Shown here one piece after another: positions 1-45,097 of a stretch of 45,097 nucleotides of DNA (positions within the stretch are counted from its first letter, which is position 1; every line of letters begins with the position of its first letter). Position numbers and translations under genes: made by a program. This stretch comes from Pseudomonadota bacterium (GTDB taxonomy: Bacteria; Pseudomonadota; Alphaproteobacteria; Rhizobiales; Devosiaceae), in NCBI GenBank assembly GCA_023390785.1, contig JAEWCE010000011.1:1-45097 (forward strand), in the 5' to 3' direction. Under the pieces are notes generated by a model, which ran no database searches, was not told the DNA's origin, and saw only the letters and a list, made by a program, of their open reading frames with translations.

Positions 1-1
1 C

Positions 2-541
2 ACCGGACTTGGGCTGAGCATGGTCTATGGTTTTGTGAAGCAGTCCGGCGGGCACGTGACCGTTTACAGCGAACAGGGCCACGGCACGACCGTGAAGCTC
101 TATTTCCCACGCTATGTGGGCGATGCAACCGCGATGACAGGCGCGCCCGAACTGCCGATACCGACAAGCAGCGAGGGTGAGATCATCCTCGTCGTGGAAG
201 ACAACGACGACGTTCGAGCCTACAGCACCACGATCCTCTCGGAGCTCGGATACGCCGTTCTGGAGGCTCGTGATGCGGAAACGGCATTGTCGCTGCTGCG
301 CACTGGACAACGCGTGGATCTGCTCTTCACCGATGTGGTTCTGCCCGGCAAGACCGGCAAGGTGCTGGCCGATGCGGCGGCGGAGCTACGTCCGGGACTG
401 AAGGTACTCTTCACCACCGGCTACTCCCGCAACGCCATCGTTCACCAAGGGCGACTGGACGCCGGCGTGAACCTCATCACCAAACCCTTCACGTTCGAGC
501 AACTGGCTGCTCGGGTTCGGGACCTGCTGGACAGGAACTAG
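2..541 (+). CDS. Hybrid sensor histidine kinase/response regulator, C-terminal part (5' truncated by window)
   Basis: Frame open from nt 2: TGLGLSMVYGFVKQSGG (HATPase G2 box), then a receiver domain (LVVEDN, LLFTDVVLPG, KPF). Confidence 0.92.
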   Translation, partial: TGLGLSMVYGFVKQSGGHVTVYSEQGHGTTVKLYFPRYVGDATAMTGAPELPIPTSSEGEIILVVEDNDDVRAYSTTILSELGYAVLEARDAETALSLLRTGQRVDLLFTDVVLPGKTGKVLADAAAELRPGLKVLFTTGYSRNAIVHQGRLDAGVNLITKPFTFEQLAARVRDLLDRN

Positions 542-691
542 GATATCACGGGCCTCGAACGGAAGTTGAAGGCGTGGCGTTCAGAAGCCCAGGACGCGAG
601 TCGTTCTAGCCGTCACGGGGCGGCTCTATGGCGTGTCGTTTGTCGCTTTCGGGCCAACTCGGCATCGCGACGTCAGCCGTGTCCTATGCTC

Positions 692-1597
692 TCAGCTCAA
701 CTCGCGTGGAGTCAAGGTCGTCCTGGCGATGAGCGTTTCGCCCAAAGTCAGGATCTGTGGCGCCTCGACACCTATGCCCGTTCGGTTGTGGGCATCGATG
801 CTATGACTGACGGGTTCGACGCAAACATAGTCCGCGGCTGCAGAGGGCGAAAAGAGAACGACTGTCCTGAGCGGCGCCGACGCCGAGATGTCCACCGCCA
901 GGCCACGATCGGGCCAAGCCAGTGTGGCATTCCCGTTCCAGCCTGTGAGGGCGTTGTTGACAAAGGTCTCAGGCAACAGACGGCCTGTGGTGAAATCGAA
1001 GATGCCGTCACCTGCCGTCGGTAGATACACATCAGGAAGATGGTCGGCTGTCTCAGTCCAGTACCCGGCGGCGGACATGGTCAGGCGCATGTCCGGTGAG
1101 CGCACGAACCAGGGATGAAGACCTGCGCCAAACGGCAGGCTCAGGGGGCCGTGGTTGGTGATCGCGAGGTTGACCGTCAATGCGCCGCCCTCGAGCGCAT
1201 AGTCGACTTCGGCAAGATAGCGAAAATCGCCCGGACCCTCTGAATCGAGGACGAGCGAAGCGCGGGTCTCGTTGCTGGCGCGCACTCTCCAGGGGAGCAT
1301 GAACGCGTTGCCGTGGATCGGATAGGGGCCATTCATGTTGGGGTGCAGCGCGTGAAAGGCTCCATCGTGCCAGAATCCGCCGCCGGAAATTCGGTTCGAG
1401 AACGGGATCAGCAAATTGAGGCCAAGGGCGAACGGGCCTGATCTTTGCGGTGAAGGCGCTGTTTGAAAGATTGGCAGGACCCGGCCGTCACCGCGGACGT
1501 AGTCATAGCGTCCCATCGCGGCGCCCATGTGCGGGTGCACCTCAGCGCGTGCCCGTCCATCGTCCAGAACCAGGATGTCAGCGCTCGGTGACGGCAT
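692..1597 (-). CDS. Aldose 1-epimerase family protein
   Basis: PFSNRI, IHGNA, GLHPWF and CVEP motifs of the mutarotase-like family. Confidence 0.88.
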   Translation of the reverse strand: MPSPSADILVLDDGRARAEVHPHMGAAMGRYDYVRGDGRVLPIFQTAPSPQRSGPFALGLNLLIPFSNRISGGGFWHDGAFHALHPNMNGPYPIHGNAFMLPWRVRASNETRASLVLDSEGPGDFRYLAEVDYALEGGALTVNLAITNHGPLSLPFGAGLHPWFVRSPDMRLTMSAAGYWTETADHLPDVYLPTAGDGIFDFTTGRLLPETFVNNALTGWNGNATLAWPDRGLAVDISASAPLRTVVLFSPSAAADYVCVEPVSHSIDAHNRTGIGVEAPQILTLGETLIARTTLTPRELS

Positions 1598-1609
1598 GGT
1601 ATGTTCAGG

Positions 1610-3694
1610 TTATCTGATCCGGGAAACTGCGACTGCCGCCGAGCCGAACCTGTCGTCGATATGGACAAGCAGACCCTCTGCCAGCTGCTGTCCATTCCGC
1701 CGTTCGGCGCCGCCATCCAGGAACGCGACGTCATCGCCTGCGGCAGGGTCAAGGCCATGCAGACAGAAGCTCTTGTCAGCGTCGTCGCCCTCGAGCCGGA
1801 AGAAATAGCCGACGCCACGGGAGCCGTCTTTTGCAGCATACCAGATCGCGGCCCAATCACCGTGGCCATCGAGCGGCGGAGGCGGTGTGAGAAGGTACTG
1901 GTCGCCCTGGCTGATGGTGTCGCGTGCCTTCTGCTTGTACCAGGCAATGTGCTGCCGCGCCGTGCCGATCTCGGCCTCGCTCCAGAGATTGAGCTTGGAG
2001 CTCAAGCCAAAACTGCCGAGCATGGCGACGCGCAGGCGGAACCTGAGATCGCCGCGGCCGTCCCAATGCCATTCGAGGCTCGGATCGCTGTTTTTCCGCG
2101 CATCCGGTGCAGGCTGCGGCCAGTCGATCAGCCAGTCGTTGCAGAGCCTGGCCGGGTGGGCCAGGTGAGAGCCAAAGTGGATCGCGAGGTTCTTCACGGC
2201 CTGCCACTGATCGCTCATCCAGTTCACATGGGCATTGCGCAACAGGGCGCCGTCAAATCGCCCGCCGCCGGAGGCGCACATCTCGAGCACCAGACCGGGC
2301 ATTGCCTGCCGGATCTCCTGCTGTAGCCGATAGATACCGCGTACATGTTCGATCATCGGGTCGCGCCGGGCGAGGTGACCCGGGGTTGCGGGCGACCAGC
2401 CACCAGACACCAGATCGGCGTTGAAATCCCACTTCATCCACGCGGCGCCTGTGGCCTTGAGGATTGCGAGCATGCGATCGCGCACCCACTCGCGGGCCGA
2501 CGGGATACCCAGATTGAGGATCGCGCGTTTGTGGGGATCAGGCGGGCGCCCATGTATCCAGTGCATCCACTCGGGATGGCTTTGACGCAACTGGGACTGG
2601 GCGCCGATGCCTTCGGGCTCGAACCAAAGTCCGAAGCCGATACCGATGTTGCGGCAGTGATCGGCCAATTCCTCGAGGCCTCTGGGGAAGCGCCCCCGGT
2701 GCACGGCCCAGTCGCCGGTCGAGTGCCACAGGTCATCGCTTTGCGGCTCGACGTCGTTGCTGTACCAGCCGCCGTCAAGCACGAAGACCTCGCAGCCCAG
2801 GTCGTGGGCCGTGCCGGCCAGAGCGATCATGCTCTCGGATGTTGGGTCGCCTGAGTACGGGTACCAGGAATTGAACTGCACGGGGATCGAGGCGACGTCG
2901 ACGAGCTGGAGCCGGCGTCTCACATCGTGCAGGCGCTGGGTCGCGGCATTGAGATCGCGGGCGACGCGCAGCATCAAGACTTCCGGCAGATCCAGACTCT
3001 CCCCCGCTTCGAGCCGAATATCGACACCGGTTTCGGGAAGCCCGCCGGCAACGATGGCGTCCCCGCCGCGCGTGCGCGCATGCAGATGCCAATTGCCAGA
3101 CCAGAGCAACTCCACGATGTAGGTGCTGTCGGTTGTCTCCAACGCCAGATAGGGCTGGAACTCGAAACCGGTCTTGCCCGATCGACTTTCGAGCAGGAGG
3201 CTCGTGAAGTCCGGCTCGACACGACGCAGCTGCGTCTCGTGTCCCCATGCCCCGGTCAGATATCGCACCGACCGGACCGACTCTCCGAGAAGCACCGAGA
3301 AGGAGAGCGCGGCGCGGATATCGACAGCATCCCATGATGTCGCCCGCAGCGTTGTCGTGCGACGTAGAGAGCCAGTTGAGTCATCGAAAATGAATGCAAC
3401 GTCAGCGCAAAGCTGCGTGCTCTCGAGCATGATTCCGAGGCCATCACTGCGCTGCTGAACGACAACCCGGTCCCAGAAGATCCGGTCGCGATTGGGACCG
3501 ACGAACACGGCAGCCTCAGGTCGCGTCTCACGCAACTGGTCGAAATTCTGATGGTGATCGGGAGTGGTAGCAACCGGCCCGTCGAAATCGGGGCCGAAGT
3601 AGATGTTGCGCAACGCTCCATCCAGGAACGCCAGATCGTAACGGTTGCGGGCGAAGCGTATGGTCCATCGATCGGCGTCGGATTCAATCTCCAT
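1610..3694 (-). CDS. Alpha-galactosidase, glycoside hydrolase family 36
   Basis: FNSW, FVLDGGW, FGLWFEPE, KWDFN (nucleophile), EMCASGGGRFD, WMSD (acid/base); no signal peptide. Confidence 0.9.
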   Translation of the reverse strand: MEIESDADRWTIRFARNRYDLAFLDGALRNIYFGPDFDGPVATTPDHHQNFDQLRETRPEAAVFVGPNRDRIFWDRVVVQQRSDGLGIMLESTQLCADVAFIFDDSTGSLRRTTTLRATSWDAVDIRAALSFSVLLGESVRSVRYLTGAWGHETQLRRVEPDFTSLLLESRSGKTGFEFQPYLALETTDSTYIVELLWSGNWHLHARTRGGDAIVAGGLPETGVDIRLEAGESLDLPEVLMLRVARDLNAATQRLHDVRRRLQLVDVASIPVQFNSWYPYSGDPTSESMIALAGTAHDLGCEVFVLDGGWYSNDVEPQSDDLWHSTGDWAVHRGRFPRGLEELADHCRNIGIGFGLWFEPEGIGAQSQLRQSHPEWMHWIHGRPPDPHKRAILNLGIPSAREWVRDRMLAILKATGAAWMKWDFNADLVSGGWSPATPGHLARRDPMIEHVRGIYRLQQEIRQAMPGLVLEMCASGGGRFDGALLRNAHVNWMSDQWQAVKNLAIHFGSHLAHPARLCNDWLIDWPQPAPDARKNSDPSLEWHWDGRGDLRFRLRVAMLGSFGLSSKLNLWSEAEIGTARQHIAWYKQKARDTISQGDQYLLTPPPPLDGHGDWAAIWYAAKDGSRGVGYFFRLEGDDADKSFCLHGLDPAAGDDVAFLDGGAERRNGQQLAEGLLVHIDDRFGSAAVAVSRIR

Positions 3695-3705
3695 GCCGCC
3701 GTCCC

Positions 3706-4416
3706 TCAGACCTCAGGCGCCTGCTGTCTAAGGTCACTGATGGCGACGTCGAAAAGCTGCAGCATCGCTTCGCTTGCGCCATCGGCATCGCGCAGGCGGA
3801 TGTGCTCCAGGACTTCACCATGCACGGGCAGGGCATGGCCGAGCTTTCGCGCAGTGAAGCGGAACGAATACTTGAGCGCGGCGCCGATGGTCGTTGTAAG
3901 CTGGCGAAGGACGAAATTGTGGCTCGCGGCCAAAATGGCCGTGTGAAAGTCCCGATCGGCTGTGTTGTAGGATTCGAAATCGTTCGCCTCGAGCGCCGCC
4001 CGCATATCGAGGAACGCGCTCTCGATCCTCGCGAGATCAGCCGCCGTCGCGCGTTGCGCGGCGAGCCGGGCGCCGGCCGGCTCGATGATGCGGCGCGCCT
4101 CGATGAGTGCAAACACAACCTTGGGGTCCGCCTCTCCTTCCATCGACCAGGCGAGCAGGTCCGCATCGAGCATGTTCCATTCGTCGCGCGGGCGTATCAT
4201 CGTGCCGATGTGGGGGCGCGACGAGACGAGCCCCTTGCCACCCAGAACTTTCACCGCCTCGCGCAGCGCGCTCCGGCTGATCTGCAACGATTCGCAAAGC
4301 TGCGGTTCGGGCGGCAAGTAGTCCGTATAGTCGCCGCGCAGGATGCCCCGCGCGATAGCCTCGACGACCTGCTGGTGCACCCGTGGCTTCACCAGCGGCC
4401 GGATCGTTTCGTCCAT
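3706..4416 (-). CDS. FadR/GntR family transcriptional regulator (wHTH + FCD)
   Basis: LPPEPQLCESLQISRSALREAVKVL..KGLV; FCD motif ADRDFHTAIL..SHN. Confidence 0.93.
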   Translation of the reverse strand: MDETIRPLVKPRVHQQVVEAIARGILRGDYTDYLPPEPQLCESLQISRSALREAVKVLGGKGLVSSRPHIGTMIRPRDEWNMLDADLLAWSMEGEADPKVVFALIEARRIIEPAGARLAAQRATAADLARIESAFLDMRAALEANDFESYNTADRDFHTAILAASHNFVLRQLTTTIGAALKYSFRFTARKLGHALPVHGEVLEHIRLRDADGASEAMLQLFDVAISDLRQQAPEV

Positions 4417-4477
4417 TATCAGATCAGCCCCGCTTTCGATCCGTCATCTTGGCCCCACTCAGCCTCCAATTACAGCC

Positions 4478-4507
4478 TTGACGTTTGGTTTGCAATAATC
4501 ATACGAT
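4478..4507 (+). promoter_or_regulatory. Candidate sigma70 promoter of the ABC transporter operon
   Basis: TTGACG (4478-4483), 18-nt spacer, TACGAT (4502-4507); the -10 lies inside the first operator-like box. Confidence 0.45.
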
Positions 4508-4551
4508 CGGCGGAGTTTCATCATAAGAATGGCGTCGTCCCATCAGACGAC
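4498..4551. promoter_or_regulatory. Three operator-like boxes at 22-bp period (probable FadR-family sites)
   Basis: ATCATACGAT (4498), ATCATAAGAA (4520), ATCAGACGAC (4542), in the divergent regulator/ABC intergenic region. Confidence 0.6.
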
Positions 4552-4612
4552 GTTTGGAGGAGGCGGCCGACGGAGAGAGGCCGTGCAGGCTCGACGGGTC
4601 AGGGAGGACCTT

Positions 4613-5998
4613 ATGCAGCTCAATCGCAGACAATGGATCATCGGTTCCGCAGCGGGTCTCGCCGCGATGGGAATTGCGCGGCCGACATGGGCAGAGGACG
4701 CGCCGCCGAGCGCGACCGGCGTGCCCTACGTCAAGAAAGACCAGATCAATGGCGGCAAGCCGATCAAGCTCACCTACTGGGAGTGGGTGAACACCCGCGC
4801 CGAGTATGAGAAGCGCTGGGCCGACGAGTACCACGCGATGTATCCCAACGTGGAAATCGAAGTGGTGATGCAGCCCTGGGAGCAGTACTTCCAGGCGCTC
4901 GCGACCAACATCCCGTCGGGGCAGCCGGCGCTCTACCACATGCACACCAGCCGGGCCTCGCAGTTTTGCGACTCCAAGCTCATGGACCCGATTCCGTCCG
5001 ATGTGGCGGATCCCGAGTACCTCAAGAAAAACTGGGTCGGTTTTGCCGAGGGTGCCCTTTCTTGTGACGACGGCTCGATCAATTTCGTGCCGATGGGAAC
5101 GCAGCTGCCCATCCTGCTGATCAACACCGATATGTGGAAGGCCGCCGGCCTCACCGAGGCGGATATTCCCAAGACTTGGGAGCAGCTCCGCCAGGCTGCG
5201 ATCAAACTGACGAAGAAGGACGGCCGTGGCCGCATCAACGTCGCCGGCCTGTCGATGATTCCGCAGGAATATCTGCAGAACGCGATCTACCAGCAGGGCC
5301 GCTACATATTCACCGCCGACACCAAGAAGGTGCAGGTGCAGAATCCCGAGTTCAAAAAGGCGGTGCAGTTCTTCTCCGACCTCCTGCACGTGGACAATGC
5401 CTTCGACCCGGCGTTGATCCAGCTGCAATGGAATGCCTTCCTCGGCCAAAAGGCGGCGATGTATATCGGCTTCTCGTGGATCGTCGGAAGCGTGCGACCC
5501 TTGTCGAAGGACATGGGGTGGATCGGTGTTCCAATGCCAACCCCTACCGGCGACTTCAAGCCCGCCTACGGCAACATGCCGATGCCGGTGGAAGCGGCGG
5601 TAAATCCCTATGCACCCGCCGACGCCAAGGCGGTGGCTTGGGACTTCTGGCACTATACCTATTCGCGTCCCAGTAACGTGCTCAATGACATGGCCCTCAA
5701 CAACGGCTTCGTGCCTGCCTACAACCCGGTCCTCCAGGACAAGGCCGTGCAGGACGATCCCATCACTTCGGCGCTGGCGCCGGCAATGGAATACAGCATC
5801 ATCAACATCGTCCCCGATGCGATCCGTGACGAGCAGAACCAGCTGCTGCAGCAGGTCATCCTCGACCCCAACGACCTCGACGGCAAGCTGGCCGCAGCAG
5901 AGCAGAAGATGAATGCCGTGCTGGCACAGCGGGCCAGTTGGCCCATTCTCGAGCGAAACTACAAGCACCACGACCTGATGATCCCGAACCAGCCGTAA
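4613..5998 (+). CDS. Carbohydrate ABC transporter substrate-binding protein with Tat-type signal
   Basis: GGAGG RBS before ATG 4613; NRRQWIIG...TWA signal; YPNVEIEV, NTDMWKAAGL, PKTWEQL motifs. Confidence 0.9.
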   Translation: MQLNRRQWIIGSAAGLAAMGIARPTWAEDAPPSATGVPYVKKDQINGGKPIKLTYWEWVNTRAEYEKRWADEYHAMYPNVEIEVVMQPWEQYFQALATNIPSGQPALYHMHTSRASQFCDSKLMDPIPSDVADPEYLKKNWVGFAEGALSCDDGSINFVPMGTQLPILLINTDMWKAAGLTEADIPKTWEQLRQAAIKLTKKDGRGRINVAGLSMIPQEYLQNAIYQQGRYIFTADTKKVQVQNPEFKKAVQFFSDLLHVDNAFDPALIQLQWNAFLGQKAAMYIGFSWIVGSVRPLSKDMGWIGVPMPTPTGDFKPAYGNMPMPVEAAVNPYAPADAKAVAWDFWHYTYSRPSNVLNDMALNNGFVPAYNPVLQDKAVQDDPITSALAPAMEYSIINIVPDAIRDEQNQLLQQVILDPNDLDGKLAAAEQKMNAVLAQRASWPILERNYKHHDLMIPNQP

Positions 5999-6084
5999 GC
6001 TGGCTGCGGAGCTGACGACAACGACGGTTTGAAGAGGGGGTGCCGGAGCCATCCGGCTCCCCTTCTCAAATGGGGGAGTGGACC

Positions 6085-6984
6085 ATGCGGCAGCCGAGGG
6101 AGACCACGCTCTTCGTCTGGGGCGCGATCATCCTGACGGTCGCCTTCTTTCTGATCTGGTACATCCTGCCGATCGGCTGGACCATCGGGCTCAGCTTCTT
6201 CCAGTGGAGTCCCAACAACCCTTCCAACCACTTCATCGGCCTCGACAATTATCGCGAGGCGCTCGTCCTGGACGATGTATTCTGGCAGGGCCTGTGGGTG
6301 TCGGTCTACTTCACCATCGGCAATGTCGGCGGCGGCACCATCCTGGCCGTCCTCATCGCCAATGCCCTGCGCTCGATCCCGCGCTTCAAGACCTTCGTGC
6401 GGCTTGCCTACTTTCTTCCGGCCGTGGTGACGGTCGTTGCCGCTGCCGTCGTGTGGAAGACAATCTTCGAGCCACGCTTCGGTATCCTCAATAACGGTCT
6501 GTATTTTCTCACCGACCTGCTCGGGCTGCCCGATTTCCCGGAGATCGGCTGGACCACCACCACGCAGTGGGCGATGCCCACGGTGATCCTGTTCGGGCTG
6601 TGGAAGTACTTGGGTATCCGCGTGATCATCCTGCTGGCCGCCATGGAGGCGGTGCCGCGCATGTACTATGAAGCAGCGGAGATCGACGGCGCGACGCGCT
6701 GGCAGCAGTTCTGGTTCGTTACACTGCCGTCGATCCAGCCGGCTCTGTGGTTCGTCCTGATCACCGGCGTCATCAACAGCCTGCAGATCTTCGAGCCCAA
6801 TTTTGTGGTCACGGCCGGCGGGCCGGCGCGCTCGACGGAATCGCTCGTGATGCTGATCCTCGAGCAGGCGTTCCGGCTCGGGCGCTTCGGCTACGGTGCG
6901 TCGATCTCTGTGATCCTCTTCACCATTATCGCCGCGCTGAGCCTTGGCCTCTTCTTCTTTTCGCGGGGAAGGCAGGTCCAATGA
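6085..6984 (+). CDS. Carbohydrate ABC transporter permease (UgpA/MalF-like)
   Basis: FIGLDNY; EAA loop YYEAAEIDGATRWQQF; GGGGAG RBS. Confidence 0.93.
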   Translation: MRQPRETTLFVWGAIILTVAFFLIWYILPIGWTIGLSFFQWSPNNPSNHFIGLDNYREALVLDDVFWQGLWVSVYFTIGNVGGGTILAVLIANALRSIPRFKTFVRLAYFLPAVVTVVAAAVVWKTIFEPRFGILNNGLYFLTDLLGLPDFPEIGWTTTTQWAMPTVILFGLWKYLGIRVIILLAAMEAVPRMYYEAAEIDGATRWQQFWFVTLPSIQPALWFVLITGVINSLQIFEPNFVVTAGGPARSTESLVMLILEQAFRLGRFGYGASISVILFTIIAALSLGLFFFSRGRQVQ

Positions 6985-7808
6985 CAAGGTACTTCCGCGG
7001 CTGGACCTTTGGTCATTTGCTGCTGCTGCTCGGCGGCCTCGTGATGCTGTTTCCGATGGTCTGGATGCTGCTGTCCGCCTTCAAGACCGAACAGGAGATG
7101 TTCGATTATCCGCCGCAGCTGCTGCCCAAGCGGTTCACGCTGGAAGTGCTGCAATACATGTGGGGGCAGCGCAACTTTTCCCGCATGTTCGTGAACTCGA
7201 CGATTGTCGCGGCAGTGGTCACGACGCTGACGGTGGCCACGAGTGCTTATATTGGCTTCGTGTTCGCGAAGTTTCGGTTTCGGTTCCGTGAGGGGCTGTT
7301 CTATTTCGTCATCGCGACGATGATGATCCCACTTCCCGTTCTGCTCATTCCCCATTTCCAGATCGTATCGTGGCTTGGCTGGGTGAACACCTATCAGGGA
7401 CTGATCGCACCTTTTGCACTGAGCGCCTTCGGCATTTTCCTGATGCGCGGTTTCATGATCGACTTTCCCGACGAGTTGATCGAGGCGGCGCGTATTGACG
7501 GCGCTTCGGCCCTGCGCACTTTCGTGATGATTGTGCTGCCCACGATGGCGCCGGCCTGCGCCGCACTCGGCATCATCACATTTCTGCATCAGTGGGAATC
7601 CCTGCTCTGGCCGATCGTGGTCGCCAACCAGTCCGACATGCAGACGCTCTCGGTCGGGCTCGCAAGCCTGACCTCGCAGACAGCCGAAAACTCATCGCTG
7701 ATGAACCCGTTTGCCGGCGCGTTCATCGCCGCGGCGCCACTTGTGATCATGTTCCTGCTGTTCCAGCGGCACATCATCCAGGGCATCGCGATCACGGGGC
7801 TCAAGTAG
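6981..7808 (+). CDS. Carbohydrate ABC transporter permease (UgpE/MalG-like)
   Basis: ATGA overlap with upstream gene; ELIEAARIDGA; FQRHIIQGIAITGLK. Confidence 0.93.
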   Translation: MTRYFRGWTFGHLLLLLGGLVMLFPMVWMLLSAFKTEQEMFDYPPQLLPKRFTLEVLQYMWGQRNFSRMFVNSTIVAAVVTTLTVATSAYIGFVFAKFRFRFREGLFYFVIATMMIPLPVLLIPHFQIVSWLGWVNTYQGLIAPFALSAFGIFLMRGFMIDFPDELIEAARIDGASALRTFVMIVLPTMAPACAALGIITFLHQWESLLWPIVVANQSDMQTLSVGLASLTSQTAENSSLMNPFAGAFIAAAPLVIMFLLFQRHIIQGIAITGLK

Positions 7809-7811
7809 CAA

Positions 7812-9320
7812 ATGACCCGCCCCAACATCTTGCTGGTCTGCACCGACCAACAACGGACCGACACATTGAGTTGCTACGGCAGCACCTTCACGCAAACTCC
7901 TGGCTTCGATCGTGTGGCGCAGCAGGGCACGCGGTTCAATCGCGCCTATTGCCCGAGCGCGGTCTGCACGCCGAGCCGTGCTTCGATGATGACCGGGCAG
8001 TACACCTTGCGTCATGGCGCGTGGAATGTCGGTGTGAATGCACGCGATGACGCGGTGTTCCTGTCGCACCGGCTTGCCGGCGCGGGCTACCAGACCCGGC
8101 TCATTGGCAAGGCGCACTTTCAGTCGTACAGCGCGAATGCTGCATCCTCGCGGGAGTCGGTGGAGGACTACGCCAACGGATATGGCGGCTGGACTGGACC
8201 CTACTACGGGTTCGAGCATGTCGAGCTTGCCCTCGGTCACGCCGCGTGGGGACTTTCCGGGCACTACGGCGCCTGGCTGCGCGAACGCGTTTCGGCTGCA
8301 GACATCGAGCGCTTTCAGAGGTTGGTGAAGCCCGACGACGCGCCGGACTTCGGCGGTAACGCCTATGACTGGGCGATCCCGACGCGGCTGACCAATTCCG
8401 TATGGACGGCCGACCGTGCCGTCGCATTCCTCGAGGAGGAACGCGGCGCCGACGACCCGTTCTTCCTGTTCGTCAGCTTTCAGGACCCACACCACCCGCA
8501 CATGGTGCCGACCGACTACCACAATCGGGTCGATCCGGCGGCGGTTCCGTTGCCGGCGTTCGACCCCGCCGAGATCGATGATCTGCCACCACATTTCCGG
8601 GCGGCACACCAAGGCAGGCTCAAGGGCTCGGAGTTCGCGGGGCGCTGGCCGGTCTCGGGCCAGCACGACGGTTTCGACTACCGGCACGTTCCCGAAGACG
8701 CGCAGCGGAACGGGCGGGCCTACTACCATACGATGGTGCGCCTGATCGACGACCAGCTTGTCCGACTCTGGAACACGCTCGATCGGCACCGGCTCACCGA
8801 AAACACACTGGTCATCGTCACCAGTGATCACGGCGAACTTCTGGGCGATCACGGGCTGTGGATGAAGGGGCCTTTCCATTACGAGCCGCTGGCAAGGGTG
8901 CCGTTCCTCGCCATGGGGCCGGGCATCGCACAGGGCGCGGAGGACGACGGCCTCATAAGCCTGGTTGACGTCGCGCCAACGTGCCTCAGTGCCGCGGGCG
9001 TCCCCTTCGACGCCGACGACATGGACGGTATCGACATTACGAGCCGACAACGCGCCGGCCATGACACCGTACTGTGCGAGACAGTTCTCGACTGGCAGGG
9101 TCTCATTTGCCGGAGCGTCATCGGTGAGCGCCACAAGATGACCTGGTACGCGGGCCGCGACTTCGGCGAGTTGTTCGATCTCGCCGCAGACCCCGGCGAG
9201 GTGCACAACCTGTGGAACGATGTCGGCAGCGCCTCCATCCGCGCCGACCTTCTCAGCGCGCTCGCCGACCACGACACCCGCATGCAGGCGTCGCGCAACC
9301 CGCGGATCGCCTATGCCTGA
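7812..9320 (+). CDS. Formylglycine-dependent (Cys-type) sulfatase, cytoplasmic
   Basis: PNILL..TDQQR, CTPSRAS signature, GKAH, DPHHP, TSDHG; no signal peptide. Confidence 0.92.
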   Translation: MTRPNILLVCTDQQRTDTLSCYGSTFTQTPGFDRVAQQGTRFNRAYCPSAVCTPSRASMMTGQYTLRHGAWNVGVNARDDAVFLSHRLAGAGYQTRLIGKAHFQSYSANAASSRESVEDYANGYGGWTGPYYGFEHVELALGHAAWGLSGHYGAWLRERVSAADIERFQRLVKPDDAPDFGGNAYDWAIPTRLTNSVWTADRAVAFLEEERGADDPFFLFVSFQDPHHPHMVPTDYHNRVDPAAVPLPAFDPAEIDDLPPHFRAAHQGRLKGSEFAGRWPVSGQHDGFDYRHVPEDAQRNGRAYYHTMVRLIDDQLVRLWNTLDRHRLTENTLVIVTSDHGELLGDHGLWMKGPFHYEPLARVPFLAMGPGIAQGAEDDGLISLVDVAPTCLSAAGVPFDADDMDGIDITSRQRAGHDTVLCETVLDWQGLICRSVIGERHKMTWYAGRDFGELFDLAADPGEVHNLWNDVGSASIRADLLSALADHDTRMQASRNPRIAYA

Positions 9321-9362
9321 CCCACAATCATCCCCACGCGCCGTTTCGAATAGGACTTTGCC

Positions 9363-11477
9363 ATGTTGCGTACTCATGCCCGTGTGACGACGGTACCGGG
9401 TCATCCCTCGCATCCTGCTGCCTCGGTTGCCCTCGAGCCGCTGCCGCACGATATCGCCGTCCTCGACATGTGCGGTGCACAGGTCACCATCGACCGTGCG
9501 ACCGGCGCGCTCGTTCGCGCGACGGCTGCGGACGGCACGGAGTTCATGGGGGGGACCGCGGGGAGGGGGCTCGTACGCATCGCCGCCCCGCTGCCCGACT
9601 ATCCATCGCACTACGTCGAGATTGGCCTTCACGCTGCTCCCTCGGTCACCGAGGCGGATGGTAGGCTGACGCTGGTCTACGAGCGGCTGGGAACCCTGCA
9701 CGCCCAGCTCGACATCCGCGTCGAAATCGACATCCAATCCGGGCCTGAGGGGCTCGTGATGCGGGCGCGCATCGTCAACAACTCCGACATCCGATTGCCG
9801 CAGGTGGCGTTTCCGCAACTGCTCGGACTCATGCCCGTGGGCGGCGTGGAGGCGACGCGCGTGCGCATGAGCCGCGGCGTGCTCCATCCGCTGCGCGACA
9901 TGACGATGGCCCCCGACGATGCGACGTTCCTGGATATTCCGCTGCAGCGCTACTATGGCTACGGCGCGTTCGAGAACAGCATGAAGTGGCTCGACTTTGG
10001 CGCCGCCGATGCCGGTGGCCTGACTATGTACGGGCGCGATCCTCGCTACTCGGCGCAGGGGCTGTTGGTCGAGCGCCCGGGTCGCACCGCCGAGACGACG
10101 GATCTGCGCTGGATACACATGCCGCTGATCGAGCCGGGCGAAAGCTGGGAAAGCGGCGATTTCGTCGTGCTGCTGCACCAGGGCGATTGGCACGCGGGCG
10201 CCCGCGCCTTCGCTGAGTTCGCGCGCCAAACCTACAGGTACAATGCCCCAAAACACATTCGTGAGGCGCTGGCGATCCGCAGCATGTGGGCCGCGGTGCG
10301 CAATGCCGACAGACCGGAGGGCGGTCTCGACCGGATCGTCAAGATCGCCGAGGAGATCGCCGACCCGGCGTTGAGCGTTGCCGAACTGGTTGTCTGGCAC
10401 TGGTGGCAGAAGAACGGGCTGCCGCTCATCCTCGATCCACGGCTCGGCACCGAAGCCGACCTCAGTGCTGCGCTGGCACGCTGCCGCGAACTCGGCGTTC
10501 CCGTATCGCTCTTCGTCAGCCACCACTTGCTGCGCGACAGCAACGAGACGCCACCCGAGTGGCGGCATCTCAATGCTGCGCAGCAGCCGGTGCAGGATGA
10601 CTGGACGTACGGGCGCGACTTCCTGCCCCGCTGGCGCGTGCCGTTCATGGGTACGCATGCCATGATGCGGGGCTCGGCGCTTGCTCCGGGGTGGCGCGAG
10701 ACGGCGCTCAAGGCCTATGCGCATCTGCTGGACCTCGGCGCGACGTCAATCTGCTTCGATCAATTCTGGTCCTGGTTCGAACCCAACTTCTCCAAGCACC
10801 GGGACGCCAGGCCCGACGCCGAGGGCGACCGGCTGCTCGAATTCGGCCGCGACGCCCATGCCATGATCCGTGCGCGCAACCCCAACGGCACGTTCTCGGG
10901 CGAGATGCCGAGCGAGATGAAGGTGCCGGTGCTCGATTACACCTGGGAGTGGCGCAATGCCGAGGAACTCGACGACGATGCGCCGTTCCGCGTCGTGTTT
11001 CCGCAGGTGCGTCTCAACGGCAACGTCAACGAACATCCGCGTGGTGCGCTGTATGGCTTTGCTGAGGGTGGCCTCATCAACATCATGCCCGGCAACATGC
11101 ATAGCTACCTGCTTGCCGATTGCCCCTCGTTGCGGCAGACGCTCGTCGAGCTCGCGGCGCTGCGACGGCGATTTCTCAGATATTTCACCGAAGGCGAGTT
11201 CCGGCACACCGAGGGCGTACATGCCGAACATTGTCTTGCCCGCGCGTACTCGCATGGAGAGGACGTTCTGCTGGTTGTCGTGAACCCGACCGACGCGCCT
11301 GTCGAGGCAACTGCCTCCGTCGATCCGACCGTGTGGGGCGGAACGAACGTGTTGCGCACCGCGACCCTGACCGACCAGCGTGGCGAAAGCCGCCCCCTTG
11401 CCGCCGCTTCACCCGTGACGGTGGCGCTGCCGCCAGATGCGCTCATGGTGATCGAACTCAAGGCGGGCAGCAAATGA
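9363..11477 (+). CDS. Uncharacterised 704-aa protein, probable glycoside-hydrolase-like fold (DUF6259-like)
   Basis: In operon between sulfatase and enolase-family gene; predicted beta-rich N-terminus, barrel-like core with ICFDQ and FSGE motifs, beta-rich C-terminus. CDS is solid, function is inferred. Confidence 0.6.
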   Translation: MLRTHARVTTVPGHPSHPAASVALEPLPHDIAVLDMCGAQVTIDRATGALVRATAADGTEFMGGTAGRGLVRIAAPLPDYPSHYVEIGLHAAPSVTEADGRLTLVYERLGTLHAQLDIRVEIDIQSGPEGLVMRARIVNNSDIRLPQVAFPQLLGLMPVGGVEATRVRMSRGVLHPLRDMTMAPDDATFLDIPLQRYYGYGAFENSMKWLDFGAADAGGLTMYGRDPRYSAQGLLVERPGRTAETTDLRWIHMPLIEPGESWESGDFVVLLHQGDWHAGARAFAEFARQTYRYNAPKHIREALAIRSMWAAVRNADRPEGGLDRIVKIAEEIADPALSVAELVVWHWWQKNGLPLILDPRLGTEADLSAALARCRELGVPVSLFVSHHLLRDSNETPPEWRHLNAAQQPVQDDWTYGRDFLPRWRVPFMGTHAMMRGSALAPGWRETALKAYAHLLDLGATSICFDQFWSWFEPNFSKHRDARPDAEGDRLLEFGRDAHAMIRARNPNGTFSGEMPSEMKVPVLDYTWEWRNAEELDDDAPFRVVFPQVRLNGNVNEHPRGALYGFAEGGLINIMPGNMHSYLLADCPSLRQTLVELAALRRRFLRYFTEGEFRHTEGVHAEHCLARAYSHGEDVLLVVVNPTDAPVEATASVDPTVWGGTNVLRTATLTDQRGESRPLAAASPVTVALPPDALMVIELKAGSK

Positions 11478-12706
11478 ACGAGCACGGAAACGCGGCCTCC
11501 AGGATCGCGACCAGCAGGACCGCGTTCACAATCGCCGGCGTCGATGCCTTCCATGCGGTCGCACGCGACCGGTCCTATTGGAACGAATACAAGGCCGAAA
11601 GCCGCGCGCAGAGTACCCGTCACGTGCTGAAGCCGGGTTGGCGCGCTGCCTACACGCGTAATTTCGAGACGGCCATCGTCAAGGTCACGCTCGCCGACGG
11701 CAGCGTCGGCTGGGGTGAAGCCACCGAGCCGATCTGCCCCGAGGTGATCTGCCGGCTCGCCGTGCATCTCATCGCGCCGTTCATTGGCGGGCGTCGTTTC
11801 GACCATCCATCGGCGGCGTGGGAGGCTGGGTACGAGCTGCAGCGGGTGCGCGGGCACACCGCCGGCTATGTGCTGCACGCGCTCGCCGCGCTGGACATGG
11901 CCATCTGGGACGCACTGGCCCGTCGCGCCGGCATGCCGCTCAGCGCAATGCTCTCCAACGATCCGGCACCGCGCATTCCAGCGTACCTTTCCGGTATCCG
12001 GCGCGCGACGCTCGATGAGCGCATCGATACGCTGGGCCGCCTCGTCGCGGAGGGACTGTCGGCGGTGAAAATCTTTGCGACCAGCGATACCACGGAGACC
12101 ATCAGCGAGATCGATGCCCTGCGCGCTGGCGTGAGCGGCGACTGGCAGATCATGGTCGATGCGCTCTGGTCCTACGACACGGTGGCGGAGGCGGCGGAGG
12201 CCCGCCGCCGGCTTGGCGATCGCGGCGTGCGCTGGCTCGAGTGCCCACTGATCCCCGAGGACCTCGACGCCCACCGCGAACTTGCGGCCGGAGACGGCGC
12301 GCCGGTGGCGCTGGGCGAGCACTTCTTCACGCACTACCAGAGCGAGCCGTGGCTCAAGGCCGGCGCACTCTCGATCTTCCAGCCCGACATGGGCCGGGCG
12401 GGGCTGTCGAACGGCATGTTGCAGACCGAGATCGCACGCGCCCACGGCGTGGCGGTGACGCCGCACATGGGTAATGGATCGCCGATCGTGCAGGCCGCGG
12501 CACTGCATTTTTGGGCGGCCGTCCGGGCCGAATTGCCGTGCGAGTACCAGTTCGACCTGGCCGATGTCCTCGCGGGGGTATTCGACAGCGGCTGGGTGTA
12601 TTCGGGCGGCGGCTTCGTGGTGCCGCCTCTACCTGGTCTCGGCGTCGAGGTCGACGAGGCAGCGCTGCTGGCGAGCGGCGCCCAGGCTGATCGCTGGTCC
12701 GCGTGA
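11474..12706 (+). CDS. Mandelate racemase/muconate lactonizing (enolase superfamily) enzyme, probable sugar-acid dehydratase or cycloisomerase
   Basis: ATGA overlap; VGWGE, ALDMAIWD; metal ligands MVDA, WLECP, LGEH; QPD; VTPH. Confidence 0.88.
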   Translation: MNEHGNAASRIATSRTAFTIAGVDAFHAVARDRSYWNEYKAESRAQSTRHVLKPGWRAAYTRNFETAIVKVTLADGSVGWGEATEPICPEVICRLAVHLIAPFIGGRRFDHPSAAWEAGYELQRVRGHTAGYVLHALAALDMAIWDALARRAGMPLSAMLSNDPAPRIPAYLSGIRRATLDERIDTLGRLVAEGLSAVKIFATSDTTETISEIDALRAGVSGDWQIMVDALWSYDTVAEAAEARRRLGDRGVRWLECPLIPEDLDAHRELAAGDGAPVALGEHFFTHYQSEPWLKAGALSIFQPDMGRAGLSNGMLQTEIARAHGVAVTPHMGNGSPIVQAAALHFWAAVRAELPCEYQFDLADVLAGVFDSGWVYSGGGFVVPPLPGLGVEVDEAALLASGAQADRWSA

Positions 12707-12710
12707 TGGC

Positions 12711-13454
12711 TTAGAGCACGGTGCGGACGGCGAGCCATACGCCTGTCGCCACCAGCAGCACCGCGACGACCCTTGCCAGGATGTCGACCGGCAGGCGCTT
12801 TGCGGTCCAGCGGCCGAAGACGACGCCGGGCGTGAGCCCGGCCGCCACCAGCAAGGCGGTCCAGAGGCTGAAGGGACCGCTCAGCAGATTGCCGAGGGTC
12901 GCAGCCAGCGCAATTGGCAACTGTACGATCTGGCCCAGCGCGATGGCGGCGAGCAGGGGCACGCCGCGCCAGAGCAGGATCGGCATCAGCACAGCCGGTC
13001 CGCCGGTCCCGGTCAGCGCCGAAGCAAATCCGGCGGCAATGCCGGTCGGCCAGCCGGGTGGCCCTTCAATGCCGGAAGGTGGGCGCGGGCGTTCGCGCAC
13101 CAGCGCCCATGCGCCGGTCAGAACGAGAAAGATCGCCAGGACCAGCAGTGCAATCCGCTCGGGGATCGCGGCGATGGTCAGGCCGCCGAGGAAAGCGCCG
13201 GGGAGCGCGGCAATGACCAGCGGCCAGAATGACCTCAGCCGGTTCCAGTCGTTGGTGAAGCGCGCCTGCACGATAGCAACGATGCCAGTCGCGAGGTAGC
13301 TCGCCATGGCGATCGCCACCGACTCCCGCACGCCGAGGCCGATCACGCCGGTCAGCCACGGCACGAGCAGGACTCCCCCGATGCCGACGCTGCCGATCAA
13401 GCCGCCGATGACCACAGTGGCCGCCAGCGTCATCGCGATCTCGGCCGGCCCCAT
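12711..13454 (-). CDS. Sulfite exporter TauE/SafE (TSUP) family membrane protein
   Basis: Duplicated Gly-rich motifs GSVGIGGVLLVP and ALTGTGGPAVLMP; about 8 hydrophobic segments. Confidence 0.85.
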   Translation of the reverse strand: MGPAEIAMTLAATVVIGGLIGSVGIGGVLLVPWLTGVIGLGVRESVAIAMASYLATGIVAIVQARFTNDWNRLRSFWPLVIAALPGAFLGGLTIAAIPERIALLVLAIFLVLTGAWALVRERPRPPSGIEGPPGWPTGIAAGFASALTGTGGPAVLMPILLWRGVPLLAAIALGQIVQLPIALAATLGNLLSGPFSLWTALLVAAGLTPGVVFGRWTAKRLPVDILARVVAVLLVATGVWLAVRTVL

Positions 13455-13461
13455 GCTGGAG

Positions 13462-14370
13462 CTAATTCAGCAGCGACGGAAGGTCCGTCGAATAGCGTTC
13501 GACGATTGCGCTGCCGAACTTGTCGGGCATGATGCACGGATGGCGAGGATGCACGTCCCGCACTCCGATACGCCTCGCGTAAAGCCGCTTGCCATAGCAG
13601 AGCATATGCTCCGGCGAGGCCATCGCGTAGGTCAGATAGGGCAGGAGGCTGGCGTGCAGGCGCTCCGCCTCGGCGATCGAAGCGTCGTCACCCTTGTGAA
13701 AGAGATCATAGATCCGTGCGAGGACGTCGGAGACCTCCGGCGCCGGAATCAGTCCGGCGCACCCTAGCCGCATGCTCGAGGGTAGCTCCATGCCGCCGCG
13801 GCCGTTGAAGACCGTGAACACGCCGTCGGTGTCGGCCATCAGTCGCCGCACGTAGTCGATCGGACCTTCGCCCTTGAGCAGGCTGACATTGGGATGGTTG
13901 CGGTTGAGGGTCTTCAGGGCGTTGGCCGAAAGTACCACGTCAAGGTTGACCGGATTGTTCTGGATCGCGACCGGAAGCGTCGACGCTTCGGCGACCTCGC
14001 CGAAAAACGACACCAGCTCGGCCTCCGGCACGTTGCGCACCGGCGGCGGCTGCAGGATCACCCAGTCTGCCTTTACCTGAGCGGCGAGTTTCACGATCTC
14101 GATCTGGCCGTGGACGCTCATCTCATTGGCGGTGACCGCGAGAGGCAGTCGACCGGCGAGATCCTCGGCCGTCCACTCGATGACCTGGCGCCGCTCGTTG
14201 ACGTCGAGCTTGTTGAATTCCGTGACGATCCCCAGGATCGCCACGCCATGCACGCCCGAGGCGACGCAGGCTTCGACCTGCCGCTTCATCGCATGCCGGT
14301 CGAGGCGGCCGTCCTGATTGAAGAAGGCGTAGAGCATCGGATAGATGCCGTGGAAGTTGCGGTCGCTCAT
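13462..14370 (-). CDS. Dihydrodipicolinate synthase family lyase (KDA-dehydratase-like); alternative GTG start at 14424
   Basis: GIYPML, LGIVTEF, AIQNNP, Schiff-base Lys in LLKGE. Confidence 0.85.
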   Translation of the reverse strand: MSDRNFHGIYPMLYAFFNQDGRLDRHAMKRQVEACVASGVHGVAILGIVTEFNKLDVNERRQVIEWTAEDLAGRLPLAVTANEMSVHGQIEIVKLAAQVKADWVILQPPPVRNVPEAELVSFFGEVAEASTLPVAIQNNPVNLDVVLSANALKTLNRNHPNVSLLKGEGPIDYVRRLMADTDGVFTVFNGRGGMELPSSMRLGCAGLIPAPEVSDVLARIYDLFHKGDDASIAEAERLHASLLPYLTYAMASPEHMLCYGKRLYARRIGVRDVHPRHPCIMPDKFGSAIVERYSTDLPSLLN

Positions 14371-14420
14371 GAACGTCCCTGGTTGGCGTTGGGGATGGGT
14401 TATCGGCTTTGGTGGATGCG

Positions 14421-15206
14421 TCACGGTTCGGCTTGTGGCAGGAGGCGCAGGCCGGCGAGGAAGCCGCCATCGACGCGCAGTTCGACGCCATGCACGAACC
14501 GGGTCGCTGCGAGGTAGAGCACCGCTTCGGCAATGTCGGTTACGTCGGCGATGCGACCGAGGGGGTGCTGCCTCACGGCATGCGCCATGACGTCCACGCC
14601 ACCGGAATCATGTCTTGCCCAGCCGGACCGGAGCTGGTCGGTGAGCGTCGCCCCGGGTGACACGGCATTCACCCGGATATTGTCAGCGCCCAAATCGACC
14701 GCGAGGGATCGCGTGAGGCCGAGCAGGGCAGTCTTGCTGGTGGCATAGGCGAGCCGTTTCGGACCGGGCGCCGTCGCATGGACCGAAGCGATGTTGATGA
14801 TCGCCCCGCCTCCGGCTGCCCGCATCGCGGGCACCAAATCCCTCGCGAGAAGATAGGGAGCGCGAACATTGACGGCGTAGGCATGATCGAAGAGCTCGGG
14901 GGTGCACTCGCCGAGATCACCTGGGGCCTGGTCCGCAGCATTGTTCACTAGAATATCGATCCGGCCACAGGCCCTGCTGGCGTCGGCGGCCAGGCGGATG
15001 ACCTCTGAAGGGTCGGCCAGATCGGCGACGCTCTGACTGATGTTTCCCAGCGACGCGAGAGCATTGACCCGGCTGGCCAGCTTTTCGGCGTCGAAATCCG
15101 TCATATGGACCTTGGCGCCCTGCTCGAGGAAAGCACGGGCAATGGCTGCGCCGATATCCCCAGCCGCGCCGGTGACCAGCACGCACTTGCCCCTGAATTG
15201 GTCCAT
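14421..15206 (-). CDS. Short-chain dehydrogenase/reductase
   Basis: TGAAGDIG, DILVNNAA, YATSK, VNAVSPG, VDGG. Confidence 0.92.
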   Translation of the reverse strand: MDQFRGKCVLVTGAAGDIGAAIARAFLEQGAKVHMTDFDAEKLASRVNALASLGNISQSVADLADPSEVIRLAADASRACGRIDILVNNAADQAPGDLGECTPELFDHAYAVNVRAPYLLARDLVPAMRAAGGGAIINIASVHATAPGPKRLAYATSKTALLGLTRSLAVDLGADNIRVNAVSPGATLTDQLRSGWARHDSGGVDVMAHAVRQHPLGRIADVTDIAEAVLYLAATRFVHGVELRVDGGFLAGLRLLPQAEP

Positions 15207-15235
15207 TACTGCCCCCGGCCGCGCCCGAGCATTCA

Positions 15236-15268
15236 ATCTGACTATTGCGTTAGTTTAATCAGATGATT
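15236..15268. promoter_or_regulatory. Two operator-like boxes, same motif and 22-bp spacing as at 4498-4551
   Basis: ATCTGACTAT (15236) and ATCAGATGAT (15258; inside the inverted repeat AATCA-GA-TGATT) between the divergent SDR genes. Confidence 0.55.
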
Positions 15269-15334
15269 GGCATTTGTCACGAGAATTGGCATAAGGAGCA
15301 GCGGATGTGTCGAGCCGGCGGAGGCCATTGCTAG

Positions 15335-16081
15335 ATGAACAAGATCGATCTCGAGGGGCAGGTGGCCGTCGTGACCGGCGGGGCCCAGGGCATTGGCTAC
15401 GCCATCGCCCAGCGGCTGATCCAATCCGGTGCCAGGGTGAGCCTGTGGGATTTCGACCAGGGTGCCTTGAATGCGGCTCTTCAAACGCTTGGGCCGAATG
15501 CGCATGGCGAGCGCGCCGATGTCACCGACCTGGCTTCACTGCAGCGCGCGCATGCAAAATCGGAGGCCGCGCTCGGTCCGGTCTCCATTCTGGTCAACTC
15601 GGCAGGGATCGCCGGGGGAAACGCGACTCTCGACGAGTACGACCCGGCGGAATGGAGGCGTGTCGTGGACACGAACCTTACCGGCACGTTCTATACCAAC
15701 AAGGTCGTCATCCCTTCGATGAAGGCGCGCAACTACGGTCGGATCGTCAACATCGCGTCGATCGCCGGAAAGGAGGGGAATCCGAACCTCTCCGCCTATT
15801 CGGCCGCAAAGGCAGGTGTCATTGGCCTTACGAAATCCGTCGGCAAGGAACTGGCCAAATACGACATCGCCGTCAACGCGATCACCCCCGCCGCGGCCAG
15901 GACGCGCATTCTGGAGACGGTGACCGAAGAATTCGTCGGTTACATGCTCTCGCGCATCCCTCGCGGTCGTTTTCTCGAGGTCGATGAAGTCGCCTCGATG
16001 GTTGCGTGGCTGGTCAGCAAGGAGAATAGCTTCACCACCGCCGCAGTGTTCGACTTATCCGGCGGTCGGGCGACCTATTGA
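15335..16081 (+). CDS. Short-chain dehydrogenase/reductase, 2-keto-3-deoxy sugar-acid dehydrogenase-like (LRA5-like)
   Basis: TGGAQGIG, ASIAGKEGNPN, YSAAK, C-terminal FDLSGGRATY typical of this SDR subgroup. Confidence 0.85.
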   Translation: MNKIDLEGQVAVVTGGAQGIGYAIAQRLIQSGARVSLWDFDQGALNAALQTLGPNAHGERADVTDLASLQRAHAKSEAALGPVSILVNSAGIAGGNATLDEYDPAEWRRVVDTNLTGTFYTNKVVIPSMKARNYGRIVNIASIAGKEGNPNLSAYSAAKAGVIGLTKSVGKELAKYDIAVNAITPAAARTRILETVTEEFVGYMLSRIPRGRFLEVDEVASMVAWLVSKENSFTTAAVFDLSGGRATY

Positions 16082-16204
16082 CGTCTCCCACCAGGCAGAA
16101 GTGCAGCGTGTCCGGCACATCTTCCTGCCGGCAGCGTTGCGCTTCGGACTTTTCATGGCTCACGAAGAGGCGTTAGGGGTAATCGCCGCACGGGAGAAGT
16201 TTTT

Positions 16205-17788
16205 ATGGGGGTGCGCCGGCACGTCCTCCTGCTCATTGGGATAGGTTTTGCACTGGCGGTGGCTCTCATCGCGCTGATGGCGGCGGCACTGTCGACATCG
16301 GACCACACGGCTCGGCGCATTGCGGCGATCAGCGATCGGCTGGCCGTGCTCAACGAACTGTCGGCGAGCATCGGCAGTTACGGCGAACAGGCGGCAGAAA
16401 CTCTCCTCCTCGGCCGAGGCCGGGCCGAGGATTTGGCGACCGCCCGGATCAACATCGAACGCGAACTGGCCCGGTTGACGCAGACCACGCGGACCGAAAT
16501 CACGACCCTGGGCGGCATGGACGAGGTGGCCGACGCGCTCCCCGATATCGAGGGCGCGCGCCGGCTTATCGAACTCTACCACGCCATCGACGGGGCAATG
16601 AACACGGTACTGTCGATGCGAGGGAACGATCCTGGGCTCGACAGCAAGGAAGCCTACCAGACCACGGTGGCCTTCCGGCTGACCAATGAACTGCAGCCAG
16701 TGCTGAGCGCCGCGGTGGCTGGCGAAAGCAGCAAGCTTGCCGATGAGATCGGCAGGGCCGAGACATACCGGATCTATTTCCTGGTGGCTGCGGCGGCAAT
16801 CGGCGTGCTGGGGCTGTCCGCCATCATTGGCTTCGGGGTCAGGCTTTGGCAAACGATCGTCGTGCCGCTCGACCAGTTGAGTGCGCGGGCGCGTGCCATC
16901 GCCGCAGGTGAACCGGACGCACCGGCGACGCGTGCGATGGGCGATTTCGAGTCGCTATCGCACAGCCTGACGGCAGTGGCGACCGCCACAGCGGAGCAGC
17001 GCCGAAACTTTGCCGCAGCCACGGAGAAGCTCGCCGCAGAGACAGAAGCGCGCACCGCGCAGTTGCGTAGCGCGAATGAGCAACTGCGCGAAATCGATCA
17101 CCGGCGCGGGCAATTCCTTGCCGACGTCAGCCACGAGCTACGCACGCCATTGACCATCCTTCGTGGTGAGGCCGACGTAGCCCTGCGCGGCACCGGTGAC
17201 GCGGCGACGCTGCGCGAATCGCTCGAGCGCATCCAGGGCCAGGCGTCCGAACTCGGCCAACTGCTCGAAGACCTGCTCGAGTTCGCCCGCTCGACAGCTG
17301 AGGATCAACCGTTTGTGGCGGTCGACACTTCGCTCGACGAGGTGGTTGCGGCAGCAGCACAGGAGGCGCGCATGCTTGCGTCGCCACGCGAGGTCGCGGT
17401 GACCGTTGCGTCCAACACCGGCGGGCGTCACATTGAGGCCGATTTCCGGCGCCTGAAGCAAGCCCTGATCATCGGGATAGACAATGCCATCAAGCACTCG
17501 CCGCCGGGCACCACGGTGACGGTCGAGACCGCCGGTCAGGAGCAGAGTGTGCGCATCTCAATCGCGGATGAAGGGCCGGGCGTGGACGAAGCGGACCTGC
17601 CGCGCGTGTTCGAGCGCTTCTTCCGCGGCAAGGACCAGGCCGACGGACTGTCTTCGGGGCTTGGCATTGGGCTCGCCATCGCCAAGGACATCGTCGAACG
17701 CCATGGCGGAACCATCGCTTTGAGAAACCGGGCTGAGGGAGGCGCAATGCTCAGCATTGTCTTGCCGACTGGGGAGCACGCCGCCTGA
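16205..17788 (+). CDS. Membrane sensor histidine kinase (2 TM, HAMP-like, HisKA, HATPase)
   Basis: ADVSHELRTPL, DNAIKHS, DEGPG, FERFFRG, GLGIGLAI. Confidence 0.93.
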   Translation: MGVRRHVLLLIGIGFALAVALIALMAAALSTSDHTARRIAAISDRLAVLNELSASIGSYGEQAAETLLLGRGRAEDLATARINIERELARLTQTTRTEITTLGGMDEVADALPDIEGARRLIELYHAIDGAMNTVLSMRGNDPGLDSKEAYQTTVAFRLTNELQPVLSAAVAGESSKLADEIGRAETYRIYFLVAAAAIGVLGLSAIIGFGVRLWQTIVVPLDQLSARARAIAAGEPDAPATRAMGDFESLSHSLTAVATATAEQRRNFAAATEKLAAETEARTAQLRSANEQLREIDHRRGQFLADVSHELRTPLTILRGEADVALRGTGDAATLRESLERIQGQASELGQLLEDLLEFARSTAEDQPFVAVDTSLDEVVAAAAQEARMLASPREVAVTVASNTGGRHIEADFRRLKQALIIGIDNAIKHSPPGTTVTVETAGQEQSVRISIADEGPGVDEADLPRVFERFFRGKDQADGLSSGLGIGLAIAKDIVERHGGTIALRNRAEGGAMLSIVLPTGEHAA

Positions 17789-18477
17789 TGAGGATCCTGG
17801 TGATCGAAGACGATCCGCGTATTGCCTCGTTCCTCGAGCGGGGTCTGGCGGCGGAGGGCTACCAGGTCGCGGCAGAAAGTGACGGCCTCGACGGGTTGGA
17901 GCGAGCCCGCAACGATGAGTTCGACCTGCTGATCCTCGATCGAATGTTGCCGCGTCTCGATGGGCTGGAACTGTGCCGCCAACTGCGCGAGGAAGGCCGC
18001 AGCATCTATGTGCTGATGCTCACCGCTCGTGACACATTGCAGGACAAGATAGCCGGCCTGAAGGGTGGGGCGGTTGACTATCTCACCAAGCCCTTCGCCT
18101 TCGATGAACTTCTCGCCCGCATCGGCGCACTCGAGCGCCGGCGGGCCGCGCCAAGCGTCGAGACGCCGCTGAAGATCGGCGGGCTGAGTCTCGAGCCGCA
18201 ATCGCGGCGTGTCACCAAAGACGGGGCGCCGATCACGTTGACGGCGCGTGAGTTCGAATTACTGCACTACCTGATGAGCAACCCGGATCGGGTCGTCAGC
18301 CGAGAGCGGCTGCTCAACAGCGTTTGGGACTATGGCTACGATCCTGGCACGAAGATCGTTGATGTCTATGTGCGCTATCTGCGCCAGAAGATCGACGGGC
18401 CGGAGGGCACGCCATCGCTGATCCAGACGGTGCGCGGCATCGGCTACATGATGTCTTCCGATCGCACGCGCGCCTGA
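17788..18477 (+). CDS. OmpR-family response regulator
   Basis: ILVIEDD, LDRMLP, DYLTKPF, LTAREFELL, VDVYVRYLRQKI, TVRGIGY. Confidence 0.95.
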   Translation: MRILVIEDDPRIASFLERGLAAEGYQVAAESDGLDGLERARNDEFDLLILDRMLPRLDGLELCRQLREEGRSIYVLMLTARDTLQDKIAGLKGGAVDYLTKPFAFDELLARIGALERRRAAPSVETPLKIGGLSLEPQSRRVTKDGAPITLTAREFELLHYLMSNPDRVVSRERLLNSVWDYGYDPGTKIVDVYVRYLRQKIDGPEGTPSLIQTVRGIGYMMSSDRTRA

Positions 18478-18524
18478 CGGCTCTCTCCAATTTCTAACCA
18501 AGCCTTCAACGTCATCTAATCTCA

Positions 18525-18773
18525 ATGGTTTTAGCTGCCGCCATTGCGTTAGGAAATGCGATGGAGTCGACCTTGGAAGCTGAAGGCTGGCCGGTGCTCA
18601 GGTACGATCGTTTCGACAGCGAGGATCTGGCGGAATATCGCCGCCGCGTGTCCGAAATTGAGAGCATTCGCGAGGGGTTCCGCATGGGACGCTTTCGCGG
18701 CGACGTTGCCGAGCGCATGGAGCGGCGCCTCGTCCGCCTGCAGGAGCAGCCCCTGGAGGCGCTCCTGGCCTGA
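18525..18773 (+). CDS. Small hypothetical protein (start may be 18561)
   Basis: Fills the gap after the response regulator; AGGA upstream of ATG 18561; no recognisable domain. Confidence 0.4.
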   Translation: MVLAAAIALGNAMESTLEAEGWPVLRYDRFDSEDLAEYRRRVSEIESIREGFRMGRFRGDVAERMERRLVRLQEQPLEALLA

Positions 18774-18860
18774 TCGCAGAGCCGCTGGAGCGCTGCCTTC
18801 CCACTAAACCGACGCTTCTCCGCGTCCTCGAACTGTCGGGTACTCGCGGGGAGAGGGCGC

Positions 18861-19298
18861 CTACGGACCCTTGATCAGTCTTTCGCGTAGCGTGCTGCCG
18901 GTCGAATAGGCGACGTCGTCGATGCGCAGCCGCTGGTTCACGAAGCGCATCACCAGCTTGTCGGCGTACTGCGCCTTGTTGGGGTCGCGATAGCCGAAGG
19001 CGATGACGATCTCGGGTGCGTCCGCGGTTCCGCTCGCGCCAACCGGCATGCAGGTGTTGGCGTAGTCCGAGCTGCTCTGCCATGGGATCGTCGTGGCAGC
19101 ATCGGCACCGTCCGGCAGATGTTGAGCGACGAGCGCCGCGAGTTCCGGCGTGAGGATCGCCAGCACCGGCGCCATGTCGCCGCTGAGACGCGCCGCGCAG
19201 TAGATGTCGCCCACCTGGCTCGAGCTCAGGGACAGCGCCGGGGCAGGGCTGGCGGCGAGCGACAGTGCGGCGGTGACGAGCAGGACGGAAAGTTTCAT
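18861..19298 (-). CDS. Secreted hypothetical protein (DUF3828-like)
   Basis: Signal peptide MKLSVLL...ALS; C-terminal LRIDDVAY..GSTLRERL; two Cys. Confidence 0.65.
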   Translation of the reverse strand: MKLSVLLVTAALSLAASPAPALSLSSSQVGDIYCAARLSGDMAPVLAILTPELAALVAQHLPDGADAATTIPWQSSSDYANTCMPVGASGTADAPEIVIAFGYRDPNKAQYADKLVMRFVNQRLRIDDVAYSTGSTLRERLIKGP

Positions 19299-19354
19299 GC
19301 CGCTGGCATGCCACGCGCGGGGGCGGTTCGCACTTATTTCGCCCATTGGCCGAC

Positions 19355-19999
19355 TCAATCGGGCAGCACCCTGATCATGAGATCTCGGTAGGCGACGGGA
19401 TTGCCGTGGTCCTGCAGGTCGATGTGGCCGGTGGCGATGGACCCGTACTCCGGCCAGGCGGCGAACTTGCTCTGTGCCACGCGGTGTTTCCAGTCGGATG
19501 ATCCGAACTCATACTCGAGGACCTTCTGACCATTCAGCCAGTGTTCGACATGATCGCCATCGACGACGACGCGCGCTGCGTTCCATTCACCGACCGGCTT
19601 GGTGAAATCGGCGGAGGGCGCGTAGAGCCCATAGGCGCTCGCCGCCGATGTCAGCGGAGACTTGCCGTCGGGATGGCCGGAGTTGTCCAGAATCTGGTAT
19701 TCCGCGCCAGTCTGATAGGGCAGTTGGAAATCCTCGCTGCTGCGGTAGATCACGCCCGAATTGCCGTCGGCTGAAATGCGCCACTCGAACCGCAGCTCGA
19801 AATTGTGAAAGATCTCGACGCTGACGAGGTCGCCGCCGCCGGGCTGGTGCTCGATGGTGCCGTCCTTGATGACCCACTGCGAGGGGACGCCCTCGCCGCG
19901 CCAGGCACGCCACTCCGTCAGCGGCCGAAATCCTGCGTCTTGAGCAAGCGCCGGCGTGACGGTGAGCATGGCGATCAGCCCCGTGGTGGCAAGGCGCAT
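19355..19999 (-). CDS. DUF1080 / 3-keto-disaccharide hydrolase family protein, secreted
   Basis: GGGAGG RBS before ATG 19999; signal peptide; NFELRFEW, NSGV, EYQILD, GEWN, HWLNG, LQDHG. Confidence 0.88.
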   Translation of the reverse strand: MRLATTGLIAMLTVTPALAQDAGFRPLTEWRAWRGEGVPSQWVIKDGTIEHQPGGGDLVSVEIFHNFELRFEWRISADGNSGVIYRSSEDFQLPYQTGAEYQILDNSGHPDGKSPLTSAASAYGLYAPSADFTKPVGEWNAARVVVDGDHVEHWLNGQKVLEYEFGSSDWKHRVAQSKFAAWPEYGSIATGHIDLQDHGNPVAYRDLMIRVLPD

Positions 20000-20215
20000 C
20001 AGCTTGTCCTCCCAAAACCTCCTGCGAACGCACCGGTCGCTGCATAGGGGGAGGCACCCTCGGACTTTCCAATGTTGGTTATTGACGTGCGGAGGCGGTT
20101 CCTCGGAAGGGCGGCGGCCCGGACCTCTGCTTCTGGAATCGCAATGCTCAGTATTGCGCTCCCATCGCGCGGGCTCTGCCAGCATCAGAGCCTCTGGTGT
20201 GTCGAGGAGGAGAAG

Positions 20216-21136
20216 ATGCCGAGAATGTCTGTCGCGCTGGCCGCACTCGCGGTTGCGCTCCTCGCGGCGACGACGAGCATGGCTGCCGACAAGGTACAGA
20301 TTGGCACCGGTAAAGTGCTTCCGGAAAGTATGACCGCCAGCAGCGACGGCACGCTTTACGCGGGCAGTCTGGCCTTGGGACAAGTGTTCCGCGCCGCCCC
20401 GGGTGCACCCACCGCTGAGAAATTCATCGACAAGCCGGCTGACGGTCCGCAGGCGATCCTGGGCGTCTTCGCAGACGAGAAGGGAGGCACCCTGTGGGTC
20501 TGCTACTCCGATCTCGCGCTCTTTTCCGGCAAGGCCGGGATGAATTCGATCCTCCGCGTGTACGACCTCAAGTCTGGAGAAACCAGGGCTACCTATGACC
20601 TCGGCAGTGGCAGCCTGTGCAACGACGTGACCGTTGCCGCCGACGGTACGCACTTCATTGCCGACACGGCGGGTGGCCGCATCTTCCGGCTCAAGCCCGA
20701 CGCCACCACGATTGATACATGGAGCAGCGACTCGCAGCTTCAGGGGATCGACGGCATCGCCGTCGGTCCCGATGGGGCCGTCTATGCCAACAGCGTTACG
20801 CAGAACAAGCTGTTCCGCATCGACGTCGACGTCGATGGGGCGGCAGGGAGGGTCACTGAGCTGGCTCCGTCGCAGCCGCTCAAAGGCACCGACGGCATGC
20901 GATTCGGCGGCGACGGGATCCTCTATCTTGCCGAGAACGGAAACGGCCAGGTCGATGCCGTCACCATCAATGGCGACACGGCCGCCATCAGGCCCGTCGC
21001 CACCGGTCTCGACGGCCCGACGGCGCTCTCGAAGGTCGGCAACACGCTCTGGGTGCTGGAAGCGAGGATCAGCAAGATGGGGGACCCCAGCGAAGCCGGC
21101 CCATACTATATGATTCCCTTCGACCTCGGCGGCTGA
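20216..21136 (+). CDS. Secreted SMP-30/gluconolactonase-like beta-propeller protein
   Basis: GAGGAGG RBS; signal peptide; PES, CNDVTV, IDGI, TDGMR blade motifs. Confidence 0.8.
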   Translation: MPRMSVALAALAVALLAATTSMAADKVQIGTGKVLPESMTASSDGTLYAGSLALGQVFRAAPGAPTAEKFIDKPADGPQAILGVFADEKGGTLWVCYSDLALFSGKAGMNSILRVYDLKSGETRATYDLGSGSLCNDVTVAADGTHFIADTAGGRIFRLKPDATTIDTWSSDSQLQGIDGIAVGPDGAVYANSVTQNKLFRIDVDVDGAAGRVTELAPSQPLKGTDGMRFGGDGILYLAENGNGQVDAVTINGDTAAIRPVATGLDGPTALSKVGNTLWVLEARISKMGDPSEAGPYYMIPFDLGG

Positions 21137-21243
21137 GCCGGAACTTGCGACGGGATTGGTCAACCGGCGCGGGCAAGTCGTCTGGCGTCTCTCGCGAGGT
21201 GCCGAGCGGCATCAGGGGTCTTTCTTATCGGCGGCAAGAGTCG

Positions 21244-22566
21244 ATGTCCGGCCACGATGCGGGCCCCCTCCCATTCGGTTGGACCGAGCATGGCAATCGC
21301 TGGCTCATCCACGCCGAAACGCACGCTCGCCCCGTTCCGCCCCTGGCGGGGCCCGCGACCATCCGTCGTGTCGCGTTCATGAGTGCCGATCGCGGCCGAG
21401 ATTTGTCTCTGCTGCACCGGCAGATGGCGGAACTGGGCGGAGTTCCGGAGGACAGCCTTGGTGCGGCACGCCAGCTCGAGTTCGAGCACGGCGGCCACAA
21501 CGTCATCTGGGAGATGCACAACGAATTCGCGACGCTCACCTGGAGGTCGTTGCCGGGCGACAGCAGCCTCTGGCCCAATGGTATCGGACTCGAGCTTCTC
21601 GCCAATATTGCTCTGGTTTCGGCAATCCGCATCGACGTAATCGATGATGATACGGTCGATCCCGCTCGGTTGGCGCAACTGGCGGAGAACAGTCTCTGCT
21701 ATTCGGCCATCTACGCCGGGCAGGCGCGCATTGCGACCGACTTCGTTCCCGACGCCGACCGTTTCGTGTGCTTCGTCGTTGCAGCCCGCAGTTGCGGCGC
21801 GCAACGGCGCGGCGTGATCGTGCGCCGCCTGCTCGAGATCGAAACCTATCGCTGCTTCACGCTGCTGGGCCTGCCGGTGGCGCGCGATGTCGGTGGTCGG
21901 GTTCAGGGCAGTGAGCAAGCCCTGGCGACCATCATGACCGAAATAGGCGAAGGGTCGACACCGGAAGCGCACCAGGCGTCGCTCGAGGCATTGCATGCCC
22001 TCTCGGTTGAAGTGGGCCGGACGGTGGAACAGACGGCGTTCCGTTTCTCCGCCACGCACGCCTACGGCCAAATTCTCGCCGAGCGACTCGCGCGCCTTGG
22101 CGAGACACCGATCGGTGAAAGGACGACGATCCAGAGATTTCTCGACAACCGGGTGCAGCCGGCGCTCGCCACCTGTCGGGCGATGGAGAAACGGCTCACG
22201 GATCTCGGCACCAAGGTGCAGCGTTCGATCGAGCTGCTCGACGCAACGATCACAGTCTCAATTCAGACGCAAAATCAGGAGGTTCTGGACACTACTCTGC
22301 GCACGGCGCAAAGTCAGTATCGGTTACAGGAGACCGTTGAAGGGCTCTCCATTATCGCGATCTCTTATTACGCGCTCGGTATCTTGGGCTACATCGCCGA
22401 AGGGCTGCATGAAGTCTTGCCGGTCGATAAGCCTTTGCTTCTGAGCGTCCTCGCGCCGGTGGTCATTCTCGTCGTTTTTTTTGGCATTCGGCGGTTGCGC
22501 CGGTCTATACATGGCAGAGTGCGGTCTGGCGTCAGGAACGATGGTCTAGACGGCAACAGTGAATAG
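21244..22566 (+). CDS. DUF3422 family membrane-anchored protein
   Basis: ETHARP, WEMHNEF, RLLEIETYR, LQETVEGLSIIAISYY; two C-terminal TM segments. Confidence 0.88.
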   Translation: MSGHDAGPLPFGWTEHGNRWLIHAETHARPVPPLAGPATIRRVAFMSADRGRDLSLLHRQMAELGGVPEDSLGAARQLEFEHGGHNVIWEMHNEFATLTWRSLPGDSSLWPNGIGLELLANIALVSAIRIDVIDDDTVDPARLAQLAENSLCYSAIYAGQARIATDFVPDADRFVCFVVAARSCGAQRRGVIVRRLLEIETYRCFTLLGLPVARDVGGRVQGSEQALATIMTEIGEGSTPEAHQASLEALHALSVEVGRTVEQTAFRFSATHAYGQILAERLARLGETPIGERTTIQRFLDNRVQPALATCRAMEKRLTDLGTKVQRSIELLDATITVSIQTQNQEVLDTTLRTAQSQYRLQETVEGLSIIAISYYALGILGYIAEGLHEVLPVDKPLLLSVLAPVVILVVFFGIRRLRRSIHGRVRSGVRNDGLDGNSE

Positions 22567-22746
22567 CCGGGGTTCGGGCCACGGAAGCCGGCCCTTGCGG
22601 CCCATTCGCGTCGGGCCGCGATCAGTACCTGCTGATTCGCGGAGCTAACCCTACAGTGCGCCCCGCGCGACCCCGCGACAATTGTGACCTTGTATTGGTT
22701 TTTCCTATGAGATGTCGGTGGTATGACCTCTACGTAGGGCAGGGTC

Positions 22747-23757
22747 ATGGATATCACTCTCAAGCAGCTGCAGATTTTCCAAGCCGTCGTGGTCGCCGGA
22801 TCGATTACCAAAGCGTCGCGTCGTGTGGGCTTGTCACAACCGTCGATTTCGCAGCAGTTGGGTAAGCTCGAGGAGAAGCTTGGCGCACAACTGATCGCGC
22901 GGAACCGTACGGGAATTATCAGCCTTACGCCCCCGGGCGAGTATTGGTTCAAATTCTCCGAAGAGATTCTTCGCCGACTGGATCAGGCCGTTAGCGAGCA
23001 TGAGCGGCGCTTCGTCGACAATGCGGTGACGCTGCGGATGGGCGCGCCGCCGACGCTTCGCGGCCCGTTCATCGCTGCGGCAGCGCGAATCGCCTCGACC
23101 ACACCGGGCTTTGCCAAATTCGACTTGCGCTTTGCCCTGACCAGCGGCGAGTTGATCGAGCAGTTGCGCCTGCACCAGCTCAACTGCGTCATCGTGAACG
23201 AGGATGCGATCGCTGACGACCGTAGCTCCTTCGCGGTCAGTGACCTGTTCGTCGAGCCGGTGGTCTGGGCCGTCTCGAGATCGGTTTCTGACAGCGAAAT
23301 AATGCGCGCGCTCACGCCGGCAAATTCGCCGCGAGCCTTGTGCGGTGCCTTGGCACACTATGTCGAGATTGACACCAATGTGCCTTTGCGCAGCCAATCC
23401 GAGGAGTGGTATCGCCACCACCTACCCGCGGCGACGCCGACCTTCTCGACCATGACGTACGCGGCGGCGATCGACCTCGTGGCTGCGGGACTGGCGACGA
23501 CCCACTGCCCGTTGTCGCTGTTACCGGGCCTTCCTGAAACCGTCTCGCGGGACGTCCGCTACTTCCTGCTCGATGGCCTTTCTCGCCGTATCGTTTTGGC
23601 GATGCCCAAGCACCTGTTGTCGCTGGGCAGCTACGCCAACATCTTCAACAAGCTCGTCTCTTATGCTCGCGACGAGTACCGCCAGGACACGCTCCTCGAG
23701 CTCACCGAGAAACTTCCCCGGCCCGGGCAGGTCATCGAGATGCCGCGCCGCGCCTGA
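22747..23757 (+). CDS. LysR family transcriptional regulator
   Basis: LKQLQIF..V..GSITKAS..VGLSQPSISQQL.KLEEKLG. Confidence 0.93.
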   Translation: MDITLKQLQIFQAVVVAGSITKASRRVGLSQPSISQQLGKLEEKLGAQLIARNRTGIISLTPPGEYWFKFSEEILRRLDQAVSEHERRFVDNAVTLRMGAPPTLRGPFIAAAARIASTTPGFAKFDLRFALTSGELIEQLRLHQLNCVIVNEDAIADDRSSFAVSDLFVEPVVWAVSRSVSDSEIMRALTPANSPRALCGALAHYVEIDTNVPLRSQSEEWYRHHLPAATPTFSTMTYAAAIDLVAAGLATTHCPLSLLPGLPETVSRDVRYFLLDGLSRRIVLAMPKHLLSLGSYANIFNKLVSYARDEYRQDTLLELTEKLPRPGQVIEMPRRA

Positions 23758-23937
23758 GGCGCTGAATCGCCCAGGAACCAACCCACGGAAAAGCCAATGG
23801 CCTTCATTGGTGTTCCAACGTTGACCGCCGAAAAATCACGCTGCTAGCTTCCGTCCAGGGTCGCGATCATGTCGGCGACCAATGCGCAATCACCAATGAC
23901 AGCTGGCCGCCTTATGCCGCGGCCGCGCGGGGGAATA

Positions 23938-24558
23938 ATGGTACAGACTGAGGCGGCAGGCACGGCAAGAACGACGCGTGGCGGCGCAGGGATACTGGTA
24001 TGGATCTTCGACGTCCTGCTCGTCGCGGCCGCTGCTTTCATGGTCTACTCATGGTTTCAGCCCTGGTGGAGTGGAGACTTCGCCGTCATCCCCGGCGATA
24101 TGGACATGGTGCTCCATCCCTGGGGCGTCGAAACGGCGTCCCAGGTGCGGACGAACGTCGATGAGGCGCTCTACTCCATGCCTTTCCCCGAGCTCTTTGC
24201 CGGCTTCATGTGGGTCTATCTCGTGGTCTGCATGCTGGGCCTCGCTGCCACCTTCTTCGTGACGAAGCGGTTCCACCTTGGCCCGATACCGGTGTCGGTT
24301 CCCGTGCTCATCATTCTGCTCGTCGGCATTTCTTATGCGGCCGCGGCAGGAATTGCCTATGAGATCGGTTGGCTCAAAGCCGGAGTGACGGGAGCCAAGT
24401 TCATCGGGAAATCGACCGTCCTCGAACCCGCGACGGGCGCCAAGGTGAGGATGGTGTCGCAATTGGAAGTCGGATTCTGGCTCGCGATCGCTGCCGGCGG
24501 TGTCCTGACATTCCTCGGTCTGGTGCGGCCCTTGTTTGTCCGCAAGCCAAAGGTCTGA
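23938..24558 (+). CDS. Hypothetical membrane protein (about 4 TM)
   Basis: GGGGA RBS; four hydrophobic segments; no family recognised. Confidence 0.7.
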   Translation: MVQTEAAGTARTTRGGAGILVWIFDVLLVAAAAFMVYSWFQPWWSGDFAVIPGDMDMVLHPWGVETASQVRTNVDEALYSMPFPELFAGFMWVYLVVCMLGLAATFFVTKRFHLGPIPVSVPVLIILLVGISYAAAAGIAYEIGWLKAGVTGAKFIGKSTVLEPATGAKVRMVSQLEVGFWLAIAAGGVLTFLGLVRPLFVRKPKV

Positions 24559-24683
24559 GACGAGGGCCGTCCTGGCAACATTCTCGTCGTCGCGGAGACG
24601 GCACGTCATAAAATATGTAGAACAACGCTCGGGCGCATCGCGAATTCGCGGCGCGCCCTGATCGTTTGCGGCTCTCGTTCCGC

Positions 24684-24699
24684 TTGGCCATGTGCTTGC
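24684..24699 (+). promoter_or_regulatory. Candidate sigma54 (-24/-12) promoter upstream of the PQQ dehydrogenase
   Basis: TTGGCCATGTGCTTGC, GG-N10-GC spacing, about 200 nt before the ATG. Confidence 0.3.
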
Positions 24700-24899
24700 G
24701 CCCTGTGAGCAGCCTGCTCGGTCGCCACCTGGCGCCGCCCACACAGTCAGCACGAACTGCGAGACCCCCGTGGTGCGCATGCGCGCGATGGACTTTGGAT
24801 GTTCCTATATTGAGGATTGGACCTGCTGGAGCCATTGGGTGCGAACGTTCCTGAGAACGGATGTGTGTGTAGCATCGTTCTCTCTCAGGAGGAGCTTCA

Positions 24900-26642
24900 A
24901 TGAGAATGGGGAAATTGCTGGCTGGGGTCTGCGTGACAGCCCTGGCTTTGGGTGGGGCAACGGCTTGGGCGGACGAAGTTACGCCCGAACGGCTGCTGAA
25001 CGCGGGCACTGATGCCGAAGCCGGCAACTGGCTTATGGTGGGCAAGACCTACAATTCGAACCGGTTTTCGACGCTGAACGACATCAACGCCAGCAATGTC
25101 GCCGGCCTGCACGTGGTTACGGCAGCGCCCATCGGTGGCACGGAGCCCGGTGGCTTCGGCGTGGGTGCGGTCGAAACGACGCCCCTGGCCGACAATGGCT
25201 TCCTGTATGTGTCGGACCCGTGGGGCACGCCCTACAAGTTTGACGTGTCGGACGGCAAGACCGCGAAACTGGTTTGGACCTGCGACACCGGCGTCGACAA
25301 AGACCCCTCGACCGGCCTCCTGATCACCCACCGCGGTCTCGCCCTCGCGGGCAATAAGGTCATTGCGGGGCTCTTCAACGGCCACGTGGTTGCTTGCGAC
25401 AGCGAAACCGGTGACGTGGTCTGGGACAAGCAGGTCGGCAAGGAAGGCGAGGGATTCATCGCCGCGCCGCTGGTCGTTGGCGACAAGGTACTTGTCAGCC
25501 AGTCATACGGTGACTGGGCAACGCGTGGCTATGTCGCCGCGCTGAAAGCGGACAGCGGCGACGAGGTGTGGCGCTGGTACGCGGTGCCCGATCCCGGGAA
25601 GCCGGGTTCGGAAACCTGGAAGTGCGACGACGCAGGCAACAGTGATTGCTGGAAGACCGGTGGCGGCGGCATGTGGGTCACGGGCTCCTATGACCCCGAC
25701 TCCAAGACCGTCTATTGGGGCACGGGCAATCCGGTGCCGATGTTCGACCCCGAGTATCGCCCGGGCGACAACCTCTATACCGACTCGAGCGTCGCGCTCG
25801 ATGCCGACACCGGCAACCTGAAATGGTACTTCCAGTACACGCCGGGCGACTATCACGACTACGACGAGGTCGGGCCCCAGCTGCTGATCGACACCAAGGT
25901 CAACGGCGAGGATCGCAAGGTCTTGGCGCACTTTGGCCGAAACGGCATCTTCTATGACCTCGACCGCACCAACGGCGCGTATATCCAGTCCGCCCAGTAT
26001 GTCGGCAAGCTGACCTGGACCAAGGGCATCGACCCGAAGACTGGCAAGCCGCTGGAATATGATCCGAGCAAGACGCTGCAGACCTATGCGGAAGGCAAGA
26101 TCGACCGCGCCGGGGCGAAGGCGACGACCTGCCCGAACCTCCAGGGTGGTACGAACTTCTTCCCGACGGGCTACAACCCGACGCTGGGCATCGCCTATGC
26201 GGTGGGCATCGAAGGCTGCTCGGACATCGCGGTGAAGACCGTGGCTCCGGCGGACGTACATCCTGGCCAGATCTTCCAGGGCGGCACTGGCGTGAACAAC
26301 GGCGTGCAGACCGGCACGATCACCGCTGTCGACGCGGCGACGGGCAAGTCGCTGGCGCAGCAGCCGACGCCGTTCCCCATGTACAGCGGGGTCATGGCCA
26401 CGCCTGACCTGCTGTGGGCGGGCTCGCTCGACGGAACCTTCGCGGCCTATGACGCCAAGACCCTCGAAGTGAAGTGGTCGATGAACGTGGGCACTGCCTT
26501 CCAGGGCTCGCCCATCGCCTTCAACGCGGGTGGCAAGGAATACATTGCCATCGTAGGCGGCGGCCCGGGCCTGGCGACCTTTGGTCATCCGGAGCTCGAG
26601 AGCAAGTCGACCGCCAACGTCCTGTGGGTCTTCGGCCTCTAA
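24900..26642 (+). CDS. Periplasmic PQQ-dependent dehydrogenase (methanol/ethanol dehydrogenase superfamily), probably lanthanide-binding, atypical active site
   Basis: AGGAGG RBS; signal peptide; NWL..G.TY...RFSTL..IN..NV, VETTP, GGGMW, WGTGNP, GDNLYT, TPGDYHDYDE, GRNG, CP...GG, GKEYIAI. Confidence 0.93.
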   Translation: MRMGKLLAGVCVTALALGGATAWADEVTPERLLNAGTDAEAGNWLMVGKTYNSNRFSTLNDINASNVAGLHVVTAAPIGGTEPGGFGVGAVETTPLADNGFLYVSDPWGTPYKFDVSDGKTAKLVWTCDTGVDKDPSTGLLITHRGLALAGNKVIAGLFNGHVVACDSETGDVVWDKQVGKEGEGFIAAPLVVGDKVLVSQSYGDWATRGYVAALKADSGDEVWRWYAVPDPGKPGSETWKCDDAGNSDCWKTGGGGMWVTGSYDPDSKTVYWGTGNPVPMFDPEYRPGDNLYTDSSVALDADTGNLKWYFQYTPGDYHDYDEVGPQLLIDTKVNGEDRKVLAHFGRNGIFYDLDRTNGAYIQSAQYVGKLTWTKGIDPKTGKPLEYDPSKTLQTYAEGKIDRAGAKATTCPNLQGGTNFFPTGYNPTLGIAYAVGIEGCSDIAVKTVAPADVHPGQIFQGGTGVNNGVQTGTITAVDAATGKSLAQQPTPFPMYSGVMATPDLLWAGSLDGTFAAYDAKTLEVKWSMNVGTAFQGSPIAFNAGGKEYIAIVGGGPGLATFGHPELESKSTANVLWVFGL

Positions 26643-26657
26643 ATCACACGAAGCTTA

Positions 26658-26683
26658 GGCCAGGCAGGTCAATCTGCCTGGCC
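26658..26683 (+). terminator. GC-rich hairpin after the dehydrogenase (terminator or mRNA-stabilising)
   Basis: GGCCAGGCAG-GTCAAT-CTGCCTGGCC, perfect 10-bp stem, no U-tract. Confidence 0.5.
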
Positions 26684-26762
26684 GTCGCATGCTGGCCAGC
26701 ACCGACCGCGTTCTTTCGCCGTTCCGTAGAAGCTGGCCGCCTTCCGGGATCCCGAGGATCTG

Positions 26763-27293
26763 TTGCTCCAAGCCCTGAAAATAGCGGCGATCGTGGTCCC
26801 GTCCATGTTGTGCCTGAGCACTGGCGTGTTCGCCGAATTCATCGCGACGCCGGACTTCACGCACGGCGATGCGGAAAGAGGCCAGCGGGTCTATCAGCGC
26901 GTCGGCCTATGCGTGAACTGCCACGGTTGGCCGGGAGACGGCCAGACCGGACTCAATCCGATGGTCCACGTCGCTGGGGCCAATCTGCGGGAGACCAAGC
27001 TGGACGAGCAGGGTCTCTTCGACATCATCCGTTGCGGCATTCCGGGCTCGCAGATGCCCTATCACGATCAGGCCAGCTACAAGGACGACCGGTGCAACGG
27101 CCTGTTGATGTCCGATTTCGCGCCCGGTCAGCGGCCGATCAGGGGCAAGACTTTCAGCGAAGCCCAACTGATCGATCTCGTCGCCTATCTCGAAAAGTAC
27201 GTTGTCGGCCATGGCAAGCCCACATACGAAGACTGCGTGCTCTACTTCGGCAGTTCTGCCGACAAGTCCTGCTCCTACCTCAAGGGCGAATGA
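26763..27293 (+). CDS. Periplasmic monoheme c-type cytochrome
   Basis: Signal peptide; GDAERGQRVY, CVNCH heme motif, PGSQMP (axial Met candidate). Confidence 0.88.
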   Translation: MLQALKIAAIVVPSMLCLSTGVFAEFIATPDFTHGDAERGQRVYQRVGLCVNCHGWPGDGQTGLNPMVHVAGANLRETKLDEQGLFDIIRCGIPGSQMPYHDQASYKDDRCNGLLMSDFAPGQRPIRGKTFSEAQLIDLVAYLEKYVVGHGKPTYEDCVLYFGSSADKSCSYLKGE

Positions 27294-28102
27294 TGCAGGG
27301 GCGAGGTGGACAATGGGCTTTGAGAGTACCGGCAATGGTGCTCCTGATGTTGACGGGGCTCACCGGCGGTCCGGTGGCCCAGGAAGCCGCCAGCGCGGCG
27401 CCGCCGGACGCCGGTGACGAGGCAGGGGCGTATCTCAGTGTCGAGCCTGCCTTCACCATCTGGGATGTGCCGCTCGGAAAGGCCGTCAGCGCCGTGCCCG
27501 ACAGCGACGCCGCGATCATCGCCTGCGGCACCAATGGCGGCCCGATTTCGATAAAACTCAAGAGCTTCGCCGACTGGGCGCAATGCACGCCCGAGGCGTC
27601 CGGACTGCGCGAGGTGGTCTTCACCTATGACGACGAGCAGGACTACATCGCTCGTGCATTGGAGCTTGAATTCCGTGCCCTCGCTGGAGGCACCTCGGTC
27701 TATGCCCACCCCGTCGTCGTCTCGATCCTCGTCGACGACAAGGGCATATCCCAGGGCATCCGGATCGTGACCGACGATCACGCCAGCGACCACGACCGAC
27801 GTGGCGCCGTGTACCTGGCCCAGAATTTCCGGGGTCAGTTCGCCTCTTGGAGTCTCCAATGCCAGGACATTCCGATGCGGGAAGGCGAACAGCCGGTCGG
27901 CAACCAGTTCACGCATCAGCGCTGCACCGGCACCAATCCGGACGGCAGCGGCCAAAGGCTGCTGATCGAGGCGAGCTATCTGCGCAAGAAGGGCCAGGAA
28001 GCGCTGAGCATCGACACCCGGCAGGTCAACAAGGGATACTACGAGTCCAGGACCAGGTTTGAACTGGTGAATTCGCCCTATTTGCCGTCCGAGGGTCCCT
28101 GA
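27290..28102 (+). CDS. Secreted hypothetical protein, translationally coupled to the cytochrome
   Basis: ATGA overlap; signal-like N-terminus; four Cys; ACGTNGGP and FTYDDEQDY motifs. Confidence 0.75.
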   Translation: MMQGRGGQWALRVPAMVLLMLTGLTGGPVAQEAASAAPPDAGDEAGAYLSVEPAFTIWDVPLGKAVSAVPDSDAAIIACGTNGGPISIKLKSFADWAQCTPEASGLREVVFTYDDEQDYIARALELEFRALAGGTSVYAHPVVVSILVDDKGISQGIRIVTDDHASDHDRRGAVYLAQNFRGQFASWSLQCQDIPMREGEQPVGNQFTHQRCTGTNPDGSGQRLLIEASYLRKKGQEALSIDTRQVNKGYYESRTRFELVNSPYLPSEGP

Positions 28103-28854
28103 GCTTGCAGGCGACCATTGGGCATGAAGTTGTTGGTCAGGACCGCGCCGGCGAATGTGCCGTCGTCCGTGGCTGCCAGGGTGAAGCGGCTGGCCGTGAC
28201 GGTGGCGTGGTCGAATTTCGTCCGTCGCAAATCGACGCCGTAGAAATCCGTCTGGGTAATTGTCGCACCCGAGAAATCGGCTCCGGAGGCAAGGGACTTG
28301 CCCAGACTTACGCCATACATGGTTGCGCCAGAGAAGTTGGAGCGCTCCACCCTGGCCCGCTCGAGGTTCGTCGCTTGGAACGATGCTCCGGTGAGATCGC
28401 AATTGTTCAGCACGGCGTCGTGGAGGATAGCCCGGTCGAGCACGGCCGCGGGCAGCTTCGCGGACGTCATCCGCACCTCCTGCATCCGCGTTTCGGCCAG
28501 GTCGGCGGCCGAAAGGTCCGCGCCCGACAGCAGGGCGTCGTAGAACATCGAGCGCGTGAAGTTGCCATCGGCCATGTGGGCCTGCGTCAGGTCGGCCAGA
28601 TTGAAATTGGTGCCGATGGCGGTGACCCCCGTAAGGATCGCACCGCGCAGGTTGGCGCGGTGGAAGGTGGCATCCGTCAGGTTTGCACCTGTCAGGTCGA
28701 CGCCGGCCAGGTCCGCCTTCTTGAAATTCGCACCCTGCAGGTCGCAGCCCCGGCATTGCTTGATCTTTCCGGCAATCAGATCTGCGGCCTGGTCCGCAAG
28801 AACTGGACCCGTCGTCAACAAGACCACGGTCGCTGCCGCCACTGCCATGCGCAT
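28078..28854 (-). CDS. Secreted pentapeptide repeat protein (PedD-like context)
   Basis: GGGAGAG RBS; signal peptide; CRGCDL followed by A(D/N)LxG repeats. Confidence 0.92.
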   Translation of the reverse strand: MRMAVAAATVVLLTTGPVLADQAADLIAGKIKQCRGCDLQGANFKKADLAGVDLTGANLTDATFHRANLRGAILTGVTAIGTNFNLADLTQAHMADGNFTRSMFYDALLSGADLSAADLAETRMQEVRMTSAKLPAAVLDRAILHDAVLNNCDLTGASFQATNLERARVERSNFSGATMYGVSLGKSLASGADFSGATITQTDFYGVDLRRTKFDHATVTASRFTLAATDDGTFAGAVLTNNFMPNGRLQAQGPSDGK

Positions 28855-28889
28855 TCTTGGTCTCTCCCGCTCTCGAAAGGGGCATGCTG

Positions 28890-29450
28890 ATGCCTTCTGA
28901 TAATGGCCGCTCTCCCCGCATTCCCAAATCCTGGACATTAGGGGTTTCAATAGTGCTCCTGGCAGGAGCCATGTGTGGCGCGTTGACTGGGTCCGCCCAG
29001 GCGCAGGCGCAGGCAAACAGCATTAGTGGCACCCCCGATGCGATCGACGCCGATGTCCTGAAATTCGGCACGCAGCGTGTAATCCTCTGGGGTATCGACG
29101 CCCCGGAAAAGAACCAGACCTGCCAGATGAACGGTCAGCTCTGGGGCTGCTACGACGCAGCGTTCCGCCATCTCCAATTGCTGGCTGGTCGCGGAGAAGT
29201 GACCTGCACCTACAAGAGCGACCCGGATCCCTTCGGCCGCCGTTTTGGCGTTTGCGAGAGTGGCGGCGAGGACCTCAACGCCGAAATGGTCAGGGCCGGC
29301 ATGGCGCTCGCTTTCGACGAGCAATCCACGGACTACGACGGTGCGATGGCCGATGCGATCACAGCGGGTGTCGGCCTGTGGCAGCCGGGCGTGAAGTTCG
29401 AGGAACCGTGGGTCTTTCGTCGGCGCGAAACGCCGGGCGGCTACAGATAA
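28890..29450 (+). CDS. Secreted thermonuclease (SNase) family protein, probably catalytically altered
   Basis: IDAD, GIDAPE.NQTC, DPFGR, LNAEMVRAGMA, GLWQ, EPW.FR; start uncertain (28884 or 28890). Confidence 0.82.
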   Translation: MPSDNGRSPRIPKSWTLGVSIVLLAGAMCGALTGSAQAQAQANSISGTPDAIDADVLKFGTQRVILWGIDAPEKNQTCQMNGQLWGCYDAAFRHLQLLAGRGEVTCTYKSDPDPFGRRFGVCESGGEDLNAEMVRAGMALAFDEQSTDYDGAMADAITAGVGLWQPGVKFEEPWVFRRRETPGGYR

Positions 29451-29461
29451 CAGGACAGACA

Positions 29462-30208
29462 ATGACTCAATTGCTTGCTGAAACCGTGATGGCGCCGGGA
29501 CGCAACGGAGCTTTCGACGCTGTCCTGAAGTGGGCGCTCCTTATGGGGCTGATCGCGATTGCGGCGATCGTGTCCTACGACTACGGCCTTCTGACCTATC
29601 TGTTCACTGCCGATCAGTCGAAGATCACGGTGCTGATTGCGGTGCTCTACGTGGCCTTCTCGGGTCACTGCCTGTGGATCCTGGTGGAGCTGTCGCGCGA
29701 ATACCGGCGAGCCCTGCAGATCAAGGACATGCTGGCAACATCGGCAAAGGTGCCAGAGCCGCCGCGCGGCAGTGGCCTGGTGGACCGTTATCTGGCCGAT
29801 TTGATCCGGTCCCGCGAGCACCCCTCGGACGTGGAAGGCGACGCCCACCTGTTGATTTCGAGCCTGGGGGCGAGTTTCCGCCGCCGCACGAAGGTGGGGA
29901 CCTACGGCACGGACCTGCTCTACAAGCTCGGCATGCTGGGCACCATGATCGGCTTCCTGCTGATGCTGAACTCGATGGGAGATCTGTCGAGCTTCGATAT
30001 CGATACGCTGCGCAAGGCGCTGCAGCAGATGATTGCGGGCATGGCGGTATCGCTGCTGACCACTATCGCCGGCCTGATCGGCGGTATCCTCCTGCGGCTG
30101 GAATACAACGTCGCCGACGCGCTGGTGACCGACCTCAGCCAGACGGTGGTTTCCTTCACCGAAGTCTCGCTCCTGCCCTTGCTCGCCCGGGGCGAGCGCG
30201 ATGTTTGA
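29462..30208 (+). CDS. MotA/TolQ/ExbB proton channel family protein
   Basis: AGGA RBS; LGMLGTMIGF and GMAVSLLTTIAGL helices; two N-terminal TM segments. Confidence 0.88.
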   Translation: MTQLLAETVMAPGRNGAFDAVLKWALLMGLIAIAAIVSYDYGLLTYLFTADQSKITVLIAVLYVAFSGHCLWILVELSREYRRALQIKDMLATSAKVPEPPRGSGLVDRYLADLIRSREHPSDVEGDAHLLISSLGASFRRRTKVGTYGTDLLYKLGMLGTMIGFLLMLNSMGDLSSFDIDTLRKALQQMIAGMAVSLLTTIAGLIGGILLRLEYNVADALVTDLSQTVVSFTEVSLLPLLARGERDV

Positions 30209-30884
30209 AGAGGAGCAGGAACCGGAGTTTGAGATCTTTTCCGCTCTCCTGTTCAATTCGCTGAAGGCCATCACCTTCATGTTCTTCATCGCGTTCGCGT
30301 TGATCAACAAGCCGGCCGAACAGGGAAATGTGGTGGTCAAGGCCGAAATGCTCATCACTGTCACCTGGCCCGACAACAATCCCGACGACGTGGATACCTA
30401 TGTCCAGGACCCGGCCGGCAACATCGTCTGGTACAACCAGAAGGAAGCCGGGTTGATGCATCTCGAACGCGATGACCGCGGTAATTTCAAGGACACGGTT
30501 CTAGTAAATGGCTCGGAAGTGACAAATCCGCTGAACCAGGAAATCGTTGCCGTGCGAGGCCTGGAAGATGGCCAGTATGTCGTCAACGTCGTTCACTACA
30601 TTGCCAACAGCGGACCGATCCCTGTCCAGGTCAAGGTCGAAAAGCTGAACCCGACAGTCAAGGTGATCTATTACCAGACGCTGCAGTTGAAGGGGACGGG
30701 CGACGAACAGACAGCCGTGCGCTTCACCCTGAAGGGGCAGGACGTCCTGGATGTCAATACGACCCCCAAGAGCCTGGTCGAGCTGACCCGGTCATCGGGT
30801 TCGAAAGATGGGGGAGGCAGCGCGGTCGGCAGTTCTCCGAACGGCCCGATCGACGCGAGGACCGGACAGGCAATTCAGCAGTGA
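30201..30884 (+). CDS. Single-TM membrane-anchored protein (ExbD/MotB-like topology) with acidic periplasmic domain
   Basis: Overlaps the ExbB-like gene; one N-terminal TM; WPDNNPDDVDTYVQDP, HLERDDRG and NQE motifs (YfaP/DUF2135-like). Confidence 0.7.
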   Translation: MFEEEQEPEFEIFSALLFNSLKAITFMFFIAFALINKPAEQGNVVVKAEMLITVTWPDNNPDDVDTYVQDPAGNIVWYNQKEAGLMHLERDDRGNFKDTVLVNGSEVTNPLNQEIVAVRGLEDGQYVVNVVHYIANSGPIPVQVKVEKLNPTVKVIYYQTLQLKGTGDEQTAVRFTLKGQDVLDVNTTPKSLVELTRSSGSKDGGGSAVGSSPNGPIDARTGQAIQQ

Positions 30885-31477
30885 CCTTCACGATCGTCTC
30901 ATTGACTGCTGCGTATGCGCTTGTGGCGTCGCTCCTTGCCTATGTCCTGTTGCTGGCGCGGCTGCACTGGTTCTTCAAGGTTCTGGCGACCGTGGCTACC
31001 GCCGTGCTGATCCCACTCACCTTCAATGCAATTGGCGAGCTGCGCGGTCTTCCCTCAGACGGGCCTATCCCCGATAGTTTCCGCATGCTTTGGGCACAGG
31101 TGACCGAACCCGATCCACTGCATCAGCAAAAGGGCGATGTGTTCCTGTGGCTACAAACGCTTGATGCCGACAACTTCCCCTTGGGGTCGCCGCGCGCCTA
31201 TCAATTGCCCTATTCGGACGACCTGAAGATCAAGGTCAACGAGGCAATGGGCAAGATCGCCCAGGGGGAAAAGATCCAGGGCACCATCGATTCCAAGAAG
31301 GTCTTGCCCAAGACCACCGCTGAGGATCTGGCGCAGGAAATCCAGGCGAGCAAGGTCGCGACAGGCAAGCTCGGTGGGGGAGAAGCGACGGTCGGAGAGC
31401 GAATACTGCAGTTCGAACCGGGGATGCTGACGTTCACCGAGGAAGCCGCCCCGGTCACACCGGGCAAGCCCCAGTGA
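30881..31477 (+). CDS. Hypothetical membrane protein (2 N-terminal TM plus soluble domain)
   Basis: GTGA overlap with previous gene; PRAYQLPYS motif. Confidence 0.75.
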   Translation: MTFTIVSLTAAYALVASLLAYVLLLARLHWFFKVLATVATAVLIPLTFNAIGELRGLPSDGPIPDSFRMLWAQVTEPDPLHQQKGDVFLWLQTLDADNFPLGSPRAYQLPYSDDLKIKVNEAMGKIAQGEKIQGTIDSKKVLPKTTAEDLAQEIQASKVATGKLGGGEATVGERILQFEPGMLTFTEEAAPVTPGKPQ

Positions 31478-31555
31478 TGGGGGAGTCGCCGCCTCGGATC
31501 GGCGGCCGGACCGACGACAGAGACTGACGACCAGGCCAGACGAGGACTCGGATGG

Positions 31556-32365
31556 TCAGGCCGGTCTTGCCGGCTGGGGCGACCCATGGCGCGCACGGTT
31601 CTGCCGGCGGATCAGGATCGGCAAGATCAGGCTGGCGAGGCCGAAGATCAGTACAATGGCCAGATCCCCCCCGATCAGCCAGCGGCCCCACCGAAGCGCC
31701 TCCACGTCAGCACCAAACCAACCGTGATCGCCCCACAGCAGCACGCGTCCGCGCTGGCCACCACCGGCACCGAGCAGGATCGACTTGCCGAGATCGGTCC
31801 TCGTTGCGCTGTCGTCCAGCCAGACGGTTATCTGGTGGCCCTGGCCGGGTGTCATCGCGCCCAGCTCCAGCGCTGGCAGCCCGGTGGAAGTCTTGGTGAC
31901 CTTCACCTTCTGGCCGTCGACTTCCGCCAACAGCGCGCCCGGCACGGTCAGGGCGACGTCGGCCGCAGCGTCGGCGCTTGTGATCGAGCCGGTGACCGTG
32001 CGTTTGAAGGATTCAAGGCCGACGAGCGCCGACAGTTCGGGGATGTCCTCCAGCATCCGGTGGACCGCCACGACATTCATCAGCCGCGGCAACACGACAT
32101 CCTTCACCCTCGCCAACACATCCGGCTTCAGCAACATGCGGGTCGCCACGTCGTCGTCTGCCCGCTCCTGCAGCGCCCTTGCCAGGTACGACGCCACCTT
32201 GTCCGCATCGACGCTCATGCCGGACGGGATGGGGAAATCCTGCACATTGAGTTCCGCCTGAAGGGGCGGCGATAGAAGGTCGCGCGCGCCGCCGGCCATG
32301 ACCAGGAGCCCGACCGCCGATGACGCGATCAGGGCCAGGGCGAGGAGAATCTGCCAGGTGCGCAT
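31556..32365 (-). CDS. Hypothetical membrane protein (N- and C-terminal TM)
   Basis: GGAG RBS before ATG 32365; hydrophobic ends flanking a soluble domain of about 200 aa. Confidence 0.7.
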   Translation of the reverse strand: MRTWQILLALALIASSAVGLLVMAGGARDLLSPPLQAELNVQDFPIPSGMSVDADKVASYLARALQERADDDVATRMLLKPDVLARVKDVVLPRLMNVVAVHRMLEDIPELSALVGLESFKRTVTGSITSADAAADVALTVPGALLAEVDGQKVKVTKTSTGLPALELGAMTPGQGHQITVWLDDSATRTDLGKSILLGAGGGQRGRVLLWGDHGWFGADVEALRWGRWLIGGDLAIVLIFGLASLILPILIRRQNRARHGSPQPARPA

Positions 32366-32492
32366 GTGGTCTCCATGAGATGCGCCGAGACTACCGGTGC
32401 CAGCCATTGAAAAATCCGATAGCCAAGATCGGTTTCTGGCACAAACGCCCAAGGTCCGCTTGCCCGGGCCGATGGTAAGAAGACTGCCGGGC

Positions 32493-33248
32493 CTAGGCGG
32501 GAACCGGGTCCGGCCGGTGGCCGGTGAGCGCAATATAAGCGTCGGTGAGATTGTCGGTTTGGCTCTGGGCCATCAGCTCGGCCGGCGACCCTGTATGGAC
32601 TATCTCGCCGGCGACCATCAGCATGATCCGGTCAGCGTGCTCGAGCTCCTCGACCAGGTGCGTGGCCCACAGGATCGAGGTGCCGTGTTCCCGGCGCACC
32701 GTCTGCATGTGCCGTACGAGCATCTCGCGCGTTACCGGATCAAGTCCGGTGGAGGGCTCGTCCATGAGCAGCAGCTCCGGGCCGTTGAGCAGGGCTCGCG
32801 CAACCTCCACCCGGCGCTGGTTTCCGCCCGACAGGTTGCGTACGGGCGTCTTCAGCAGCTCGGTGATTTCGAGCAGCTCCGCGACTTCGCTGATCCTCGC
32901 CTTGCGGGCTTCGCCGGCGAAGCCGAACAGCGCGCTGTGGAAGGCCAGGTTTGCCTGCACGGTCATGTCGAGATCGATGGCGCGCGCCTGGAACACCACG
33001 CCCAGGCGCTTGAGGATATCCTCGGCGTTGCGCCGATAGTCGAGGCCAAACAGGCGGACGCTGCCGGCATCGGCAGCGAAGAGGCCCGCGGCAATCTGAA
33101 AGAGCGTCGATTTGCCGGCGCCGTTGGGTCCCAGCAGTCCCACCACTTCGGCACGGTCGATCGACAGCGTTACGCCCTTGAGTGCCTGGGTCTTGCCGTA
33201 CGACTTCCTCAGATCCTTGATGTCGAGCACCGGGACGTCGTCGGTCAA
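32493..33248 (-). CDS. ABC ATP-binding protein, PQQ-alcohol-dehydrogenase-system type (PedB/LutE-like)
   Basis: GPNGAGKST, LGVVFQ..IDLDMTV, LSGGNQRRVEVARAL, MDEPSTGLD, LWATHL. Confidence 0.88.
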   Translation of the reverse strand: MTDDVPVLDIKDLRKSYGKTQALKGVTLSIDRAEVVGLLGPNGAGKSTLFQIAAGLFAADAGSVRLFGLDYRRNAEDILKRLGVVFQARAIDLDMTVQANLAFHSALFGFAGEARKARISEVAELLEITELLKTPVRNLSGGNQRRVEVARALLNGPELLLMDEPSTGLDPVTREMLVRHMQTVRREHGTSILWATHLVEELEHADRIMLMVAGEIVHTGSPAELMAQSQTDNLTDAYIALTGHRPDPVPA

Positions 33249-33973
33249 TTCACAGCCTCGTCGTGATGCGATAGCGCAAGCGCCAGGGCGCGTATCTGTT
33301 CTTCGCTGCGCGTGCCAGGCGGCGGGGTCAATTCGATGTCGGCGACGATCCGCGCCGGTCGACCACCCAGCACGATCGCGCGATCGGCAATCCTGGCCGC
33401 ATCGTCGGGCAGGTGGGTCACCAGGATTGCGGTTGCACGAGTGTCGCGGACGAGGTCCATGAACACGCGTTGCACTCCCGCGACCAGATGGGCATCGAGT
33501 GAAACGAACGGTTCGTCGAGCAACAGCAGTCGCGGGTTGACGGAGAACGCGCGGGCCAGCCCAACGCGCCGCTGCATGCCGCCCGACAACTGCGCCGGAT
33601 AAGCATCCTCGCTTCCGGCAAGCCCCACCCGAGCCAGGAAATCACGAGCTTCGGCTTCGGTTGTTTCCTCGCGGACCGCGCGGATATTGGCGAGCGCGCT
33701 CAGCCAGGGCAGCAGCCGTGAATCCTGGAACACAAAGCCGGCGGGTGGCGCAGCCTTGGGAGCCTTGCCGTCGATCCTGATCGACCCCGAATAAGCGTCA
33801 TCGATCCCCGCAATCATCCGCAACAGGCTCGATTTACCCACGCCGGAGGGCCCCACCAGGGCCACAACCTGCGAGGGCGGGATAGTGACGTGGAAGTTCT
33901 CGAGCAACGGTAAGTCGGAGCCCGGAAAACGCTTCTCGTCCACGTCGACGTCTAAACGCGGTCCGTCCGCCAT
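33245..33973 (-). CDS. NitT/TauT-type ABC ATP-binding protein
   Basis: GPSGVGKS, FQDSRLLPW, YPAQLSGGMQRR, LDEPFVSLD. Confidence 0.92.
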   Translation of the reverse strand: MADGPRLDVDVDEKRFPGSDLPLLENFHVTIPPSQVVALVGPSGVGKSSLLRMIAGIDDAYSGSIRIDGKAPKAAPPAGFVFQDSRLLPWLSALANIRAVREETTEAEARDFLARVGLAGSEDAYPAQLSGGMQRRVGLARAFSVNPRLLLLDEPFVSLDAHLVAGVQRVFMDLVRDTRATAILVTHLPDDAARIADRAIVLGGRPARIVADIELTPPPGTRSEEQIRALALALSHHDEAVN

Positions 33974-34692
33974 CTCAGGATGTAGTGCTCCAGTGGACGC
34001 ATGAGCCAGTATTCGACGACGAGGACCACCAGGATGAACGCCGTTGTATAGGCGAGAATGCCTGTCATGTCGAAGAACTGGAACATGGTATTGATGCGAA
34101 AGCCCACGCCGCCGCTGCTGCCCAGCACTTCGAACACGAGGACGATCTTCCAGATCAGGGCCAGCCCGGTACGCGCCGCCGCGAGCACGTACGGGGTGAG
34201 CTGTGGGATGAAGACCAGCCTGAGCCGACGCCAGAATGGTATGCGGAAGGCGAGGGCAAGCTCGTCATAGTCCGATGAAAAGCTGCGCACGCCTTCCCGG
34301 ATGGTGGTGACCACCAGGGGCACCTTGTTGATGATGACGGCAAGGATGATCGCCGTCTCGTTCAGTCCGAGTGAGATGTAGAGGACAATGGCGATCACCA
34401 CCGCCGGCAAGTTGAGGCCGACGATCACCCAGCTCGAAAACAGCCGGTCGGCGATGCGCGAGCGGCCGAACAGGATACCCAGGGCCACGCCAATGGTCAT
34501 GGAGATGGTGAACGAGATCGTCGCGCGCCACAGCGTCTTGGCCATGTCGGACATGAGCTTGCCGTCGGCGATGTCGGTCCACAGCTCTAGGGCGACGGCA
34601 GTCGGTGTGGGGAACAGGCGCCCAGGAAAGATCATCGCCAGCGCCTGCCAGACCACCAGGAGCAGGATGGTGCTGACCGGTTCCCACCGCAC
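33952..34692 (-). CDS. NitT/TauT-type ABC permease
   Basis: FPTP..V, GLNLPA, INKVP, RTGLALIWKIVLVFEVLG..GVG. Confidence 0.9.
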   Translation of the reverse strand: MRWEPVSTILLLVVWQALAMIFPGRLFPTPTAVALELWTDIADGKLMSDMAKTLWRATISFTISMTIGVALGILFGRSRIADRLFSSWVIVGLNLPAVVIAIVLYISLGLNETAIILAVIINKVPLVVTTIREGVRSFSSDYDELALAFRIPFWRRLRLVFIPQLTPYVLAAARTGLALIWKIVLVFEVLGSSGGVGFRINTMFQFFDMTGILAYTTAFILVVLVVEYWLMRPLEHYILRWRTDRV

Positions 34693-34757
34693 CCACTGGG
34701 TGCGGCGGGCGAGACTGATCTTGGTGCGCGCCGGCAGCGCGCCGCCCGGCCGATAGT

Positions 34758-35747
34758 CTATTTGTGGAACCCCTTCCAGAAGGTGCCGTCGTCGAGATCT
34801 CTCACGTCACCTACGACGTCTTTGCCGCCAAACTGAGCCATCAGGGCGAAGGCCTGCTTGGCCGGTTCCATGTCCGAATAGACATAGCTCGACACGATAC
34901 CCGCGCGGTAGTCGTCCCGCAGCTGCTTGAACAGGGCATCGTCGTCCTTGACGTTCATCACGGGGCGGATCTTGTCCCAAAGCGCGTCATCGGTCAGCAG
35001 CGCCTGCTTGGTTTCGAAGGAGGCCTCGAGGAAAGCGACAATTTCCTTCTTCTTTTCCTTGGCCACGTCGTCGAAGAAGGTCCAGCCGAGCAGCGGTGGG
35101 GTCTTGGACACGCCAAGGTCCTTGAACAGGTCCGGCACCGAGGTCAGCTGCGTCATGCCCGCCACTTTGGCGCGGGCGGCCCAGTTCCACAGGTTGAGGT
35201 CGGCCTGTGCCTTGCCGTCGACGAGCAGTTCGTTGACGAGGGGCGGAGCGCCGAACTTGACGTCGGCGTCGTCGATGAGAGTGCCGCCGGTCTGCTTCTT
35301 GTAGTCGGCTGCCAGGATCACGAAGCTCTTGTCCACCGGGCTGCCCGACACCGCGAACGCCTTGCCCTTGAGGTCGGCGATCGACGAGATGCCGGCCTTG
35401 GGATCGACCATCAGGCCGCCCACGGCGAGCGAATGCGGCACCATGGTGACCATGTTGCCCTGGTGGCGTTGCAGGTTCACCCAGACGAAATCCGACAGGA
35501 TAACCTCGGCAGCCTTGGCCTGCAGCGCCACCTGGCCGGCCGGGCTGTCGGCCACGTCGTTCACGGTCAGCTCGAGATGGTGTTTCTTGTCCAGCCCGAG
35601 CTCCTGCATTGCCGCGATTTCCCATTTGGCAGTGCCGGTCCCCTGCAGGGCGAGTGTCAGCTTCAACTGCTCGGGGCTGAAACCCGACAGCAGAGTTGCC
35701 GCGCCAAACGCGAGGCAAAGCAGCGCCGCACGACTGAATTTCGACAT
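34758..35747 (-). CDS. pqqT: ABC substrate-binding protein, PqqT-like (putative PQQ-binding)
   Basis: Signal peptide; GTAKWE, P.DKS, FGAPPL, LWDKIRPVM..DDALF..L..D..AGI match my recollection of Methylorubrum PqqT; PQQ-dehydrogenase context. Confidence 0.72.
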   Translation of the reverse strand: MSKFSRAALLCLAFGAATLLSGFSPEQLKLTLALQGTGTAKWEIAAMQELGLDKKHHLELTVNDVADSPAGQVALQAKAAEVILSDFVWVNLQRHQGNMVTMVPHSLAVGGLMVDPKAGISSIADLKGKAFAVSGSPVDKSFVILAADYKKQTGGTLIDDADVKFGAPPLVNELLVDGKAQADLNLWNWAARAKVAGMTQLTSVPDLFKDLGVSKTPPLLGWTFFDDVAKEKKKEIVAFLEASFETKQALLTDDALWDKIRPVMNVKDDDALFKQLRDDYRAGIVSSYVYSDMEPAKQAFALMAQFGGKDVVGDVRDLDDGTFWKGFHK

Positions 35748-35922
35748 GGTTCCCCCCGAACGAGTACGCTTCTTGTTGATCAAAGGAGCTAGCATCCCAA
35801 CTCATTGGCCGAGGCTATGTTTCGTATTGCCATGCGCGGGTTGCACTGGATTCGGGGGCCACGCCAGAACTGCGCATAGGTGATTTCTATCGCCGCAATA
35901 GGAACAACCTTGGGAGGATTCG

Positions 35923-36348
35923 GTGAGGGAATTCGTCGCGGTTTCATTGGTCGCGCTTTCGGTCGCCGGCCTCGTCGCCGTCCCCGCGCTCGCTGCGGGC
36001 AATCTGGCCTCGAACGGCGAAAAGCTGGAACTCAGGATCGACACGGAAAATCTGAAATTCTCGCAGAACGAGTTCGATCTCGAAACCGGTAAGTTCTATC
36101 GCATGGACATCACCGTCGATGATGCGGACGATACCGCCTTCATGGCGCCCGAGCTGTGGCGCAACGTGTGGATCAATCAGATTGTGGTCAACGACCTCGA
36201 GCTCAAGACCCAGGTACCATACAGCCTGGAGTGGGATGCCGCCGGAACGTTCAACGTCAGCTTCGTGCCGATCCGGCCGGGCGAATACGATTTCTGGATT
36301 GCCGGCTACGAGGACAGGGGCCTCAAGGGCAAGTTCGTGGTGAAATGA
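35923..36348 (+). CDS. Secreted cupredoxin-like protein without type-1 copper ligands
   Basis: GGGAGG RBS, GTG start; signal peptide; LETGKFYR, FVPIRPGEYDF, G.KG.F.V pattern; no Cys or His in the protein. Confidence 0.75.
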   Translation: MREFVAVSLVALSVAGLVAVPALAAGNLASNGEKLELRIDTENLKFSQNEFDLETGKFYRMDITVDDADDTAFMAPELWRNVWINQIVVNDLELKTQVPYSLEWDAAGTFNVSFVPIRPGEYDFWIAGYEDRGLKGKFVVK

Positions 36349-37337
36349 TGCTGATGAAGCGCCGATCAGTCCTGGCGGGAGGCGCCGCGCTGGCCGCTCT
36401 CGCCGTCGCCCGTCCAGCGGCCGCTGCCGGAACCGGCAACATCTTCGTTTCAACCGAAAAGGGCAACGAAGTCGTCGTCCTCGATCCGAGCTACAACATC
36501 ATCAAGCGCATTGCGACCTCGAGACGGCCGCGCGACATGCAGATGACCAAGGCGCACGACCTGCTCTATGTCGCCTGCGGCGACGACGACTCGATCGACG
36601 TCATCGACGTCGCCAAGCTCGAGGTGGTCGACTCGATCCCGACTGGCCCGAGCCCCGAGATGTTCCGTCTCTCCGATGACGAACAGTCGATCTACGTTTC
36701 GGACGAAGAGAACTCGACCGTCGAGCGGATCGACCTCAAGTCCAAGATCGCAACCCAGACGATCCCGAGCGGCGCGGAACCCGAGGGTATCCTGATCATG
36801 CCTGGCGGCCAGATCGTGTTCGCCACCTCCGAGGTGGCCGACATGGTGCATATCATCGATACGGCGAAGGGGGCCGTGATCAAGAACATCCTTGTGGGCA
36901 CCCGGCCGCGACGCTTCATCCATTTGCCGACGCTCAACGAAGTGTGGGTGAGTTGCGAGCTCAGTTCGGAGATCTTCATCATCGACGCCACGACCTACGA
37001 GATCAAAGGCGACAGCCTGATCATCGTGCCTCCCGGCTTTCGGGAACAGGACGTGACGCCGGTCGGCATGACCTCTCTCAAGGACGACAGCAAGGTCTTG
37101 CTCAGCCTTGGCCGCGCCAACCACATCGCCATTCTCGATGCCAGGTCGCATGATGTGCTGGCATTCGTGCTCACGGGCAAACGTTGCTGGTCCATCGACC
37201 TGAGCCGTGACGAGAAAACAGCGATCGTCGCCAATGGCCTCAGCGACGATATCACTGTTATCGATGTGCAGGCGATGCAGCCGGTGCAGTCGTTGCCGAT
37301 CGGCCGTGTCCCCCATACGGTGGTCATCGATGACTAG
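36345..37337 (+). CDS. YVTN beta-propeller protein, PQQ-catabolism-associated (PedA2/LutB-like), Tat-type signal
   Basis: MKRRSVL signal; FVSTEKGN, RPR, LYVAC.D, GPSPE, GAEPEG, VGTRPR, VANGLSDD, GRVPH. Confidence 0.9.
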   Translation: MMLMKRRSVLAGGAALAALAVARPAAAAGTGNIFVSTEKGNEVVVLDPSYNIIKRIATSRRPRDMQMTKAHDLLYVACGDDDSIDVIDVAKLEVVDSIPTGPSPEMFRLSDDEQSIYVSDEENSTVERIDLKSKIATQTIPSGAEPEGILIMPGGQIVFATSEVADMVHIIDTAKGAVIKNILVGTRPRRFIHLPTLNEVWVSCELSSEIFIIDATTYEIKGDSLIIVPPGFREQDVTPVGMTSLKDDSKVLLSLGRANHIAILDARSHDVLAFVLTGKRCWSIDLSRDEKTAIVANGLSDDITVIDVQAMQPVQSLPIGRVPHTVVIDD

Positions 37338-38592
37338 ACTGGACCTGCTTGCACTCGCGCTGTTTGCCGGTCTCGCCGTCGGGGCAGCGCCCGCCCTGTC
37401 TCAGGACGAGGCGGGTAACGCCGCCACGCAGCAAGGTGCCCCCGTGCCCGGCCCGCCGCCGAGTGGGCCGGTCTCGACCGCCAGGGTCGGCTTTCTCGAT
37501 CTCAGGGACGACGCTCGCTATCACCCACGGATCGCCTATACGCGCATCCAGATTTCGCCTGCCCTGCACCCGGTCGAGGGCGCGCGTGTGGCGCTCAGCG
37601 ACATGAAGATCGTGACCGACGCGGCCAATGTGCAATTGTCGCTCGACGAACAGCAGGCAACCGATGCCAATGATGCCATCGCCAGGCTTCAGGCCATGGC
37701 CGCCGCGGGCGAGCGGTTTGCCATTCTCGACCTGCCTGGAGAGATCGTGGCCCAGGTTGGGCCGGCGCTGGCCAATACCCCGCTCACCCTGATCAACGCC
37801 ACCGCTCCGCAGGATGCGCTGCGTGAGCTGTGCCTGCCCAACATGCTGCACGTGGCCGCGTCGGACCGCATGCTGGCCGACGCATATACGGAATTCCTCA
37901 GGCATCGAAACTGGGTCAAGGTGCTGGTCCTGCAGGGGGACCAGACGCGCGACAAGGAGATGGCTGATGCGTTTCAGCAGTCTGCCGAGCGCATGGGCAT
38001 CCAGATCGTTGCGCGCAAGCAGTTTACGCTGTCGACCGATCCGGCCAACCGGGAGAACAACGATACACTGTTGATCACGGGCGGCCTCGATTACGACGTG
38101 ATCTATATTGCGGATTCGCTGGGAGAGTATTCTCGCAAGCTGCCCTACAGCACGCAGCTCCCGCGACCGGTCATCGGCTCGACAGGCTTGACGGCCTCGG
38201 AGTGGAACTGGTCGTGGGACCAGGACAGTGCCACCCAGATCACGCTCCGCTTCCAGCGCGCCGCCGAAGGCAACCGGCCCATGTCGGGATACGACTGGGA
38301 CACCTGGATGGCGTTCAAGGCGATCGCAACGGCCTATGCCAAGGCCCGTTCCACCGACCCTGACAAGATCGACGCCTATCTCAAGGGCAAGCGTCTGAAG
38401 ATCGATGGATCGAAGGGGATCGAGTTGGACTTTCGGCCCTGGGACAGGCAGCTTCGCATGCCCATCATTCTGTCGACGAGCGACTCGACAGTGGGGGCTG
38501 CGCCGTTCCCTGAATTTCTGCACCAAAGCAACGAGCTCGACAGTCTTGGGGTCGATCAACCGGAGTCGAAGTGTCAGGTCACGCAGCAGTAG
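37330..38592 (+). CDS. ABC substrate-binding protein, PQQ-alcohol-dehydrogenase-system type (PedA1/LutA-like)
   Basis: Signal peptide; LR..C.PN.LH..ASDRMLADA..FL..RNW, DYDV, PRPV.GS.GL, DG.KG..L.FRPWDRQLR.P, FLH...LD.LG.D.PES.C. Confidence 0.85.
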   Translation: MTRLDLLALALFAGLAVGAAPALSQDEAGNAATQQGAPVPGPPPSGPVSTARVGFLDLRDDARYHPRIAYTRIQISPALHPVEGARVALSDMKIVTDAANVQLSLDEQQATDANDAIARLQAMAAAGERFAILDLPGEIVAQVGPALANTPLTLINATAPQDALRELCLPNMLHVAASDRMLADAYTEFLRHRNWVKVLVLQGDQTRDKEMADAFQQSAERMGIQIVARKQFTLSTDPANRENNDTLLITGGLDYDVIYIADSLGEYSRKLPYSTQLPRPVIGSTGLTASEWNWSWDQDSATQITLRFQRAAEGNRPMSGYDWDTWMAFKAIATAYAKARSTDPDKIDAYLKGKRLKIDGSKGIELDFRPWDRQLRMPIILSTSDSTVGAAPFPEFLHQSNELDSLGVDQPESKCQVTQQ

Positions 38593-39422
38593 CAGTCTCC
38601 CGCCCCGCTGATCTCCCTCTGCTCGCGCGTTACTGGGTCGGGTTCTCGGCCATCGTCTGGCGCGAGATTGCGAAATTCCTGCGCCAGACCGAGCGGTTGA
38701 TCTCGGCGCTGCTGCGGCCGCTGCTCTGGCTGTTGGTGTTTGCGGCCGGATTGCACGACCTGCTGGGCGTCTCCATCATCCCGCCATACCGCACCTACGT
38801 GCAATATCAGGAATATGTCCTGCCCGGCCTGATCGGCATTGTGGTGCTCTTCCAGTGCATGCAGTCGGCGCTGTCGATGGTCTATGACCGGGAAGCGGGC
38901 GTGATGCGAGTCATGCTGGTGACGCCGCTGCCGCGCAACTTCCTGCTGTTTTCCAAGATCTGCGCGGCGACCACATTGTCGGTGCTGCAGGTTTATGCGT
39001 TCGTCCTGGTGTCGCGAATTCTCGGCTTCGGCTTTCCCGGGCTCGGCTGGCTGACCATCCTGCCGGCGGTGATCGTCGTCGGACTGATGCTGGGCTCCAT
39101 CGGACTGCTGGTCTCGGTCTATACGCCAAAGATCGAGAATTTCGCTGGAATGATGAACTTCGTCGTGTTTCCGATGTTCTTCCTGTCCGCTGCGCTCTAT
39201 CCGCTCTGGAAGCTGCGTGAGGCCGGCGCCTACCTCATCTGGTACCTCGCCAATGCCAATCCCTTTACCTATGCCGTCGAATTGATCCGCTTTGCGGCCT
39301 ACGGCCAGGTCGAATGGGTGTCCTTGGGCGTCGTCGCGGGCTGCACGATCGTGGCGTTCTTCCTCGCCGCGCGGGGCTACAACCCGCAATCCGGCGCCAT
39401 CCGCAACGTGCGCCGCGCCTGA
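38571..39422 (+). CDS. ABC-2 type permease, PQQ-alcohol-dehydrogenase-system type (PedC/LutF-like)
   Basis: SALLRPLLWL.VFAAG, PPY.TY, MQSALSMVYDREAG, ENFAGMMNFVVFP.FFLS.ALYPLW. Confidence 0.9.
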   Translation: MSGHAAVAVSRPADLPLLARYWVGFSAIVWREIAKFLRQTERLISALLRPLLWLLVFAAGLHDLLGVSIIPPYRTYVQYQEYVLPGLIGIVVLFQCMQSALSMVYDREAGVMRVMLVTPLPRNFLLFSKICAATTLSVLQVYAFVLVSRILGFGFPGLGWLTILPAVIVVGLMLGSIGLLVSVYTPKIENFAGMMNFVVFPMFFLSAALYPLWKLREAGAYLIWYLANANPFTYAVELIRFAAYGQVEWVSLGVVAGCTIVAFFLAARGYNPQSGAIRNVRRA

Positions 39423-39644
39423 TGCGGTGGGCAGGGCGGGGACACGCTCATCCAGTGCTCGCACCGCCTGCCCGACGAACAGGATGTGCAGGGCTCTGAC
39501 GTCGCGCCCAGGCAGGTCAACTCGGCAACCTCGGCTCATCGGCTACCGTGGCAGATGGTGATCTTCCACAATCCGTTTCGATCGACCGTCACCAAACTGT
39601 AGAAGGGAGTTGGTTTTCGGCCCGGATCGGGTTACCTGCGGCGC

Positions 39645-40955
39645 ATGCCACAAAGGTCCTCCACGATCTTTGCCTTTGACGTCGACACCTATCGGCGTCG
39701 CGCACTTTTCGTCATCGGCGGCATTGTCGTCGGCTGTCTCGCGGTGCTCATGGCCGTCATGGCGGACAGGGCGCAGCGCGTTTTCGCACTCGTTGCGCTG
39801 CACTGGGTCTGGGCACCGCTCCTCATCACCCCCGCAGGCTTTGCGGTTTCCGCCTACGTCACACGGAGATTCTTCCCCGGAGCCCAGGGAAGCGGCATAC
39901 CGCAGGTCATCGCCGCTCGCCGCCTCGACCGTCTCGAGGACCGTAGTCGGCTCGTGTCGTTGCGGCTTGCGGCCGCAAAAATCGGTCTCCTGCTGCTGGG
40001 GCTGTTGTGCGGGGCCTCCAGCGGCCGTGAGGGCCCTACCGTCCAGGTCGGCGCCGCCGCCATGGCCATGCTTGGCCGCCTCGAGCCGCACCGCCAGCCG
40101 GGGCTGTTGCTCGCCGGCTCGGCTGCCGGCATCGCGGCGGCGTTCAATGCACCGCTGGCCGGCATCATCTTCGGCATCGAGGAAATGAGCCGATCGTTCG
40201 AGCAGCGATCCAGCGTATTGGTGCTCGTGACCGTCATCGTCGCCGGTCTCACCTCGCTGATGCTGATCGGCAATTATACCTATTTCGGGCTGGGCCACGG
40301 CGCCATGCTCGCCGGCTGGCAATGGCTGTCGGTGCCGGTCGTGGTGGTTGTCGGAGGCCTGCTCGGAGGACTCTTCAGTCGCATCGTCGTGTCGATTGCG
40401 AACTGGAATGCGCCAGGTTCCGCCTTTGGTCTCGTCACCAGGCACCCGGTCGCCTTTGCGATGCTTTGCGGCCTGCTCGTCGCGGTCTGCGGCCTGCTGA
40501 GCGACGGCAGTGTCTTCGGCACTGGCTACGCCGAGGCGCAGGCTGTCCTCGACGGCCAGCAGATGCCTTGGCTCTTTGGCCCGCTGAAGCTCGTCGCCAC
40601 CATCCTCTCCACCATCAGCGGCATCCCCGGCGGCATCTTCTCGCCGTCCCTCTCGGTCGGCGCGGGGATCGGCTACGACCTGTCGGCACTGCTGCCCGGT
40701 ATGCCGATAGATACCCTGGCGATCCTGTGCATGGCAGCGTATCTGGCTGGCGTTGTGCAGGCGCCTCTCACCTCCGCCGTCATCGTTTCGGAAATGACGG
40801 CCGACCACAGCCTTATCCTGCCGATCATGATCTGCGCCGTGGGCGCCAGCGCGGTGTCCCGCCTGGTCAGCCGCGAGGGCATCTACCACGCCCTCGCGGC
40901 CAGGCTCATCCCAGCCACCCCGGAGTCGCCGCCAGGTCCCGGTCGGACCGAGTAA
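39645..40955 (+). CDS. ClC chloride channel / Cl-/H+ antiporter
   Basis: GSGIP, GREGP, AAAFNAPLAG..F.IEE, GGIFSP, EMT, IY motifs. Confidence 0.93.
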   Translation: MPQRSSTIFAFDVDTYRRRALFVIGGIVVGCLAVLMAVMADRAQRVFALVALHWVWAPLLITPAGFAVSAYVTRRFFPGAQGSGIPQVIAARRLDRLEDRSRLVSLRLAAAKIGLLLLGLLCGASSGREGPTVQVGAAAMAMLGRLEPHRQPGLLLAGSAAGIAAAFNAPLAGIIFGIEEMSRSFEQRSSVLVLVTVIVAGLTSLMLIGNYTYFGLGHGAMLAGWQWLSVPVVVVVGGLLGGLFSRIVVSIANWNAPGSAFGLVTRHPVAFAMLCGLLVAVCGLLSDGSVFGTGYAEAQAVLDGQQMPWLFGPLKLVATILSTISGIPGGIFSPSLSVGAGIGYDLSALLPGMPIDTLAILCMAAYLAGVVQAPLTSAVIVSEMTADHSLILPIMICAVGASAVSRLVSREGIYHALAARLIPATPESPPGPGRTE

Positions 40956-41206
40956 CGATCCGAACGTTCGTCGCATCGAACTCCAATGCGGCTTGCCGCA
41001 GCCAGGCCTCGCACTCCGCCGGCGACGCGAACACCCTGGGTCCGACCTGGGTGTCGAAGAGCTGGCTGTGCTTCTCGGATGTCACGAGCCCTCGCGCACA
41101 CCAGCCGTCGCGCCGCAGCTTCCGGACACTTCCCTGAAACGTGGACATTTGCGTCTTTTCGGCGAAAAACCGTCCCCTAAGGTGATGGAAACCGGCCCAA
41201 TGTCCG

Positions 41207-42010
41207 TTATTTCACGACGTCGAAGGTGACGTGCGCGACGGGGCCCGTGATGTCCCAGTTCCACGATTTCGGCGCATCGGCATCGCCGCGGATGCCGGTA
41301 TGATAGGTGATGACGCCGTCCTCGGGGTCGCGCGCATTGCCGCCGCCCAGGGCACCGAGATAGCCCTTCTTCTCGCTGTTCTTCTCCGAGCCGGCGTCAT
41401 ATCCGCGGACGTCGAGGCTGGCTGATCCGTCCAGCTTGAAGCCGTCGAAGCCCGCAAAGCCTGAAAAGCCGTCATTGGTATTGCCCAGCATCCAGACTGC
41501 ATCGATGAGTGGATGCGTCTCGTCGACATGTACGTAGAAGGTCCGGGTCTGGCCGGGAAGCGTATGGATCGCCAGGCCGGCGTCGCCGATCGCGGAGTCC
41601 TTGTTCATCGCCGCCGAAACCGAGAACATGCCGATGTTGCCACCTTCGGCAACGGCAACCAGGGCATCTGAGGCCTTGTCTCCCAGCTTGAACAATGGCG
41701 CTGCGGCGCCGGTGCGGCTTTGCGCATAGGTCGGCGAAAAGGGCTGGCCGCTGGTCAGGTCTTTGATGGTGATCCTGATGAGCTTGCCTTCGTCTATCAT
41801 GGGGGCGCCGGCCGTACTGTCATTGGCCATCGCCATCTCGTTCGACATCATCGGGTCACCCGCCATCGGAGCGGCCATTGCGTTGGTGGACATTGCGCTG
41901 GTGGACATCATCGAGCTGCTCGACATCGCATCGTCGGCGAGCGCGGGGGCGGCGAGAGCAATCAGTGCGGCCGAGACAAAAACGGTCGCGTGGCGCAGGG
42001 AATGCGTCAT
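41207..42010 (-). CDS. Secreted spondin-domain protein with Met-rich N-terminal extension
   Basis: GGAAGG RBS; signal peptide; QPFSP, ASDAL..VAEGG, ML.NTNDGF.G, YDAGSE.N spondin_N motifs. Confidence 0.82.
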   Translation of the reverse strand: MTHSLRHATVFVSAALIALAAPALADDAMSSSSMMSTSAMSTNAMAAPMAGDPMMSNEMAMANDSTAGAPMIDEGKLIRITIKDLTSGQPFSPTYAQSRTGAAAPLFKLGDKASDALVAVAEGGNIGMFSVSAAMNKDSAIGDAGLAIHTLPGQTRTFYVHVDETHPLIDAVWMLGNTNDGFSGFAGFDGFKLDGSASLDVRGYDAGSEKNSEKKGYLGALGGGNARDPEDGVITYHTGIRGDADAPKSWNWDITGPVAHVTFDVVK

Positions 42011-42079
42011 GGCAAATATCCTTCCAATGAGGGTTCAGATCGGGTCTGGACGGCCGCTGTCGCCGTCCATGCTACCGGT

Positions 42080-42105
42080 TTCGCAGGAGGTCCCGAAAAG
42101 GTTAC
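42080..42105 (-). promoter_or_regulatory. ECF SigF-type promoter of the spondin gene
   Basis: Minus strand GTAACC-ttttcgggacctcctg (16 nt)-CGAA, exact match to the Caulobacter SigF consensus; the -35 overlaps the nrsF stop codon. Confidence 0.8.
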
Positions 42106-42773
42106 GCGCGGCGGCGAAAATTGTTCGCAGGAACAAACAGCCGCCCGCCCAGCACCGCGTTGATGGCCACCACGACGACCACCGCTAGGGCGTGGGAGCA
42201 GAGATCGAGCACGGCGGAATCATGAGGATGGACGAGGAGCAGCAGGGTTGCTCCGGCCGCCGAAGCAGCGAGGCCGCCGAGAATGGCCACCCGCAATGGC
42301 CGCAACGGTCGGGCGCGCCGGACCATGACGACGGTCGCGGCCGACAGCGGGATCGACAGCGCGAAGATGATGGCGAGGCAGGTGAAAAACTGCGGCACGT
42401 TATTCTGAATCGCCGGATTGCCGAGGCTGGCGACGCATCCGAGGCCATTGAGTGCCGCCCACACCAGGAATGCGGGCACCGGTAGCACCGCCCACGCATT
42501 CGAGCGATCGGGCAGGCTGAGCTGGAAAGCGGCGAAGGCCGCCAGCAATGCCGTGGCGCCCGAGGCCAACGCTCCGGGGATCACGTAGGGGTCAACCTTG
42601 GGTGGGCCGGTCCAATCGAAGACCACCCGGATGACGATGAGTATGAGCGCGAGGCCGAACACACCTGCGAGCCAATAGAGCGAGCGCAGCCACGGGGGCG
42701 CGAGACGCCGCACCGGCTGCAGATCGGCACTGAGATCGCCGATCAGACGGGAGATATCGCCGCCTTCAGACAT
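42102..42773 (-). CDS. nrsF: Anti-sigma factor NrsF (DUF1109)
   Basis: LI..L.ADL.PVRRL.PP N-terminus, about 6 TM, loop cysteines, directly downstream of an ECF sigma. Confidence 0.85.
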   Translation of the reverse strand: MSEGGDISRLIGDLSADLQPVRRLAPPWLRSLYWLAGVFGLALILIVIRVVFDWTGPPKVDPYVIPGALASGATALLAAFAAFQLSLPDRSNAWAVLPVPAFLVWAALNGLGCVASLGNPAIQNNVPQFFTCLAIIFALSIPLSAATVVMVRRARPLRPLRVAILGGLAASAAGATLLLLVHPHDSAVLDLCSHALAVVVVVAINAVLGGRLFVPANNFRRRA

Positions 42774-42785
42774 TGTTGCTCGTAC

Positions 42786-43388
42786 TCACTGGGCTCCTCC
42801 GTCCGCCTCGACGCCACCCATGCGCGCCCGCAGGGTCTTGATTGCGCGGTGAAGATTGACCTTCAACGCCGATTTCGTTCGGCCAGTGCGTTTGGATGCA
42901 TCTTCCAGCGAATTTTCTTCGAGAGCGAGCGCCTCGACGGCTTGGCGCTGGCCTTCGGGCAGCTTTGCGACGGCGGCACGCAGCTGGCGTGCCTCGCTGG
43001 TCGAGGTGGCGTCAGCCTCCGGATTGCCCTCGGCGATGTGGGTTTCGGCGGCAAGCGGCGCATGGACTTCGCGGCTGCGGAGGCGCGTCTGCCGGCGTAG
43101 GATATCGATGGTGCGACGCTGTGTGATTGCAATGAGCCAGGCGACAAACGAGCGGCCGGGGTCGAAGGTGGCGCGGGCGCCGTGCAGCGTGATCAAGACA
43201 TCCTGGACCACATCGTCGAGGATGTTGGCGTCGGCGCCCTGTGCAAGGGCAATGCGCCGAACAATGGGAACGCAATCGCGCAAAACCACCTCGTAAGCGG
43301 CGCGATCGCCAGCCTGTGCGGCGGCCATCGCACCCGTCAACCGGCGGTCGGTCGCCGCCCGCTCGGCGGCAAAGTCATCATTGCGCAT
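42786..43388 (-). CDS. sigF: ECF RNA polymerase sigma factor, SigF-like
   Basis: M.AAQAGD.AAY, DDVVQD.L..LH.ARATFDP.R.F.AWL, LP..QR, KVNLHRAIK.L; paired with nrsF. Confidence 0.85.
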   Translation of the reverse strand: MRNDDFAAERAATDRRLTGAMAAAQAGDRAAYEVVLRDCVPIVRRIALAQGADANILDDVVQDVLITLHGARATFDPGRSFVAWLIAITQRRTIDILRRQTRLRSREVHAPLAAETHIAEGNPEADATSTSEARQLRAAVAKLPEGQRQAVEALALEENSLEDASKRTGRTKSALKVNLHRAIKTLRARMGGVEADGGAQ

Positions 43389-43473
43389 GATCGCGGGAAC
43401 CCTCGGATCACGAGGCTAGGCCGGGTGACGCGGCATTTCAACGATTGCCGTAGGCGGCCGGCGCATACGGCGA

Positions 43474-45097
43474 TCAGAAGGGCAGGGAGGATGCCTGGCG
43501 GTCCGCCCGTTTCTGGGCTGCGATACGAAATGGCGCGTTGGGGGCGCCATAACCCACGTAATCTCCCTGCCTTTCGGCGATTTCGAAGAAGAATCCCTGC
43601 CCGATCGTGGCGCTGTAGAACTGGAAGAACTCGCCGCCCTCGTCTCGGTCGTAGAGGATGTTATGTCTCCGCAACGCTTCCACGAATCCGGCTTCGAGCC
43701 CGAGACGGGCGGCGAGGTCGTCGTAATAGGTGTCGGGGATCGCCAGTGGTACGAAGCCCCGACCTGCCAGCGCCGCCGCGGTGGCCATGATGTCGTCCGT
43801 GCCGAGCGCCAGGTGCTGGATACCGGAGCCGAAATTCCTCTGCACGAACTCACCGGCAAAGGTACGGCTGCTGTCCGCGCCATTGAGCGTCAGTCGCAAC
43901 GCTCCCGACGCGGCCGCCACCACCTGGCTGCGCACCAGCCCGCCGGGGTCGAGGACGTCGACCATCGGGCTCTTCTCCACCGCAAAGATCGACCGGTAGA
44001 ACAGAACCCAGGTCAGCATCTGGTCGTAATCCATGGTCTGGGCGAGGTGATCGATGCGCGTCAATCCGGCGTTAGGGCCGGCTGTGCTCTCGAGCGGCAC
44101 GAACTCCCGCTCCCAGATGGCGCCCAGCGTCTCCGATTTGTCGAGGAAGTAGATGAGCCCGCCTCCGACCCCGCGAATGGCGGGGACCATGGTCTCCCCC
44201 TCGGCCACGCCTTGCGAAAAGATGTTGGCGCCAAGCGCCACGGCGCGCTGCACGGCCGCACCGGCATCAGGAACCTCGATGCCGAAGGCGTAAGCGGACA
44301 GGCCGTGCGTCACATATTGAGATCGCACCAGCCCCTCGGGCTCGGTGTTAACGATCAGCCGTATGTCACCCTGCCGGTAGAGTGTCACCTGCTTGCTGCG
44401 GTGCTGCCCGGCAGGCTCGAAACCGAGCTGCAGCAGCAGATCGCGCAGCGGTGCGACATCGTCCGGCGCCGCTGCGAACTCGACGAAAGCGATCCCCGCG
44501 ACCGGGCTACGCTCCGGCATCGCGGGCACGGAAATGGCGATGGGTGACGGCTCGAATTGGCGCACCTGGTCCATCAGGTAGAGCAGGGAGCGATGGCCGT
44601 CGGCGGCGATCACCTTGGGCGAGCCGCCGCGAAACTGGTCGTTGAAGATTTCGAGCGAAAGCGGGCCGGCATATCCGGTTGCCGCCACCGCTCGCATGAA
44701 GTCGACCACCGGCAGGTCGCCTTCGCCCGGCATCGAGCGGAAGTGCCGACTCAGGTACAGCAGGTCCATCTCGATCCGCGGCGCGTCGGCGAGCTGGACG
44801 ATGAAGATAAGATCGCCAGGGATCGAGCGGATCGTGTCGGAATCGATCCGTCGTACCAGCGTGTGGAAGCTGTCGAGGATCAGGCCGATATTTGGGTGGT
44901 CGGCGCGCCGCACGATTTCCCAGGCGTCACGATGGTCACTCACGTGCCTGCCCCAGGCCAGAGCCTCGTAGCCGACCCGGACGCCCATCGATTTTGCCAG
45001 CTCTCCCAGCGCTCGCAAATCTTCGGCGGCCCGGTCGACGCCGCCGCGCGCCTGTGGCGAGACGTTCGAGCAGACCAGCATCAGGTCCGTGCCGAGT
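43474..45097 (-). CDS. quiC: Fused sugar-phosphate-isomerase/4-HPPD-like protein, 3-dehydroshikimate dehydratase (QuiC1-like), 5' truncated by window
   Basis: YEALAWG, LDSFH, VQLADAP, SRHFR.MPGEG, SLEIFNDQFR, followed by an HPPD-like domain (IDHLA, IQHLA, FFE, GYGAPNA). Confidence 0.85.
   Translation of the reverse strand, partial: LGTDLMLVCSNVSPQARGGVDRAAEDLRALGELAKSMGVRVGYEALAWGRHVSDHRDAWEIVRRADHPNIGLILDSFHTLVRRIDSDTIRSIPGDLIFIVQLADAPRIEMDLLYLSRHFRSMPGEGDLPVVDFMRAVAATGYAGPLSLEIFNDQFRGGSPKVIAADGHRSLLYLMDQVRQFEPSPIAISVPAMPERSPVAGIAFVEFAAAPDDVAPLRDLLLQLGFEPAGQHRSKQVTLYRQGDIRLIVNTEPEGLVRSQYVTHGLSAYAFGIEVPDAGAAVQRAVALGANIFSQGVAEGETMVPAIRGVGGGLIYFLDKSETLGAIWEREFVPLESTAGPNAGLTRIDHLAQTMDYDQMLTWVLFYRSIFAVEKSPMVDVLDPGGLVRSQVVAAASGALRLTLNGADSSRTFAGEFVQRNFGSGIQHLALGTDDIMATAAALAGRGFVPLAIPDTYYDDLAARLGLEAGFVEALRRHNILYDRDEGGEFFQFYSATIGQGFFFEIAERQGDYVGYGAPNAPFRIAAQKRADRQASSLPF

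Follow-up and report, generated by a model that had tools for sequence, protein, structure and literature searches.

Gene content and extent of the island

The window analysed here, 45,097 nucleotides of a Devosiaceae contig (JAEWCE010000011.1), carries a quinoprotein dehydrogenase gene amid genes for importers and for proteins of no assigned family, which raises the question whether these genes form one system and what that system does. An earlier, sequence-only reading had described 16 contiguous genes between 24900 and 39422. With Pfam, NCBIfam and codon-position GC the gene content is upheld, but 17 genes are counted. The families claimed for the cytochrome c (B), the pentapeptide protein (D) and the PqqT-like ABC system (M, L, K) are confirmed. 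The Ped/Lut-like ABC system has all four of its parts, but the gene of its PedB-type ATPase, J, belongs to the PqqT operon on the minus strand, apart from O-P-Q. Among the seven genes left unassigned, C, G, H, I and N have no Pfam family, whereas E is SNase-like and F belongs to the MotA/ExbB family. The conserved unit is also larger than proposed, since it includes the LysR gene and the 4-TM gene m upstream. The reading favoured here, which we hold to be reasonably probable, is that about 22747-39422 is one conserved functional island encoding a periplasmic quinoprotein oxidation system in a rhizosphere (soil) Devosia. The features are as follows.

21145-22566, forward: DUF3422 membrane protein (PF11902, 1.4e-110)
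22747-23757, forward: LysR-family regulator (PF00126, PF03466)
23869-24558, forward: m, 4-TM membrane protein directly upstream of A; four hydrophobic segments, no Pfam match
24900-26642, forward: A, periplasmic 8-bladed PQQ-ADH-family dehydrogenase (PF01011, 163.9 bits)
26763-27293, forward: B, periplasmic cytochrome c, presumed electron acceptor (CxxCH; PF13442, 36.9 bits)
27290-28102, forward: C, periplasmic member of a new family in which four Cys are invariant, always after A-B
28078-28854, reverse: D, periplasmic pentapeptide-repeat protein, PedD-like (PF00805, 1.4e-38; signal peptide)
28884-29450, forward: E, secreted protein of SNase fold (thermonuclease-like) in which four Cys are invariant (PF00565, 34.1 bits)
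29462-30208, forward: F, small MotA/TolQ/ExbB-family membrane protein (PF01618, 30.3 bits; cut-off 22.9)
30201-30884, forward: G, single-pass membrane protein, modelled as a TM helix and a periplasmic beta-sandwich
30881-31477, forward: H, two TM segments and a soluble domain, third of the trio, no family
31556-32368, reverse: I, a TM segment at each end, no family, final gene of the minus-strand operon
32493-33248, reverse: J, PedB/LutE-type ABC ATPase, partner of Q (TIGR03864 best, 271.4 bits; cut-off 302)
33245-33973, reverse: K, NitT/TauT-type ABC ATPase of the PqqT importer (PF00005)
33952-34692, reverse: L, BPD_transp_1 permease of the PqqT importer (PF00528, 82 bits)
34758-35795, reverse: M, putative PqqT-type periplasmic PQQ-binding protein (PqqT, PDB 9B1U/9B1V, 6.1e-38 over 285 residues)
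35923-36348, forward: N, small secreted protein resembling cupredoxins but lacking the Cu ligands (PF13473, 18 bits, below cut-off)
36345-37337, forward: O, YVTN beta-propeller of PedA1A2BC/Lut type (TIGR03866, 269.3 bits, cut-off 287; PF21783)
37330-38592, forward: P, periplasmic binding protein of PedA1A2BC/LutA type (TIGR03863, 362 bits; cut-off 413.6)
38571-39422, forward: Q, PedC/LutF-type ABC-2 permease (TIGR03861, 328 bits; cut-off 241)

Conservation of the island and comparison with the ped cluster

Species genomes were scanned with G as the anchor, which gave 284 loci in Alpha-, Beta- and Gammaproteobacteria. Among the best 80 of these, a PQQ dehydrogenase (A) lies within 10 kb in 58, and the other genes are found as follows: B 53, C 56, D 59, E 64, F 78, H 76, I 35 (at varying positions), J 48, M 38, N 39, O 43, P 44 and Q 35, with m in 34 and a LysR homologue in 38 as well as in most Devosiaceae loci. 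Unrelated neighbours in the window (ClC, spondin, SGL) occur in 0 of the same 80. A metagenome scan anchored on C gave 442 loci; the 37 of at least 7 kb among its best 80 contain A in 34, D in 35, B in 30, E in 28, F-G-H in 25 and m in 19. Within the Devosiaceae, 19 of 101 genomes carry G. Of 18 loci fetched from this family, 12 have A within 10 kb and 6 have the full A-Q set in order, and an A orthologue (at least 60% identity) is found in 15 of 18 genomes with G versus 1 of 82 without it (100 genomes). The PQQ dehydrogenase counts at G loci (58/80), at C loci (34/37) and among these genomes (15/18 vs 1/82) show that the cluster is not a chance neighbourhood, and the island is kept as a unit in many genera. 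Co-occurrence of the accessory genes with D-x-D dehydrogenases, set beforehand as the test that could refute the earlier reading, is thus strong across genomes. No substrate-related gene is conserved next to the island, which counts against the favoured reading.

The island could instead be an ordinary, already understood alcohol oxidation cluster of the ped/exa type with a few passenger genes. Like ped of Pseudomonas putida KT2440 (PedH/PedE, PedF, PedD, PedA1A2BC), it combines a periplasmic PQQ-ADH-family D-x-D enzyme, a dedicated cytochrome c, a pentapeptide-repeat protein and an ABC system whose four parts are a propeller, a binding protein, an ATPase and an ABC-2 permease; PedD-like, PedF-like and PedA1A2BC-like parts are all there, and PedH (6zcv) is the closest solved structure to A (top PDB match, 8.8e-73). 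The pentapeptide component is not new, since it matches PedD, whose role is not known according to the accessible text of the ped study (PMC12997753). Unlike ped, however, the island lacks PedG/XoxJ, PedI, PedS2/R2 and SoxYZ/SoxH-like genes, has a LysR-type regulator instead and keeps its ATPase gene in a separate operon, and its enzyme falls under the family cut-off and has no Cys-Cys ring. Its additional genes are C, E, F-G-H, I, N and those of a PqqT importer, none of which has a counterpart in the gene table of that text (PMC12997753), and these supposed passengers are conserved as well as the core. A full-text literature search found no paper combining PQQ-dependent, thermonuclease and pentapeptide. 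A ped/exa-type cluster with passengers is highly improbable, the least credible of the alternatives weighed here. For lanthanide biology the island offers new genes for testing, and cultured carriers exist for experiments, among them Maritimibacter alkaliphilus HTCC2654.

Putative cofactor site of dehydrogenase A

The D-x-D motif claimed earlier is found in A as H-D320-Y-D322-E, and x-D-(Y/F)-D-E is kept in 54 of 61 homologues of the clade. Across these 61 sequences the catalytic Asp, the extra Asp, the GRNG Arg, the stacking Trp and, mostly, the GNP Asn are also kept. On the other hand, A scores 402 bits against TIGR03075, under the NCBIfam cut-off of 480, and 324.7 bits against TIGR04528, the 'acido-empty-quinoprotein group A' model, which is far under that model's cut-off of 650. 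In the alignment the vicinal Cys-Cys of PedH corresponds to G-L in A, so that A is without the Cys-Cys ring, and Cys-Cys is absent among the eight commonest residue pairs at that position (56 of the 61 homologues). The GGE of PedH is matched by YGD, in which Asp replaces the metal-binding Glu, and A is altered at several positions aligned to the tryptophans that contact PQQ in PedH. The low TIGR03075 score, the TIGR04528 match, the missing Cys-Cys, the YGD and the Trp changes mean that binding of PQQ and a lanthanide by A is not assured.

These departures suit a different protein, namely a dehydrogenase that depends on Ca2+ or an 'empty' propeller, poor in cofactor, for binding or sensing rather than a working lanthanide/PQQ enzyme, with lanthanide dependence overstated by the D-x-D motif alone. 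In published surveys, as far as the accessible text goes, the motif rule for new clades is presumed rather than tested (PMC11996626). We nevertheless consider such a protein quite unlikely: the residues listed above are kept, the TIGR04528 score stays far from its cut-off, a dedicated cytochrome c gene always follows 3' of A, and inherited along with A are an importer with a PQQ-binding protein and an ABC system of the lanthanide type. In the favoured reading, A with PQQ and a light lanthanide would oxidise an alcohol, aldehyde or sugar in the periplasm and pass the electrons to B, in which a Met-Pro and four extra cysteines are conserved. The lanthanide dependence, the non-methylotrophic character and the assembly machinery proposed earlier are putative features of the system.

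Periplasmic accessory proteins

For C no family was found in Pfam, NCBIfam or Atlas, and its model (pLDDT 79.6) gave no significant fold match. D has a conserved N-terminal CxxC. Together with A, these two would form the deepest conserved core and would most likely act on A itself, by maturing it, loading its cofactor or stabilising it, and so fill the position that XoxJ/PedG have elsewhere. In 65 homologues of E, R65 is kept in all 65, D72 in 60, E75 in 51 and R119 in 63.

Importers and the source of PQQ

O, P and J all score under their curated NCBIfam cut-offs. O-P-Q-J, probably with N, would carry Ln3+ from the periplasm to the cytoplasm, like PedA1A2BC and LutAEF, the roles of which are described in the accessible parts of PMC12997753 and PMC7391723. 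N is always encoded directly upstream of the propeller gene and has a conserved G-N-L-A at its mature N terminus; no solved chain was matched by sequence at E up to 10 with support (best E 0.84). Compared by description, the lut system of Methylorubrum extorquens AM1 (LutA, LutB, LutE, LutF, LutH, LutC/D/G) likewise comprises a binding protein, an exported propeller-type protein, an ATPase and a permease, and the accessible text also lists small periplasmic proteins (LutC/D/G) of unclear role, as the island has small periplasmic proteins (PMC7391723). Unlike lut, the island is without a LutH-type TonB receptor and without lanmodulin.

M-L-K would capture and import exogenous PQQ, which the strain does not make. 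According to the accessible text on PqqT, a Lys occupies the place that the metal has in dehydrogenases and a Thr contacts PQQ (PMC11331073). By our own mapping of the chain to the paper's numbering, T41 and K142 are kept in M, whereas N143 is Ser. M further differs from PqqT in that its gene shares an operon with the permease, the ATPase, the PedB-type ATPase and I, and in that the host is without PQQ synthesis, whereas M. extorquens makes PQQ. The top NCBIfam matches of K are taurine, nitrate and phosphonate ATPases.

As stated earlier, the window holds no pqq gene, no XoxJ-type SBP gene and no TonB receptor gene. Nor was pqqC found in the 98.67%-complete genome, while the identical search recovered it from 17 of the 61 genomes scanned in the order and from 15 of the 101 in the family. 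Published Devosia strains require external PQQ, as far as the accessible text goes (PMC8779532). The proposed cofactor scavenging fits this genome, but 7 of 18 cluster-bearing relatives have pqqC, so that scavenging is specific to the strain and not a property of the system; these 7 still keep the PqqT genes, which counts against the favoured reading. Three other PQQ enzymes are encoded elsewhere in the genome, and a PedG/XoxJ-type SBP gene adjoins a fragment of another PQQ dehydrogenase on a contig outside the island (C85). The importers therefore need not serve A alone.

The F-G-H membrane trio

The sandwich of G carries an invariant acidic motif, W-P-D..DD-D..P-G..VWY..L-RDDRG in the alignment. 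Its 2333 homologues are all unnamed, no fold or family match was obtained, and YfaP/DUF2135 is a lead only (score 0.83). F-G-H would be a complex of the inner membrane that has a MotA/ExbB-type channel as its base and the acidic sandwich of G projecting into the periplasm, and would couple membrane energy or metal binding to the supply or activation of PQQ enzymes; a TonB-dependent receptor is presumably not needed. Since the trio also adjoins quinohemoprotein ADHs that are not of the D-x-D type (6 gammaproteobacterial loci), it is linked to PQQ enzymes and not to lanthanides specifically. Two loci (L011, L012) have F-G-H without the other island genes, and G-like genes occur in 14 IMG/VR viral contigs, with a small MotA_ExbB gene upstream in 5 of 5 examined, so that the trio is not exclusive to quinoproteins.

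From these occurrences, F-G-H, perhaps with E, might be an autonomous envelope or mobile module lodged in the island with no quinoprotein role, be it a MotA-like system, either phage-derived or of the defence type, or a machine serving the envelope in general. The matches of F to ZorA agree with this but are weak (12-21 bits), the long ZorA tail is missing from F, and PADLOC found nothing for G, H or E. A PQQ dehydrogenase accompanies the trio at most of the best G-anchored loci, and the enzymes concerned are of two types from different classes, one (the DYDE clade) found in Alphaproteobacteria and the other (the quinohemoprotein ADHs) in Gammaproteobacteria. The genome-level association of G with A points the same way, and in two genomes (G069, G086) the trio and A are both present though unlinked. 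An autonomous module is thus unlikely.

Also considered was a divergent ExbB-ExbD-TonB powering a TonB-dependent receptor that takes lanthanide or PQQ through the outer membrane. The gene order is like that of ExbBD-TonB, TolQR, MotAB and ZorAB: after the PF01618 protein F come a single-pass protein whose domain lies in the periplasm (G) and a third protein anchored in the membrane (H), and P-F-T-D-I-L-F in many G sequences resembles the V-T-P-F-V-D-V-M-L segment of TolR. The genome that carries the window (G000) has one TonB-dependent receptor, elsewhere than in the island (C248), no ExbB/ExbD beyond TolQR and flagellar MotA, and no TonB_C match, and a receptor gene adjoins the trio in 4 related gammaproteobacterial loci. 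However, hhalign gave a probability of 0.2% for G against TolR, that is, no detectable ExbD/TolR homology, and G matches neither MotB/OmpA nor ZorB. The ExbD-like membrane Asp is not universally conserved in G: of 79 G sequences only 29 have it and 50 lack it, and the G of the window has Ala there. The periplasmic domain is an acidic beta-sandwich matching no known family, H has no TonB_C match, and a receptor partner is absent. Of five cluster-bearing genomes checked for a Plug domain, two have none (G061, whose chromosome is one contig, and G083), and tblastn with two receptor queries found no alphaproteobacterial locus with a receptor, although divergent receptors could escape this search. 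An ExbB-ExbD-TonB role is very improbable.

Regulation and transcripts

The LysR regulator would control the whole set. DUF3422 is linked loosely, in only 6 of the best 80 of 284 G-anchored loci, and adjoins F-G-H or LysR only in several Devosiaceae loci (L003, L009, L010, L015-L018). RNA-library contigs from three studies cover A and pieces of B, D, J, K, N, O, P and Q; these matches give no ranking of expression, and the pieces on A have 0-3 mismatches.

Layout of the island

Contig C11, which the window covers in full, belongs to an assembly of 3.74 Mb in 388 contigs that is rated 98.67% complete. Public records list close homologues of the encoded proteins under the name Devosia, which makes the organism a member of this genus (Devosiaceae). 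Near-verbatim copies of the window stretch turned up in 14 DNA runs whose labels say rhizosphere or soil; at least 10 studies contributed them. Codon-position GC together with Pfam and NCBIfam scans gave 17 genes between 24900 and 39422, lettered A to Q here and arranged with their flanking genes as follows.

22747 to 23757: LysR regulator gene, just upstream of A
23869 to 24558: gene of a protein with four transmembrane (TM) segments, just upstream of A
First block, plus strand: A, PQQ dehydrogenase; B, cytochrome c; C, secreted protein without a family; E, secreted SNase-like protein; F, MotA/ExbB family protein; G and H, membrane-anchored proteins without a family
D, minus strand: protein with pentapeptide repeats and a signal peptide; convergent with C and divergent from E
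Operon M-L-K-J-I, minus strand: PqqT-type binding protein, permease, ATPase, PedB-type ATPase and a two-TM protein without a family
Second block, plus strand: N, small secreted cupredoxin-like protein; O, YVTN propeller; P, binding protein; Q, PedC permease
1 to 19400 and 41207 to 45081, rest of the contig: ordinary genes, namely a GH36 alpha-galactosidase, a GntR regulator, a sugar ABC system, a sulfatase, an enolase-superfamily enzyme, a TauE exporter, SDRs, a two-component system, a spondin-domain protein, an ECF sigma factor with its NrsF anti-sigma factor, and an HPPD-like dioxygenase fusion

The genes are conserved as a set

Gene G is present in 19 of 101 Devosiaceae genomes. Among the 18 Devosiaceae loci that were fetched, A lies within 10 kb of G in 12, and six carry the whole A to Q set in the order of the window. 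Some of the remaining loci have these genes in a rearranged order, as expected under functional linkage. An A orthologue (at least 60% identity) occurs in 15 of the 18 family genomes with G and in 1 of the 82 without it, the single exception being a fragment at a contig end.

A wider scan with one genome per species yielded 284 loci with a G relative. In the best 80 of these 284, many of them on short contigs, the first block and D were found with A in 58, B in 53, C in 56, D in 59, E in 64, F in 78 and H in 76 loci. The remaining genes were counted with I in 35, J in 48, K in 43, L in 37, M in 38, N in 39, O in 43, P in 44 and Q in 35 loci, and the LysR regulator and the 4-TM protein in 38 and 34. 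The ClC channel, the spondin-domain protein and the SGL-like protein of the window occurred in none of the best 80. The hosts of these 80 loci are Devosia, many Rhodobacterales (among them Maritimibacter, Alexandriicola, Mesobacterium, Gemmobacter, Pseudorhodobacter and Sinisalibacter), the further Alphaproteobacteria Geminicoccus, Bauldia, Chelativorans, Alsobacter, Stellaceae, a Casimicrobiaceae MAG and Pseudomonadales MAGs. C served as an independent anchor in metagenome contigs, where 442 loci were obtained; 37 of the best 80 are at least 7 kb long, and these contain A in 34, D in 35, B in 30, E in 28 and F-G-H in 25. Because related genomes are not independent, all these figures are offered as counts and not as statistics.

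The sequence-only reading had proposed that the unexplained accessory genes belong with lanthanide-type dehydrogenases. A lack of co-occurrence across genomes would have spoken against this, and the G-anchored counts, the C-anchored counts and the distribution of A orthologues in the family clearly go the other way. The co-occurrence is strong enough to make C, D, E, F-G-H and N each a candidate for metal or cofactor handling.

A distinct clade of PQQ dehydrogenases

Protein A carries an eight-bladed PQQ propeller (PF01011, 163.9 bits against a cut-off of 26.7). It scores below the curated cut-off of the methanol/ethanol dehydrogenase family TIGR03075 (402.1 against 480.05 bits), in an alignment that spans residues 26 to 554. 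The nearest solved structure is that of PedH of Pseudomonas putida (PDB ID: 6zcv, 8.8e-73). A keeps the catalytic as well as the lanthanide-specific Asp, with H-D320-Y-D322-E where PedH has W-D-F-D-G, so that the D-x-D signature is present. The pattern x-D-(Y/F)-D-E occurs in 54 of 61 A homologues from related loci, and D320, D322 and E323 are invariant in the alignment of A homologues. Six of the 61 are gammaproteobacterial enzymes of another type that have W-D-Y-T-A instead of D-x-D.

The surroundings of the cofactor differ from those in PedH. The PCCD segment of PedH is aligned to TGLL in A, which places Gly-Leu where the vicinal Cys-Cys pair stands, and Cys-Cys is absent from the eight commonest residue pairs at that position (56 of the 61 A-clade sequences). 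A retains the stacking Trp and, in the (G/D)-R-N-G segment, the Arg. The G-G-E of PedH corresponds to Y-G-D in A, exchanging the metal-binding Glu for Asp, and several Trp positions of PedH are changed. The functional roles given to these positions are partly presumed. Judged from sequence, the A clade is coherent and distinct, with a lanthanide signature and a predicted non-canonical PQQ pocket, because D-x-D is kept in the 54 homologues, Cys-Cys is not among the commonest pairs, and A itself stays below the family cut-off and has changed pocket residues. In PMC11996626, only XoxF and type 2b enzymes (ExaF, PedH) are named as biochemically confirmed lanthanide-dependent PQQ enzymes, though such enzymes are thought to be widespread.

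Three studies (wastewater, root and soil) supplied four RNA libraries with contigs that match A with 0 to 3 mismatches over 150 to 530 bases, and pieces of such contigs also match B, D, J, K, N, O, P and Q. Depth is highest over A, but contig depth does not rank genes and uncovered parts carry no meaning. Because of this, and because DNA may be carried over, the matches establish near-identical sequence in RNA libraries and nothing stronger.

A second copy of A stands beside the first in a close relative (genome G149, contig C58, about 78840 to 82544; locus L004). It was matched in two pieces with overlapping stretches, residues 1 to 258 and 256 to 580, and looks frameshifted or split.

Predicted lanthanide-type transport and PQQ supply

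The best NCBIfam matches of O, P, J and Q are TIGR03866, TIGR03863, TIGR03864 and TIGR03861, models named for a 'PQQ-dependent alcohol dehydrogenase system', and all four components are thus present. Only Q passes its curated cut-off (328 against 241); O (269 against 287), P (362 against 414) and J (271 against 302) fall below theirs. Measured by the curated thresholds, the enzyme and three of the four transporter parts are divergent relatives rather than members. The four transporter proteins correspond to PedA1A2BC of P. putida and to LutA, LutB, LutE and LutF of Methylorubrum extorquens. Lanthanide import by these systems is reported as experimental for P. putida and M. extorquens only (PMC12997753 and PMC7391723). 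The island shares the recognisable parts of a lanthanide-PQQ system of the ped/lut type and would work like one.

The small secreted protein N is always encoded directly upstream of the propeller gene. It gives a weak cupredoxin-like signal and lacks Cys, His and Met ligands. The best match in a search of PDB sequences had an E-value of 0.84; no solved chain is thus detectably similar to N, and this takes in lanthanide-binding proteins if present in the PDB set.

The binding protein M matches the sequence of the PqqT crystal structure (PDB ID: 9B1U) at 6.1e-38. The G-T-A-(K/S)-W-E and D-K motifs are retained, and the Asn after the Lys is replaced by Ser. The PqqT residues that contact PQQ include a Thr and a Lys, according to PMC11331073; M appears to keep both (T41 and K142, in a numbering derived through an offset of 27), with N143 changed.

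The pqqC gene was not found in the 98.67% complete genome that holds the window, by a search that did detect the gene in the order (17 of 61 genomes) and in the family (15 of 101). A tblastn search of the same genome with the open frames flanking pqqC in two relatives returned weak radical-SAM matches only. Three other PQQ enzymes are encoded in the genome (contigs C85, C102 and C13), including one of the membrane glucose dehydrogenase type and one of the soluble glucose/sorbose type. On the 2.5-kb contig C85 (125 to 1377), the C-terminal piece of a PQQ alcohol dehydrogenase gene cut by the contig edge is followed by a gene for a PedG/XoxJ-type binding protein, which is the sole TIGR03871 match of the genome (302 bits). 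Among the proteins of the window, no match was obtained to XoxJ/MxaJ/PedG binding proteins of the TIGR03870/TIGR03871 type.

PQQ scavenging is the plain reading for this strain, because no pqqC was found yet several PQQ enzymes are encoded. Experimental precedent for it in Devosia is reported in PMC8779532. The proposal made from the sequence alone, of a cofactor-scavenging system, thus holds for the strain but does not extend to the island as such, since pqqC is present in 7 of the 18 other Devosiaceae genomes with G. In G149 it even lies on the same contig as the island, about 14 kb beyond the LysR gene.

Periplasmic partner proteins

Four cysteines are invariant in C, which also has a signal peptide and, in its alignment, conserved motifs that include C-G-x-x-G-G-P and Y-D-D-E. 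No family was found for it in Pfam, NCBIfam or the ESM Atlas. Its structure model is confident (pLDDT 79.6, pTM 0.73), and a Foldseek search of the PDB with this model gave no match at an E-value of 1e-3 or better. In a wide VIA-align search the best Z was 6.8, and rows of PsbP-, Mog1-, DcrB- and LpqN-like proteins appeared at Z 4.7 to 5.6, below the meaningful level; a fold of this kind is only a lead from the modelled structure. A complex prediction with mature A and mature C (score 0.01, mark 0.32) carries no weight for or against binding. Distant relatives of C (38 to 45% identity) occur together with pentapeptide genes in five soil contigs (L179, L183, L191, L193 and L196), where arrays of up to eight PQQ dehydrogenase paralogues surround C and D. 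Because these loci keep PQQ dehydrogenase paralogues, C and D but not F-G-H, A, C and D form the deepest core of the island.

D matches PF00805 at 1.4e-38 and has a signal-peptide-like N terminus; it is adjacent in 59 of the best 80 of 284 G loci and in 35 of the 37 longer C loci. It is like PedD in kind, as an exported pentapeptide-repeat protein encoded beside a PQQ alcohol dehydrogenase. PedD is encoded beside PedE/ExaA, and its role is given as still undefined in PMC12997753. This protein, long known but never explained, gains a much wider comparative frame from the island.

E scores above the Pfam cut-off for SNase (PF00565, 34.1 against 21 bits), and PHROGs gave nuclease-type matches for it. 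R65 is conserved in all 65 sequences, D72 in 60, E75 in 51, R119 in 63 and D55 in 61. These residues may correspond to R35, D40, E43, R87 and D19/21 of SNase, in which case E keeps most of the active and Ca2+ site. A search of PDB sequences returned nothing at E-values up to 0.1.

The F-G-H membrane trio

F has 248 residues and belongs to the MotA/TolQ/ExbB family (PF01618, 30.3 bits against a cut-off of 22.9). By model and alignment, G consists of one TM helix and a beta-sandwich of about 150 residues with an invariant acidic motif, and its 2333 homologues are all unnamed. A soluble domain and two TM segments make up H. For G, a Foldseek search of the PDB with the model (pLDDT 63) found no match at an E-value of 1e-3 or better, and a PDB sequence search nothing better than 0.45. 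Similarity to YfaP/DUF2135 and PPC proteins in the ESM Atlas (0.82 to 0.83) is a lead only, and PHROGs gave one weak match of the function-unassigned type.

The gene order recalls exbB-exbD-tonB, and P-F-T-D-I-L-F in many G sequences resembles a TolR segment. An ExbB-ExbD-TonB or TolQR identity is nevertheless unlikely: G has no PF02472 match at E-values up to 10, and H has no Pfam match, TonB_C included. When the alignment of G homologues was compared with a 20-sequence TolR alignment in hhalign, the probability was 0.2% and only a 9-column TM segment was aligned. Only 29 of 79 G sequences carry the invariant membrane Asp of ExbD-type proteins, which in the G of the window is replaced by Ala. 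The Plug domain of TonB receptors is missing from two of five cluster-bearing genomes tested, one of them a single-contig chromosome, which also speaks against this identity. In the whole genome no match to TonB_C was found; besides F, its MotA/ExbB family genes (contigs C238 and C198) are limited to the flagellar motA and to tolQ, which lies beside ruvB together with tolR. One siderophore-type TonB-dependent receptor is encoded on contig C248. An identity as PqqU was considered and dropped: this receptor reached only 62 bits on the PqqU model, whose cut-off is 1200, and it passed the cut-off of the siderophore-receptor model. Zorya was likewise set aside as an identity for the trio: PADLOC ZorA matches of F reached only 12 to 21 bits, in the channel region and without the long tail, and G, H and E had no PADLOC match.

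F-G-H also occurs with other partners. In six gammaproteobacterial loci (L090, L091, L092, L093, L096 and L099, about 9270 to 15820), from Pseudomonadales and other gammaproteobacterial MAGs, it adjoins a quinohemoprotein alcohol dehydrogenase with a PQQ propeller, a C-terminal cytochrome c and W-D-Y-T-A in place of D-x-D. A TonB-dependent receptor follows in four of the six, these four being closely related. G-like proteins of 29 to 39% identity are encoded in 14 IMG/VR viral contigs (L103 to L116, about 8001 to 8600 in each). In all five loci examined, a small MotA_ExbB gene is directly upstream and a small ORF downstream, and phage-type genes (a topoisomerase subunit, a PD-(D/E)XK nuclease and DUF932) are nearby. 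Because the pair of MotA_ExbB and G-like genes stands in viral contigs, the F-G core is also a phage-borne module.

In our reading, F-G is an autonomous membrane module that has been repeatedly recruited by PQQ-enzyme clusters. We infer that it may help to supply or activate periplasmic quinoproteins, in a way coupled to energy or metal. There is a small chance that a more inclusive scheme applies, in which F-G-H is an unrecognised class of MotA/ExbB-type machine that serves periplasmic PQQ enzymes free of a TonB receptor. The G sandwich would bind Ln3+ or Ca2+, the apo-dehydrogenase would receive its metal and PQQ with the help of membrane energy, C and D would be enzyme-side maturation factors in the place of XoxJ/PedG, and phages would use the same F-G core for another periplasmic task.

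Relation to known systems

The gene table of the ped cluster in PMC12997753 holds no counterparts of C, E, F-G-H, I and N. A literature search found no paper in which PQQ-dependent, thermonuclease and pentapeptide occur together; it extended to sources other than subscription journals and supplements, so a prior description is possible. Literature joining Devosia, lanthanide and PQQ was confined to DON dehydrogenases, and Maritimibacter with PQQ to incidental mentions.

The enzyme clade defined by the island is large, coherent and unstudied; it has D-Y-D-E and lacks the Cys-Cys ring. A fixed set of uncharacterised partners belongs to it: the new Cys-rich family C, the PedD-type D, the SNase-fold E, the MotA/ExbB-based F-G-H, and N, a small cupredoxin-like protein tied to a lanthanide-type ABC system. 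Recognisable lanthanide TonB receptors are few, 41 among 1,888 marine MAGs in PMC11996626. Since the island occurs in cultured strains, the hypotheses are directly testable; the carriers are Maritimibacter alkaliphilus HTCC2654, M. dapengensis, M. harenae, Alexandriicola marinus LZ-14, Mesobacterium pallidum T40-1, Sinisalibacter aestuarii, Chelativorans sp. J32 and Alsobacter ponti.

Flanking and intergenic regions

Ahead of the LysR gene, 20072 to 22566 encodes a secreted SGL/Vgb-lyase-like propeller and a DUF3422 membrane protein. DUF3422 adjoins F-G-H or the LysR gene in the Devosiaceae loci L009, L010 and L015 to L018, and the wide scan had it in no more than 6 of 80 loci.

No Rfam family matched the window at gathering thresholds. 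Promoter and terminator counts in 22500 to 40000 were not above those of shuffles, and no inverted repeat was common to 22500 to 24950, 35750 to 35970 and 28800 to 28920. A GC-rich inverted repeat of the perfect-stem type, 14 + 14 nt (86% complementary, no T run) lies at 24631 to 24658, between the 4-TM gene and the leader of A of about 240 nt; no Rfam family was found for it. The divergent starts of D and E are about 29 bp apart (28855 to 28883), and because this gap is so short, the promoters of the two genes must overlap coding sequence or the starts lie further in.
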